Part shown: one piece after another, positions 1-27,498 of the stretch
How positions within the stretch are numbered: the first letter of the stretch is position 1
Layout: each line of letters opens with the position of its first letter
Source: Solirubrobacterales bacterium
Lineage (GTDB): Bacteria; Actinomycetota; Thermoleophilia; Solirubrobacterales; 70-9
DNA length: 27,498 nt
Assembly: GCA_036279555.1 (NCBI GenBank)
Contig: DASUIY010000059.1
Coordinates: 1 to 27,498, forward strand
Direction: 5' to 3'
Notes under the pieces: generated by a model
The model's database searches: none
Told to the model about the DNA's origin: nothing
What the model saw: only the letters and a program-made list of their open reading frames with translations
Position numbers and translations under genes: made by a program

Positions 1-217
1 GACCCTGCACGCCTTCGCCGACCACGGTGAGGTCGGCGACCTCGTCCCGCCCGACGGCGGCGACTGCGAGGAGGTGCTCGCCGAGTTCGCCAAGGCGGGG
101 GTTGACGTCGACGCCCTGGCCGAGCGGCTGCAGCAGGAGGGCAAGGATGCCTTCGTCAAGTCCTGGAACGACATGCTCGAGTCGATCGAGTCCAAGCGCG
201 GGGCGCTCACAGGGTGA
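1..217 (+). CDS. tal: Transaldolase, C-terminal fragment (5' end outside window)
   Basis: Frame from nt 2 reads [71 protein letters not shown], the typical C-terminus of actinobacterial-type transaldolase. The stop overlaps the pgi start (GTGA). Confidence 0.85.
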
Positions 218-1854
218 GCAGGGGGCCAACCCTTCGCTCCCGTCCTGCCTGGAGGGAGCTGGAGCGCCACTTCTCCGCGATCCGGGATGTCCACCTGCGC
301 GACCTCTTCGCGGAAGACCCCGAGCGCGGTGAGCGGCTCGTCGCCGACGGCGCCGGCCTCCACCTCGACTTCTCCAAGAACCGGATAACCGACGAGACGC
401 TGATGCTGCTCGGCCAGCTCGCCCGCGAGTGCGGCGTGGAGGAGCGCCGCGAAGCGATGTTCGCGGGCGAGCACATCAACGTCTCCGAGGACCGCGCCGT
501 CCTCCACGTCGCCCTGCGCATGCCGCGCGAGCGCTCGCTGATCGTCGACGGCGTCGACGTGGTCAAGCAGGTGCACGAGGTGCTCGACCGCATGGCTGCC
601 TTCGCCGAGCGGGTCCGTTCCGGCGAGTGGACGGGGCACACCGGAAAGCCGATCCGCAACGTCGTCAACGTCGGCATCGGCGGCTCCGACCTCGGCCCGG
701 TGATGGCCTACGAGGCGCTGCGGCACTACTCGCGCCGCGAGTTGGCCTTCCGCTTCGTCTCCAACGTCGACGGCACCGACTTCGCCGAGTCGACCCGCGA
801 CCTCGATCCCGAGGAGACGCTCTTCGTTATCTCCTCCAAGACCTTCACCACGCTGGAGACGATGACCAATGCCCGCACCGCCCGCGAGTGGTCGCTGGCC
901 GGGCTCGGCGGCGAGGAGGCCGCCGTCGCCAGGCACTTCGTCGCCGTCTCGACGAATGCCGAGGAGGTGACGAAGTTCGGCATCGACACCGCGAACATGT
1001 TCGGCTTCTGGGAGTGGGTGGGAGGCCGCTACTCGATGGACTCCGCGATCGGCCTCTCGACCATGCTGGCGATCGGTCCCGCCCGTTTCGCCGAGATGCT
1101 GGCCGGCTTCCACGCGATGGACGAGCACTTCCGCGAGGCGCCGCCGGCGGAGAACCTGCCCGCGTTGATGGGCCTGCTCAGCGTCTGGTACGGCGACTTC
1201 TTCGGTGCCCAGACCTGCGGCGTCTTCCCCTACGACCAGTACCTGCACCGCTTCCCCGCCTACCTGCAGCAGCTGACGATGGAGTCGAACGGCAAGCACG
1301 TCACCCTCGACGATGCCCATGTCGACTACGACACCGGCGCGATCTTCTGGGGCGAGCCGGGGACCAACGGGCAGCACTCCTTCTACCAGCTGATCCACCA
1401 GGGCACGCGGCTGATTCCGTGCGACTTCATCGGCTTCATGCAGTCGAACAACCCGCTGGGCGACCACCACGACCTGCTGATGTCCAACGTCTTCGCCCAG
1501 AGCGAGGCGCTCGCCTTCGGCAAGACGGCCGAGCAGGTGCGCGCCGAGGGCACGCCGGAGGAGGTCGTCCCGCACCGGGTGATGGAGGGCAACCGCCCCT
1601 CCAACACGATCCTCGCCGAGCGCCTCGACCCGCACACCCTCGGCACCCTCGTCGCTCTCTACGAGCACAGCACCTTCACCCAGGGAGCGGTGTGGGGGAT
1701 CGACTCCTTCGACCAGTGGGGGGTCGAGCTGGGCAAGGCCCTGGCGGTGGCGATCGTCCCCGAGCTGCAGGCCGGGGAGGAGCCGGAGCTCGCCCACGAC
1801 AGCTCGACCAACGCGCTGATCCGCCGCTATCGCCAGGCGAGGGCGAAGGGGTAG
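214..1854 (+). CDS. pgi: Glucose-6-phosphate isomerase
   Basis: 546 aa with PGI motifs [61 protein letters not shown]. Confidence 0.97.
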
Positions 1855-1857
1855 GCC

Positions 1858-3240
1858 ATGCCCCTGCTCGACGCCCTCCCACTTGCGGCGTCGCAGTCCA
1901 ACCTGCTCGCCGCGCGCGAGCTGATGGCCTTCACCCTCGCCTTCCACATCGTTCTCGCCTGCATCGGCGTCGCTCTGCCGGCGATCATCCTCACCGCCAA
2001 CTGGCTTGGGCTGCGGCGCGGTGACGAGGACGCGATGCGGCTGGCGCGGCGCTGGTCGAAGGCGATGGCGGTGACCTTCGCCGTCGGCGCCGTCACCGGC
2101 ACCGTGCTCAGCTTCGAGTTCGGCCTGCTCTGGCCGCGCTTCATGGAACGCTTCGGCGACGCCTTCGGCATCGCCTTCGCGATCGAGGGCATCTTCTTCT
2201 TCGTCGAGGCGATCTTCCTCGCGATCTACATCTACGGCTGGAAGCGGCTCGGCGGCTGGGCCCATTTCTGGTCCGGCGTGCCGATGGTGATCACCGGCAT
2301 CGGCGGCGCCTTCTCGGTGGTCGCAGCCAACGCCTGGATGAACCAGCCGCAGGGGTTCACCCTCGACGCCAGCGGAAAGGTGGTCGGCACCGACCCGCTC
2401 GAGGTCCTCTTCAACCCGGCGACCGGATACGAGGTGCCGCACATGATCCTCGCCGCCTACATGGTGGCCGGCTTCCTCGTTGCCTCGATCTACGCGGTCG
2501 GCATGCTGCGCGGCCGGCGCGACCGCCTGCACCGGCTGGGGATGGCGATCCCGCTGACGATCGCCTGCATCGCCACCCCGATCCAGCTTTTCGTCGGCGA
2601 CACCGCCGCGCGGGCGATCGCCGACCACCAGCCCGCCAAGTTCGCGGCGATGGAGTGCATCCAGGAAACCGGCCCCGACCAGACCGAGTACATCGGCGGC
2701 ATCTGCACCGACGACGGCGTCAAGGGCGCGATCCCGATCCCCGGCCTCGACTCCTTCCTGGTCGGCTTCAGCCGCGACACGGTGGTCACCGGCCTCGACC
2801 AGATCCCCGATGACGAGGAGCCGCCGGCCAACACCCTGCTGCACCTCTCCTTCGACGCGATGGTCGGCATCGGCACCGCGCTGATGGGGCTGGCGGCCTG
2901 GTTCGGCTTCGTCTGGTGGCGGCGCCGCGAGCTGCCCCGCACGCCCTGGTTCCTGCGCGCGGTCGCGGTCTCCGGCGTCGCCTCGGTCGTCGCGCTGTGG
3001 TGCGGCTGGATCGTCACCGAGGTCGGCCGCCAGCCCTGGATCGTGCAGGGCTTCATGCGCACCGAGGAAGCGGTCACCGAGGCGGAGGGGATCTGGTTCG
3101 CCTTCGCCGGCGTCCTCGTCCTCTACGCCGGACTGGGGACGACGGCGATCCTCGTCCTCCACACCCTCTCCCGTCGCTGGCGCGAGGAGGACGACGCCGC
3201 CGAGGGTGACACCCCCTACGCCCCGCCACGCACCCCATGA
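1858..3240 (+). CDS. cydA: Cytochrome bd ubiquinol oxidase subunit I
   Basis: 460 aa multi-TM protein with AFH (b595 His), GTVLSFEFG, ANAWMNQP, PHM (b558 His), QPAKFAAME, TEVGRQPW and GFMRT motifs. Confidence 0.95.
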   Translation: MPLLDALPLAASQSNLLAARELMAFTLAFHIVLACIGVALPAIILTANWLGLRRGDEDAMRLARRWSKAMAVTFAVGAVTGTVLSFEFGLLWPRFMERFGDAFGIAFAIEGIFFFVEAIFLAIYIYGWKRLGGWAHFWSGVPMVITGIGGAFSVVAANAWMNQPQGFTLDASGKVVGTDPLEVLFNPATGYEVPHMILAAYMVAGFLVASIYAVGMLRGRRDRLHRLGMAIPLTIACIATPIQLFVGDTAARAIADHQPAKFAAMECIQETGPDQTEYIGGICTDDGVKGAIPIPGLDSFLVGFSRDTVVTGLDQIPDDEEPPANTLLHLSFDAMVGIGTALMGLAAWFGFVWWRRRELPRTPWFLRAVAVSGVASVVALWCGWIVTEVGRQPWIVQGFMRTEEAVTEAEGIWFAFAGVLVLYAGLGTTAILVLHTLSRRWREEDDAAEGDTPYAPPRTP

Positions 3241-3241
3241 T

Positions 3242-3290
3242 GCCGACGGGCCGATTCCGGACGCTATGCGTCCGTTTTAGTCCCGTCGGC
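3242..3290. repeat. Palindromic element, family 1, asymmetric intergenic copy
   Basis: GCCGACGGG(3242-3250)/CCCGTCGGC(3282-3290) and CGGACGC/GCGTCCG stems around a TAT loop. The first 19 nt are identical to 8902-8920. Confidence 0.85.
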
Positions 3291-3304
3291 GGGGAGGTTG
3301 GGGG

Positions 3305-4306
3305 GTGACGCGGGCAGACGTGTGCGCGGCGATCCTCTGGACGGGGGCGACCCTCTACGCGGTCTTCGGCGGCGCCGACTTCGGCGCCGGCTTCTGGGAC
3401 CTGATCGCGGGCGGCGCGGAGAAGGGGAAGCGCCCGCGGGCGCTGATCGAGCGCTCGCTGACGCCGGTCTGGGAGGCCAACCACGTCTGGCTGATCTTCA
3501 TCCTCGTGGTCCTCTGGACCGCTTTCCCGGAGGCCTTCGGCGCGATCATGTCGACGCTTTACGTGCCGCTCACCCTGGCAGCCTTCGGCATCGTCCTGCG
3601 CGGCGCCGGCTTCGCCTTCCGCGAGTCGATCCGCTCCGTGGAGGCGCAACGGGCGCTGGGCGCCACCTTTGCCATCTCCTCCGTACTCACCCCGTTCTTC
3701 ATGGGCACCGTGGTCGGCGCGATCGCCGACGGCAACGTCCCCGCCGCGGGGAACGGCGACGCCTTCTCCAGCTGGCTGCAGCCGCTGCCGCTGCTCACCG
3801 GCGGCATGTTCGTCGCCAGCGGCGCCTATCTCGCTGCGGTCTTCCTCGTCGCTGACGCGCGCCGCTCGGGCAGCGCCGAGCTCGAGGGCTACTTCTCCCG
3901 ACGCGCTCTTGCGGCGGCCGTCTTCGCGGGGGCGTTCGCCGTTGTCGGCCTCTTCGTCCTCCACGCCGACAGCCGCTACGTCTTCGACCGGCTCGTCGAC
4001 CAGGCCCTGCCGCTGGTCGTCGTCTCCGGCCTCTGCGGCCTCGCCGTGCTGGTCATGCTGCTGCGCGGCACCCGCCGCGGGCTGCGCCCCCTCGCGGTCG
4101 GGGCCTTCGTCACCGTGATCTGGGGCTGGGGCGCCGCCCAGTTCCCCTACCTGCTGCCGACCTCGCTGAAGATCTCCGAGTCCGCCGCGCCTCCGGAGAC
4201 GCTGGGCGCGGTGATCGTCGTCTTCCTCGTCGCCGCGGTCGTCGTCCTGCCGGCCCTCGGCCTGCTCTACTGGCTCTCGCAGAAGGAGCTGCTGAGTGGC
4301 GAGTGA
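3305..4306 (+). CDS. cydB: Cytochrome bd ubiquinol oxidase subunit II
   Basis: 333 aa hydrophobic protein with GADFGAG, PVWEANHVWLI, LRGAGFAFR and QFPYLLP motifs, directly after cydA. Confidence 0.93.
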   Translation: MTRADVCAAILWTGATLYAVFGGADFGAGFWDLIAGGAEKGKRPRALIERSLTPVWEANHVWLIFILVVLWTAFPEAFGAIMSTLYVPLTLAAFGIVLRGAGFAFRESIRSVEAQRALGATFAISSVLTPFFMGTVVGAIADGNVPAAGNGDAFSSWLQPLPLLTGGMFVASGAYLAAVFLVADARRSGSAELEGYFSRRALAAAVFAGAFAVVGLFVLHADSRYVFDRLVDQALPLVVVSGLCGLAVLVMLLRGTRRGLRPLAVGAFVTVIWGWGAAQFPYLLPTSLKISESAAPPETLGAVIVVFLVAAVVVLPALGLLYWLSQKELLSGE

Positions 4307-4979
4307 GCCCAGTGCGGTCCGCGCCGTGCTCTTCGACATCGACGGGACGCTGCTCGTGACCGGCGGCGCCGGCGGCCGCGCCTGGCAGCGCGCCTTCGCG
4401 GAACTGCACGGAGTCGATGCCGACATCGCCGAGCACACCGACGCCGGGATGACCGACCCCGAGATCGCCGCGATCGTCTTCCGCGAGGTGATCGGCCGCG
4501 AGGGCAGCCAGGAAGAGCGCGCGAAGGCGATCGGCTCCTACCTCAAGCACCTGCCGGACACCGTCGCCGAGTCTGAGGGCTATCGGGTCATGCCCGGCAT
4601 CGAGGAGCTGCTCGACCGCCTGATCGACGACGGGCTCCTGCTCGGCCTGGTCACCGGCAACATCGAGGCCGCCGCCCACATCAAGCTCGCCCGCGCTCAC
4701 CTCAACCGCTTCTTCAGCTTCGGCGGTTACGGCTCCGATTCTGCCGACCGCACCGAGGTCACCAAGACGGCCTTGCAGCGCGGCGCCCTGGTCTCCGGCG
4801 GCACCCTCGCCGACGGCATCTGCATCGCCGTCGGCGACACCCCCCGCGACGTCAAGGCCGGCCACGGCGCCGGGATCAAGGTCGTCGGCGTGGCAACCGG
4901 CAGCTACTCGGTCGATCAGCTCGAGCAGGCCGGTGCCGACTGGGCGATCGCGGAAGCCCAGGACGGCTTCCCTGTCTAG
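4296..4979 (+). CDS. HAD-superfamily hydrolase (phosphoglycolate phosphatase-like)
   Basis: Motif I FDIDGT, motif II VTGN, motif IV VGDTPRD. Overlaps the end of cydB. Confidence 0.88.
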   Translation: MASEPSAVRAVLFDIDGTLLVTGGAGGRAWQRAFAELHGVDADIAEHTDAGMTDPEIAAIVFREVIGREGSQEERAKAIGSYLKHLPDTVAESEGYRVMPGIEELLDRLIDDGLLLGLVTGNIEAAAHIKLARAHLNRFFSFGGYGSDSADRTEVTKTALQRGALVSGGTLADGICIAVGDTPRDVKAGHGAGIKVVGVATGSYSVDQLEQAGADWAIAEAQDGFPV

Positions 4980-6184
4980 CCGGGCAACGTGCAGCGCGCT
5001 TGGTAAATCGAGAGGAAGCCGGTTTCGAAGCCTCTGCGCGCCATGCGCAGGTACAGACGCCAGACGCGCACCCGTTCCGGCCCGGCGAGCCTGACCGCGT
5101 CGTCGAGGTTCTCGTCCAACCGCCGTGCCCAGTGGCGCAGGGTCTCGGCGTAGTCGGCGCCGAACTCCTCGACGTGGCGGGTGACGAAGCCGGCTCGCTC
5201 CAGCGCCAGGAGCACCCGCGAGAGGTGCAGCGGTTCGGCGTCGGGGAAGACGTAGCGCTCAGAGAACGGCCCCGCCGCGGGGTCGGTGTGGCGGAGGCGG
5301 GCGATGCCGTGGTTGAGCAGCCGCCCGCCCGGCTCCAGCAGCCGCGCCAGGGTCTGCGCGTAGACGTCGATCTGGGCCTCGCCGACGTGCTCGACCATGC
5401 CGATGCTGGAGATCGCGTCGAAGCGCTCGCCGGCCAGGTCGCGGTAGTCCATCACCCGGATCTCGACCCTGTCGGCTACACCCGCGGCCTCGGCCCGCCG
5501 GCGGGCTCGTTCGGCCTGCGGTGGGGAGAGGGTGATGCCGACGACGCTCGCCCCGTGCCGCGTCGCCGCCCAGAGCGGGAAGCTGCCCCAGCCGCAGCCG
5601 ACGTCGAGCACGCGCTCACCCTCCTTCAGCGCCAGCTTGCGGGCGACCATCTCCAGCTTCTCCTCCTGGGCTTCCTCCAGCGTCTCCGCCCCGCGCGAGA
5701 AGATCGCGCAGCTGTAGGTCGTCGAGTCGTCGAGGAAGAGCGAGAAGAACTCGTTGGAGACGTCGTAGTGGTGGCGGACCGCCTCTGCGTCGCGCTCCTT
5801 GCTGTGCCGGCGCCCGCTGGGCCGCAGCTCCGCCGCCGGCCGGCGCGGCGGCCGGCTCAGCCCCGCCGCCCGCACCGTCGCGAGCAGGAGGCGCGCCTTG
5901 TCGGCGCTCTCCAGCGGCGGCGGCTGCCAGTTGTCGAGCAGCTCGATCACGGAGTCGATGTCGTCGACCTCGAGCGCGCCGCTGACGTAGGCGCGGCCGA
6001 GGCCGAGCTGCCCGGGCGCTCGCAGCGCGTGAGCGGCGGCCTTGGGGGAGCGCACGAAGAAGGTGGGCCCGCCTCCGTTCGTCGCCTCCAAACGCGTCCC
6101 GTCCCAGAACTCCACCGAGAACGGTCGCTTGGGAATGCGAGCCTCGATCTCGCGCCGTAGCGGTGCCGTACTGGAGAGCGGCAT
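4976..6184 (-). CDS. cfa: Cyclopropane-fatty-acyl-phospholipid synthase family SAM methyltransferase
   Basis: HYDVSNEFF, TYSCA, VLDVGCGWG, SIGMVEHVG and YVFPD motifs. Start trimmed from the 723-aa ORF to ATG 6184 (MPLSSTAP), because the upstream extension is antisense to the desaturase. Confidence 0.88.
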   Translation of the reverse strand: MPLSSTAPLRREIEARIPKRPFSVEFWDGTRLEATNGGGPTFFVRSPKAAAHALRAPGQLGLGRAYVSGALEVDDIDSVIELLDNWQPPPLESADKARLLLATVRAAGLSRPPRRPAAELRPSGRRHSKERDAEAVRHHYDVSNEFFSLFLDDSTTYSCAIFSRGAETLEEAQEEKLEMVARKLALKEGERVLDVGCGWGSFPLWAATRHGASVVGITLSPPQAERARRRAEAAGVADRVEIRVMDYRDLAGERFDAISSIGMVEHVGEAQIDVYAQTLARLLEPGGRLLNHGIARLRHTDPAAGPFSERYVFPDAEPLHLSRVLLALERAGFVTRHVEEFGADYAETLRHWARRLDENLDDAVRLAGPERVRVWRLYLRMARRGFETGFLSIYQARCTLPG

Positions 6185-6211
6185 GCCCGAAGCATATGAT
6201 CGGTAGAGCCG

Positions 6212-7141
6212 ATGGCAAGTAGTGGACCCCTCCCATCCGATATCCAGCCGGTCGCCAACGAGACCCGCGACCGCATCATCACCGGCCTGGTGACGCTGGT
6301 CCCGTTCGTCGCGATCGGGCTTGCGGCCTGGCAGGTCTGGGGCCAGGCCCTGCACTGGAGCGACGTCTTCCTCTTCCTCGGGATGTACTTCTTCACCGGG
6401 ATCGGGATAACGGTCGGCTTCCATCGCCACCTCACCCACCGCAGCTTCAAGACGACGAAATGGATGCACGGCCTGCTGGGGATCCTCGGGTCGGCGGCGA
6501 TCGAGGGCCCGGTGATCTCCTGGGTCGCCGACCATCGCAAGCACCACGCCTTCTCCGACGAAGAGGGGGACCCGCACAGCCCCCACGTCGATCATGGCCA
6601 GGGCTGGTCGGGCGCGATGCGCGGCCTCTTCCACGCCCACATGGGCTGGCTCTTCATCCACACCCAGCGCGGCAACAAGGAACGGTTCGCGCCCGACCTG
6701 ATCGAGGACCCGGTGATCAGCTGGGTCGACCGCACCTTTCTGCTCTGGGCGATCGGCGGGCTCCTCCTGCCCTTCGCGCTGGGCTGGGTCATCGGCGGCA
6801 CCCTCTTCGCCGCCTTCACCGGCCTGCTCTGGGGTGGCCTGGTCCGCGTCTTCGTCCTGCACCACTTCACCTACAGCATCAACTCGCTCTGCCATGTCTT
6901 CGGCAAGCGCGACTACGAGACGAGCGACGAGTCGCGCAACCTGGCGCTGATCGCGATCCCGACCTTCGGCGAGGCCTGGCACAACAACCACCACGCCTTC
7001 CCGACCTCCGCCACCCACGGCCTCGGCCGCTGGCAGGTGGACGTCTCGGCGATCGTGATCGACAGCCTCGAGCGCGTCGGCCTCGCCTGGGACGTCGTGC
7101 GAGTGTCCCCCGAGCGTCTCGAAGCCAAGATCGCGGCTTAG
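6212..7141 (+). CDS. Acyl-CoA (delta-9-type) fatty acid desaturase
   Basis: Three His boxes: GFHRHLTH, DHRKHH and WHNNHH, plus TM segments. Confidence 0.93.
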   Translation: MASSGPLPSDIQPVANETRDRIITGLVTLVPFVAIGLAAWQVWGQALHWSDVFLFLGMYFFTGIGITVGFHRHLTHRSFKTTKWMHGLLGILGSAAIEGPVISWVADHRKHHAFSDEEGDPHSPHVDHGQGWSGAMRGLFHAHMGWLFIHTQRGNKERFAPDLIEDPVISWVDRTFLLWAIGGLLLPFALGWVIGGTLFAAFTGLLWGGLVRVFVLHHFTYSINSLCHVFGKRDYETSDESRNLALIAIPTFGEAWHNNHHAFPTSATHGLGRWQVDVSAIVIDSLERVGLAWDVVRVSPERLEAKIAA

Positions 7142-7253
7142 GGCCAATCCCGGCAGGGGTTCCGCTTAACTTTTTCGAAAGGCGGCGACTGCTGGCGCTC
7201 GAACCGCGCTCGCGGAAAAGTACAAGACGCTCCACCCCTGCCGGGATTGGCCT
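7141..7253. mobile_element. MITE-like element, 113 bp, 19-bp perfect terminal inverted repeats, TTA on both sides
   Basis: GGCCAATCCCGGCAGGGGT (7142-7160) is the exact reverse complement of 7234-7252. TTA at 7138-7140 and 7254-7256. No ORF inside. Confidence 0.65.
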
Positions 7254-9659
7254 TTACGGTGCTTCTTCTGCCTCGTACCAGTCGACCCAGCCGTTGCAGG
7301 ATTTGCTTAGCGGGACGATCCGGTGCGGCCGGTCGGGGGTCGCGACCAGCTCGCCCAGGGTCGCCTTGCCCGAGTACCCGGTGAGGCGCTGCAGCGTGCT
7401 CGGCTCATCGGCCGTGACGGTGAACCGGACCGCCCCGCCGTCGCTGCGGATCTTCCCGGCGGGCCAGAACTGGCCGTTGCTGGCGAGGCTGATCGTGGTC
7501 GGCCGCTGACCGTCCTGGGCGGCCTTCAGCGGCTGTCGCAGGCCCGGGGCGGAGAGGGTCAGGCCGAAGGGCGAGAAGTACTGCAGCGAGAGGAGCCAGT
7601 CTCCGGCCGGGAGGGCGAGGGCCTGCGATGCGCTCTCGCCGGTCTCCAGCTCCGGTTCGGGGCTCCAGCGCCCCTTGCCGCCGATCGCGGCACCGGGGAA
7701 GAGCGAGGCGCGACCGGGGTTGGCGGTGAGTATCTGCAGCTCGGGAGCTGTGCAATCGGCGTGTGCCGCCGGCTCGGTCCCCTCCAGCAGCACGTGGCGG
7801 TCGGCCGGCAACGGCCCCGTTCTCTTCCAGAGAAGGTATGAGGGCGTCGCCGCGACGCGCCTGAAGCCCCGCGGCGCTTCGCTGTTCCAGGCCGCCCGCC
7901 CGGTGATCACGTAGGGGAAGCGCGCGAGGGTGGCCTGGGAGAAGGAGTCGAAGTCGATCGGGCTGTAGGCGTCGCCGGTGTCGAACGGCTTCTCGGGGCT
8001 GGCGGTGACCTCGGCGTCGGGGAACTCGACCAGCGGCACGTGCGTGTCGGCCCCCATCAGCTCGTGGGCGGCGTAGCGGTCCTGACCCGCGTATAGGACA
8101 GGCTCCCCCTGGACGACGGGCATGAACGCCTGCAGCTCCGCGCCGTGCCCCGGCGGCCCGACCGGCGCGTCCCGCAGCACGAGCAGGCTCGAGTACACGG
8201 CCCCCGCCACGAACGCCACCGCCAGCACCCCCCAGCCAACCCTCGCCACCCCCGCCGATGGGCCGATTCCGGCCGATATTCGGCCGGAATCGGCCCATCG
8301 GCGGCCAAAGGCGCCGCCGAGCTCGAAAAGGAGGGGGCGGATCGCGACGAGCATCGCCAGCGGGGCGGCGATCATCAGCGCCTTGGCCTGGGAGTACTCA
8401 CCACTGGTGGCGAGTGAGGCGAGATAGAGGATCGTGCAGGCAGCGAGCGCGACCGGGATGGAGAACTCCCGTCGTCGCAGCCACCAGGCGGTTCCCAGGA
8501 CGACGGCGAGCACCCCGATCGCGCCCGCCAGGCCGGTCAGGTGTGCGCCTCCGGCCGCGCTGAGCCGGTAGTTGGAGGCCGGCCAGACGCCGAGCGCCTC
8601 CAGCGGCGAGACCGGCCCGTAGGTGTTGGTGCCGGCGACGCGGTTGAAGCCGTGGACGAAGGCGAAGGGCCCGACCAGCATCAGCGTCACCGTCAGGCCG
8701 CCGAGCACGACGATCGCCAGCAGCAGCTTCGGCCGCAGCAGGGTGCGGGCCAGCCGGGCCGGCCTCAGCTCGGCACGGATCTCGGGCACGGTCGCCGCCC
8801 AGAAGACGAGGATCGCAACCGGCCAGGCAAGCCCGGCGAAGCTGTAGGAGAAGAAGATCCCCCCGGCGAGCGCCAGCGGCACCAGCACCCACCACCACCC
8901 CGCCGACGGGCCGATTCCGGTCCATATTCGACCGGAATCGGCCCGTCGGCGGTCGAGGTCGAAGAGGTAGACGGCGAAGGCGAGGACGAAGAGGGCCTCG
9001 GCGGTCTCCTTGAAGGTGCCCTGGGCGTAGTAGGAGGCGCCGAGGTAGGTGATCGCCACCAGCGTCGCGGCTGCCACCCGGCGGCCGGGCCCGAGGTCGC
9101 CGAGGGCCACGAGCGCGGTCAGCGCGGTCAGCACCCCTATCGCCAGGATCTCTCCGACGAATGCCTGGCCGAGGCCGATGCCCGGCAGCACGGCGACCGT
9201 GTCGGCGAGCGCGTGGGGCCCAAGCGGATAGCCCGCTTCCGGCGTCGGGCCGAGGCCGCTGCGCAGCCACTCGGCCCAGGCCAGGTGCAGCCCGAGGTCG
9301 TTGTTGAAGCCGACGCCCAGCAGCCCCCAGCGCCCGCTGATCGCAAAGGGGATCGAGAGGACCAGGGCGACGACGAAGGCGACGAGGATGCCCAGCCAGA
9401 TCGAGCCCTCGGTGCGTCCGGGGCGCCGCCAGAGCACCAGCGCCGCCACGGCGACCAGGGCGGTCGCGCCCAGCGCCGCGCTGGTCGCGTGCCCCGGGGC
9501 CCGGGCGAGGAAGCCCGTGACCGTGATCATCGCCCCGAAGCCGACCGCAGGCGCCAGCCAGCTGCGCGAGCCGCCCTCCCCCGCGAGGCTGAGGATTGCG
9601 CGTCCCACCAGCATGGAGGCGGCGCAGATCAGCGCCGCCGCGACGTAGGTCCCGATCAT
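7254..9659 (-). CDS. Polytopic membrane protein with C-terminal extracytoplasmic domain (possibly GT-C-like glycosyltransferase; function uncertain)
   Basis: 801 aa with about 12-14 hydrophobic segments, an early NNDLGLH loop and a soluble C-terminal region. The GT-C call rests on topology only. Confidence 0.75.
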   Translation of the reverse strand: MIGTYVAAALICAASMLVGRAILSLAGEGGSRSWLAPAVGFGAMITVTGFLARAPGHATSAALGATALVAVAALVLWRRPGRTEGSIWLGILVAFVVALVLSIPFAISGRWGLLGVGFNNDLGLHLAWAEWLRSGLGPTPEAGYPLGPHALADTVAVLPGIGLGQAFVGEILAIGVLTALTALVALGDLGPGRRVAAATLVAITYLGASYYAQGTFKETAEALFVLAFAVYLFDLDRRRADSGRIWTGIGPSAGWWWVLVPLALAGGIFFSYSFAGLAWPVAILVFWAATVPEIRAELRPARLARTLLRPKLLLAIVVLGGLTVTLMLVGPFAFVHGFNRVAGTNTYGPVSPLEALGVWPASNYRLSAAGGAHLTGLAGAIGVLAVVLGTAWWLRRREFSIPVALAACTILYLASLATSGEYSQAKALMIAAPLAMLVAIRPLLFELGGAFGRRWADSGRISAGIGPSAGVARVGWGVLAVAFVAGAVYSSLLVLRDAPVGPPGHGAELQAFMPVVQGEPVLYAGQDRYAAHELMGADTHVPLVEFPDAEVTASPEKPFDTGDAYSPIDFDSFSQATLARFPYVITGRAAWNSEAPRGFRRVAATPSYLLWKRTGPLPADRHVLLEGTEPAAHADCTAPELQILTANPGRASLFPGAAIGGKGRWSPEPELETGESASQALALPAGDWLLSLQYFSPFGLTLSAPGLRQPLKAAQDGQRPTTISLASNGQFWPAGKIRSDGGAVRFTVTADEPSTLQRLTGYSGKATLGELVATPDRPHRIVPLSKSCNGWVDWYEAEEAP
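8252..8304. repeat. Palindromic element, family 1, in-frame coding copy 1
   Basis: Perfect 25-bp stem (8252-8276/8280-8304) with a TAT loop. Encodes RRWADSGRISAGIGPSA on the minus strand. Confidence 0.95.
8900..8952. repeat. Palindromic element, family 1, in-frame coding copy 2
   Basis: Perfect 23-bp arms (8900-8922/8930-8952), centre CATATTC. Encodes RRRADSGRIWTGIGPSA on the minus strand. Confidence 0.95.
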
Positions 9660-9679
9660 CAGGGGCGGAAACTATGGCA

Positions 9680-9698
9680 GCGGCGTCAGCGACGCCGC
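9680..9698 (-). terminator. GC-rich hairpin downstream of the MBL hydrolase gene, possible terminator
   Basis: GCGGCGTC-AGC-GACGCCGC, an 8-bp perfect stem just past the stop at 9705. No clear U-tract. Confidence 0.35.
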
Positions 9699-9704
9699 CT
9701 CGGC

Positions 9705-10418
9705 TCAGTGCTTCTCCGCCGCCCGCTCCAGGGCCTCGCGCAGGTTCTCCCCGCGCAGGGGCTTCTCGTGCCCGGCGCAGACCGTCGCCGGTTCCAGTGC
9801 GGCCAGCTTGCGCACGGAATCCTTCGCCTTGGCATGGTCCCAGGCCCAAGCGGGGTGGGGGACGCTCGCCTCGCCCGCGGGCAGCGGTCGTCCCAGCCGC
9901 GCCGAGTCGACCAGGTAGACGACGTCGCTGACGATCGCCAGCCGGTCGCTCTCGCGCCAGAGCCCGATCAGCCCCGGCGCGTGGCCGGGAAAGTGGACGA
10001 CGCGGAAGCCGGCGACCTCGTCGCCCTCCGAGACAGTCCCGTCGACCTTCACCGGACCGCCGTCCCAGCGCCGCATGAGCGTCGGGTAGAGCCAGCGCGC
10101 CGGCGCCCACGGCAGCTCGGAGATGTCCATGTAAGGCGTGATCGAGGCGTCGCTTTCGGCGTCGGGCACTTCGTCTGGATGGCAGTGGACCGGCACCCCC
10201 ATCGCCGGCGCAGTGCCCCGGTGGTCCGCGTGAGCATGTCCCAACACGACGCGCTTCAGCCCCCCGAGCTGCTTGGCGGCGGCCTTCGCCTTCCTCGTCA
10301 TGGACTTGGGCCCGGCGTCGAACTGCACCGCCCCACCCTCGTCCTCGAGGAAGTAGATGTTCATCGACTTGCGGGCATCCCCGCGCAGCAGCAAGACCCC
10401 GTCGGCGACCCGCTCCAT
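9705..10418 (-). CDS. Metallo-beta-lactamase fold hydrolase
   Basis: HAHADH (HxHxDH), PGHAPG, SDVV and CAGHE motifs. Confidence 0.9.
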   Translation of the reverse strand: MERVADGVLLLRGDARKSMNIYFLEDEGGAVQFDAGPKSMTRKAKAAAKQLGGLKRVVLGHAHADHRGTAPAMGVPVHCHPDEVPDAESDASITPYMDISELPWAPARWLYPTLMRRWDGGPVKVDGTVSEGDEVAGFRVVHFPGHAPGLIGLWRESDRLAIVSDVVYLVDSARLGRPLPAGEASVPHPAWAWDHAKAKDSVRKLAALEPATVCAGHEKPLRGENLREALERAAEKH

Positions 10419-10460
10419 GATGAGATCACCCTAGCGGCCCGTCTCGTAACGTTGGCGCTG

Positions 10461-10613
10461 ATGCCAACCGCCTGGAAAACCGGGATGGTCGTTCTGGTCG
10501 CCTGCCTGCTGGCGTCGATGGCGATCGCGATCTTCCGTCTCGCCACGACCCCGACCGAGATCCTCGGCGACGGTTTCCGCGGGCTGCCCGTTCGCGCCCA
10601 CGACTCCCGTTAG
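10461..10613 (+). CDS. Putative small single-pass membrane protein (50 aa)
   Basis: MPTAWKTGMVVLVACLLASMAIAIFRLATTP...: one clear hydrophobic helix filling the gap between the MBL gene and usp. Confidence 0.45.
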   Translation: MPTAWKTGMVVLVACLLASMAIAIFRLATTPTEILGDGFRGLPVRAHDSR

Positions 10614-10649
10614 TATCGGCCGCGTTCAGCGACCGAGCAAGGAGGCGGC

Positions 10650-11093
10650 GTGTTCACTCGCATCGTGGTTGGAACCGACGGGTCCGATACTGCCGCAGAG
10701 GCCGTGCGCCAGGCGGTCGACCTGGCCAAGCTGTCGGGCGCTGAGCTCCGCATCGTCAGCGCCTACGAACCCGTCTCCAAACGGCGGGTCGAGGCGGAGA
10801 AGCACGACGCCCCGGCCGACGTCCAGCACGAGATCGGCCCCCGCGAGGACGTCAACCTCGTCCTCGACGCGGCAGCGGCCGCCGCTCGCAAGGAGGGCGT
10901 CGACGTGCAGACTCACCCCGTCGAGGGGGAACCCGCCGAGGCGATCCTCAGCGTCGCCGAAGAGACCGATGCGGACCTGATCGTGGTCGGCAACAAGGGC
11001 ATGACCGGGGCCCGCCGCTTCCTCCTCGGCAGCGTCCCCAACAACGTCTCCCATCACGCGCCATGCAGCGTCATCATCGTCCGCACGACATAG
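10650..11093 (+). CDS. Universal stress protein
   Basis: IVVGTDGS at the N-terminus and DLIVVGNKG...LLGSVPNNVSHHAPCSVIIV, the Usp signature. GGAGG RBS upstream. Confidence 0.95.
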   Translation: MFTRIVVGTDGSDTAAEAVRQAVDLAKLSGAELRIVSAYEPVSKRRVEAEKHDAPADVQHEIGPREDVNLVLDAAAAAARKEGVDVQTHPVEGEPAEAILSVAEETDADLIVVGNKGMTGARRFLLGSVPNNVSHHAPCSVIIVRTT

Positions 11094-11188
11094 GTCTCTG
11101 GCGGGCGGGTCCTGTCGTGAAGGAGGACTCCTCGTCCTCGCAAGCTGCGGGCGAGGAGCCCACCTCCACGCCACCCGCCCGACAGACG
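11094..11188. repeat. Long imperfect hairpin between convergent usp and S8 genes (REP-like or bidirectional terminator)
   Basis: Outer CGGGCGGGT(11102-11110)/ACCCGCCCG(11173-11181), inner CTCCTCG/CGAGGAG and CGCA-AGC-TGCG. Confidence 0.55.
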
Positions 11189-11189
11189 T

Positions 11190-12533
11190 CTAAGTCGCTG
11201 GCTCCGTAGCTTTTGAGGCGTCGATCAGGCCGGCGCCCTGGCGCGTCGCGGGCAGGCCGAGGTCGCGGGCGGTCTGCCGCAGGCGTCTCGTCACCGCCCC
11301 GACCCTCCCCTTCTTCTTCGCCTTGCGGTCGATGACGCCGCTGGCGAGGACCATCGCGGCGACCCCGGAGACGTGGGCTGCGGCCATCGAGGTGCCCGCG
11401 TAGTTGCCCGGCTCGCTGAATTCGTCGGTGGTGCGGTCCTTCAGCGTGACCTGGTAGATCGCGTCGGCCGAGACCGAGGGGCAGCCGATCGCCGGAATGC
11501 CTCCTCCGGGCGCGAGCACGTCGACTCCCTTGCCGGCCAGCGAGTAGCTGCCGATGCAGCCGCCCTGGGTGCTGCCGCCGACGCCGATTGCGTGCGGCCC
11601 GGTGGAGGGAGGGGAGACGCAAGCCTCCGAGCCGGCGTTCCCCACCGATGCCACCGTGACGATGCCGCGCTGGTAGGCCTGGCGCAGGGCCTCGTCGACT
11701 CCGGGCACCTGCCTGCCGCAGCCGAAGTTGAAGCTCATGTTGATCACGTCGGCCCCGCGCGCGACGGCGAACCGGATGCCCTTGGCGATGTTGTCCGCTC
11801 TGCCCCGGCCGAACCGGTCGAGGACGCGCACGGGCATCAGCTTCGCCCGGAAGGCGAGCCCCGTGAGGCCGATGCCGTTGTTGGTCTTCTCGGCGATGGT
11901 GCCGGCAACGTGGGTGCCGTGGCCGTTTTCGTCGAGGGGCAGGTGGTCGTCGTCGACGAAGTCATAGCCCTTGGCGAACTGGCCGGGGGCGAAGTCGGGG
12001 CTGCGCAGGAAGCGTGGCGACAGCGTCCGGTAGGCGATCCCGGTGTCGAGGACAGCGACGGTGACGCCCTGCGCACCGGGGCGCCCGGCGGCCGCCAGGT
12101 TTTCCCAGGCGCCGATCGCGTCGATGCCCCCGGGGGAGACCGGCAGCAGGGGAGTCGGTTCCCCCTGCCAGGGCAGGAAGTTCCACTGTTTCGAGACCCA
12201 CCCGCCGGGCGGTCCGGGGACGCCGGTGATCGGGCCGGGGTCGTTGGGGACCAGGGGTTCGGCGGCGGCGGTCGCCGAGGCCGTGGCGATGTAGTTGGGC
12301 GACGCGTACTCGACTCGCGGGTTGGCGCGCAGCGCCGTGACCACCGCGCTCACGTCGGCGCCCGGCCTCAGGCCGAAGGTGCCCGCCTCGTGGCCGGCGA
12401 GCTTGAGGATCACCTGGCGGGGCACGAACCCGTGGGCCGGGGCGAGGCCGGTGGTCGCCCGGGCGGGCGCGCCGGCGAGGACGAGCGACGCGAGCAGGGT
12501 CACGGAGGCGGCAATCGGAAGGCGTCGGTTCAT
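11190..12533 (-). CDS. Secreted subtilisin-like S8 serine peptidase
   Basis: Signal peptide and the catalytic triad motifs VLDTG, HGTHVAG and GTSMA. Confidence 0.93.
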   Translation of the reverse strand: MNRRLPIAASVTLLASLVLAGAPARATTGLAPAHGFVPRQVILKLAGHEAGTFGLRPGADVSAVVTALRANPRVEYASPNYIATASATAAAEPLVPNDPGPITGVPGPPGGWVSKQWNFLPWQGEPTPLLPVSPGGIDAIGAWENLAAAGRPGAQGVTVAVLDTGIAYRTLSPRFLRSPDFAPGQFAKGYDFVDDDHLPLDENGHGTHVAGTIAEKTNNGIGLTGLAFRAKLMPVRVLDRFGRGRADNIAKGIRFAVARGADVINMSFNFGCGRQVPGVDEALRQAYQRGIVTVASVGNAGSEACVSPPSTGPHAIGVGGSTQGGCIGSYSLAGKGVDVLAPGGGIPAIGCPSVSADAIYQVTLKDRTTDEFSEPGNYAGTSMAAAHVSGVAAMVLASGVIDRKAKKKGRVGAVTRRLRQTARDLGLPATRQGAGLIDASKATEPAT

Positions 12534-12629
12534 CTTGCGTCTGTCGCTCGCGGAATCCCTGCACTCGGCGGGCTATCTCCCTAACACCCGCCCGCCGGCG
12601 AAGTTGTCGGTGCCCATAATCTCGTATGC

Positions 12630-13097
12630 ATGGGGAGCGATGCCTTGCAGGATCGGCACGAGCGGTTGATGGCCCTTGCGATCGACCGGGCCCGTCAGGC
12701 CGAGCGCCACGGCGACGTGCCGATCGGCGCCGTCGTCGCCCGCGAGGGCGAGCCGCTGGCCGCCGCCGGCAACGAGCGCGAGCTTCGCCGCGACCCCACC
12801 GCCCATGCCGAGATGCTCGCGATCCGCGCTGCCGCGGAGGCCCTGGGCGGCTGGCGCCTCCCCGGCACGACCCTCTACGTCACCCTCGAGCCCTGCGCGA
12901 TGTGCGCCGGCGCGATCGTCCTGGCGCGCATCCCGGCGGTCGTCTACGGCGCCGCCGACCCGAAGGCGGGTGCGGCCGGCAGCGTCCTCGACGTCCTCGC
13001 CGAGCCCGCCCTCAACCACCGCCCCGAGGTCGTCGGCGGCGTGCTCGAGGCCGAGTGCGCCTCGCTGCTGTCGGAGTTCTTCGCCGCGCGCCGTTAG
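12630..13097 (+). CDS. tadA: tRNA adenosine(34) deaminase
   Basis: DVPIGAVV, DPTAHAE, LYVTLEPCAMCAGA, DPKAGA and LNHRP motifs. Confidence 0.93.
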   Translation: MGSDALQDRHERLMALAIDRARQAERHGDVPIGAVVAREGEPLAAAGNERELRRDPTAHAEMLAIRAAAEALGGWRLPGTTLYVTLEPCAMCAGAIVLARIPAVVYGAADPKAGAAGSVLDVLAEPALNHRPEVVGGVLEAECASLLSEFFAARR

Positions 13098-13252
13098 GGC
13101 CTCTCCCGATAGGTGAGCACACCCCTGGATACGGCCCAGGCACGGCGCGGATTCGGCCCCGTCGCGAATCCCACATGGCGCTGCCATGCGGAATCCGCGC
13201 CGTGACCGGCCCTGAACCGTCCCCGCGGCGCGCCACCTATCGGGAGAGGCCC
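13097..13252. mobile_element. MITE-like element, 156 bp, 19-bp perfect terminal inverted repeats
   Basis: GGGCCTCTCCCGATAGGTG (13097-13115) and CACCTATCGGGAGAGGCCC (13234-13252), flanked by TTA and TGA. Internal 14-bp IR at 13141-13154/13191-13204. Confidence 0.65.
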
Positions 13253-13260
13253 TGAGTCAA

Positions 13261-13266
13261 TACCCT
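13261..13266 (+). promoter_or_regulatory. Putative -10 element (TACCCT) of tRNA-Ser(GGA)
   Basis: TAnnnT hexamer 9 nt upstream of the tRNA. Confidence 0.35.
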
Positions 13267-13275
13267 TGGGGTCCC

Positions 13276-13365
13276 GGAGAGGTGTCCGAGTGGCTTAAGG
13301 AGCGCGACTGGAAATCGCGTGGGCGGGGTTAACCCGCCTCGTGGGTTCGAATCCCACCCTCTCCG
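13276..13365 (+). tRNA. tRNA-Ser(GGA)
   Basis: Acceptor GGAGAGG/CCTCTCC, anticodon arm CGCGA-CTGGAAA-TCGCG, long variable arm, T-arm GTGGG-TTCGAAT-CCCAC, G73. CCA not encoded. Confidence 0.96.
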
Positions 13366-13446
13366 TTCAGCGCCTCCGCCTAAGAGCAGCTCCTGTGTGA
13401 GTCCGATCTCATACCGGGTGATTACCGAAAGCTAAGCTTGCGTTGA

Positions 13447-15894
13447 ATGGCTAGGGAGACGCGCAGGGTAGAGTCGCCAGGGCTGGACGCGCACGGCAGT
13501 TCGCCGAGGGGCTGGGCGGCCGCGTTCGTCCTGCTGACGTTGGCCTCAGTAGCGCTGGCCCACTCTTCGGTCAGCCAGGCAGTCGAAGGGGTCACTCTAA
13601 GAGCGGACGCGAAGGGGGCGGACAACGATCTGATCGCCAGCGTGTTCGTCGGCACCTCCGCCGGGCGGATCTGCGCCGGCACGGTGCGCCACGCGGGCAA
13701 GCAGATTCGCCTGCCCGAACTGCAAACCGGCAAAAGCGGCAACGCCCGCTGGCGCTGGAAGATCGGCGCGGGCGTGCCGGCCGGACGGTGGGAGGTGTCG
13801 GTCCGCTGCCAGCTGGCGAACGGGCCGGCGACCGAGCACACGAGCTTCAAGGCGTCGGGAACCGGTCGGCGCGGCGACAGCAACCTCGTCGCACCCGGCT
13901 CAATGACCAAGAAGTCGCTGCACCACGCCAAAGGTTCGAAGGGCGGGCGAGGCGGCGGAGAAGAAGAAGAAAACGGCTATCCCAAAGGCCTGTGCACGTG
14001 GTGGGCTAGGTTGAAGAGACCCGACATCCCCGTCTTCCCGGGGCCAGCGGGGGATGCGCGCAACTGGGCCGAGAGCGCCCGGCGCGCGAAACCGAGGTTC
14101 TCGCTCGGCACGGTGGCGAAGCCGGGAGCGATCGTCGTCTTTCAGCCGGGCCAGGCGGGCGCCGGCAGGTTCGGGCATGTCGCCTACGTCGAGCGCGTCA
14201 ACGCCTCCGAGATGACCATCTCGGAGGCGAACTTCCGCAATACCAAACCAGGACACGAAAGGCCGATGCGCTGGCGCGGCCGGGGCTTCGACTTCATCTA
14301 CGCGAGGGAGGAGCGGATAGTGGATCCGCCGGCTCCGCCGAACAGCCAGCGCTTCCGCGTCTACCGGACCTGCGCGAACGGGAAGTGTGGGTTGCCGCAG
14401 CGTCAGGGCCCCGGCCTGAGCTTCGGCACCGTCGGCAGGCCGCTGCCCGACGATAGCGCGGTCGACGTCGTCTGCCAGACGCGAGGTGACCGCGTGTCCG
14501 GCTTTGACGCCACCTCGACCAACGTCTGGGACCGGCTCGCCAACGGGGCCCACGTCTCCGACTACTTCGTCGACACCCCCGGCAAGAACGACCAGTTCTC
14601 GGTCCAGATCCCGAGCTGTGCCTCGCTGGGCGCCGCCGCGGAGGTTGAGATCCCGCACGTCGCGACGGTCGCCTTGAGCGTTCCCGGCAACGGGCAGGTC
14701 CTGAGTGGGGACGTGGCGGTGCGGGCGTCCTCCGACGCGCCGGAAGTGCGCTTCGAAGCCTTCTATTCGGATACGCCTGGAGTAGAGGGAACGGCTCGCT
14801 GGCATCCGCTCGGCGTCGACAGCAATCCCGGCGACGGCTTCGAGCTGAGCTGGGACACCACCGCCGTGCCGAACCAGGGCCTGCGCCGAGAAGGGACCGT
14901 GCGGGTGTCCGCGACCGCGGTCGACGCCGCTACGGCCGTTGCCGACAGGCAGGACTTCAGGCACGTGGCTATCGCCAATGCCGATCCGGCTGGCGACTTC
15001 GCCTACCACGTCTTCGGGACCTGCCTCGACGCCCTCTGCACGCTGAAACGGCGTGCCGGCCCGGGCTTCTCCAAATACCCGCCGATCGATTCCGTCGCCG
15101 AGGGCGCGACGGTGAAAATCGCCTGCCAGGCCGCCGGTGAGACCGTCAGCGGCGGCGTCGGGACGAGCAACGTCTGGAACCAGCTGGACGACGAAAGCTG
15201 GGTCGCCGATCTATATATCGACACCCCCATCGCGGGCAGCTTCAGCCCGCCGATCCCCCGCTGCGCGACCGTCCCGCCCCCTCCCACGCCGACCATTGCC
15301 CTGACGGCGCCGGCAAGCGGCGGGATGGTCAGCGGAACGGTCGAGGTCGCGGCGACCTCCGACGCGCCGGGGGTGCGGTTCGAAGCGTTCTACTCGGACA
15401 CGCCCGGCGTAAGCGGGACGGCCCTGTGGCGCCAGCTCGGCGACGATCTCTCGCCCGGCGACGGCTTCGAGCTGAGCTGGGACACCACCGCCGTGCCGAA
15501 CCAGGGGCAGGCGAGCCAGAGCACCGTTCGGGTGCGCACGGTTGCGCTCGACTACCAGGGGGGCGCGACCGGCGTTCAGGAGGTGGGCCGGGTGAACGTG
15601 TCCAACCCGAGCCCCGACGGCAGCTACGCCTACCACGTATACGGCACCTGTGGCAGCGACGCCTGCTTCGTCAACGTGCGCAGCGGTCCGAGCCAGACGA
15701 CCTACCCGGTTATCTACACGAAGGACGAGGGTGAGCGGCTCGACATCGCCTGCCAGGCGCACGGGCAGAGCGTCTCCAATGGCGTCATCAGCTCGGACAT
15801 CTGGAACAAACTGATCGACGGCGGCTGGGTGACCGACTTGTACGTGGACACTCCGGTCGCGGGCGACTTCAGCCCGCCGATTCCCCAATGTTGA
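13447..15894 (+). CDS. Exported CHAP-domain peptidoglycan hydrolase with three SH3b-like and two Ig-like repeats
   Basis: N-terminal hydrophobic segment. CHAP Cys/His motifs YPKGLCTWWA, FGHVAYVE and SEAN. Three copies of (F/Y)xVxxTC...CQxxG...WxxLxxxxxVxDxxxDTP alternate with two SGxVxVxAxSDAPxVRFEAFYSD...WDTTAVPNQG domains. Confidence 0.8.
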   Translation: MARETRRVESPGLDAHGSSPRGWAAAFVLLTLASVALAHSSVSQAVEGVTLRADAKGADNDLIASVFVGTSAGRICAGTVRHAGKQIRLPELQTGKSGNARWRWKIGAGVPAGRWEVSVRCQLANGPATEHTSFKASGTGRRGDSNLVAPGSMTKKSLHHAKGSKGGRGGGEEEENGYPKGLCTWWARLKRPDIPVFPGPAGDARNWAESARRAKPRFSLGTVAKPGAIVVFQPGQAGAGRFGHVAYVERVNASEMTISEANFRNTKPGHERPMRWRGRGFDFIYAREERIVDPPAPPNSQRFRVYRTCANGKCGLPQRQGPGLSFGTVGRPLPDDSAVDVVCQTRGDRVSGFDATSTNVWDRLANGAHVSDYFVDTPGKNDQFSVQIPSCASLGAAAEVEIPHVATVALSVPGNGQVLSGDVAVRASSDAPEVRFEAFYSDTPGVEGTARWHPLGVDSNPGDGFELSWDTTAVPNQGLRREGTVRVSATAVDAATAVADRQDFRHVAIANADPAGDFAYHVFGTCLDALCTLKRRAGPGFSKYPPIDSVAEGATVKIACQAAGETVSGGVGTSNVWNQLDDESWVADLYIDTPIAGSFSPPIPRCATVPPPPTPTIALTAPASGGMVSGTVEVAATSDAPGVRFEAFYSDTPGVSGTALWRQLGDDLSPGDGFELSWDTTAVPNQGQASQSTVRVRTVALDYQGGATGVQEVGRVNVSNPSPDGSYAYHVYGTCGSDACFVNVRSGPSQTTYPVIYTKDEGERLDIACQAHGQSVSNGVISSDIWNKLIDGGWVTDLYVDTPVAGDFSPPIPQC
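14827..15506 (+). repeat. Exact 53-bp direct repeat within the CHAP gene (14827-14879 and 15454-15506)
   Basis: CCCGGCGACGGCTTCGAGCTGAGCTGGGACACCACCGCCGTGCCGAACCAGGG occurs twice, 627 bp (209 codons) apart. Confidence 0.9.
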
Positions 15895-16628
15895 GCGAAG
15901 GGGTCCCCGGCGGCGAAGATCTCGGTTTCTACCAGGTGGCCGCGTCGGTCTTCGTGGTGCTGTTGCTGACTGGGGTCGCGGGGGAGATCAGAGACCTGCG
16001 CGGCAGGAAGACCGGCGACGGCGAGCCGGACCTGGAGATCTCTCGCGCGTATTCGCTCGGGGTGGCATTGGTGTTGTCGGCCCTGCTGCTGGGCGAGCTG
16101 CTGGCCTTGCTCGTCCTGCTTGAACCGCCGCCGAGCGATTTTCAGCGGATGGCGGTCGGCATCTGCCTGGCCGTCTCCGTGCTCGGCGTGCCGGCGCTCG
16201 TCGTCCTCGCCATGTGGGAGGAGCGCCTGCGGCGATTGAGACGATCGCTGGTGGCGGTTTTCGCCGGGATTGCGGCGATACTCGCGGTAGTGGGCATCTA
16301 CCTGGCCAGCGTCGCGTTGACTGACCCGCCTCCGAACACCTACCACGTCTACGGCACCTGCGCGAGCGGGCGCTGTGGCCTGAATGAGCGCAGCACGCCG
16401 AGCACGAAGGCGCGCCGACTACGGCAACTGCACGACGGCGACGAGATCACGATCGTCTGTCAGACCATAGGCGCGGAAGTCCCCGCCCCTCGTGGCGGCA
16501 GCTCGATCGTCTGGAACCGGCTGAGGTCTGGCGGTTACGTCACGGACCTCTACGTCGACACGCCGCCCCTGGGAAGCGATATCCCGCTCTGCGGGAATCG
16601 GGCCGAAGGCGGACGCCCGCGCGGCTAG
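15888..16628 (+). CDS. Membrane protein (about 4 TM) with C-terminal SH3b-like domain
   Basis: Hydrophobic N-terminal two thirds, then YHVYGTCASGRCGL...IVCQTIG...WNRLRSGGYVTDLYVDTP, the same domain that is repeated in the upstream gene. TTG start overlaps the upstream gene's end. Confidence 0.75.
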   Translation: MLSEGVPGGEDLGFYQVAASVFVVLLLTGVAGEIRDLRGRKTGDGEPDLEISRAYSLGVALVLSALLLGELLALLVLLEPPPSDFQRMAVGICLAVSVLGVPALVVLAMWEERLRRLRRSLVAVFAGIAAILAVVGIYLASVALTDPPPNTYHVYGTCASGRCGLNERSTPSTKARRLRQLHDGDEITIVCQTIGAEVPAPRGGSSIVWNRLRSGGYVTDLYVDTPPLGSDIPLCGNRAEGGRPRG

Positions 16629-16630
16629 GG

Positions 16631-16663
16631 CTCGTGGGGTCGAATCCACCCTCCCCGCTTCAG
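16631..16663 (+). repeat. Degenerate copy of the tRNA-Ser 3' end (att-like)
   Basis: CTCGTGGGGTCGAATCCACCCTCCCCGCTTCAG aligns to 13338-13370 at 30 of 34 columns. Confidence 0.75.
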
Positions 16664-16899
16664 ACGCGTCGCCTATTAGGACCCCGGGAACAACGCGAGG
16701 CTGGTCTTAAAGCTCGCCCCGTAGGGCGTTGCGGACAAGCACGCAGTCACGAGCCTCGGCGCGTAGGCGCCGAACATTTGCGCCACATGCGGGAACGCTT
16801 GAGTTTGCGAGCGGTTGAGCCGCGAAAACGGTCCTGAGCTCCGTCACGCGGGGCGATCCGATATTGACCACGCCAGAGAGGGTCAAATTCGGACGCACG

Positions 16900-18462
16900 T
16901 TAGCGGGAGCCGGTCAAATCCAGTCGATCAAGCCGTCTCTGACTTCCGGGTTCCAATACCGTCTCATCAGGTCCGTTCGCCCTTGCATGGGCGCCGTGCT
17001 CCATCGCCTCCAGGCCCCGGTCGAGTGCCGCGACGCTCGTCACGCCCTCGGGGACTGGAACGGCTCGGAACGCAGAGGCGGCCAACTCCAGGCGGAAGGC
17101 GGTCCGCCCACCGCCGTCGAAGGCGGTCACCAGCGGATTGTCCCCCCAGCTGACGAGCCAGCCTCCTCCCTCGAGCGGTCGCGCCGAGCCGCAGCAGTGG
17201 CTGGTCGTGACTCGAGGCTCGTTCAGCTGGCCGAGATAGGTTGCGGTCCCCTTCTCCAGGTCGAGCCTGTAGGAGACGACGCGCGGCCGGCGCGGCCTGT
17301 CCTTGCCGTTGTCGTAGACGCTGACGTCGCCGTCTTCCTCGACACGGGCGTCGTGCTGGCCGCCGAACAGCTTGACCGCGGGGTCGCCGATGATCCGCAG
17401 CGAGTCGGCCGTCGGAGTGCCGCCCAGCTTCCAGAGGATGTCGCCGGTGGGGCGCTCGATGCCGTAGACCGCATCGGTGTGGCGCATCGACACGACCACT
17501 TCATCCGCTCCCCGTGGCTCGATCGAGTTGATGTGCACGGGGTCGAAGGTGGTGACCCCTTGTGCGCCGCGCTTGGCGTTGCTGAGGACGTTGCGCCACC
17601 ACCGCCCGGTCTCGCCGAGGCCGATCTTCCCGCGTGAGTTCCAGCGCCAGGCCACTCGGCCACCGGGATCGATTTCCTGGATCTCCCCGAAGACCGCCGA
17701 AGCGCTCTTGGGGCCGCCGAAGCGCTTCAGGTTCACTTTCGCGGCCGGGGCGTAGGTGTCGACGAGGACGTTGCCGTTGCCGAGCTCGCGGAACTCGTGC
17801 CCATCGACGATCTCCCCCTTCGTCCTCACCACCCGGACCAGCTCCCCTGCGGGCGAGCGGACCTCATGGGCCATGCGGGGATCCAGCCCATATCCGTCAC
17901 CAAACGATCGTGCCCAGGCGACGTTGCCGTCGCTCAGGACCTGTGCCCAGAGCGCTCGGGTGTCAGGGCTGTACCACCAGCGCGGGACACCCCCGTGGTC
18001 GAAGACGATCACCCAGGGACGTGCGTCCCGCGAAGCCCTGAAGCTGACCGCGAACAGGCCGGGACCGATCGGGCGCAAGCCCTGGAACCGCCATCTCGGG
18101 AAGTCCGCGGGAAGGCACCGCACCTCGTAGGCGCGGCGAGCGTCGCCGCGGGTCACGACGAGGGTGAAGTCCTCGCCGGGTTGCACGCCGGGGTCGATCT
18201 GCATGGCGCCCGTCCTCGGCTCGGCCGAGCCGACCGCGACCCTCGTCCCGGCCTCCGCGTCGGCCCGGATTGCCGCCGCGCCGCGACCGCATCGCGAGAC
18301 GTAGCGAGTTTCAGCGGGGTCGAAGTCCGGATAGAGGCCGCTGATCGAGACCGAGGCGGCCGAGCCGGGCTCCGTGCTGCCGGTGACGCCGCAGCCCCAG
18401 ATCGCGAATGCGAGCGCAGCGAGCAGGCTCAGGCTCAAGGCTTCTGTCGCTCTGCCGGTCAT
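16900..18462 (-). CDS. Arylsulfotransferase (ASST) family protein, probable lipoprotein
   Basis: Signal peptide ending IWGC, beta-propeller-like repeats, and VDGHEF, PVHINSI, GGQHDAR and YDNG motifs. Confidence 0.78.
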   Translation of the reverse strand: MTGRATEALSLSLLAALAFAIWGCGVTGSTEPGSAASVSISGLYPDFDPAETRYVSRCGRGAAAIRADAEAGTRVAVGSAEPRTGAMQIDPGVQPGEDFTLVVTRGDARRAYEVRCLPADFPRWRFQGLRPIGPGLFAVSFRASRDARPWVIVFDHGGVPRWWYSPDTRALWAQVLSDGNVAWARSFGDGYGLDPRMAHEVRSPAGELVRVVRTKGEIVDGHEFRELGNGNVLVDTYAPAAKVNLKRFGGPKSASAVFGEIQEIDPGGRVAWRWNSRGKIGLGETGRWWRNVLSNAKRGAQGVTTFDPVHINSIEPRGADEVVVSMRHTDAVYGIERPTGDILWKLGGTPTADSLRIIGDPAVKLFGGQHDARVEEDGDVSVYDNGKDRPRRPRVVSYRLDLEKGTATYLGQLNEPRVTTSHCCGSARPLEGGGWLVSWGDNPLVTAFDGGGRTAFRLELAASAFRAVPVPEGVTSVAALDRGLEAMEHGAHARANGPDETVLEPGSQRRLDRLDLTGSR

Positions 18463-18543
18463 GCAGCGAGTCTAGGAGTGAGGGCTGAGTCAAGACGAGA
18501 CGGGCTCGAGAATCGTCCGGCTGGCTCCATTCCTACCTGGCTG

Positions 18544-19728
18544 CTACACCACGAGCTGCAGCAGCGCCCCGATCGCGCCGCAGCCGAGCACCACGTAGAG
18601 CACGGTCAGCTTGCCGTGCCAGCGGTTGAGGGCGAGGAATGCACCGGCCGCGAGGACCGCGGTCGGCACGTCGACCACGCTGGTTTCGAGGATCGTCACC
18701 GTGACCGCGGCGATCAGGCCGATCACCCCGGCGGCGACGCCGAGCAGGAACGGCCTGATCCGCGGGTTCTCGGCAACCGCGACCAGGCCGCGGTGAAAGA
18801 AGATCGGGAAGACGAAGGCGGGCAGGAAGATGCCGAGCGTCATCGCCAGCGCACCGACCGTCCCACCCGCGAGGTAGCCGACGAAGGTGGAGAAGATGAT
18901 CAGCGGTGCCGGCAGGATGCCGCTGATCGCCAAGCCGTCGACGAACTGGCTGTCGGTGAGCCAGCCGCGGCCGTCGACGGCGCTCTCCTGCAGGAAGGGA
19001 ATCACCGTGTAGGCGCCGCCGAAGGTGAGCAGCCCGGCCTTCAGCCCCTCCCAGAAGATCGAGGCGGTGAGCGAGACCGTGATCGTCCCGAGGGCGAGCG
19101 CGGCGACTGTCAGCGGGACCAGAGAGAGGGAGCTGGCACGGTCTCGCCAGCGCCCGCCGTTGGTCCACAGCTCATACGCGATGCCGGCGCCGAGCAGGAC
19201 CAGGGCGAAGCTCGCCGAGGCGAAGACGGTCAGGGCGAAGGCGGCGACCGCGATGATCGCCAGCGGTACGTTGGTGAGGAAAGTGGGGCCCAGGCGCACC
19301 AGCGCTCGCGCGACCAGCGCGCCGACCGCCGCCGTCAGCCCGTAGAACAGCTCCTCGAGGTGCCCGGCCAGGTTCGCCTCGACGTAGAGGATCGAGAGGC
19401 CCAGCATGAGCAGGAATCCGGGCAGCATGAAACCGAGGCCCGCGGCGAACCCGCCGAGCTTGCCGCCGCGCAACCGCCCGAAGTAGACGCAGAGCTCGTG
19501 CGCCTCTGGGCCCGGCAGCACCTGGTAGACGGCGAGCGTCTTCTTGAAGGCCTCCTCGCTGACCCAGCCCTCCTCGTCGACGCACTCGCGCTTGATCATC
19601 GCGATCTGCGCCGCCGGGCCGCCCCAGGCGAGCAGCCCGAACTTGAGAAAGCGGGCGAAGATCGAGCCGGGGGAATCGAGAGGCTCGGAGGGAGCGGGCG
19701 CGGTGACGGCTTCAGTCGAAGCGCTCAT
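18544..19728 (-). CDS. chrA: Chromate efflux transporter (long-chain CHR)
   Basis: FGLLAWGGPAAQI, QVLPGP, TFGGAY and GILPAP motifs in two tandem CHR domains. Confidence 0.92.
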   Translation of the reverse strand: MSASTEAVTAPAPSEPLDSPGSIFARFLKFGLLAWGGPAAQIAMIKRECVDEEGWVSEEAFKKTLAVYQVLPGPEAHELCVYFGRLRGGKLGGFAAGLGFMLPGFLLMLGLSILYVEANLAGHLEELFYGLTAAVGALVARALVRLGPTFLTNVPLAIIAVAAFALTVFASASFALVLLGAGIAYELWTNGGRWRDRASSLSLVPLTVAALALGTITVSLTASIFWEGLKAGLLTFGGAYTVIPFLQESAVDGRGWLTDSQFVDGLAISGILPAPLIIFSTFVGYLAGGTVGALAMTLGIFLPAFVFPIFFHRGLVAVAENPRIRPFLLGVAAGVIGLIAAVTVTILETSVVDVPTAVLAAGAFLALNRWHGKLTVLYVVLGCGAIGALLQLVV

Positions 19729-19852
19729 CGAGCGCCGTATCCTGACGCTCGGCGGGAGCGGGTGTGGCCTGCACGCACCGTCTGCCCGGACGGGCTCGGG
19801 TTCTTGGCGCCGGCCGAGTCGAGCCGGTCAAGCCTGGATCAGGCGGGTTCGG

Positions 19853-21793
19853 TCAGGCGGCCGCGGTCAGGCGACCCCCGCCTGCGGTCCTCGCCGGCAG
19901 CGGCACGACGATCGCGTCGCGCTCCGGGGTCGGCGCCGAGGGGCGGTGGCCGCGCAGGCACTCGTGGCTGCAGACGACGTAGCACCACTCCATCAGGCGC
20001 ATGCGCGAGCCGGGGTCGATGTCGGCGATCGTCGCGCCGACCAGCCAGCGGCCCTCCGCCTCGCGGCAGGAGCGGACCTCGACCTGGGCCGCGACCTCGT
20101 GCGTCGCGCCGGCCGCGTCGCGCAGCTCGAGCAGGACGAGTGGGAGCGCGCCGACCTCCAGCGGCGCCTCCATCACCAGGCCCACGCCGGCGGAGCTGGC
20201 GTCGACCAGGCGTCCGGGGACGTGTCCCTCCTCGGAGAAGCACTGGGCGGGGGCGTCGCCCTCGAAGCGGTAGACGAGGCGCCGCTGCCGGCGCCGCCCG
20301 ACCGCCAGCAGCGTGCGGGCGATCCGGCGCAGCTCGATCAGCCCCAGCAGCGGCACGATCACGGCGGCGACGCCGGGCAGGTCCGGCAGCGGCCCGGCGC
20401 CGGCGAGGTCGAGCAGGCGCATCGCCGTGCCCAGGCCCAGCAGCACGGCGCAGGCGAGGACGAGATGCAGTCTGCGCACGGCCTCGATCCCGCCCCCGTC
20501 CGTCCCCTGCTTCGGAGTTACCTTGAAGGCGGTGCGGCTGGGGCGCACGATGCAGCGCAGCGCCCGCGTGTAGATCTCCATCGTCAGCAGCTCGTAGTGG
20601 GCGGTCTCGCCGATCTTCATGTAGCCGCGCGCCAGGGCCGTGCCGGCGCTGAGGTTGAGCGCCACCGCCGGCAGCCACAGCGCCGCCAGGGCGAGGACGC
20701 TGATCTTCATCGGCATCGCTCCCGTCCACAGCACCAGCCCCAGCGTCGCCAGCAGCAGCAGGCGCATCGGCGGCGCCAGGTAGGCGGCGAGGCTGACGAA
20801 GTAGGAGAGCCGCTGCAGCGGGCTGATCTCGCTCGCCCGCAGCGGCGACTCGGGAAGGGTGAAGACGGCGAGGTTGCCGCGCGCCCAGCGGTCGCGCTGC
20901 AGCAGGTAGCCGTCGAGGTCGTGGGGCGCCAGGCCCTGGACCAGCACCTCGTCGTGGTAGCGGCTGCGCCAGCCGTTGCGCTGCATGCGGATCGTCGTGT
21001 GGAAGTCCTCGGCGATCGTCTCGGTGGCGACGCCGCCGATCTCGAGCAGCGCCCGGCGGCGGATCAGCGCCGCCGAGCCGCACCAGTAGACCGCGCCGTG
21101 GCGGTCCTTGCCGGGGCAGACGACCCGGTAGAAGAGCGACTGCTCGTGCCGGCCGACGACGTAGTGCTGGACCGAGTCGTGGTTGAAGAAGTCGTGCGGG
21201 GTCTGCACCAGCCCCATCCGCTCGTTGTCGAAGTAGCCGACGAGCGCGTCGAGCGCGTCCGGCATCGGCACGTGGTCGGCGTCGAGCATCAGCACCAGCT
21301 CGCCCTCGGTCCGGCCCAGCGCCGCGTTGATGTTCCCCGCCTTGGCGTGCGAGTTGTCGGGCCGGGTCAGGTAGCGGGCGCCGGCCGTCCGCGCCAGCTC
21401 CGCCATCTCGGGCCGCCGGCCGTCGTCGAGCAGGTAGGTGGTGTGGGGGTAGGTGAGCGCCCCGCAGCCGGCAAGCGTCGCCGCCACCACCTCGGTCGGC
21501 TCGTCGTAGGTGCAGACGTAGACGTCGACGGAGCGCCCGGGCGCCGCCGCCGGCCGCACGGCCGGCCGTCGCGACCACGAGAACCAGGCCAGCGTCGCCA
21601 GGGCCCAGAGCCCGTAGACCTCCGTCGCCAGCAGCATCGCGAAGGCGACTGGGCTGGCCCCTTCGCCGCTCCAGCCGACCCGCCAGGTCAGATAGCCGAG
21701 CCCCCAGAGCAGCGCCGCGACCGCCAGCAGGCGCAACAGGACGGGATGCCGGTCGAAGAAGCGCCCGAGCCGCGTCTGCTCGCTGCCTTGCAT
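19853..21793 (-). CDS. Cellulose-synthase-like (BcsA-type) GT2 glycosyltransferase with C-terminal PilZ domain
   Basis: DDGRR, HAKAGNIN, DADH, QTPHDFFN, TIAEDF and QRDRW motifs, followed by RRRQRR and DASSAG (PilZ). Start trimmed to ATG 21793 because the longer ORF runs through a tRNA. Confidence 0.88.
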   Translation of the reverse strand: MQGSEQTRLGRFFDRHPVLLRLLAVAALLWGLGYLTWRVGWSGEGASPVAFAMLLATEVYGLWALATLAWFSWSRRPAVRPAAAPGRSVDVYVCTYDEPTEVVAATLAGCGALTYPHTTYLLDDGRRPEMAELARTAGARYLTRPDNSHAKAGNINAALGRTEGELVLMLDADHVPMPDALDALVGYFDNERMGLVQTPHDFFNHDSVQHYVVGRHEQSLFYRVVCPGKDRHGAVYWCGSAALIRRRALLEIGGVATETIAEDFHTTIRMQRNGWRSRYHDEVLVQGLAPHDLDGYLLQRDRWARGNLAVFTLPESPLRASEISPLQRLSYFVSLAAYLAPPMRLLLLATLGLVLWTGAMPMKISVLALAALWLPAVALNLSAGTALARGYMKIGETAHYELLTMEIYTRALRCIVRPSRTAFKVTPKQGTDGGGIEAVRRLHLVLACAVLLGLGTAMRLLDLAGAGPLPDLPGVAAVIVPLLGLIELRRIARTLLAVGRRRQRRLVYRFEGDAPAQCFSEEGHVPGRLVDASSAGVGLVMEAPLEVGALPLVLLELRDAAGATHEVAAQVEVRSCREAEGRWLVGATIADIDPGSRMRLMEWCYVVCSHECLRGHRPSAPTPERDAIVVPLPARTAGGGRLTAAA

Positions 21794-21835
21794 GCGGGAG
21801 CATCGGCCTTGCGCGCCGCCCCCTTGAGTTGCGCC

Positions 21836-21841
21836 TAGAAT
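21836..21841 (+). promoter_or_regulatory. Putative -10 element (TAGAAT) of tRNA-Ser(CGA)
   Basis: Near-consensus -10 hexamer 18 nt upstream of the tRNA. Confidence 0.4.
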
Positions 21842-21859
21842 CGGTCTCCAGCGTGTCCC

Positions 21860-21946
21860 GGAGGGGTGCCGGAGTGGTTGAACGGGGCAGTCTCGAAAAC
21901 TGTTGGCGTCGCAAGGCGCTCGTGGGTTCGAATCCCACCCCCTCCG
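21860..21946 (+). tRNA. tRNA-Ser(CGA)
   Basis: Acceptor GGAGGGG/CCCCTCC, anticodon loop CTCGAAA, long variable arm GGCGTC-GCAA-GGCGC, T-loop TTCGAAT, G73. Confidence 0.95.
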
Positions 21947-22044
21947 CTTCTCAACTGCCCTTAAGATGCCGAACCTCTGAAGGAACCGTCGTGTTTGAGA
22001 CGATGGGGCGCATGGGACGGAAAGCGAACAGAGGGAGATGCGCG

Positions 22045-22530
22045 GTGGGGAAGAAGAGCTTCGGCCTGTTGGGTGCGGTTGTCCTGGCGATGGCGATGCT
22101 GGCGCTGCCGGCACAGGCGGACGACGCGGAACGCCAGGCCTACAAAGAAGCCGTCGAGCCGATCTGCAAGGCCAACACGCAGGCCAACGAACGGATCCTC
22201 AAGGGGGTCCGCGGCAAGGTCAGAGCCGGCAAGCTGAAGGCGGCGGCGGGCCAGTTCTCGCGTGCCGCCACCGCCCTGCGCAAGACGCACAAAGAACTGA
22301 AGGCCGTTCCCCAGCCCCCGGCGGACGAGACCAAGCTAGCCAAGTGGCTGAAGTACGTCGAAATCGAGGCGAGCCTCTTCCAGAGGACCGCCAAGAAGCT
22401 CAACGCCGGGGACAAGAACGGGGCGCTGGCGATGGTGATCAAGCTCGAACACAACGCCAACCTCGCCAACAACCAGGTGCTCGGCTTCGAATTCCGCTAC
22501 TGCCGCTTCGAACCGTCCAAGTTCACCTAG
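22045..22530 (+). CDS. Secreted helical hypothetical protein
   Basis: GAGGGA RBS, GTG start, signal peptide KKSFGLLGAVVLAMAMLALPAQA, two Cys, amphipathic helices. Confidence 0.75.
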   Translation: MGKKSFGLLGAVVLAMAMLALPAQADDAERQAYKEAVEPICKANTQANERILKGVRGKVRAGKLKAAAGQFSRAATALRKTHKELKAVPQPPADETKLAKWLKYVEIEASLFQRTAKKLNAGDKNGALAMVIKLEHNANLANNQVLGFEFRYCRFEPSKFT

Positions 22531-22552
22531 GCCGGGTCCGGTCCAGCCGCTC

Positions 22553-22596
22553 GATTGAACGATTGACCCACGTATAGGGGGGTCAATCGTTCAATC
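22553..22596. repeat. Palindromic element, family 2, copy A (contains the stop codon of the AbiEi/DUF559 gene)
   Basis: 17-bp perfect arms GATTGAACGATTGACCC (22553-22569)/GGGTCAATCGTTCAATC (22580-22596), centre ACGTATAGGG. Confidence 0.9.
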
Positions 22597-23529
22597 TCCT
22601 CGCTTGCGCGCAAGGGCTGCCGTTTGCCTCAACCTGGCGCGGGCGTAACCAGGTTCGAAGCGGATCTGCGCGTGCGAGAAGCGCAGGGGAAGCAGGCCGG
22701 AAGCCACGTGGGCCTGGTCCCTCAGGAGTCCCCGCGTCTGCTGCGAAGGGGTGCGGTGATAGCGCAGCCCGTCAGTCTCGACGACGATGCCGAGCTCCGG
22801 CCAGTTGAAGTCGACTTCGAAGCCGTTGACCCGGGCTTTCGTCTCCGGCTCCGGAAGACCGGCCGCCCGGGCCAGCGGCCGGAAGCGCAGCTCCAGGTCG
22901 GAGTCGCTCAAACGGAAGGTGCGTCGATCGAGGATCGCTCGCAGCAGCGCGACTCCCGGCTGCCCGCCGTGACGCTCGAGTGCCGCGCGCAGCGTCTCGG
23001 GATCGACCCGGTCGAGCTTGTCGGCCTCGTTGACCGCGCGCTCCAGCTGCATCGGTCGCAGTCGGGTCGCCTCGTCGATCAGCGTGCGGGCCGGGCCGGT
23101 TACCGGAACGCCTTCGTGCGCGGTCAGCTCCTCCGGCAGCAGGGCAGTGCGCCGGTGCACGCGAATCCCGGCGTGGCGGCGGCGGATCGCGGCAGGCACC
23201 GAGACTTCGATCAACCCCTGCGACTCCGCGCCGAAACCCCACAGGGCCGCGGCGCTGTCGTGGCTCAGCACCGCCTCTGGGCCACAGGCCAGCGCTGCCG
23301 CCATCCACCGCCCCAGCCTGCTCAGCTGCGGCCTGCCGACCGCGTATACCCCTCGCCAGACCGGGTGCAGCCGTCCGGTGGCGATCCGCCTCTCGATTTG
23401 GCGCGCCCCGAGCCCCATCTCCAGTAGCTGCCTTCGCGCCACCACACCGTGCTGGCGGTTCACCAGGGCCCATATCTCTGCGTCCCGACCCCGGCGATTA
23501 TCCGGCGACCGGTCGATTGACCCACCCAT
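22591..23529 (-). CDS. AbiEi-antitoxin-like N-terminal domain plus DUF559/Vsr-like PD-(D/E)xK endonuclease domain protein
   Basis: N-terminal QHGVVARRQLL...GRLHPVWRGVYAVG and VLSHDSAAALWG. C-terminal SDLELRF...VDFNWPELGIVVETDGLRYH...RD...GLLPLRF. Exact start uncertain. Confidence 0.85.
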   Translation of the reverse strand: MGGSIDRSPDNRRGRDAEIWALVNRQHGVVARRQLLEMGLGARQIERRIATGRLHPVWRGVYAVGRPQLSRLGRWMAAALACGPEAVLSHDSAAALWGFGAESQGLIEVSVPAAIRRRHAGIRVHRRTALLPEELTAHEGVPVTGPARTLIDEATRLRPMQLERAVNEADKLDRVDPETLRAALERHGGQPGVALLRAILDRRTFRLSDSDLELRFRPLARAAGLPEPETKARVNGFEVDFNWPELGIVVETDGLRYHRTPSQQTRGLLRDQAHVASGLLPLRFSHAQIRFEPGYARARLRQTAALARKRGD

Positions 23530-23550
23530 ACGGTGGTAAAGGGTTCAGCG
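23507..23550. repeat. Palindromic element, family 2, copy B (degenerate; contains the predicted ATG of the AbiEi/DUF559 gene)
   Basis: Ungapped match to copy A at 30 of 44 nt, including an identical CGATTGACCCAC. Residual stem CCACC/GGTGG around CATAC. Confidence 0.7.
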
Positions 23551-23592
23551 GGTCGTTCTCTGCCCCCGACGGCAGGGGCGGGCCGCTGCGAG

Positions 23593-23598
23593 TACCAT
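23593..23598 (+). promoter_or_regulatory. Putative -10 element (TACCAT) of tRNA-Thr
   Basis: TAnnnT hexamer 10 nt upstream of the tRNA. Confidence 0.35.
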
Positions 23599-23608
23599 CG
23601 GCTCTCCC

Positions 23609-23681
23609 GCCCAGGTAGCTCAGTTGGTAGAGCACATCCATGGTAAGGATGGGGTCACGAGTTCGAGTCTCGTCCTGGGCT
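23609..23681 (+). tRNA. tRNA-Thr(GGT)
   Basis: Acceptor GCCCAGG/CCTGGGC, D-arm GCTC/GAGC, anticodon arm CATCC-ATGGTAA-GGATG, T-loop TTCGAGT, U73. Confidence 0.95.
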
Positions 23682-23782
23682 TCTCGCGGGCACCGCGACG
23701 CCGCGCTAGACGCGCGTGTTTCGTTGCACTTTTCTTGCAGCCCCTTAACCTCGCGCAACGTGTTGTCCGCTACGGTGGCAAC

Positions 23783-24136
23783 ATGGAGGCGATGAGGGAA
23801 AGCTGGAGCGACGATCGGCTCGACCATCTCAACCAGCGGGTCGAGGAAGGCTTCGCGCGAGTAGACCGGCGTTTCGAGCAGGTCGACCGGCGTTTCGAGC
23901 AGATCGACCGGCGGTTTGAACAGGTCGACGAACGCTTCGACCAAGTCAATCGCCAGTTCGACGAAGTCACCAGGCGCCTCGACGAGATGAACAAGCACTT
24001 CGAGCGTATGGAAGACCGTTATGACCAGGCCAGCGAGCGCATCTTCGGCACCCAGCGGATCATGATCGCGGTCGGCGGCGGGATGATCGCCACCCTCGCC
24101 GCGTCCCTGGTAACCGTGCTCGGCTCCCACGTCTAA
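23783..24136 (+). CDS. Heptad-repeat coiled-coil protein with C-terminal membrane anchor
   Basis: MEAMRESWSDDRLD...; (V/I)DRRFEQ-type heptads; hydrophobic C-terminus. Start trimmed out of the tRNA-Thr gene. Confidence 0.75.
   Translation: MEAMRESWSDDRLDHLNQRVEEGFARVDRRFEQVDRRFEQIDRRFEQVDERFDQVNRQFDEVTRRLDEMNKHFERMEDRYDQASERIFGTQRIMIAVGGGMIATLAASLVTVLGSHV
23861..23986 (+). repeat. Six degenerate 21-bp tandem coding repeats
   Basis: GTAGACCGGCGTTTCGAGCAG, GTCGACCGGCGTTTCGAGCAG, ATCGACCGGCGGTTTGAACAG, and so on, with increasing divergence. Confidence 0.85.
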
Positions 24137-24187
24137 TCGCCCTCTGAGCAGGCGGTTTGCCGTCGTTGACCGGTAGGCTGCCGCTTC

Positions 24188-25330
24188 GTGGACTTCGCTC
24201 TGACCGATGAGCAGGAGGACTTCGTCGATGCGATCCGGCGCTACTGCGACCACGAGTGCGGCACGCCGGACCAGCGCGAGCGTCTGACCGACGGTTACCG
24301 CGAGCACCACAACGAGACGATCTACAGGGAGATGGCCGAGCTCGGCTGGACCGGGATCACGATCCCGGAGGAGTACGGCGGCTCCGGCGGGACGATGCTC
24401 GACGCCTGCATCTTCATGGAGGAGACCTCGCGCGCGCTGGCGCCGATCGGCGGCTACGCGACGACGCTGATCGTCGCCGGCGCCGCCAACCGCTTCGGCA
24501 CCGAGGAGCAGAAGCAGGAGATCCTCGGCGGCATCGCCGAGGGCGCGGTCGAGGCGATCGCGATGACCGAGCCCGAGGCCGGCTCCGACGTCGGCGCCCT
24601 CTCCACCTCAGCCGAGGCGGTCGACGGCGGCTACGTCATCAACGGGCAGAAGGTCTTCTGCTCCAACGCCCACATCGCCGAGCACGTCCTCGTCGTCTGC
24701 CGCACCACCCGCTCCGCCTCCAAGCACGACGGCATGACGATGATCTGGGTGCCCCGCGACGCCGAAGGGCTCGAGGTGGTCCCGATCGACACGATGGGCG
24801 GCCGCGACACCAACCACCTGTACTTCACCGACGTCGAGGCGCCCGCCGACGCGGTCCTCGGCCAGGTCGACCAGGCCTGGGCCCAGCTGATGGCCGGCCT
24901 CAACGTCGAGCGGCTGATCCTCTCCGCCACCCAGCTCGGCATCGCCCAGCGCGTCTTCGACGACGTCATCGTCTACGTCAAGGAAAGGGAGCAGTTCGGC
25001 AAGCCGATCGGCTCCTTCCAGGCGCTTCAGCACCGCATCGCCGACATGGCGACCGACATCGAGGCGGCCCGCCTGATGACCCGCTGGGTCGCCACCCTCG
25101 TCGACGAGGGCCCGGACAAGATGCTGCCCCGCGAGGCCTCGATGGTGAAGCTCTTCGTCACCGAGGCCGCCAGGCGCGCGGCTCTCAGCGGCATGCAGAT
25201 GATGGGCGGCTACGGCTACGCCTCCGAGTACGACATGGAGCGCCTCGTCCGCAGCACCCTGGTCTCGACCATCTACGGCGGCACCTCCGAGATCCAGCGC
25301 AACATCATCGCCAAGACGTTCGGGCTCTGA
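24188..25330 (+). CDS. Acyl-CoA dehydrogenase
   Basis: IPEEYGGSG, AMTEPEAGSD, INGQKVF, REQFGKPIGSFQALQH, GGYGY and IYGGTSEIQRNIIA motifs. Confidence 0.95.
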   Translation: MDFALTDEQEDFVDAIRRYCDHECGTPDQRERLTDGYREHHNETIYREMAELGWTGITIPEEYGGSGGTMLDACIFMEETSRALAPIGGYATTLIVAGAANRFGTEEQKQEILGGIAEGAVEAIAMTEPEAGSDVGALSTSAEAVDGGYVINGQKVFCSNAHIAEHVLVVCRTTRSASKHDGMTMIWVPRDAEGLEVVPIDTMGGRDTNHLYFTDVEAPADAVLGQVDQAWAQLMAGLNVERLILSATQLGIAQRVFDDVIVYVKEREQFGKPIGSFQALQHRIADMATDIEAARLMTRWVATLVDEGPDKMLPREASMVKLFVTEAARRAALSGMQMMGGYGYASEYDMERLVRSTLVSTIYGGTSEIQRNIIAKTFGL

Positions 25331-25362
25331 CCTCGGCATAATTCCGGGGGCAGGAAGCGAGA

Positions 25363-25458
25363 GCGCCCGTAGCTCAGTGGTCAACGGGGTTTTAACGAGC
25401 CCCAAAGAGCGCCGGTCTTTCAAGCCGGAGGTCGAGAGTTCGATTCTCTCCGGGCGCA
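25363..25458 (+). tRNA. Atypical tRNA, anticodon TTC (nominally Glu), with a hairpin inserted in the D-loop
   Basis: Acceptor GCGCCCG/CGGGCGC, D-stem GCTC/GAGC, anticodon arm CCGGT-CTTTCAA-GCCGG, variable AGGTC, T-arm GAGAG-TTCGATT-CTCTC, A73. There are 25 nt between G19 and A21. Confidence 0.8.
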
Positions 25459-25645
25459 TCCCGATGCACGCCGGTCTGTGCAGCTTTGTGCTGCAAAGCG
25501 GCACTGTCAGGGACTTTCCCGCTCAGAATGGTTCCGCCGGGCGCAGGCCTCTGCCGGGGCTTGCCGTCGGCTGAGTGCTACATCGCTGCTACGTTTTTCG
25601 GCCTCGCGGGGGTGGCGGCGGAGGCCTCTCGCACGTGTATGTGGC

Positions 25646-25852
25646 ATGAGGCCGACCGATGCAGGCCACCGCGCCTGGTTCACGCCAGAGAGCCTGGCGA
25701 GCCACCTGCAGGTCTCAGAGCGCATGGTGCGCAAGTGGGTCGCGCAGGGGCGCCTTCGCTCTTACAAGCTCGACGGCTGCCGTCGCTTCGACCCCGCCGA
25801 TGTCGACGCCTTCGTCGCCCAGTTCCGCGACGAGCGGGGGAGGGGACGGTGA
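25646..25852 (+). CDS. Excisionase-like helix-turn-helix DNA-binding protein
   Basis: 68 aa, FTPESLASHLQVSERMVRKWVAQGRLRSYKLDGCRRFDPADVDAF, typical of the HTH_17/Xis family. GTGA overlap with the integrase. Confidence 0.82.
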   Translation: MRPTDAGHRAWFTPESLASHLQVSERMVRKWVAQGRLRSYKLDGCRRFDPADVDAFVAQFRDERGRGR

Positions 25853-27050
25853 GTCGCACAGCCGCCGCCGGCAGACCGCCGCGCCAGACTCCCTACAGGC
25901 GCGTCTACACGAACGGCAGGGTGGTTTGGATCGCGCGCTACCGGGACTTCGACGGCAAGATGCGCTACGCCAAGCCGCGCTGGAACGGCGGCAAGTCCTC
26001 CTTCGCCCTCAAGGGCGATGCTCAGCGGGCGATCGACGAGGCGCTCAACCGCCTCCACGGCGGCGTTGCGATGCCCGAGAGGATCGGCGGGTACTTCGAG
26101 CGCTGGCTACAGCACCACCCGCGCTCCGAGCGCACTGACAAGACGAACTCCGACCGTGTCTCCTACGTGCTCGACGTCGAGATCGACGGGCGGGCGCTCC
26201 GGGACTGGGAGTTCGACGAGCTCCGTCGTCGACAGGTCCTCGCCCTGCTCGATCACATGCTCCGGGTCGAAGGCCGTGCCGCGGAAGGCGCCCGCGGCAT
26301 CCTCAGCGTGCTTTCCGCGATGGCCGAGGACGCGATCGGCGACGAGGCGGCGACCCAGAACGCCTTCATCGGGATTCGCCTGCGCCGCAACGACCCACGG
26401 AGCAGGAAGCCGCCGAGGAAGATCCGGATCTGGAGCTTCGAGCAGATGCGGGTGTTTGCGGCTGGAGGGAGGCCCGAGATGCGCGCCGCGACCCCGCGCC
26501 CGCCCGATCCCCGCACCAAGGGCCGCTACAAGTCGAAAGCGCGCTTCTACCCGCCCCACGACTACGAGGCTCTGCTCCTGACTCCAGGCTTCACCGGCCT
26601 GCGCCTGGGCGAGTTCCTCGCCCTGGAAAGGCCCGGATACGACGGCCACTCCTTCCGCTTCGAGTTCTCCGCCCACGAAGGCAAGCTGGTCGGCTCAAGC
26701 GACCAGAAGAACCACGAGCGCACCGTCCCGGTGCCGCCGACCCTGGCCGAGCTGATCGACCGCCGCCCGCCACGCATCGACACCCCGATCTCCTCTTCCC
26801 GACGCCACGCGGCAAGCTCTGGCGCGAGCGCAACTTCTACCGCGAGGTCTGGGTCCCGGCCCAACTCGCGACCGGCCTCGACCCCACCCCGCACGAGTTC
26901 CGCCACTCCTACGTCACGCACCTCGTCGCCGCCGGCGTCGACCGAGCCGACCTCGCCAAGGTCGCCGGCCACACTGTCGAGACGATGATCTCCGTCTACA
27001 CCCACGCCCTCGACCGCAGCCATGATCAGATCAGGGAGATCATCGGGTAG
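25849..27050 (+). pseudogene. Tyrosine recombinase/integrase with a frameshift at about 26788-26790
   Basis: Frame 1 gives the N-terminal and core domains and TGLRLGE. After ...IDTP the C-terminus continues in another frame: LLFPTPRGKLW...HEFRHSY...AGHT..MISVYTH...* (stop 27048-27050). Confidence 0.82.
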
Positions 27051-27110
27051 CGCCAGGGGGACTCTAACTTTGGTTATGGCGGCGCCATCCTCGTTTCGAT
27101 CTCCGCTCGC

Positions 27111-27498
27111 CTAGGCTGGCAGACTCTCGCCCAGCCCCAGCTGCTCCGACTCGCGTTTCACCTGCCGCTCCCGGTCTCGCGCCCACTCCTCGGTTGCCAC
27201 GCTGCAATCATCCGCATCGCGACTGAAGCGGACACGCACAACCGATTTCGGCCAGCCGTCGACGCTCGCCAGTTCCTCACCCAACATCGCCGCCACTTGC
27301 TCATTGTGGGTGGCGATTACCACCTGCTCTGGCCGCAGCAGCCGCGTGAACGCGCGCAGCGTGCTGGCGAAGCCGGCAGTGTTGGCGTTGTCGAAGCCCG
27401 CCGTCGGATCGTCCATTACCAGCACCTTCCGGCGCTCGGGCGGCTGCAGCATGTGCAGCGCGCAGAACCAGGACAACCCCAGCACCGTGCGCTCTGCC
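27111..27498 (-). CDS. Rad50/SbcC-like ABC ATPase, C-terminal fragment (5' part outside window)
   Basis: AERTVLGLSWF post-signature helix, Walker B/D-loop VLVMDDPTAGFD, H-loop IATHN. Confidence 0.72.
   Translation of the reverse strand, partial: AERTVLGLSWFCALHMLQPPERRKVLVMDDPTAGFDNANTAGFASTLRAFTRLLRPEQVVIATHNEQVAAMLGEELASVDGWPKSVVRVRFSRDADDCSVATEEWARDRERQVKRESEQLGLGESLPA

Follow-up and report, generated by a model that had tools for sequence, protein, structure and literature searches.

Families of hairpin repeats that follow paralogs of an AbiEi-like/Vsr-type nuclease gene in a Solirubrobacterales genome

At least seven families of hairpin repeats, 45-60 bp long, are present in this Solirubrobacterales genome, and the five palindromes of the window (the whole stretch of 27,498 nucleotides analysed here) are members of two of them. 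In the reading that we favour, with a probability of about 0.58, each family pairs with one particular paralog of a gene that joins an AbiEi-type DNA-binding module to a Vsr/DUF559-type nuclease, giving several paralog-specific repeat-enzyme partnerships through which, we infer, the repeats are mobilised. The arrangement is a repeat-plus-enzyme partnership of the REP/RAYT kind built on an unrelated enzyme, and we found no prior description of AbiEi/DUF559 genes paired with palindromes in the literature searched. The features of the window, with the strand where one applies, are:

3242-3296: family-1 palindrome of an asymmetric subtype with the arms GATTCCGG (left) and CCGTTTTAG (right), from an nhmmer match and a fold
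7254-9659, minus strand: host gene for an 801-aa polytopic membrane protein with two in-frame family-1 copies in variable loops
8252-8304: family-1 palindrome of 53 nt, in frame in 7254-9659 (minus strand), encoding RRWADSGRISAGIGPSAG
8900-8952: second in-frame family-1 palindrome of 7254-9659 (minus strand), encoding RRRADSGRIWTGIGPSAG
16857-16893: degenerate palindrome, TCCGATATTGACC...GGTCAAATTCGGA, that belongs to a third family, of the type that flanks the paralog on contig C317, and that is absent from the list in an earlier note on this DNA
22531-23598: whole cassette (3′ palindrome, gene, 5′ palindrome and G-rich box), one indel of approximately 1.07 kb
22553-22596: family-2 palindrome directly 3′ of the nuclease gene
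22591-23529, minus strand: nuclease gene, whose 312-aa product combines an AbiEi-like winged helix and an AbiEi C-terminal module with a fused Vsr/DUF559-type PD-(D/E)XK nuclease domain
23507-23550: family-2-like palindrome at the 5′ end of the nuclease gene
23555-23567, minus strand: G-rich box that reads GGGGGCAGAGAAC on the gene strand and lies a short way upstream of the 5′ palindrome

Palindrome families and their common geometry

The earlier note had taken the five palindromes for a single family of non-autonomous elements with fixed CGATT and AATCG half-sites, recognised by a single dimeric protein or a single processing enzyme. All five lie where it placed them and read as it described, with CGATT-N19-AATCG matched at 8264-8292 and 8912-8940 and CGATT-N20-AATCG at 22560-22589, and with CGATT, the N8 spacing and a TAT or CATA centre kept beside a degenerate right half at 3251 and 23514. 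The literal motif was also well above chance against background, both in the window (3 observed and 0.03 expected for CGATT-N19/20-AATCG; 0/100 shuffles reached 3) and in the 2.25-Mb genome (12 compared to about 1.06, an expectation computed analytically from the observed 5-mer frequencies). However, the fixed half-sites failed once many copies were aligned, both of them being present in 5/28 family-1 copies, 4/15 family-2 copies and 0/61 copies across four sister families. At the position of GATT, family 1 has TGAAA, TAAAA or GAAAG equally often; in family 2, CGA is part of the variable outer stem and the conserved part is only TTGACC. By the criterion that the earlier note had set for its own refutation, the consensus arms of the two families have no conserved position in common and agree only in being AT-rich equally far from the centre, and the CGATT common to both is a sub-family accident over a real common geometry. 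What stands of the single family is a superfamily of short, non-autonomous hairpin repeats in coding, intergenic and gene-flanking positions, linked to the nuclease gene family, but families 1 and 2 are separate within it.

Family 1 (3242, 8252 and 8900) has a constant outer stem, CCGCCGACGGGCC, and a variable interior, and family 2 (22553 and 23507) a constant inner stem, TTGACCC, with variable sequence outside it. The layout common to both runs from a GC-rich outer stem through an AT patch, approximately 9-13 nt away from the centre, and an inner stem to a TA-rich centre, and it recurs in at least five further families of this genome. All seven families profiled show the TA-rich centre and an AT-rich patch 9-13 nt away (8-11 nt in family 3) between GC-rich stems, a geometry that probably reflects a common mode of binding and cutting by the protein family. 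The genome holds approximately 28 copies of family 1, 40 of family 3 and 5-15 of family 2. In each of these three families the arms covary, the observed pairing being reached by 0/300 shuffles, and 13/28 family-1 and 11/39 family-3 copies lie inside long open reading frames of high GC3. A search of the whole window against Rfam (E ≤ 1) gave no family at any palindrome except a chance miRNA-like match at 22553-22596. The GTAG tetranucleotide does not occur in the repeats, and CGTC was found solely within the paired family-1 stem, never as an unpaired terminal tag.

Solo copies are found within genes, in frame, and at operon (stop/start) junctions. They are present in some genomes and absent from others at the cydA-cydB junction, in membrane-protein loops and at four family-2 sites, and the same genomic sites are occupied by different families in different species. 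The copy at 3242-3296, together with a G-rich tail resembling a Shine-Dalgarno sequence, fills the 64-nt gap between cydA and cydB; its asymmetric subtype is also seen on contigs C95, C74 and C362. In relatives this junction is either empty, with an overlapping NTGA stop/start, or holds other family-1 variants or a family-3 copy. Orthologs of the 801-aa membrane protein, which has no Pfam family (NCBIfam likewise gave no matches for it or for the 312-aa protein), carry other family-1 variants, another family or nothing at the site of 8252-8304, and the site of 8900-8952 is polymorphic among them as well. In contigs from a related strain, 113 other letters stand at the first of these sites and the inner part of the second copy (8912-8938) is rewritten. 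Seven comparisons of filled and empty sites revealed no consistent target-site duplication or fixed target sequence. An NTGA duplication at cydA-cydB was rejected, as it fails in four genomes in which the left extension of the element replaces the end of cydA, and so was GAA, which flanks one family-2 site and not the others. No parent insertion sequence or DDE transposase was found for the repeats.

A nuclease gene bracketed by its own repeat type

The family-2 palindromes of the window enclose the nuclease gene: its ATG (23527-23529) falls in the loop of the 5′ palindrome, the right arm of which encodes the first residues, and its TGA stop (22591-22593) lies inside the outer stem of the 3′ palindrome. 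The orthologous cassettes in genomes G037 and G045 have the same layout at the 3′ palindrome. The two palindromes are direct repeats, with CGATTGACCCAC identical between them. The cassette site lies between a secreted-protein gene and tRNA-Thr and is occupied in G000, G037 and G045 and empty in G033, G035, G046, G044 and G051. A contig of a related strain joins 22530 directly to 23599, a comparison between assembled contigs that reveals variants and not active excision.

Upstream of the cassette gene, the G-rich box belongs to a GGGGGAGA(A/G) type that was found within 200 nt upstream of 5/7 paralogs, compared to 0.16 per kb genome-wide, and that occurs in relatives too. Four of the five paralogs with the box have it 39-65 nt from the start, too far for a Shine-Dalgarno sequence (the one on C30 has it at 15 nt), and no convincing -10 or -35 element was found that would make it a promoter. 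DnaA boxes were absent from the 200 nt around six of the seven paralogs, and the paralog on C317 has one match, with a single mismatch, at -184.

The 312-aa protein is a predicted DNA-binding nuclease, as judged from profiles and a structural model. Pfam gave AbiEi_4 (PF13338), AbiEi_1 (PF09407) and a weak DUF559 match below threshold (E = 0.02), and a profile search matched the PDB entry 3hrl (E = 0.0011). In the AF2 model (pLDDT 86), Foldseek matched the N-terminal fold to the AbiEi antitoxin 6y8q (E = 1e-5) and to Rv2827c (1zel; E = 1.5e-4); together with the Pfam matches, this recovers both parts of the AbiEi fold, the N-terminal winged helix-turn-helix and the C-terminal domain. The C-terminal fold resembles the homing endonuclease I-Bth0305I (3r3p; TM 0.82) and the DUF559 protein 3hrl (TM 0.75); it has the DUF559/Vsr-like catalytic core with conserved acidic residues and a histidine, the catalytic-type residues D240, E251, D253 and H258 being invariant in 11 paralogs. 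No AbiEii (DUF1814) partner gene was found beside the nuclease gene, where the adjacent open reading frames have no Pfam family and the neighbours are the secreted-protein gene and tRNA-Thr.

In this genome a long palindrome covers the start of all seven paralogs of the AbiEi-like/Vsr-type (DUF559) gene, with the start codon in its loop, and most paralogs have a related palindrome after the stop as well. The link between repeats and nuclease gene that the earlier note had proposed was borne out: the paralog on C74 has family-1 copies on either side, the gene of the window (C59) is flanked by family 2 and the paralog on C185 by family 3, and the palindrome types that flank the paralogs on C30, C342, C163 and C317 are also found as solos. 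This layout recurs in 11 relatives. A strict palindrome scan of 96 loci returned 23 palindromes on the 5′ side and 35 on the 3′ side, counts that are low because many palindromes are imperfect, and a local-alignment test was used in its place to measure flank resemblance. By this test, the 5′ and 3′ flanks of one gene matched each other across 93 related loci (median local score 14 compared to 7.5 in the control; p = 7e-16).

Copy number and the cognate paralog across 41 genomes

Copy numbers across 41 genomes of the genus ranged from 0 to 77 and followed the cognate paralog specifically. Family 1 had 10-64 copies in the 11 genomes with the cognate ortholog, compared to a median of 2 in the 29 without it (p = 8.5e-6), and family 3 had 18-77 copies with its ortholog, compared to a median of 0 without it (p = 2.8e-6); these statistics were taken among related genomes, ignoring kinship, and the identity cut-offs for a cognate ortholog (58%, 69% and 78%) were chosen after the gaps in the scores had been seen. 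Discordant genomes indicate that the association is specific. Four genomes with the family-1 gene only had many copies of family 1 and at most one of family 3 (G004, 42/1; G018, 10/0; G032, 23/0; G051, 24/0), and two were discordant the other way (G047, 0/27; G052, 2/18). The strict family-2 pattern reached at least 4 copies solely in G000, G037 and G045, which are the sole genomes with an ortholog of the window gene (P0002) at 78% identity or more. A reversed-pattern control gave 0 in every genome. Many family-1 copies were also counted in four genomes with no clear ortholog (G010, 21; G044, 22; G036, 18; G035, 15), and G035 has family-2-like copies at orthologous sites despite having no cassette, in an assembly that is only 77% complete. 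Within a genome the gene is single-copy for each family, with up to 77 solo copies.

Explanations and known systems

If the partnership reading holds, the winged helix-turn-helix module would bind the two arms of the cognate palindrome, and binding at the gene's own 5′ copy would probably repress the gene. The nuclease domain would cut at or near the palindrome, and repair or rejoining would place a copy of the cognate palindrome at new sites or at sites that are occupied already. Persistence of a family would therefore be tied to the presence of its enzyme, each family persisting and turning over only as long as its own enzyme is there, as REPINs do with RAYTs. Causality might run the other way, the gene depending on the palindromes.

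A possible but rather unlikely alternative is palindrome replacement, in which the nuclease recognises the common hairpin geometry (AT patch and TA centre), cuts resident palindromes whatever their family, and the repair that follows writes cognate sequence over the inner module or over the element as a whole. Fixed sites such as protein loops and stop/start junctions would then be serially rewritten by competing families, a new form of intragenomic mobile-DNA competition that would be mechanistically distinct from HUH, DDE and recombinase mobility.

AbiEi antitoxins bind inverted repeats in their own promoters. This, the fold match to 6y8q and the palindrome over the start codon in 7/7 paralogs would fit transcription factors with an autoregulatory operator at the start and dispersed copies that are binding sites or inert decoys, the nuclease taking no part in their spread. 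We consider this doubtful, since it leaves unexplained the second copy after the stop codon, the swings from 0 to 77 copies between congeners, the in-frame copies in unrelated genes, the replacement of one family by another at fixed sites and the invariant nuclease residues. Autoregulation itself is compatible with the partnership reading and is included there.

To the same degree we doubt that the cassette is a free-standing homing-endonuclease gene that targets the palindrome, copies itself by double-strand-break repair and leaves two flanking palindromes, with the solos as landing pads that spread otherwise. The likeness to I-Bth0305I, the clean indel and the direct palindrome copies that bracket the gene, as repair primed from the arms of a cut solo would give, all suit this model; however, the gene is single-copy per family despite 10-77 potential landing pads per genome, the empty tRNA-Thr sites have no solo family-2 palindrome, and the spread of the palindromes is left unexplained.

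We find it improbable that the proteins are anti-phage or DNA-repair nucleases, for example processors of cruciforms or hairpins, kept because the genome carries many palindromes: the AbiEi ancestry, a PD-(D/E)XK fold in common with Vsr repair nucleases and the lack of direction in the co-occurrence would allow it, but the bracketing by the gene's own palindrome with the start codon in the loop goes unexplained and the origin of the family-specific expansions is left open. Coincidence, with ordinary terminators or REP-like elements in permissive sites and nuclease genes sharing junk-tolerant places, is very improbable, for although several copies follow stop codons, where terminators are expected, and match no Rfam family, the family-specific pairing with paralogs here and in relatives, the specific co-occurrence and the many copies within coding regions argue strongly against it. 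One dimeric protein or processing enzyme reading fixed half-sites at fixed spacing in a single family can be nearly dismissed: the enrichment of the literal motif and the equal distance of the AT patch from the TA-rich centre speak for it, but it is largely refuted by the alignments, in which family 1 keeps the outer and family 2 the inner stem, and each family follows a different paralog across the 41 genomes.

The closest parallel to the partnership reading is the REP/REPIN-RAYT system ('REPtrons') of Proteobacteria, in which dispersed palindromic repeats accompany a single-copy gene; the RAYT is an HUH tyrosine transposase of the IS200/IS605 family and the repeats are REP doublets with an unpaired GTAG tag (PMC3116915, PMC3337134, PMC5581495). 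In both, tens of short palindromic repeats are scattered over a genome, the gene occurs once and has its own type of repeat on its flanks, and several such gene-repeat pairs coexist; repeat abundance is tied to the cognate gene and inheritance is largely vertical. Here, in contrast, the enzyme is of the AbiEi-winged-helix/Vsr-type PD-(D/E)XK kind and not an HUH/Y1 transposase, the repeats are single long nested hairpins without an unpaired GTAG or CGTC end, the copies are often not extragenic and many are in frame, the gene has its start codon in the repeat loop, and the organism belongs to the Actinomycetota. Rickettsia palindromic elements and CGTC-tagged REPs are tolerated in frame, sometimes twice per gene, and CGTC repeats have no known dedicated transposase; the same paper lists no actinobacterial GTAG or CGTC repeats (PMC3733652). 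The in-frame insertion into coding genes is a functional resemblance only, as size, sequence and taxon differ and a dedicated candidate enzyme is evident here.

Among type IV AbiE systems (6y8q; Rv2827c, 1zel), AbiEi shares the fold of the N-terminal ~200 residues and, by analogy, would share autoregulation through inverted-repeat binding at its own gene start. Unlike AbiE, the present gene has a fused nuclease domain in place of an adjacent AbiEii nucleotidyltransferase, and the repeat putatively bound is genome-wide and not confined to a promoter. The Vsr/DUF559 clan (I-Bth0305I, 3r3p; NGO0050, 3hrl; PMC3424549) has the same C-terminal catalytic fold and acidic/His motif, but the domain here is AbiEi-fused and repeat-paired, lies outside any intron or intein and has a context other than T/G mismatch repair. 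Mycobacterial MIRUs and classical MITEs are likewise short non-autonomous inserts at operon junctions that preserve stop/start coupling, as in the cydA-cydB copy, and the outer stems resemble the terminal inverted repeats of MITEs; in contrast, the copies here are not tandem, have no parent DDE insertion sequence and showed no target-site duplication.

If the partnership reading is right, Actinomycetota would have their own counterpart of REPIN-RAYT, made of a PD-(D/E)XK nuclease and an antitoxin-type DNA-binding module. The reading would assign a function to the DUF559/AbiEi-domain genes, a very large set that has no name; genomes of this genus carry 5-13 of them each, and at least 548 relatives turned up in a scan of reference genomes. 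It would also account for long hairpin repeats that break assemblies of metagenome-assembled genomes and put extra peptides into membrane proteins. It would supply protein-DNA recognition pairs that have diversified naturally, several of them orthogonal in one cell, and bear on the question of what enzyme mobilises palindromic repeats in the absence of a RAYT, such as the CGTC-type REPs and Rickettsia palindromic elements. Sites re-used by different families, and the wholesale exchange of an inner 27 nt from one close relative to another, point to copying through repair, a mechanism that is directly testable.

Palindrome families and their common geometry

We searched the assembly (2.25 Mb in 403 contigs, 69% G+C) and gathered copies of each palindrome family with nhmmer and regular expressions. 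The features of the window that bear on these families are the following.

3242: F1 palindrome, an asymmetric subtype with a different inner type on each arm
8252: F1 palindrome
8900: F1 palindrome
22553: F2 palindrome
23507: F2 palindrome
22591-23529, minus strand: gene encoding an AbiEi-like module and a Vsr/DUF559-type nuclease
23555-23567, minus strand: G-rich box, immediately 5' of this gene's 5' palindrome
22531-23598: cassette (3' palindrome, nuclease gene, 5' palindrome and G-rich box)

The five palindromes, which the earlier note had read as a single CGATT-N8-TAT(A)-N8-AATCG architecture recognized by one dimeric protein or processing enzyme, were confirmed in position and sequence. 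The underlying motif, CGATT-N19/20-AATCG, is also more frequent than expected by chance, with 3 occurrences in the window against 0.03 expected and 12 in the whole genome, for which the observed 5-mer frequencies predict about 1.06. Both half-sites, however, were found together in just 5 of 28 F1 copies and 4 of 15 F2 copies, and in 0 of 61 copies across four further families. When aligned on the centre, the consensus arms of F1 and F2 have no conserved base in common, and by the criterion that the earlier note had set for refutation the claim of fixed half-sites fails; CGATT-N8-TAT is a partial view of a geometry that the families share. That geometry was the same in all seven families profiled, consisting of a GC-rich outer stem of 10-13 bp, an AT-rich patch, a GC-rich inner stem and a TA-rich centre, frequently ATAT or CATATG. 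The AT-rich patch lies 9-13 nt from the centre in the profiled families (8-11 nt in F3), and in 6 of 7 it is a TT at 11-12 nt.

About 28 copies in the genome belong to F1. What they conserve is the outer stem (CCGCCGACGGGCC / GGCCCGTCGGCGG). The inner 27 nt differ among copies, with GATTCCGG in some and TGAAACGG, TAAAACGG or GAAAGCGG in others in this genome, and TAAAACGGGAC or GAAATCCTCGG prevail in other species of the genus. The opposite holds for F2 (5 copies under a strict definition, about 15 under a loose one), which keeps the inner stem TTGACCC..GGGTCAA and varies the outer stem (TGAACGA, GTGGTCGA, GAGAG). A de novo scan detected 121 long palindromes in the genome, the majority of them assignable to families.

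Palindrome families from the de novo scan
F1 and F2: as described above
F3: TTCCGGTGCGCC.., about 40 genome copies
Minor families: CGCTGACTTCGTC..; GGCGTGTCTGAG..; GGCGACTT..; CATCCGACATTGACC..
Unrelated family: TAATTA centre

The variable positions of F1, F2 and F3 are complementary within each copy, with 2-4 Watson-Crick pair types per position, and none of 300 arm shuffles reached the observed pairing. Two positions of F3 are systematically non-complementary: those at 9 and 12 nt from the centre are paired in just ~30% of copies, which is under the shuffled expectation. One F3 sub-family has non-complementary inner halves, TTATCCAGG..ATA..GGGGGAAAA (for example C136:852, C103:5403 and C373:1994). 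F3 elements thus have polarity, and the members of this sub-family are not simple hairpins.

Nuclease genes, their palindromes and copy number across the genus

The product of the window's gene has 312 residues. The first ~200 match AbiEi_4 and AbiEi_1 (Pfam), with a predicted fold resembling the AbiEi antitoxin 6y8q and Rv2827c, and the last ~95 have a predicted fold like those of I-Bth0305I, a homing endonuclease of the Vsr type (TM 0.82), and 3hrl, a DUF559 protein (TM 0.75; paralog profile against 3hrl, E=0.0011). Residues D240, E251, D253 and H258 are invariant across 11 paralogs, and no AbiEii partner gene was found adjoining the window's gene.

The genome holds seven paralogs, named here by contig, and all seven have a long palindrome at the start of the gene; in most, a related palindrome follows directly 3' of the stop. 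The C74 paralog has F1 on both sides, the window's gene (C59) is flanked by F2, the C185 paralog has F3 on the 5' side, and the remaining paralogs carry minor palindrome families. Where the frame was traced, the start codon lies within the palindrome loop (C59, C342, C163 and, with a GTG start, C317); the ATG of the C74 palindrome is out of frame. The same layout was seen in 11 relatives, each lineage having its own palindrome, and a comparison at 93 related loci showed the two flanks of a gene, 5' and 3', to be alike far beyond controls. Five of the seven paralogs (the window's gene, C317, C30, C342 and C185) have a G-rich box, GGGGGAGA(A/G), ahead of the 5' palindrome, compared to 0.16 such boxes per kb genome-wide. 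Its distance to the start codon is 39-65 nt in four of them, more than a normal Shine-Dalgarno sequence allows, and 15 nt at C30.

We compared family copy number with the presence of the cognate gene in 41 genomes of the genus, using identity cut-offs chosen after gaps in the scores had been seen (at least 58% for the C74 paralog, 69% for the C185 paralog and 78% for the window's gene). Genomes with a C74 ortholog held 10-64 F1 copies (11 genomes) against a median of 2 in those lacking it (29 genomes; p=8.5e-6), and genomes with a C185 ortholog held 18-77 F3 copies (9 genomes) against a median of 0 (31 genomes; p=2.8e-6), these Mann-Whitney p values to be read in the light of the genomes being kin and not independent samples. 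Over the whole set, copy numbers spanned 0-64 for F1 and 0-77 for F3, and a reversed-pattern control gave 0 in all genomes. Genomes with one of the two genes hold essentially that gene's family alone, with F1/F3 counts of 42/1 (G004), 10/0 (G018), 23/0 (G032), 24/0 (G051), 0/27 (G047) and 2/18 (G052). Four or more strict F2 copies were found only in the present genome (G000), G037 and G045; no other genome has an ortholog that is 78% or more identical to the window's gene. A few genomes have many F1 copies and no clear ortholog, and G035 keeps F2-like copies with no cassette in its 77%-complete assembly.

Insertion sites, their re-use and a possible mechanism

The cassette is an indel of 1.07 kb, with a secreted-protein gene on one side and tRNA-Thr on the other. 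G000, G037 and G045 have it and five other genomes lack it; in the contig of a related strain, 22530 is joined straight to 23599. No solo F2 (a copy away from a nuclease gene) was left at the empty sites of these five genomes. This argues against pure homing, in which the nuclease gene itself would copy into palindromes, as do the single-copy state of the gene despite tens of potential targets and the lack of any spread of the gene itself.

The inserts are discrete. Where the cydA-cydB junction is empty, the stop and start codons overlap as NTGA. In twelve genomes an F1 insert of 58-68 nt with a G-rich tail occupies the junction, and in one genome an F3 insert does. Between G000 and G033 the outer stems and tail of this insert are common and the inner 27 nt unrelated, with CydB 94% identical. 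The tail, GGGGAGGTTGGGGG, is frequent on F1 copies (window 3297-3304; relatives' junctions L177, L184 and L188) and, at the cydA-cydB junction, serves cydB as an SD-like sequence. In some genomes a mirrored tail on the left (CCCCCAACC) lengthens the palindrome to ~80 bp, and the left end then codes a new CydA C-terminus. An 801-aa membrane protein has two in-frame F1 copies, both in variable loops, and among orthologs these sites hold other F1 variants, two quite different palindrome families, or nothing; in one related strain the inner part of one copy is rewritten and the other copy is replaced by 113 nt. The four F2 solos, which show compensatory changes in both stems, lie at orthologous sites common to G000, G037 and G035 (two), to G000, G037 and G045 (one), or to G000 and G037 only (one). 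Each site is empty in at least one genome, and three of the four are elsewhere occupied by F1, a CATCCGAC-type or another palindrome. Different families were found in different genomes at 6 of 7 sites examined, and no target-site duplication or target sequence could be defined at the cydA-cydB and F2 solo sites compared. About 13 of 28 F1 and 11 of 39 F3 copies are in frame within long high-GC3 ORFs. Such in-frame copies, together with the second palindrome after the stop codon, the large swings in copy number and the invariant catalytic residues, speak against a role as regulatory binding sites only.

The data show that genes and palindromes are paired, that their co-occurrence is family-specific, that the inserts are discrete and that the geometry is common to the families; that AbiEi-Vsr proteins bind, cut and promote the copying of their cognate palindromes is our inference. 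The wHTH module would bind the arms, and binding at the gene's own start could confer autoregulation, by analogy with AbiE. The nuclease domain may cut at or near the palindrome, and repair or rejoining would then place a copy of the cognate sequence at sites that are new or already occupied.

As with proteobacterial REP/RAYT, in which palindromic repeats are paired with a single-copy transposase gene, the gene is single-copy and lies between copies of its own repeat, one genome houses several orthogonal pairs, and repeat abundance follows the cognate gene. Because the enzyme belongs to a class unrelated to RAYT, the chemistry must differ. A survey covering GTAG and CGTC repeats includes no family from Actinobacteria, and notes that no enzyme is known for the CGTC type (PMC3733652). 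The papers searched contained no account of an AbiEi-Vsr gene paired with a palindrome. The present analysis adds a test of shared architecture across families, family-specific co-occurrence with discordant genomes included, the frequency of in-frame copies, an operon-junction insert, and fixed sites re-used by different families with the inner module swapped.

Other repeats and tRNA features

A separate repeat family of ~15-23 genome copies, outside the window (C172:3645, C103, C107, C155, C158, C362 and others), has the layout GGATACTCAAA-N-GC-rich stem-CTAATTAG centre-stem-TTTGAGTATCC, a geometry unlike that of the nuclease-linked families. Two MITE-like elements in the window (7138-7256 and 13094-13255), with GGGCC..GGCCC terminal inverted repeats and located beside stop codons, are unrelated in sequence to the palindrome families.

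The 3' end of tRNA-Ser (T-arm and acceptor) occurs three times, at 13338-13385, 16631-16678 and 21919-21966; two lie within tRNA-Ser genes, and the decayed copy at 16631 is an orphan fragment, which fits an old integration scar delimiting the 13.4-16.6 kb segment. Directly downstream of it, 16857-16893 holds a degenerate palindrome that was absent from the earlier note's list; it is of the CATCCGA(C/T)ATTGACC family, which also flanks the C317 paralog. Positions 13686-16841 have much lower depth in the contigs of related strains, and the 815-aa ORF at 13447-15894 contains an internal duplication (14663-15552) with a 627-bp period (263 nt at 72% identity plus shorter blocks). The 96-nt tRNA at 25363-25458, assigned as tRNA-Ala(agc) by ARAGORN (Rfam tRNA, 66 bits), is unusually long for a tRNA other than Ser or Leu.

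Follow-up and report, generated by a model that had tools for sequence, protein, structure and literature searches.

In-frame palindromic repeats in a predicted membrane glycosyltransferase gene of a Solirubrobacterales bacterium and a nuclease-like gene as their candidate partner

Results

A predicted glycosyltransferase gene containing two palindromes

The window that was analysed, a stretch of 27,498 nt, contains on the minus strand an open reading frame (ORF; positions 7254 to 9659) for a membrane protein of 801 amino acids, here called the host protein, which had zero matches in Pfam. An AlphaFold model built from the more diverse alignment (pLDDT 81; a model from a shallow alignment, with a pLDDT of 44, was discarded) has a GT-C fold with about 15 transmembrane (TM) helices and a C-terminal beta-sandwich domain, and a Foldseek comparison matched this model to AftD, EmbB, AglB, PglB and AftA (probability 1.0, E values down to 3e-7, TM scores of 0.3-0.4). 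Besides its many TM helices, the predicted model shows a C-terminal domain outside the cytoplasm and, in an early outer loop, a conserved Asp; residue D121 is invariant. Judged by this model, the host protein is a GT-C-type membrane glycosyltransferase.

Two 53-bp palindromes lie within this gene; neither interrupts the ORF, and one frame reads through both. The palindrome at site 1 (8900 to 8952) has 23-bp arms and a 7-nt loop and, read on the minus strand, encodes RRRADSGRIWTGIGPSA (amino acids 237-253), whereas that at site 2 (8252 to 8304) has 25-bp arms and a 3-nt loop and encodes RRWADSGRISAGIGPSA on the same strand (amino acids 453-469); the arms are 100% complementary in both. These results bear out a first-pass annotation of the DNA, which had described two in-frame 53-bp palindromes with near-perfect arms in one membrane-protein gene. 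From the translated sequence, the hairpins would add about 17 residues each to the predicted protein. The peptides had also been placed in loops, and in the predicted structure both are found in low-confidence loops between TM helices; both peptides are disordered, both loops are Arg-rich, and in the model the hairpin-bearing loops are probably cytoplasmic.

RNA folding of the two hairpins gave energies of -58.9 and -57.2 kcal/mol (z = -8.4 and -7.7), and a 37-nt core pattern had 0 matches in 100 dinucleotide shuffles of the window. At gathering thresholds, Rfam yielded only tRNAs in the window. The 75 nt around the two peptides are 81% identical, and the two palindromes differ at 5 of 53 positions. 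Four of these differences form two compensatory pairs, at positions 8/46 (T-A versus C-G) and 22/32 (C-G versus T-A), and the fifth, at position 24, enlarges the loop. The paired substitutions that preserve palindromy, seen in the first reading of the sequence, are real, but they match variants that recur throughout the repeat family described below (a Y/R dimorphism in the outer stem and a covarying inner stem) and need not have originated in the host gene.

An independent Logan contig of run X1 covers positions 8213-8363, including site 2, with zero differences; site 1 is not bridged in X1, in which contigs end at the repeat. Dozens of independent assemblies, single-contig genomes included, carry hairpins at both sites. 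Strain variants are present in the reads, which we counted in favour of the main explanation given below. A single metatranscriptome run contained 4% of the sequence words.

Both palindromes belong to a dispersed repeat family

The two palindromes are copies of a 53-bp repeat, family A, with the pattern CCG-CCGAYGGGCC-N27-GGCCCRTCGG-CGG and the ends CCGCCGAYGGGCC / GGCCCRTCGGCGG. About 26 copies, including the two in the host gene, were found in the metagenome-assembled genome (MAG) of the host (G000; 2.25 Mb, Solirubrobacterales, 85% complete), and congeners have up to 64 exact-pattern copies. Family A is present in 48 of the 61 sampled genomes of the genus, and a reversed-pattern control gave no matches. 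Among 150 genomes of the order outside the genus, several copies (4) were found only in a sister-genus genome (G133), and two more genomes had one non-hairpin match each. The outer stems are conserved genus-wide, whereas the inner stems covary and are genome-specific; the half-units pair as homo- and hetero-pairs (GATTTC and GAAAAC types). Outside the element the flanks of the copies are unrelated. With regard to MITEs, which have terminal inverted repeats and a target-site duplication and derive from an insertion sequence, no direct-repeat target duplication was visible in the flanks or at empty sites, and no parent insertion sequence was found.

The usual position of family A is right after stop codons: eight copies start at a distance of 2-14 nt, two of them between convergent genes. 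A third copy in the window (3240 to 3292), with intact outer stems and an asymmetric inner part, starts 2 nt past the stop of the plus-strand ORF at 1855-3240. With regard to intrinsic terminators, in which a T tract follows a GC-rich hairpin downstream of a gene, a TTT(T) tract is present within 16 nt on one side of about 12 of the 26 copies, and many copies follow stop codons; the two host-gene copies have no T tract.

About five or six copies in G000 are intragenic and in frame. The gene calls behind this count were GC3-based and approximate, and the copies on contigs C9, C212 and C378 were left out because they may lie ahead of the real translation starts. Copies that are read in frame and flanked on either side by Pfam domains occur in genes for valyl-tRNA synthetase (ValRS), a GT87 protein, an FAD-oxidase/Fer4/CCG protein and a GATase, and the in-frame copies in other genes use all three frames. 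The TGAAAC and TAAAAC subfamilies, which would give a stop in the frame of the host gene (RRRA...GPSA), were never seen there.

A nuclease-like gene bracketed by family A

On contig C74, a gene (P0121) encoding AbiEi_4 (winged-helix) and DUF559/MTES_1575 (Vsr-like nuclease) domains has family A at its start and at its stop, with the stop codon inside the hairpin. All 20 P0121 orthologues (54-93% identity) had family A at the gene edge, and 19 of them had it at both ends, whereas paralogues were without it; counted by genome, the arrangement occurs in G000 and in 19 others. The inner stems of the bracketing copies are genome-specific. The median number of family-A copies per genome was 23.5 with a P0121 orthologue and 2 without (Mann-Whitney p = 3e-9, a comparison that is not phylogenetically independent). 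In phylogenetically independent pairs, six or seven linked copy number to the orthologue and none went the opposite way (p about 0.03). Six genomes (G160, G182, G173, G174, G175 and G186), three or four of them incomplete, have 11-22 copies without a detected P0121 orthologue.

Family B, which occupies site 1 in other species, is present at both ends of a P0121 paralogue. Family C had just two copies in G173, none of them beside a nuclease paralogue, and a nuclease neighbour was absent at the eight family-D loci examined. The window itself contains an AbiEi-like/nuclease-like gene on the minus strand (P0122, 22591 to 23529), a paralogue of P0121 with 42% identity that is not associated with family A; its own palindromes, which are of another family, lie at the gene's start and stop (about 22553-22597 and about 23500-23547). 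A search of G000, 85% complete as noted, for PF01797 (RAYT/Y1 transposase) gave no match, nor did a PDB sequence search with P0121 as the query. In the literature on DUF559 or AbiEi with REPs or palindromes, and on palindromic repeats in Solirubrobacter, we found no description of such a system.

Turnover of hairpins at orthologous sites

Both hairpin segments are absent from orthologues in other genera, as had been anticipated, but they are not private to this genome: most congeners have a hairpin-encoded peptide at both of the same positions, with an inner sequence that is very different or comes from other hairpin families. Within the genus, the two loops show decayed remnants, deletions or hairpins, the hairpins representing families A, B, C and D at the least; the gene tree requires 6 or more state changes for site 1 and 14 or more for site 2. 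Decay or clean deletion at one or both sites was found in orthologues L045 and L050-L056. Decayed family-A copies in the same register are present in L045 and in the outgroup L007, and site 1 has one and the same register on deep branches as well as in the sister genus, where the copy is decayed. We found no distant orthologue with the same peptides lacking palindromy, since the sole non-palindromic peptides are these decayed copies. Because congeners have varied, decayed or deleted hairpins at the same positions, the sites are old and turning over. Of the first reading, the in-frame origin from a dispersed repeat stands, but two recent private insertions do not describe the sites. The insertion points of different families within one loop are a few codons apart, which is compatible with permissive-site selection and with targeting alike.

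The ValRS linker and intergenic junctions behave similarly, having, depending on the species, family A with its own inner stem, other hairpin families, decayed copies or no element. In one genome (G184), the variant that brackets the nuclease-like gene, GATACGTCAAGG, recurs in three places, namely the spacer between convergent genes, ValRS, and the glycosyltransferase gene (site 2). Agreement between in-gene copies and the bracket variant of the same genome was limited to some genomes: G000, G184 (site 2) and, in part, G152 and G202. At the convergent-gene site of G175 there is a 1.5-kb insertion, for which a nuclease gene was ruled out. Some MAG assemblies (G171 and G153) break inside genes exactly at these hairpins.

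Discussion

Palindromic elements of Rickettsia (RPEs) were reportedly described by Ogata and colleagues in 2000, and the first-pass annotation had likened the two palindromes to them. This RPE-like reading, now in an actinobacterium, is supported by the dispersed nature of the family, by in-frame copies in several genes and by the absence of the segments from other genera; the likely partner gene is REPtron-like and not a RAYT. As in RPEs, a dispersed palindromic family has a sizeable minority of in-frame copies that add a short peptide in tolerated regions, presence or absence varies among orthologues, and two copies may occur in one ORF; RPEs and intragenic REPs, including double insertions in ORFs of R. 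conorii, have been discussed together (PMC3733652). The differences are that the host here is a free-living, high-GC actinobacterium (Solirubrobacterales) and not a reduced alphaproteobacterium, that its repeat unit measures 53 bp and forms a nearly perfect palindrome whereas RPE-1 to RPE-8 are roughly 100-150 bp, and that family A has a bracketed candidate partner gene and shares its gene sites with several families that re-occupy them. Because of its length and host lineage, we do not file family A under the Rickettsia RPE families, and a relation in sequence is not expected.

Family A also resembles REP/REPIN-RAYT systems (PMC3733652) in having short, head-to-head palindromic units, mostly just downstream of genes, with lineage-specific variants, and it resembles REPtrons in having a single-copy gene between copies of the repeat, with a separate repeat family for each paralogue of that gene. 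However, the flanked gene encodes AbiEi_4 and DUF559/MTES_1575 domains and not an IS200/IS605-type Y1 transposase, the GTAG tetranucleotide is absent from the family-A ends, and the palindromes overlap the start and stop codons of the bracketed gene. REPs tagged with CGTC have been reported without a dedicated RAYT, as head-to-head dimers and also inside genes; their unit is a stem-loop, with a stem of 8-9 bp and a loop of 4-5 nt, that carries a CCA tail (Di Nocera et al. 2013, PMC3733652). The outer stem of family A contains CGTC/GACG, but its half-unit is no stem-loop by itself and the CGTC is 6 nt inside the end, and by the published description (PMC3733652) family A is therefore not a CGTC-tagged REP. 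The nuclease-like protein has an N-terminal AbiEi_4 winged-helix domain, as in AbiEi antitoxins/autorepressors of type IV toxin-antitoxin systems, but its C-terminus is a nuclease domain resembling Vsr, and copies of the inverted repeat are scattered over the genome. AbiEi-type proteins are known to repress their own genes by binding inverted repeats in the promoter, and by this analogy the palindromes around P0121 could be operators rather than transposition ends.

We consider it probable (roughly 0.72) that family A is a REPIN-like repeat restricted to the genus and that its two non-autonomous copies in the glycosyltransferase gene are read in frame as part of two short loops, which are probably cytoplasmic. 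In this explanation, the candidate nuclease-like protein would bind its cognate palindrome and mobilise or convert copies, as RAYT does for REPs. Existing hairpin sites would be preferred targets or would be converted in place, so that position and reading frame would be kept while the sequence is replaced, and survival would be limited to copies in permissive loops and stop-free frames. A broader proposal, which we put forward tentatively and at somewhat less than even odds, is that paralogous AbiEi_4 and DUF559 (Vsr-like) genes each propagate their own palindrome family, in a REPtron-like manner with non-RAYT enzymes, and that at fixed positions, among them in-frame positions in essential genes such as ValRS, one hairpin takes the place of another or converts it.

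An unlikely alternative is that the repeats are selfish or terminator-like, insert at random and pile up where they are tolerated (the two loops, the ValRS linker and gene ends), with neither targeting nor conversion, the palindromes at the AbiEi_4/DUF559 gene being operators. The disordered and Arg-rich nature of both loops makes them likely to be permissive, different families enter one loop a few codons apart and not at a single nucleotide, some genomes have many copies yet no nuclease-like gene, and mismatch between in-gene copies and the genome's bracket variant is common. What such passive accumulation explains poorly is that family-A copies at orthologous positions bear their own genome's inner stem, at three places in G184, that the register of site 1 is the same across deep branches and a sister genus, that copy number follows the nuclease-like gene in independent pairs, and that family A is at the gene edge in every orthologue.

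Selection for a hairpin at these positions, with mRNA or DNA stem-loops pausing transcription or translation between blocks of TM helices or setting mRNA stability, would account for the genus-wide conservation of positions and for compensatory changes that retain complementarity, and the stems are very stable. We nevertheless regard it as improbable, since in many orthologues one site or both have a decayed hairpin or a clean deletion, and hairpins are lacking in other genera. The same families are also scattered over unrelated loci, with like behaviour in ValRS and intergenic spacers, and unrelated hairpin families stand in for each other. Scarcely credible is an origin by a protein-level repeat or internal loop duplication with incidental palindromy, or by an assembly artefact at inverted repeats. 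The likeness of the two peptides and of the DNA around them would fit internal duplication, which we rejected because non-coding DNA also contains the 53-bp unit, as do other genes in different frames, and because the flanks are unrelated past the element; assembly error is excluded by the exact X1 contig at site 2 and by the hairpins in independent assemblies.

Rickettsia and a scattering of REP cases provide the best-known in-frame palindromic repeats; here such repeats are found in a free-living, high-GC soil actinobacterium. To our knowledge, the mobilising enzyme of in-frame repeats is either unknown (RPEs and CGTC-type REPs) or a RAYT, whereas for family A three kinds of evidence, namely bracketing, co-occurrence and co-variation, point to a likely partner gene. 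Furthermore, there are dozens of sequenced congeners in which the same protein loops have been re-occupied by different hairpins. The partner gene and the congener series make it possible to test how REP-like elements spread without RAYT, how proteins tolerate such insertions, and whether they may gain variable loops from them. In practice, the hairpins fragment MAG assemblies within genes, and the hairpin peptides look hypervariable and could be mistaken for the product of diversifying selection. If the broader proposal is true, protein loop sequences would be rewritten repeatedly with the reading frame left intact.

Palindromes in the Host Gene

The palindrome at 8252-8304 (site 2) is 53 bp long and consists of 25-bp, perfectly complementary arms around a 3-nt loop, and in the related palindrome at 8900-8952 (site 1) the arms, again perfect, are 23 bp long and the loop measures 7 nt. 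Both are enclosed, in one common reading frame, by the ORF at 7254-9659 on the reverse strand (801 aa), in which they encode the peptides RRRADSGRIWTGIGPSA (aa 237-253) and RRWADSGRISAGIGPSA (aa 453-469). The first-pass annotation had reported two in-frame palindromes with paired substitutions, and this was confirmed: the copies differ at 5 positions, 4 of which form two compensatory pairs. The core pattern had 0 occurrences in 100 shuffles of the window, and RNA folding yielded -58.9 and -57.2 kcal/mol for the two hairpins (z = -8.4 and -7.7). A low-depth contig of the public sequencing run X3 apparently joins window position 8260 to 9116 with 4 other letters between; other records gave no support for this join, which may reflect either a deletion variant or an artefact of the graph at the repeat. 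Elsewhere in the window, Rfam tRNA matches were found at 13276-13365 (90 nt), 21860-21946 (87 nt) and 25363-25458, the last being unusually long at 96 nt; in view of the behaviour of the hairpin repeats, it may contain a further tolerated insertion.

The host protein has no Pfam family. Its AlphaFold model, made with a diverse alignment (pLDDT 81, pTM 0.83), matched the GT-C glycosyltransferases AftD, EmbA/B/C, AglB, PglB, AftA and ArnT in Foldseek. Asp121, located in a long early loop, is invariant, and the C-terminus forms a beta-sandwich domain. The hairpin peptides fall on two of the few segments with pLDDT below 50 (244-252 and 458-469), each lying between transmembrane helices. The alternation of helices, counted back from a C-terminal domain outside the cytoplasm, and the positive-inside rule suggest that both loops are cytoplasmic.

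A Dispersed, Genus-Wide Repeat

The two palindromes belong to a genus-specific, REPIN-like repeat (family A), of which they are in-frame copies. Its consensus is CCG-CCGAYGGGCC-N27-GGCCCRTCGG-CGG, and about 26 copies were found in G000, the genome of the window, a 2.25-Mb MAG of 403 contigs (69% GC) whose proteins have close homologues labelled Solirubrobacterales in the source records. Of 61 genomes sampled from the genus, 48 contained the exact pattern, at 1-64 copies each, and a reversed-pattern control gave 0 matches. In the rest of the order, sampled by 150 genomes, several copies (4) were seen only in one genome of the nearest genus (G133); two further genomes had one match apiece, neither of which was a hairpin. 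The outer stems are conserved throughout the genus, which partly reflects the search pattern, in which they were fixed. Inner stems vary among genomes and are common to many copies inside one genome: GATTCCGGYCG and TGAAACG in G000, TAAAACGGGAC in G154 and GATTTCCCACG/GAAAACCCACG in G192. Over 62 distinct copies, each inner-stem position showed 2-4 Watson-Crick pair types and 66-89% pairing. Half-units of the A-run and T-run types combine freely, and family A therefore behaves as a head-to-head dimer of two half-units, as do REPINs.

By a crude GC3-based gene call, 8 of the G000 copies begin 2-14 nt past a stop codon, 2 of them between convergent genes, and TTT(T) lies at most 16 nt away on one side in about half of the copies. 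In addition to the glycosyltransferase, four genes carry in-frame copies with Pfam domains on both sides. These encode a ValRS-type class-I aminoacyl-tRNA synthetase, in which the copy separates the catalytic domain from the anticodon-binding one, a GT87 membrane glycosyltransferase, an FAD-oxidase/Fer4/CCG protein and a GATase_5 protein. All three reading frames are in use among the intragenic copies.

Turnover at Fixed Sites

Orthologues of the host gene in other genera (35-62% identity) have short loops and a hairpin at neither site. Within the genus, both loops were compared in 120 close homologues and 31 genomic loci, and it was found that they hold either RRRA-x9-GPSA-type peptides with unrelated middles or peptides of other hairpin families. 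In the underlying DNA, four or more families of strong in-frame hairpin can be told apart: A (of the form CCGACGGGCC...), B (with GGGACGTGCCGGGACTTAGGC...), C (with GGTCGCAGTTCCCGCCGC...) and D (with GTTCGCCTTTTGTC...). Decayed copies occur in locus L045 and in L007, an orthologue from the sister genus, each still with 22 of 26 arm bases, an unchanged register and the same 27-nt spacing, and L053, which is shorter by 45 nt than its sisters L048 and L049, has a short remnant that retains GRR|SA. On a gene tree built with both hairpin sites masked, site 1 must have changed state 6 times or more and site 2 14 times or more across 33 genomes. The same variant occupies both sites in several orthologues (G000, L036, P0030, P0032 and P0114), the two copies in L036 being identical save for 1 nt. 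This turnover is equally visible in contigs of related strains from publicly available soil runs: in one contig site 1 has another inner stem, and at site 2 the 59 nt around the hairpin are replaced by 113 other letters. The sites occupied by the two palindromes are thus old, with turnover.

Nested and double elements were also seen at site 2, namely a family-A copy within another A-like copy (L062) and a double family-C element (L037 and L039). The glycosyltransferase orthologue is split across contigs, or its match broken, at or near the hairpin sites in G171 (contigs C28 and C93) and G153 (C9), at query residues ~244/473 and ~256/502; hairpin repeats fragment MAG assemblies inside genes.

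Three other family-A sites of G000 were compared with five close relatives (G171, G173, G175, G184 and G204). The post-stop-codon junction on contig C38 (G000:C38:1978-2024; loci L119 and L126-L130) holds family A in G000, unrelated hairpins in G184 (AACTGCATCAACTT...AAGTTGATGCAGTT) and G204 (GGTGCAACGC...GCGTTGCACC), and no hairpin in G171, G175 or G173. Four genomes have family A at the convergent-gene spacer on C51, no two of them with the same inner stem, and the spacer is empty in G173; the G184 copy (GATACGTCAAGG) is the variant that brackets that genome's own nuclease-like gene. The ValRS linker likewise has family A in four genomes, G184 again with its own variant, and in G175 (L138) and G204 (L140) the position where family A sits in-frame elsewhere is taken by some 72 nt of another sequence that forms hairpins (GCGGCAGGAACTTGGTCCTGCC... 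and GATTGATCTTGCT...AGCAAGATCAATC). The same turnover is seen at all three sites, and therefore the re-occupation of fixed sites is general and not peculiar to the glycosyltransferase gene. A 1.5-kb insertion in G175 (L134:1-1500; G175:C1:1069749-1071248) lies at the convergent-gene spacer that holds family A in other genomes; its translation resembles YD/RHS-type repeats and had no match to the nuclease-like proteins.

The Candidate AbiEi_4/DUF559 Partner Gene

The AbiEi-like/DUF559 gene at 22591-23529 (reverse strand) of the window has seven paralogues in G000, with a strong palindrome at every start; most of those that are not truncated at a contig boundary have a related palindrome at their stop as well. 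In 5 of 7 (contigs C317, C342, C30, C185 and C163), the sequence upstream of the start-side palindrome contains a shared purine-rich motif (GGGGGAGAA or GGGGGGCGAAA). The paralogue P0121 (contig C74) combines an AbiEi_4 winged-helix domain with a Vsr-like nuclease domain (DUF559/MTES_1575). Family-A palindromes of the GATTCCGG/GATTGCGG type, the subfamily of both in-gene copies, bracket this gene. Its reading frame terminates as ...PRRRA-stop within the downstream hairpin. In the frame read in the glycosyltransferase gene (RRRA...GPSA), the TGAAAC and TAAAAC subfamilies would place a stop directly after RRRA, and they were never seen in that gene; this stop is the one that ends P0121.

Orthologues of P0121 (54-93% identity) were found in 20 genomes of the genus, G000 included, with a family-A hairpin at the gene edge in 20/20 and on both sides in 19/20, and the inner stem was in each case the respective genome's own. 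Paralogues at 40-48% identity had no family-A flanks. In G202 (L090), two tandem family-A copies lie on either side of the nuclease-like gene. The median family-A copy number was 23.5 with an orthologue (n = 22, including truncated or partial matches in G192 and G193) against 2 without (n = 39, 13 of them zero); the Mann-Whitney p was 3e-9, the genomes not being phylogenetically independent, and of 10 independent pairs 6-7 went in the same direction and 0 in the opposite one (p ~0.03). Family A is tied physically and statistically to this one AbiEi_4/DUF559 gene. Family B, which takes up site 1 in three species, is present 18 times in G154 and lies there at both ends of another nuclease-like paralogue; no partner gene turned up for family C or family D at the loci examined, and no Y1/RAYT transposase was found in the G000 genome.

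Discussion

The first-pass annotation had compared the palindromes with Rickettsia palindromic elements (RPEs), a reading that is supported here by the dispersal of family A, the lack of the segments in other genera and the in-frame copies in other genes, and refined by the age and turnover of the two sites. The phenomenon works as in Rickettsia RPEs and intragenic REPs (PMC3733652), and the gene-plus-repeat arrangement is like that of REPtrons. The family-A unit has neither the GTAG tag nor the CGTC-REP architecture and the gene it flanks is not a RAYT, and family A is therefore a member of neither the RPE/intragenic-REP nor the REPtron group.

We propose that the AbiEi_4/DUF559 protein recognises its cognate palindrome and acts on copies, either mobilising or converting them. 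Sites that already have a hairpin would be preferred as targets or be converted in place, so that position and frame would be kept, and selection would purge copies in non-permissive places or stop-containing frames. The main competing explanation, less probable but still viable, is repeated random insertion filtered by selection, the palindromes being merely operators of the AbiEi-like gene. It is favoured by the few-codon offsets between families and by genomes that have family-A copies but no gene, such as G160 and G182, with 21-22 copies and no P0121 orthologue detected. That the hairpins are a selected mRNA structure is unlikely, because they are decayed or deleted in many orthologues.

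Full-text literature searches returned no account of palindromic repeats in Solirubrobacterales, nor of any partnership between DUF559/AbiEi genes and dispersed palindromes. The most interesting aspects would be that the partner gene is not a RAYT and that hairpins replace one another at fixed in-frame sites, both as suggested by purely comparative evidence.

What the first reader, a model, noticed from the sequence alone, without database searches (positions are those of the whole stretch)
22553..23550. AbiEi-like/DUF559 nuclease gene bracketed by two related palindromes at its stop and start codons
Seen: a 44-bp palindrome with 17-bp perfect arms (22553-22596) contains the gene's stop codon. 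A second copy in the same orientation (23507-23550; 30/44 ungapped identity, identical CGATTGACCCAC) holds the predicted ATG in its loop. The unit sits between a secreted-protein gene and tRNA-Thr. Known: DUF559 is a Vsr-like PD-(D/E)xK nuclease fold and AbiEi N-terminal domains bind DNA, while REP palindromes are mobilised by a flanked RAYT nuclease gene. Inference: this may be a transposase-free selfish cassette, analogous to RAYT/REP but using a DUF559 nuclease, or the palindromes may be autoregulatory operators. No AbiEii toxin gene is adjacent, so a simple type IV TA module does not explain it.
Basis: partly seen in the sequence, partly recalled or inferred. Interest (0 to 1): 0.85.

Follow-up and report, generated by a model that had tools for sequence, protein, structure and literature searches.

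The report
Nuclease gene framed by its palindromes
A gene for a DNA-binding nuclease in a soil actinobacterium sits between two copies of a short palindromic repeat that is also scattered around the genome, and each sister gene has its own repeat family; this resembles the known REP/RAYT repeat-and-enzyme partnership but uses an unrelated enzyme.

Summary
The palindrome at 22553-22596 has 17-bp perfect arms and covers the stop codon. The 30/44-identical copy at 23507-23550 holds the ATG, though it no longer folds as a hairpin in this genome.

The palindrome is one member of a dispersed repeat family, with at least 13 sites in this Solirubrobacterales MAG and matches in 19 of 24 genus genomes. 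The protein has an AbiEi fold plus a Vsr/I-Bth0305I-like nuclease domain. D240, E251 and H258 are invariant, and dN/dS is about 0.2.

- Nearly all of 80 homologues inspected, and all 7 paralogues here, carry a lineage-specific palindrome centred on the start codon. Many carry a second copy after the stop.
- Six of the 7 paralogues have their own family of solo copies.
- For one sister family, the repeat variant in each of 4 genomes equals the variant beside that genome's gene. At 8 orthologous sites the core was replaced in place at 5 to 6.
- The locus itself is occupied in 4 genomes, holds one hybrid solo palindrome in 1, and is empty in at least 4.
- No RAYT was found in 41 genomes.

Whether the nuclease acts on the repeats is unproven. 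This scan has reported the same layout on other DNA (207 notes, at least 183 genomes). I found no published description.

The parts
22553..22596 (.). Palindrome a: 44 bp with 17-bp perfect arms. It is the 3' framing copy, overlaps the stop codon, and is a type-1 member of the dispersed repeat family.
   Evidence: hairpin z = -7.7; model R1, E = 2.7e-17. In the source metagenome other contigs share only about 22553-22593 (loose ends at 22552/22556 and 22593).
22591..23529 (-). Gene for a 312-aa protein: an AbiEi-fold module (wHTH plus AbiEi C-terminal domain, residues about 17-200) fused to a Vsr/DUF559-type nuclease domain (about 215-312).
   Evidence: Pfam; PADLOC AbiEi E = 3e-33; AlphaFold model with pLDDT 89.7; Foldseek hits 6y8q, 1zel, 3r3p, 3hrl, 1cw0; invariant D240, E251, H258; dN/dS 0.14-0.24.
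23507..23550 (.). Copy b: the 5' framing copy of the repeat, with a degenerate right arm. The ATG lies in its centre, and its gene-side arm encodes residues 2-7.
   Evidence: (E = 2.8e-12). The same ATG-centred palindrome is seen in orthologues and paralogues.
23556..23567 (-). G-run GGGGGCAGAGAA (read on the minus strand), about 5 nt upstream of the 5' palindrome. A counterpart (GGGGGGAGAA-like) precedes the 5' palindrome in nearly all family members. Its role is unknown.
   Evidence: Seen directly.

Best explanation
The gene belongs to a family of AbiEi-fold (winged-helix) proteins fused to a Vsr-type nuclease. The family is found in Solirubrobacterales and apparently more widely in Actinomycetota. 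Each gene is framed by copies of its own short palindromic repeat, and the same repeat type is scattered through the genome as solo copies, mostly just downstream of stop codons.

Proposed mechanism (inferred, not shown):
- The protein binds its cognate palindrome through the winged helix.
- Binding at the 5' copy, which is centred on its own start codon, gives autoregulation, as in AbiEi antitoxins.
- The nuclease domain nicks or cuts at palindromes. Repair that copies from other family members keeps the dispersed copies like the copies beside the gene and occasionally seeds new ones.

The logic is that of REP/RAYT (a vertically inherited, single-copy enzyme gene inside its own repeat family), but the enzyme and therefore the chemistry are different.

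Shown here: the anatomy, the pairing of each gene with its repeat type, the genome-specific matching of variants, the in-place replacement of repeat cores, the polymorphism of the locus, and the fold with a conserved active site.

Inferred: binding, cutting, and any causal role of the protein in repeat maintenance.
For: 1. The repeat is dispersed. There are at least 13 type-1 sites in this MAG. Model R1 matches 19 of 24 genus genomes. The core pattern gives 7-12 hits per strand per genome against 0 for the reversed control.

2. Arms covary. The covariation score exceeds 499 of 500 shuffles. In solo copies of G041, G070 and G023 the variable 4-5-nt segment is, with few exceptions, self-complementary.

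3. All 7 paralogues here carry a palindrome at the 5' end of the gene (the start codon lies in its centre in most; in C185 the palindrome lies just upstream), and so do nearly all of the 80 homologues at 55-91% identity that were inspected. A large subclade has a second related copy after the stop.

4. Six of the 7 paralogues have cognate solo families in the same genome. The window gene has about 11, the C30 paralogue at least 10, C342 has 6, and C185 at least 22 with 6 identical over 45/45 bp.

5. For the C185-type family, the inner segment of the dispersed copies equals the variant beside the gene in each of 4 genomes. For G021 the variant was predicted from its gene locus before the search, and 21 of 23 arms then matched.

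6. At 8 orthologous sites shared by G021 and G000, 5 carry the genome-specific core on both arms, 1 carries another core, and 2 are unchanged. Outer arms and flanks are conserved throughout.

7. For type 1, the commonest arm type equals an arm of the gene's own palindromes in 3 of 4 gene-bearing genomes.

8. Locus states: occupied in the window, G041, L033 and L035. G070 has one solo palindrome, a hybrid of the outer arm of copy a and the outer arm of copy b. G021, G023, G050 and G060 are empty.

9. No Y1 transposase was found in 41 genus genomes, while the control search found it in 6 of 14 reference genomes.

10. Among solo copies whose context could be classified, 10 lie between convergent genes, 12 in tandem arrangements and 1 in a divergent region. 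Many have their centre 26-32 nt after a stop codon.

11. The fold and the invariant D240/E251/H258, and purifying selection on the gene.
Against: - No binding or cleavage data exist.
- A hydrolytic Vsr-type nuclease cannot carry out strand transfer, so any copying must go through host repair, which is speculative.
- Type-1 solo copies are numerous in genomes that lack the gene at this locus. In the R1 scans G023 had 36-38 matches counted on both strands (roughly 19 sites) and G021 15 (roughly 8 sites).
- In G041 the arms of the gene's own palindrome (AACAG) are not the common solo type.
- Paralogue C163 has no solo copies.
- An earlier check of this scan, on other DNA, reported that a pre-set co-occurrence test failed.
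- These genomes hold several other hairpin families at the same kinds of site, so recombination or replication at hairpins could homogenise repeats without this protein.
- Copy b in the window is decayed as a hairpin.
Confidence: 0.5

Rival explanations
1. Operator only. The framing palindromes are autoregulatory operators of an AbiEi-type regulator. The solo copies are REP-like terminator or 3'-UTR hairpins that derive from, or merely share ancestry with, such operators. They are spread and homogenised by host processes (replication slippage at hairpins, ectopic recombination) without any action of this protein.
For: The start-codon-centred palindrome is family-wide. The N-terminal 200 residues match AbiEi, whose established role is operator binding and negative autoregulation (family knowledge). 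Other, unrelated hairpin families occupy the same intergenic sites. Type-1 solo copies persist in genomes without this gene.
Against: It does not explain three things: why the second copy follows the stop in a large subclade; why 6 of 7 paralogues each share their repeat type with dispersed copies; and why the genome-specific variant of the dispersed copies follows the variant beside the gene, including a forward prediction. It also leaves unexplained a conserved nuclease active site kept under purifying selection.
Confidence: 0.22
2. Homing-type selfish gene. The repeats spread by some other means, and the nuclease gene is a free-standing homing endonuclease gene. It cuts solo palindromes at their centre and is copied into them, using the two arms as homology.
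For: The nuclease domain is closest in fold to the catalytic domain of the homing endonuclease I-Bth0305I (TM 0.8). The locus is polymorphic among close relatives. The G070 solo palindrome equals the outer arm of copy b plus the outer arm of copy a, exactly the target such a model predicts. The ORF starts at the palindrome centre and ends at the next palindrome.
Against: Gene clades track loci and each locus class is monophyletic. There is usually one copy of each type per genome. The only duplication seen (G070, 1.44 kb at 96.8% identity) includes about 350 bp of the upstream neighbouring gene, so it is segmental. The hybrid solo palindrome is equally explained by deletion through recombination between the two framing copies.
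Confidence: 0.13
3. Single-chain toxin-antitoxin or defence module. An AbiEi-type antitoxin or regulator is fused to a nuclease effector. The palindromes serve only its regulation, and the similarity to dispersed repeats is secondary.
For: Strong AbiEi matches in PADLOC and PDB. No AbiEii partner is adjacent, so the nuclease could replace the toxin. DUF559 proteins are listed as enriched among predicted programmed-inversion targets together with R-M genes (PMC9881135).
Against: There are 7-12 paralogues per 2.5-Mb genome at conserved chromosomal loci. No defence-island context was seen. The repeat pairing described above is left unexplained.
Confidence: 0.07
4. Chance. Generic terminator hairpins happen to lie on both sides of an ordinary gene.
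For: Palindrome a lies between convergent genes, where terminators are expected.
Against: The two copies share sequence beyond chance. The layout recurs in orthologues at other loci, in all paralogues and in 80 homologues. No T-tract terminator was called at the site.
Confidence: 0.03

Closest known systems
REP/REPIN-RAYT systems (REPtrons) of Proteobacteria (PMC2817692, PMC3116915, PMC5581495)
   Same: Short dispersed palindromes, mostly extragenic. A single-copy, vertically inherited enzyme gene is flanked by its own repeat type. Several gene and repeat pairs coexist in one genome. Repeat variants are lineage-specific.
   Different: The enzyme is not an HUH Y1 transposase but an AbiEi-fold winged helix fused to a Vsr-type hydrolytic nuclease, and no PF01797 match was found in 41 genomes. 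There is no GTAG/CGTC head. The framing copies are direct repeats, and the 5' one contains the start codon. Repeat cores are replaced in place at orthologous sites.
AbiEi antitoxin of type IV AbiE toxin-antitoxin systems (PDB 6y8q; Rv2827c, 1zel)
   Same: The fold of residues about 17-200. A palindrome over the promoter/start region fits AbiEi-type autoregulation through inverted repeats.
   Different: No AbiEii nucleotidyltransferase is adjacent. A C-terminal nuclease domain is added. The 'operator' sequence is also dispersed through the genome.
Vsr-like / EDxHD nucleases: DUF559 (3hrl), homing endonuclease I-Bth0305I (3r3p), Vsr (1cw0)
   Same: The fold of the C-terminal ~100 residues (TM 0.76-0.81 normalised to the target) and a conserved acidic/His motif (D240, E251, D253, H258).
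   Different: The gene is not in an intron or a phage. It is fused to an AbiEi module. The window protein is below the Pfam DUF559 threshold.
IS200/IS605 elements
   Same: A gene lies between two similar hairpins in the same orientation.
   Different: There is no TnpA or TnpB. The gene stays at fixed loci. Complete palindromes, not subterminal hairpins with cleavage sites, frame the gene.
MITEs and RPE-type in-frame palindromic insertions
   Same: Small palindromic units are inserted between genes and, for the sister type 2, in frame within a membrane-protein gene (window 8252-8304 and 8900-8952).
   Different: No related transposase-bearing parent element was found, and target-site duplication is unclear.

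Membership tests
REP/RAYT (REPtron) | Dispersed short palindromic repeats, mainly extragenic | tested here: met
REP/RAYT (REPtron) | Cognate gene flanked by its own repeat type | tested here: met
REP/RAYT (REPtron) | The gene encodes an HUH Y1 transposase (Pfam Y1_Tnp, PF01797) | tested here: not met
   0 of 41 genus genomes have a match. The protein is AbiEi plus a Vsr-like domain.
REP/RAYT (REPtron) | Conserved GTAG or CGTC tetranucleotide at the head of the repeat | tested here: not met
   The alignment A1 consensus and the solo copies begin CGAcTG... or TTCCGG....
Type IV toxin-antitoxin AbiE | AbiEi fold (wHTH plus C-terminal domain) | tested here: met
   Pfam AbiEi_1 and AbiEi_4; PADLOC E = 3e-33; 6y8q E = 3.5e-7.
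Type IV toxin-antitoxin AbiE | Adjacent AbiEii nucleotidyltransferase toxin gene | tested here: not met
   PF08843 matches only on C344, C99 and C151, none beside a paralogue.
Type IV toxin-antitoxin AbiE | Autoregulation by binding inverted repeats at its own promoter | not testable with these tools
   A palindrome centred on the start codon is compatible with this, but no binding data exist.
DUF559 / Vsr-like PD-(D/E)xK nuclease | Pfam DUF559 at the gathering threshold | tested here: not met
   The window protein scores 15.2 bits against 20.6. Paralogues score 24 and 32 bits and pass.
DUF559 / Vsr-like PD-(D/E)xK nuclease | Vsr-like fold with conserved catalytic acidic/His residues | tested here: met
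   3r3p, 3hrl and 1cw0; D240, E251 and H258 invariant and D253 at least 90% conserved in 38 sequences.
Free-standing homing endonuclease gene | Presence/absence polymorphism at one locus among close relatives | tested here: met
Free-standing homing endonuclease gene | Gene phylogeny discordant with locus or host (horizontal spread) | tested here: not met
   Locus classes loc4-loc7 are each monophyletic.
MITE | Target-site duplication and a transposase-bearing parent element with the same ends | tested here: inconclusive
   No clear duplication at G041 L115 versus C276. A possible CTCAT(C)G duplication at G021 L168 versus C394. No parent element was seen.

The most novel reading that the evidence does not exclude
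A new class of repeat-and-enzyme partnership. A winged-helix/Vsr-type nuclease recognises its own family of dispersed palindromes, and cutting followed by templated repair (a homing-like gene conversion) overwrites their cores. The repeat population in each genome is thereby kept in step with the copies that frame the gene. Several such pairs with different specificities coexist in one small genome.
Probability: 0.35. Interest if true: 0.9.

Novelty: new variant of a known kind. Interest (0 to 1): 0.8.

Why it matters
REP sequences have so far one known partner enzyme, the RAYT tyrosine transposases, and they are mainly a proteobacterial story. Here the same genomic logic appears in Actinomycetota with an unrelated, hydrolytic nuclease fused to an antitoxin-type DNA-binding module.

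If the protein acts on the repeats, three things would follow:
- It would reveal a second, mechanistically different way in which bacteria (or selfish DNA) maintain families of palindromic repeats.
- It would give a function to a very large family now annotated as 'AbiEi antitoxin domain/DUF559'.
- It would offer a set of natural proteins with diverse, readable DNA specificities, each gene carrying its own target beside it.

The in-place replacement of repeat cores at orthologous sites makes the question directly testable.

Tried and rejected
- Rfam search of the region: only tRNAs and sub-threshold noise.
- Sigma-70 promoter and T-tract terminator scan: nothing at either palindrome.
- NCBIfam: no family for the protein.
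- Literature: no paper holds both DUF559 and AbiEi. The 25 DUF559 papers and the 19 papers holding AbiEi, palindromic, endonuclease and repeats contain no description of this layout. The only related item is a table row listing DUF559 among predicted inversion targets.
- RAYT hypothesis: rejected.
- Regulon/operator reading of the solo copies: rejected on position, with 1 of 23 classifiable sites in a divergent region.
- Strict-pattern co-occurrence of the C185-type repeat with its gene across 60 genomes was uninformative, because the repeat variant changes between genomes. I replaced it with the variant-matching test.
- 5' palindromes centred on the ATG were not evident in 26 distant homologues (27-40% identity) from other families. 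However, 14 of 23 of them share a repeat between their two flanks, 8 of these over 30 nt or more.
- Public reads: only contigs were available. No joined form that skips the gene was seen, and no RNA run was found.
- The dS comparison with flanking genes (gene 0.45 against 0.13-0.22) is confounded by codon bias and was not used.
- The ORF after the tRNA at 25363 has no Pfam match, so no integrase claim is made.
- Loci from the unpublished genome G077 were left out of all analyses.

Full report
**Observation**

The window is contig C59 of a 2.25-Mb Solirubrobacterales MAG: 403 contigs, 69% G+C, 85% complete.

- The minus-strand ORF 22591-23529 encodes 312 aa.
- At its 3' end lies a 44-bp palindrome (22553-22596) with 17/17 complementary arms and a 10-nt centre. 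The TGA stop is inside the right arm. As single-stranded DNA it folds at -19.4 kcal/mol (z = -7.7).
- At the 5' end, 23507-23550 is 30/44 identical in the same orientation, shares CGATTGACCCAC, and has the ATG in its centre. This copy is decayed: it folds no better than shuffles (z = -0.8).
- tRNA-Thr follows at 23609-23681, and a gene for a protein with a signal-like N-terminus ends at 22530.
- Perfect-arm palindromes of 14 bp or more occur 10 times in the window and never in 10 Markov-1 random sequences.

**The protein**

- Pfam finds AbiEi_4 (residues 23-64) and AbiEi_1 (90-185). DUF559 is below threshold for this protein but above it for paralogues. PADLOC AbiEi models match residues 17-190 at E = 3e-33.
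- An AlphaFold model built on 38 family members has mean pLDDT 89.7.
- Its first ~200 residues match the AbiEi antitoxin 6y8q (E = 3.5e-7) and Rv2827c. The last ~100 residues match the catalytic domain of homing endonuclease I-Bth0305I (TM 0.8 to the target), the DUF559 protein NGO0050 and Vsr.
- D240, E251 and H258 are invariant in the alignment.
- Orthologues at this locus give dN/dS of 0.14-0.24.
- AbiEii homologues exist in the genome, but on other contigs than any paralogue.

**The palindrome is a dispersed repeat**

- Fuzzy searches and a covariance model (R1, built from 10 copies) find at least 13 type-1 sites in the MAG. They lie next to unrelated housekeeping genes such as metK, lon, polA, a TetR gene and a NUDIX gene.
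- R1 matches 19 of 24 other genomes of the genus and few genomes outside it.
- The core TTGACCCnCnnATnnnnGGGTCAA gives 7-12 hits per strand per genome and none for the reversed control.
- Solo copies have the form CGAcTG, then 4-5 variable nt, then TTGACCC..ATA..GGGTCAA, then the complement of the variable nt, then CAgTCG. The variable segment differs between copies and is, with few exceptions, self-complementary.
- An orthologous solo copy shows a compensatory change in G023, and its 24-bp core is flipped between G041 and G070.
- Rfam has no matching family.
- No Y1 transposase was found in 41 genomes of the genus.

**The gene family and its palindromes**

- The MAG has 7 paralogues. Each has a palindrome of about 45-55 bp at its 5' end. 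The start codon usually lies in the centre, and a G-run (GGGGGGAGAA-like) lies a few to about 10 nt upstream. Arms differ between paralogues but stay complementary.
- The same holds for nearly all of 80 homologues at 55-91% identity from Solirubrobacterales/Thermoleophilia MAGs. A large subclade carries a second, related copy directly after the stop, often a near-identical direct repeat of the 5' copy.
- The closest homologues in G018, G009 and G002 are bracketed at both ends, at a different locus.
- In more distant Actinomycetota, ATG-centred palindromes were not evident. However, 14 of 23 homologues share a repeat between their two flanks, 8 of these over 30 nt or more. This agrees with earlier notes of this scan that the layout is widespread.

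**Each paralogue has its own solo family**

| Paralogue | Cognate solo copies in the same genome |
|---|---|
| Window gene (3' palindrome) | about 11 type-1 copies |
| C317 | 2 (5' type) and 2 (3' type) |
| C74 | 4 matches (window 8256 and 8908, C362, C95); window 3242 and C278 found by motif search |
| C30 | at least 10 |
| C342 | 6 |
| C185 | at least 22, of which 6 identical over 45/45 bp |
| C163 | none |

Among solo copies whose context could be classified, 10 lie between convergent genes, 12 in tandem arrangements and 1 in a divergent region. Many are centred 26-32 nt after a stop codon. This speaks against a regulon of operators.

**Genome-specific variants and in-place replacement**

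This analysis used the C185-type family.

- The inner segment of the dispersed copies is TGGACC in this genome, TGCACC in G051 and TGTGCC/TGCCAC in G070. In each case this is the variant found beside the gene.
- From the G021 gene locus I predicted a TCCCC variant. The subsequent search found it in 21 of 23 arms in G021.
- At 8 orthologous sites shared by G021 and this genome, flanks align at 84-93% on both sides. G021 always has the core CCCC(C/G)...GGGG. This genome has GGACC/GTACC...GGTCC at 5 sites, another core at 1, and the CCCCC type at 2. The outer arms are unchanged throughout.
- Point mutation cannot produce the same coordinated change on both arms at five loci. Copying between repeat members can.
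- For type 1 the link is looser. The commonest arm type equals an arm of the gene's own palindromes in 3 of 4 gene-bearing genomes, but not in G041.

**The locus**

| State between the secreted-protein gene and tRNA-Thr | Genomes |
|---|---|
| Gene with both palindromes | window, G041 (83% identity), L033 (91%), L035 (78%) |
| No gene, one solo palindrome (left arm matches copy a, right arm and right flank match copy b) | G070 |
| Empty, 50-95-bp spacer | G023, G021, G050, G060 |
| A different ~1-kb ORF in the gap | G002, G074 |

In G041 palindrome a is again perfect, with compensatory changes on both arms (AACAG/CTGTT). The hybrid solo palindrome fits deletion by recombination between the two framing copies. 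It fits equally well the target of an insertion.

All these genomes are about equally distant from the window (ACAD dS 0.11-0.14). The tree of 82 family members shows that gene clades track loci (loc4, 5, 6 and 7 are each monophyletic). The genes are therefore mostly inherited vertically and rarely move.

**Public data**

Only contigs were available. In the source sample other contigs share only about 22553-22593, which marks the repeat unit. Another soil sample holds the occupied form at about 90% identity. No joined form that skips the gene was seen.

**Interpretation**

The anatomy and the pairing of gene with repeat are solid. The best reading (confidence 0.5) has three parts:
- The protein binds its cognate palindromes.
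- It autoregulates at the 5' copy.
- Through its nuclease domain it provokes copying between repeat members.

This is REP/RAYT-like in logic but uses an unrelated enzyme.

Points against this reading:
- There is no biochemistry.
- Type-1 repeats persist in genomes without this gene.
- G041 is a mismatch, and C163 has no solo copies.
- Other hairpin families share the same kinds of site.
- An earlier co-occurrence test elsewhere in this scan failed.

The rivals are operator-only (0.22), a homing-type selfish gene (0.13), a fused toxin-antitoxin or defence module (0.07) and chance (0.03).

**Novelty**

I found no published description. The scan has noted the same layout before on other DNA: 207 notes in at least 183 genomes. 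I reached my reading before consulting those notes. They agree with it and add that the layout is widespread.

Noticed in passing
window 8252-8304 and 8900-8952 (inside ORF 7254-9659, minus strand); also about 3242-3290: Two 53-bp type-2 palindromes (CCGCCGAyGGGCCGATTCCGG..ATAT..CCGGAATCGGCCCrTCGGCGG) lie inside an 801-aa ORF; whether they are read in frame was not checked here. They are 86-87% identical to the 5' palindrome of paralogue C74:3999-4886. A degenerate relative lies at about 3242.
   Followed up: partly
window 23556-23567 and the equivalent place in L002-L007 and L033-L112: A conserved G-run (GGGGGGAGAA-like) lies a few to about 10 nt upstream of the 5' palindrome, about 30 nt before the ATG. 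That is too far for a normal ribosome-binding site. It sits at the -35 position if the mRNA is leaderless.
   Followed up: no
window 23783-24136: A small coiled-coil gene with RRFEQVD-type repeats, on the other side of tRNA-Thr, is itself an indel. It is present in G041 and G002 and absent in G021 and G023. Contigs of two other soil samples skip 461-463 nt here.
   Followed up: partly
window 25363-25458: A 96-nt tRNA (Rfam 66 bits). ARAGORN calls it Ala(AGC) here and Pro(AGG) at the same place in G050. The following ORF (25816-26988) has no Pfam match.
   Followed up: partly
L121 (G041) versus L125 (G070), orthologous to G000 C302:12292-12335: The 24-bp asymmetric core of the same solo palindrome is inverted between two genomes while the arms and flanks stay. 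This is a flip of the centre between the inverted arms.
   Followed up: no
G000 C357:~21024 versus L124 (G070); C346:~5600 versus L131 (G023); C222:4888-5334; C238: The same intergenic site holds different palindrome types, or quite different long hairpins or MITE-like inserts, in different genomes. These sites behave as hot spots for hairpin elements.
   Followed up: no
L161 and L162 (G070:C1:~1562400-1563800 and ~2071900-2073300): A 1.44-kb segment with a C185-type gene, its palindromes and about 350 bp of the upstream neighbouring gene is present twice at 96.8% identity. This is a segmental duplication rather than a unit bounded by the repeats.
   Followed up: partly
L030 (G002) 3069-4061 and L032 (G074) 2533-3525: In these two genomes the gap between the secreted-protein gene and tRNA-Thr holds a different ~1-kb minus-strand ORF with a signal-like N-terminus, instead of the nuclease gene.
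   Followed up: no
L168 (G021) versus G000 C394:~1919: A C185-type repeat (about 83 bp with its C-rich/G-rich extensions) is present in G021 and absent here. CTCAT(C)G occurs at both ends, a possible target duplication. It lies directly upstream of a start codon.
   Followed up: partly

Follow-up and report, generated by a model that had tools for sequence, protein, structure and literature searches.

Essentially all cytosolic elongator tRNAs fold, to our knowledge, into a four-armed cloverleaf with a D-loop of 7-11 nt, and the only additional arm that we know to be accepted is the variable arm of the class II tRNAs. That arm is an identity element whose shape matters more than its sequence. 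The nearest published parallel to additional sequence in the D-arm is the archaeal D-arm intron, which is spliced, and full-text searches together with a review of non-canonical tRNAs returned nothing comparable to a bacterial D-loop arm. The tRNA gene described here lies near the 3' end of a 27,498-nt stretch of DNA from a Solirubrobacterales bacterium (hereafter, the window). Its D-loop is 31 nt long and contains an 18-nt hairpin, and thus falls outside the 7-11 nt range of the four-armed cloverleaf; the additional arm leaves the molecule between positions 20 and 21, not 44-48, and thus outside the definition of class II tRNAs (long variable arm) as well. We refer to this molecule as the five-armed tRNA (Table 1).

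Table 1. Coordinates in the window of the five-armed tRNA gene, its parts and its neighbourhood.
Feature	Coordinates	Strand	Details
Five-armed tRNA(UUC) gene, 96 nt	25363..25458	+	RF00005, 66.2 bits, full model
Acceptor stem	25363-25369 / 25451-25457	+	Discriminator A at 25458; CCA not encoded
D-arm, whole	25372..25410	+	Stem 25372-25375 / 25407-25410, 31-nt loop inside
Excess D-loop nucleotides (25), between G19 and A21	25381..25405	+	cmscan: 25 inserted nt vs. 1 model position
5' linker CAAC	25382..25385	+	NAAC across hosts and phages
Extra arm (GGGGUUU / UAAC / GAGCCCC)	25386..25403	+	7-bp helix 25386-25392 with 25397-25403, tetraloop UAAC 25393-25396; covariation
3' linker AA, then A21 (AAA)	25404..25406	+	GAA in one phage; alignments
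Anticodon TTC (reads GAA)	25419..25421	+	Inside loop CTTTCAA 25417-25423
42-nt 3' part, anticodon loop to discriminator (attachment core)	25417..25458	+	Repeats in many genomes
Acyl-CoA dehydrogenase (ACAD) gene, upstream of the tRNA	24188..25330	+	Pfam Acyl-CoA_dh N, M and C domains
DNA from tRNA 3' end to contig end	25459..27498	.	Probable island start, based on the C344 repeat

The additional arm and its presence in RNA

The gene aligns with the Rfam tRNA model (cmscan) over model positions 1-71 at 66.2 bits (family threshold 29 bits; E-value 1.5e-12), and the alignment places the 25-nt insert between GGU and GAGC of the D-arm; the hairpin appears in both the minimum-energy and the centroid folds of the gene (z = -2.95). 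A preliminary description, made from the letters of the window, had reported a complete cloverleaf with 25 nt between G19 and A21 and a hairpin within them, and the Rfam alignment and the folds agree with it to the base. The other features that it had listed (i.e., the TTC anticodon, the C11:G24 and C13:G22 pairs of the D-stem and the 5-nt variable loop) are also as first described, with the sequence and Rfam giving G10:C25, C11:G24, U12:A23 and C13:G22 for the D-stem (GCUC/GAGC) and AGGUC for the variable loop. The tertiary nucleotides U8, A14, G18 G19, T54 T55 C56 and A58 are all present, as is U33 in an anticodon loop of 7 nt. In the window copy this loop (CUUUCAA) provides U34 U35 C36 A37, matching the E. 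coli Glu identity set, and position 37 is C37, not A37, in several carrier genera. ARAGORN mistakes the hairpin for the anticodon arm and calls the window gene tRNA-Ala(AGC), and its calls on relatives are Thr, Asp, Pro or undetermined, with no call at one locus. Because of these miscalls, carrier genomes appear to be without a GAA reader.

The five-armed tRNA is expressed, and the hairpin is retained in RNA with a non-templated CCA. Every sampled 31-mer of the gene is present in 12 runs recorded as RNA, and the runs that contain the gene number 20, from 13 studies. In run X13, record 17 (depth 179) consists of adapter, tRNA positions 12-96 with the insert and no mismatch, CCA, and adapter again, the CCA evidence being contigs of this one run (one study) that start at position 12, downstream of the mature 5' end. 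The genome sequence 3' of the discriminator is TCC, and CCA is encoded in none of 160 homologous genes; that is, the CCA was added post-transcriptionally to an RNA that contained the hairpin. The preliminary description had asked for a transcript, and RNA with both the insert and CCA is what run X13 provides. In two further runs (X1 and X9) the contigs comprise the gene plus its upstream flank at depth 2-6, which may be precursor or DNA and was not counted as evidence, and run X10 holds the neighbouring ACAD gene only.

These data bear directly on one option of the preliminary description, a bacterial D-loop intron, under which the 25 nt would be excised before the tRNA becomes functional. Such a reading could appeal to the 20-25 nt D-arm introns of archaeal tRNA genes (bioRxiv 10.64898/2026.10.13.758758) and to RNA ligase genes, which are common in bacteria. 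However, the insert is present in the CCA-tailed RNA at depth 179, and a joint that skips it was found in none of four RNA runs (contigs can miss rare forms). The bulge-helix-bulge geometry is also absent: the 7-bp helix is continuous, and its two single-stranded flanks share one end. The splicing endonuclease EndA (PF01974) gave 0 matches in five genomes, with four of four archaeal controls scoring positive, and 25 nt is far below the size of group I or group II introns. For these reasons the intron reading was rejected, and we regard it as scarcely credible.

The option of a new extra-arm tRNA fared better, being supported by the arm in the CCA-tailed RNA, by covariation and by phage copies. 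In an alignment of 17 distinct homologues, with 500 shuffles as the null, the hairpin helix is paired (standard pairs) in 100% of cells, that is, in 17 of 17 sequences, and five of its seven pairs have changed on both sides (compensatory changes), as a check for covariation in related genomes, proposed at the outset, had anticipated for a real arm. None of the 500 shuffles reached the observed whole-structure covariation, and the covariation was lost when the partner strand was slid. Among 22 distinct sequences from genus and family genomes and 36 more from the scan of GTDB species genomes (among the matches listed), the tRNA is 96 nt long in nearly all and the arm 18 nt long in nearly all copies, and the loop of the hairpin varies among stable tetraloop families, i.e., UAAC/UCAC (UMAC), GCAA/GUAA (GNRA) and UUCG/UACG (UNCG). 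All 18 sequences from hosts and phages agree at alignment columns 8-19, 21-23 and 43-48. The D-arm, G18 G19 (U) and the linkers NAAC (A21, A22 and C23 of the alignment) and AAA are invariant across hosts and phages, and the acceptor, anticodon and T stems vary. These comparisons show an arm under selection for pairing and length; taken by itself, the covariation would also be compatible with an insertion that is tolerated as long as it stays compact.

The latter point opens the alternative that the hairpin is a neutral passenger, an old D-loop insertion that is tolerated while it folds compactly and has no role in identity or function. Its loop changes freely among unrelated tetraloop families, which suggests that the loop is not read; GluRS and EF-Tu have no matching change (see below); and positions 20/20a/20b are, by established tRNA structure, a naturally variable part of the D-loop. 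Yet a passenger would hardly be expected to keep a fixed length of 18 nt in nearly all copies, nor linkers that show no variation among hosts and phages when all other stems do, and no hairpin-free derivative was found among more than 150 genes. A source of such an insertion was also sought in mobile palindromes and rejected, since the hairpin and its flanks occur once in the genome of the window (G000), even with five mismatches allowed, and belong to no repeat family there. Overall, we consider a neutral passenger unlikely.

Phages speak to the same question, as they keep only what works and retain the whole architecture. A pattern search of IMG/VR matched 12 contigs, of which six carry genuine five-armed tRNA(UUC) genes (L290, L291, L293, L295, L296 and L297), one (L292) carries the same scaffold with anticodon UGC, and the remaining five are coding sequence. 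In the phage copies all four ordinary stems and the hairpin sequence differ, and the D-arm, the linkers and the design of 7 bp plus tetraloop are kept. The examined stretches encode other tRNA genes (14 in L291, 28 in L293, four in L296 and one in L290), and the sets of L293 and L296 include a canonical Glu(CUC); beside the phage copies lie genes for ribonucleotide reductase, RNA ligase and queuosine-type functions, together with a weak minor-tail match. Such retention is, as we read the phage sequences, independent evidence that the arm is likely part of what makes the tRNA work in its hosts.

Carriers of the five-armed tRNA and the missing canonical tRNA-Glu(UUC)

Within the same GTDB genus, 34 of 36 genomes contain full-length, 96-nt homologues sharing 79-100% identity, and the five-armed tRNA was found in 30 of 201 sampled family genomes (8 of 58 genera) and in none of 400 other genomes of the phylum that were searched with the five-armed pattern. 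Among GTDB species genomes, at least 120 loci matched, 119 of the 120 listed being the five-armed tRNA, and the record titles given for 80 of these 120 were all Solirubrobacterales, Solirubrobacteraceae, Conexibacteraceae, Thermoleophilia or uncultured/unclassified Actinomycetes soil MAGs. Hence, the gene is spread over more than 120 Solirubrobacterales species, and its carriers belong to an uncultured clade of Solirubrobacteraceae. In a GluRS tree they group into a single cluster, together with G123, a genome with a look-alike of the 3' half only in which the 5' half was not seen, and the sister lineage of this cluster (G084 and G113) is without the five-armed tRNA. A single origin is therefore compatible with the data; on that view, an Arg(ACG)- or Lys(UUU)-like tRNA gene would have been recruited and its anticodon changed to UUC.

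The most complete view of what the gene may have replaced comes from G035, a complete genome with a five-armed copy identical to that of the window, for which all tRNAs were enumerated. Its full inventory contains a canonical tRNA-Glu(CUC), with U11:A24, U13:G22 and a 4-nt variable loop, and no canonical tRNA-Glu(UUC); the sole other UUC candidate is one divergent second five-armed gene that occurs in no other genome. The five-armed tRNA is thus the only conserved GAA reader in this fully enumerated genome. Pattern searches of four further complete carrier genomes (G028, G163, G111 and G210) returned the five-armed gene only, plus att remnants. To the question, posed in the preliminary description, of whether another tRNA-Glu(UUC) exists, the answer was accordingly negative for a canonical one, by inventory in G035 and by pattern in these four. 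No second Glu tRNA is assembled in G000, a MAG that is 85% complete and in 403 contigs. The clade's own Glu(CUC) and Gln tRNAs have U11:A24.

Canonical Glu(UUC) genes were found in non-carrier genera of the family (G069, G079, G084, G113, G117 and G073, and by partial match G082, G092 and G103) and in other families of the order (G040, G041, G044 and G039). Anticodon/T-loop patterns and full inventories were used because a strict canonical Glu(UUC) pattern proved too narrow, with matches in only 10 of the 201 family genomes. Searched in this way, the genomes show that the canonical tRNA-Glu(UUC) appears to be missing wherever the five-armed tRNA occurs.

The gene has also served mobile elements. 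Query positions 55-96 recur 1.4-18 kb from the gene with 93-100% identity in several genomes (e.g., G021, G013, G036, G023 and G002), and a copy of the 42-nt 3' part lies on the minus strand of contig C344 of G000. Direct repeats of the last 42 nt mark the tRNA gene as an attachment site, and so the earlier suggestion of a decayed integration target holds for the target, given these repeats in many genomes, and fails for the decay, as does a pseudogene reading, given a hairpin that is paired and covaries. Judging from the repeat, the window probably stops within an integrated island that would reach its other end on contig C344. No integrase or recombinase domain was detected by Pfam in the 25459-27498 segment of the window or in a segment of G035. 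A weak AbiEii-like AAA match was observed at 27111-27485.

Charging of the tRNA and the reading of GAA

The body of the five-armed tRNA is of a type other than its anticodon would suggest. It matches Arg(ACG) or Lys(UUU) tRNAs at 60-62 of 72 positions and canonical Glu tRNAs at 49-50 of 72, and the closest Arg(ACG)/Lys(UUU) tRNAs have the same acceptor stem. The major determinants of E. coli GluRS are U11:A24, the augmented D-helix with U13:G22:A46, the absence of residue 47, and U2:A71 (PMC9976931). None of the three paired elements is found in the five-armed tRNA, and residue 47 is present; the Arg/Lys-like body without E. coli Glu determinants that had been noted from the sequence is thus correct, by these identity counts and by comparison with the published set. 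We consider it probable that the gene is the working GAA decoder of the clade, with the anticodon UUC on an Arg/Lys-type and not a Glu-type body.

Under this reading, charging would be with glutamate, most simply by the single and presumably non-discriminating GluRS through anticodon U34 U35 C36. The enzyme is presumed to be non-discriminating because GluRS-type (PF00749) genes number one per genome, and a second GluRS or GlnRS for the five-armed tRNA was ruled out on the same count. In G000, the GluRS gene occupies 2497-3876 of contig C5. Co-evolution of GluRS with the tRNA was sought and not supported: no indel or substitution specific to carriers was found, and four biased columns seem, as judged from minority counts, to be common to the sister lineage. 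Therefore, nothing on the enzyme side explains the acceptance of an Arg/Lys-type body. A dedicated EF-Tu paralogue was rejected as well, there being one EF-Tu gene per genome.

On the tRNA side, the arm and its linkers might be an identity or anti-identity element, which could either make up for the augmented D-helix that is absent or exclude ArgRS, LysRS and GatCAB. The main ArgRS determinant is A20, and the hairpin sits exactly at the A20 position, where ArgRS reads. Extra D-loop nucleotides are, in addition, known GatCAB antideterminants (PMC9976931). Our preferred reading joins such a role of the arm to the recruitment of an Arg/Lys-type gene and to charging by GluRS through the anticodon, all three steps being inferred.

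If the tRNA decodes GAA as glutamate, GAA should behave as a glutamate codon, and in cytoplasmic proteins it largely does. GAA amounts to 15.4 per 1000 codons, or 22% of Glu codons. In the ACAD gene of 13 species, GAG is also present in all 11 of 11 GAA columns and is the sole alternative in seven, and among cytoplasmic-type orthologues (271 pairs, carrier vs. non-carrier genomes) GAA aligns to E in 60.7% of cases and GAG in 67.9%. Site-wise conservation of GAA vs. GAG between genera gives no clear sign of non-synonymy, its odds ratio of 14 being inside the range of ordinary synonymous pairs (the gene calls include some antisense ORFs); where one member of the pair is a genome that has no five-armed tRNA, the odds ratio is 7-8. 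Hence, in cytoplasmic proteins GAA behaves as Glu, or as something that selection apparently treats as Glu.

The same data weigh on the idea of a mistranslating tRNA that deliberately places Arg, Lys or Asp at GAA, an idea to which the non-Glu-type body lends itself. Mistranslating tRNAs (tRNA-ProA) do exist in Streptomyces. However, no canonical GAA reader coexists with the five-armed tRNA in the G035 inventory or, by pattern, in the four complete genomes, GAA makes up 1.5% of all codons, GAA sites of cytoplasmic orthologues align with E and not with K or R, and GAA and GAG swap between species, all of which makes deliberate mistranslation very improbable. A mis-charged tRNA, as had been proposed earlier, is accordingly unlikely in the usual sense of the term, with the only conserved GAA reader serving sites that interchange with GAG and align with E in cytoplasmic orthologues.

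Exported proteins present a different picture. When the G000 genes are ranked by GAA share, those at the top almost all encode signal-peptide proteins or lipoproteins, and in the window the CHAP hydrolase gene (13447-15894) has 12 GAA and 21 GAG vs. two GAA and 32 GAG in the ACAD gene. When exported-type proteins were set apart by a crude signal-peptide rule and the pooled GAA/(GAA+GAG) compared with that of the other proteins, the ratio was 0.353 vs. 0.149 in G000 (p 2e-33) and 0.638 vs. 0.164 in G111 (p 2e-24), both with the five-armed tRNA, and no excess was seen in two genomes with the canonical tRNA, i.e., 0.113 vs. 0.140 in G084 (sister lineage) and 0.120 vs. 0.127 in G069. That is, in this comparison of two carriers with two non-carriers, exported proteins are reproducibly GAA-rich only in the genomes with the five-armed tRNA. 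AAA is also elevated in exported proteins, in carriers only; other A-ending codons hardly change, and the GC3 difference is only 0.01-0.02. The carriers' exported proteins further contain about 50% more GAA/GAG-coded residues (6.0% and 5.6% vs. 4.0% and 3.7%), and their GAA sites align to E in 22.8% of cases, compared with 56.2% for GAG. The GAA excess and the poor match to E would go beyond what simple synonymy predicts.

Alternatively, it is possible that a class II LysRS paralogue, and not GluRS, charges the five-armed tRNA with Glu or another residue, in which case GAA and GAG would cease to be synonymous in the strict sense, a difference of which exported proteins would make use. A third PF00152 gene is present in nine of nine carrier family genomes sampled and in G035, G163, G032 and G028, that is, in all 13 carriers searched other than G000, in which (at 85% completeness) it was not found. 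The paralogue is full length, including the anticodon-binding OB domain, and would be annotated lysS, and its lysine pocket carries the changes Y280F, N424G, F426G and E428D at residues that the housekeeping LysRS keeps. In G035 the paralogue spans 486733-488214. It lies upstream of the tRNA on the same strand, at a distance of 113-2636 bp, in 30 of the 120 loci listed, or in 18 of the 59 listed loci with at least 4.2 kb of upstream sequence, and on viral contig L292 a homologue lies 5.4 kb from the D-insert tRNA. The Lys/Arg-like body with A73 would suit such an enzyme, and the GAA-rich exported proteins, with their poor match to E at GAA and higher E content, would suit a codon with a second meaning.

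Nevertheless, the same re-tooled paralogue occurs in G084, G113, G117 and G073, beside canonical tRNA-Glu(UUC) and tRNA-Val, with no GAA excess in G084. This distribution makes the paralogue more ancient than the five-armed tRNA and, by itself, insufficient for the codon effect. Linkage is 0 of 22 in the commonest tRNA lineage, and the altered pocket retains acidic residues, which does not suggest glutamate binding. The cytoplasmic data count against it too, GAA being at conserved E positions about as often as GAG and the site-wise odds ratio lying within the ordinary synonymous range. Thus, we see in the LysRS paralogue a candidate charging enzyme with a small chance of being the right one, and consider the corresponding departure from synonymy distinctly unlikely. 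More doubtful still is the full scenario of GAA as a codon with its own machinery, in which a five-armed tRNA of Lys/Arg ancestry would be charged by the re-tooled paralogue (acting as a class II GluRS or with another residue) and be preferred by exported proteins. We favor a GAA decoder charged by GluRS as the most economical account of the gene.

Significance and comparison with known systems

More than a hundred bacterial species, together with their phages, rely for a common sense codon on a tRNA whose D-loop bears a fifth arm. A helix that projects from the variable pocket would thus be tolerated by ribosomes, EF-Tu, RNase P and the CCA-adding enzyme. The five-armed tRNA would also represent a natural case in which a tRNA of one identity type takes the codon of another amino acid and displaces the canonical gene, and its tie to a compartment-specific choice of GAA opens to direct test whether synonymous codons are synonymous in every case. 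Should dedicated machinery prove true, the result would be a natural, clade-wide split of the Glu codon box, with a third structural tRNA class as the adaptor.

With the canonical bacterial tRNA-Glu(UUC) (RF00005), the five-armed tRNA shares the anticodon, the loop CUUUCAA, the presumed codon GAA, G18 G19, TTCGA, G1:C72 and a CCA that is added post-transcriptionally. It differs in being without U11:A24, U13:G22:A46 and U2:A71, in having residue 47 and the 18-nt fifth arm, and in its Arg/Lys-like body. Like the archaeal D-arm introns of Thermoproteales and Asgard archaea, it carries some 20-25 additional nt in its D-arm, which standard annotators either miscall or retain in the 'mature' tRNA; the archaeal introns, however, are cut by EndA at a bulge-helix-bulge, whereas here the organism is a bacterium in which EndA and the motif were not found and the insert is in the CCA-tailed RNA.

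An unusual shape of the D-arm is also known from tRNA-Sec, with its 6-bp D-stem and 4-nt D-loop, and the tRNA-Sec D-arm is read by partner proteins as structure rather than as sequence (PMC7609411). tRNA-Sec serves rare recoding and has its own elongation factor, in contrast to the five-armed tRNA, which serves an ordinary sense codon in genomes where one EF-Tu gene was found. Alloacceptor remoulding and the Streptomyces type I tRNA-Leu (PMC6614811) provide examples of one tRNA type taking the codons of another in actinobacteria, but these come without a new arm, and type I and type II tRNA-Leu coexist (PMC6614811). Finally, like the class II tRNAs (Leu, Ser and bacterial Tyr), the five-armed tRNA keeps an additional helical arm in the mature molecule; unlike in class II, the arm branches off the other face of the L, from the D-loop between positions 20 and 21, and the codon family concerned is otherwise served by class I tRNAs throughout. 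What is new relative to all these systems is the combination of a fifth tRNA arm at a new place and a replaced identity set, linked to the codon choice of exported proteins.

Variants of the five-armed tRNA

A second five-armed tRNA gene was found in the complete carrier genome G035 and in no other genome searched; its hairpin is unlike that of the main five-armed tRNA, its anticodon loop reads CCUUCGA (that is, UUC preceded by C33), and its discriminator base is G. The five-armed scaffold also occurs with other anticodons, namely ACC on a MAG contig (DATBYJ010000132.1; L148) and UGC on a viral contig (IMG/VR 3300043787_000063; L292), and the latter contig encodes a homologue of the LysRS paralogue 5.4 kb from its tRNA. 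Further, the five-armed tRNAs of several genera (g26, g29, g37, g43, g44, and g59; loci L118 and L122-L128) have a CUUUCCA anticodon loop and hence a pyrimidine (C) at position 37, which in tRNAs is a purine nearly without exception.

In run X13, the first tRNA base of the abundant RNA contig is exactly position 12 (window 25374), with the adapter directly adjoining. Reverse transcription may have halted here at a modified base near positions 9-11; alternatively, the RNA may be a stable fragment.

Phage neighbours and integration sites

Two viral contigs carry further genes adjoining their phage tRNA genes. On L291 this is an RNA ligase gene, suggestive of tRNA repair; on L296 it is a QueE/QueC/tRNA-guanine-transglycosylase-like cluster of the kind typical for 7-deazaguanine DNA modification (Table). 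In carrier genome G163, the intact gene is followed downstream, at distances of 8 and 12 kb, by two more partial copies of the five-armed tRNA 3' half (C1:2404348 and C1:2407791), suggesting tandem integrations at one site. The canonical tRNA-Glu(CUC), found with 100% identity in 33 of 36 sampled genomes of the genus, is likewise a busy integration site, and its 3'-terminal 41 nt recur many times near the gene (four copies in the source genome).

Features identified in carrier genomes and viral contigs
Feature	Location	Strand	Remarks
Second five-armed tRNA gene (L042)	G035:C1:873286-873380		95 nt; RF00005 47.9 bits
RNA ligase gene	L291 4918-5640	+	
QueE/QueC/tRNA-guanine-transglycosylase-like cluster	L296 4120-7390	+	
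Class I-shaped tRNA(UAA) (L046)	G035:C1:1278989-1279061		
Class I-shaped tRNA(UAA)	G028:C1:1037740-1037812		
Class I-shaped tRNA(UAA)	phage L293 8365-8438		
tRNA-like gene (L044)	G035:C1:1044692-1044760	-	40.6 bits
Canonical tRNA-Glu(CUC)	G035:C1:1951473-1951545		homologues in genus

Codon use and other tRNA genes

Within the window, a shift towards GAA was seen in exported proteins, i.e., the CHAP hydrolase (13447-15894, +; 12 GAA vs. 21 GAG) and the product of a second gene (11190-12533, -; 5 vs. 7), compared to 2 vs. 32 in the cytoplasmic acyl-CoA dehydrogenase and 2 vs. 45 in another cytoplasmic gene (214-1854). AAA is elevated as well in the CHAP hydrolase (9/21).

The tRNA-like gene of G035 has an 8-nt anticodon loop, and its ARAGORN call was undetermined. 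Finally, class I-shaped tRNAs of 73-74 nt with anticodon UAA (Leu codon UUA) occur alongside the normal long-arm tRNA-Leu(UAA), and are reminiscent of the type I tRNA-Leu described in Streptomyces coelicolor (PMC6614811).
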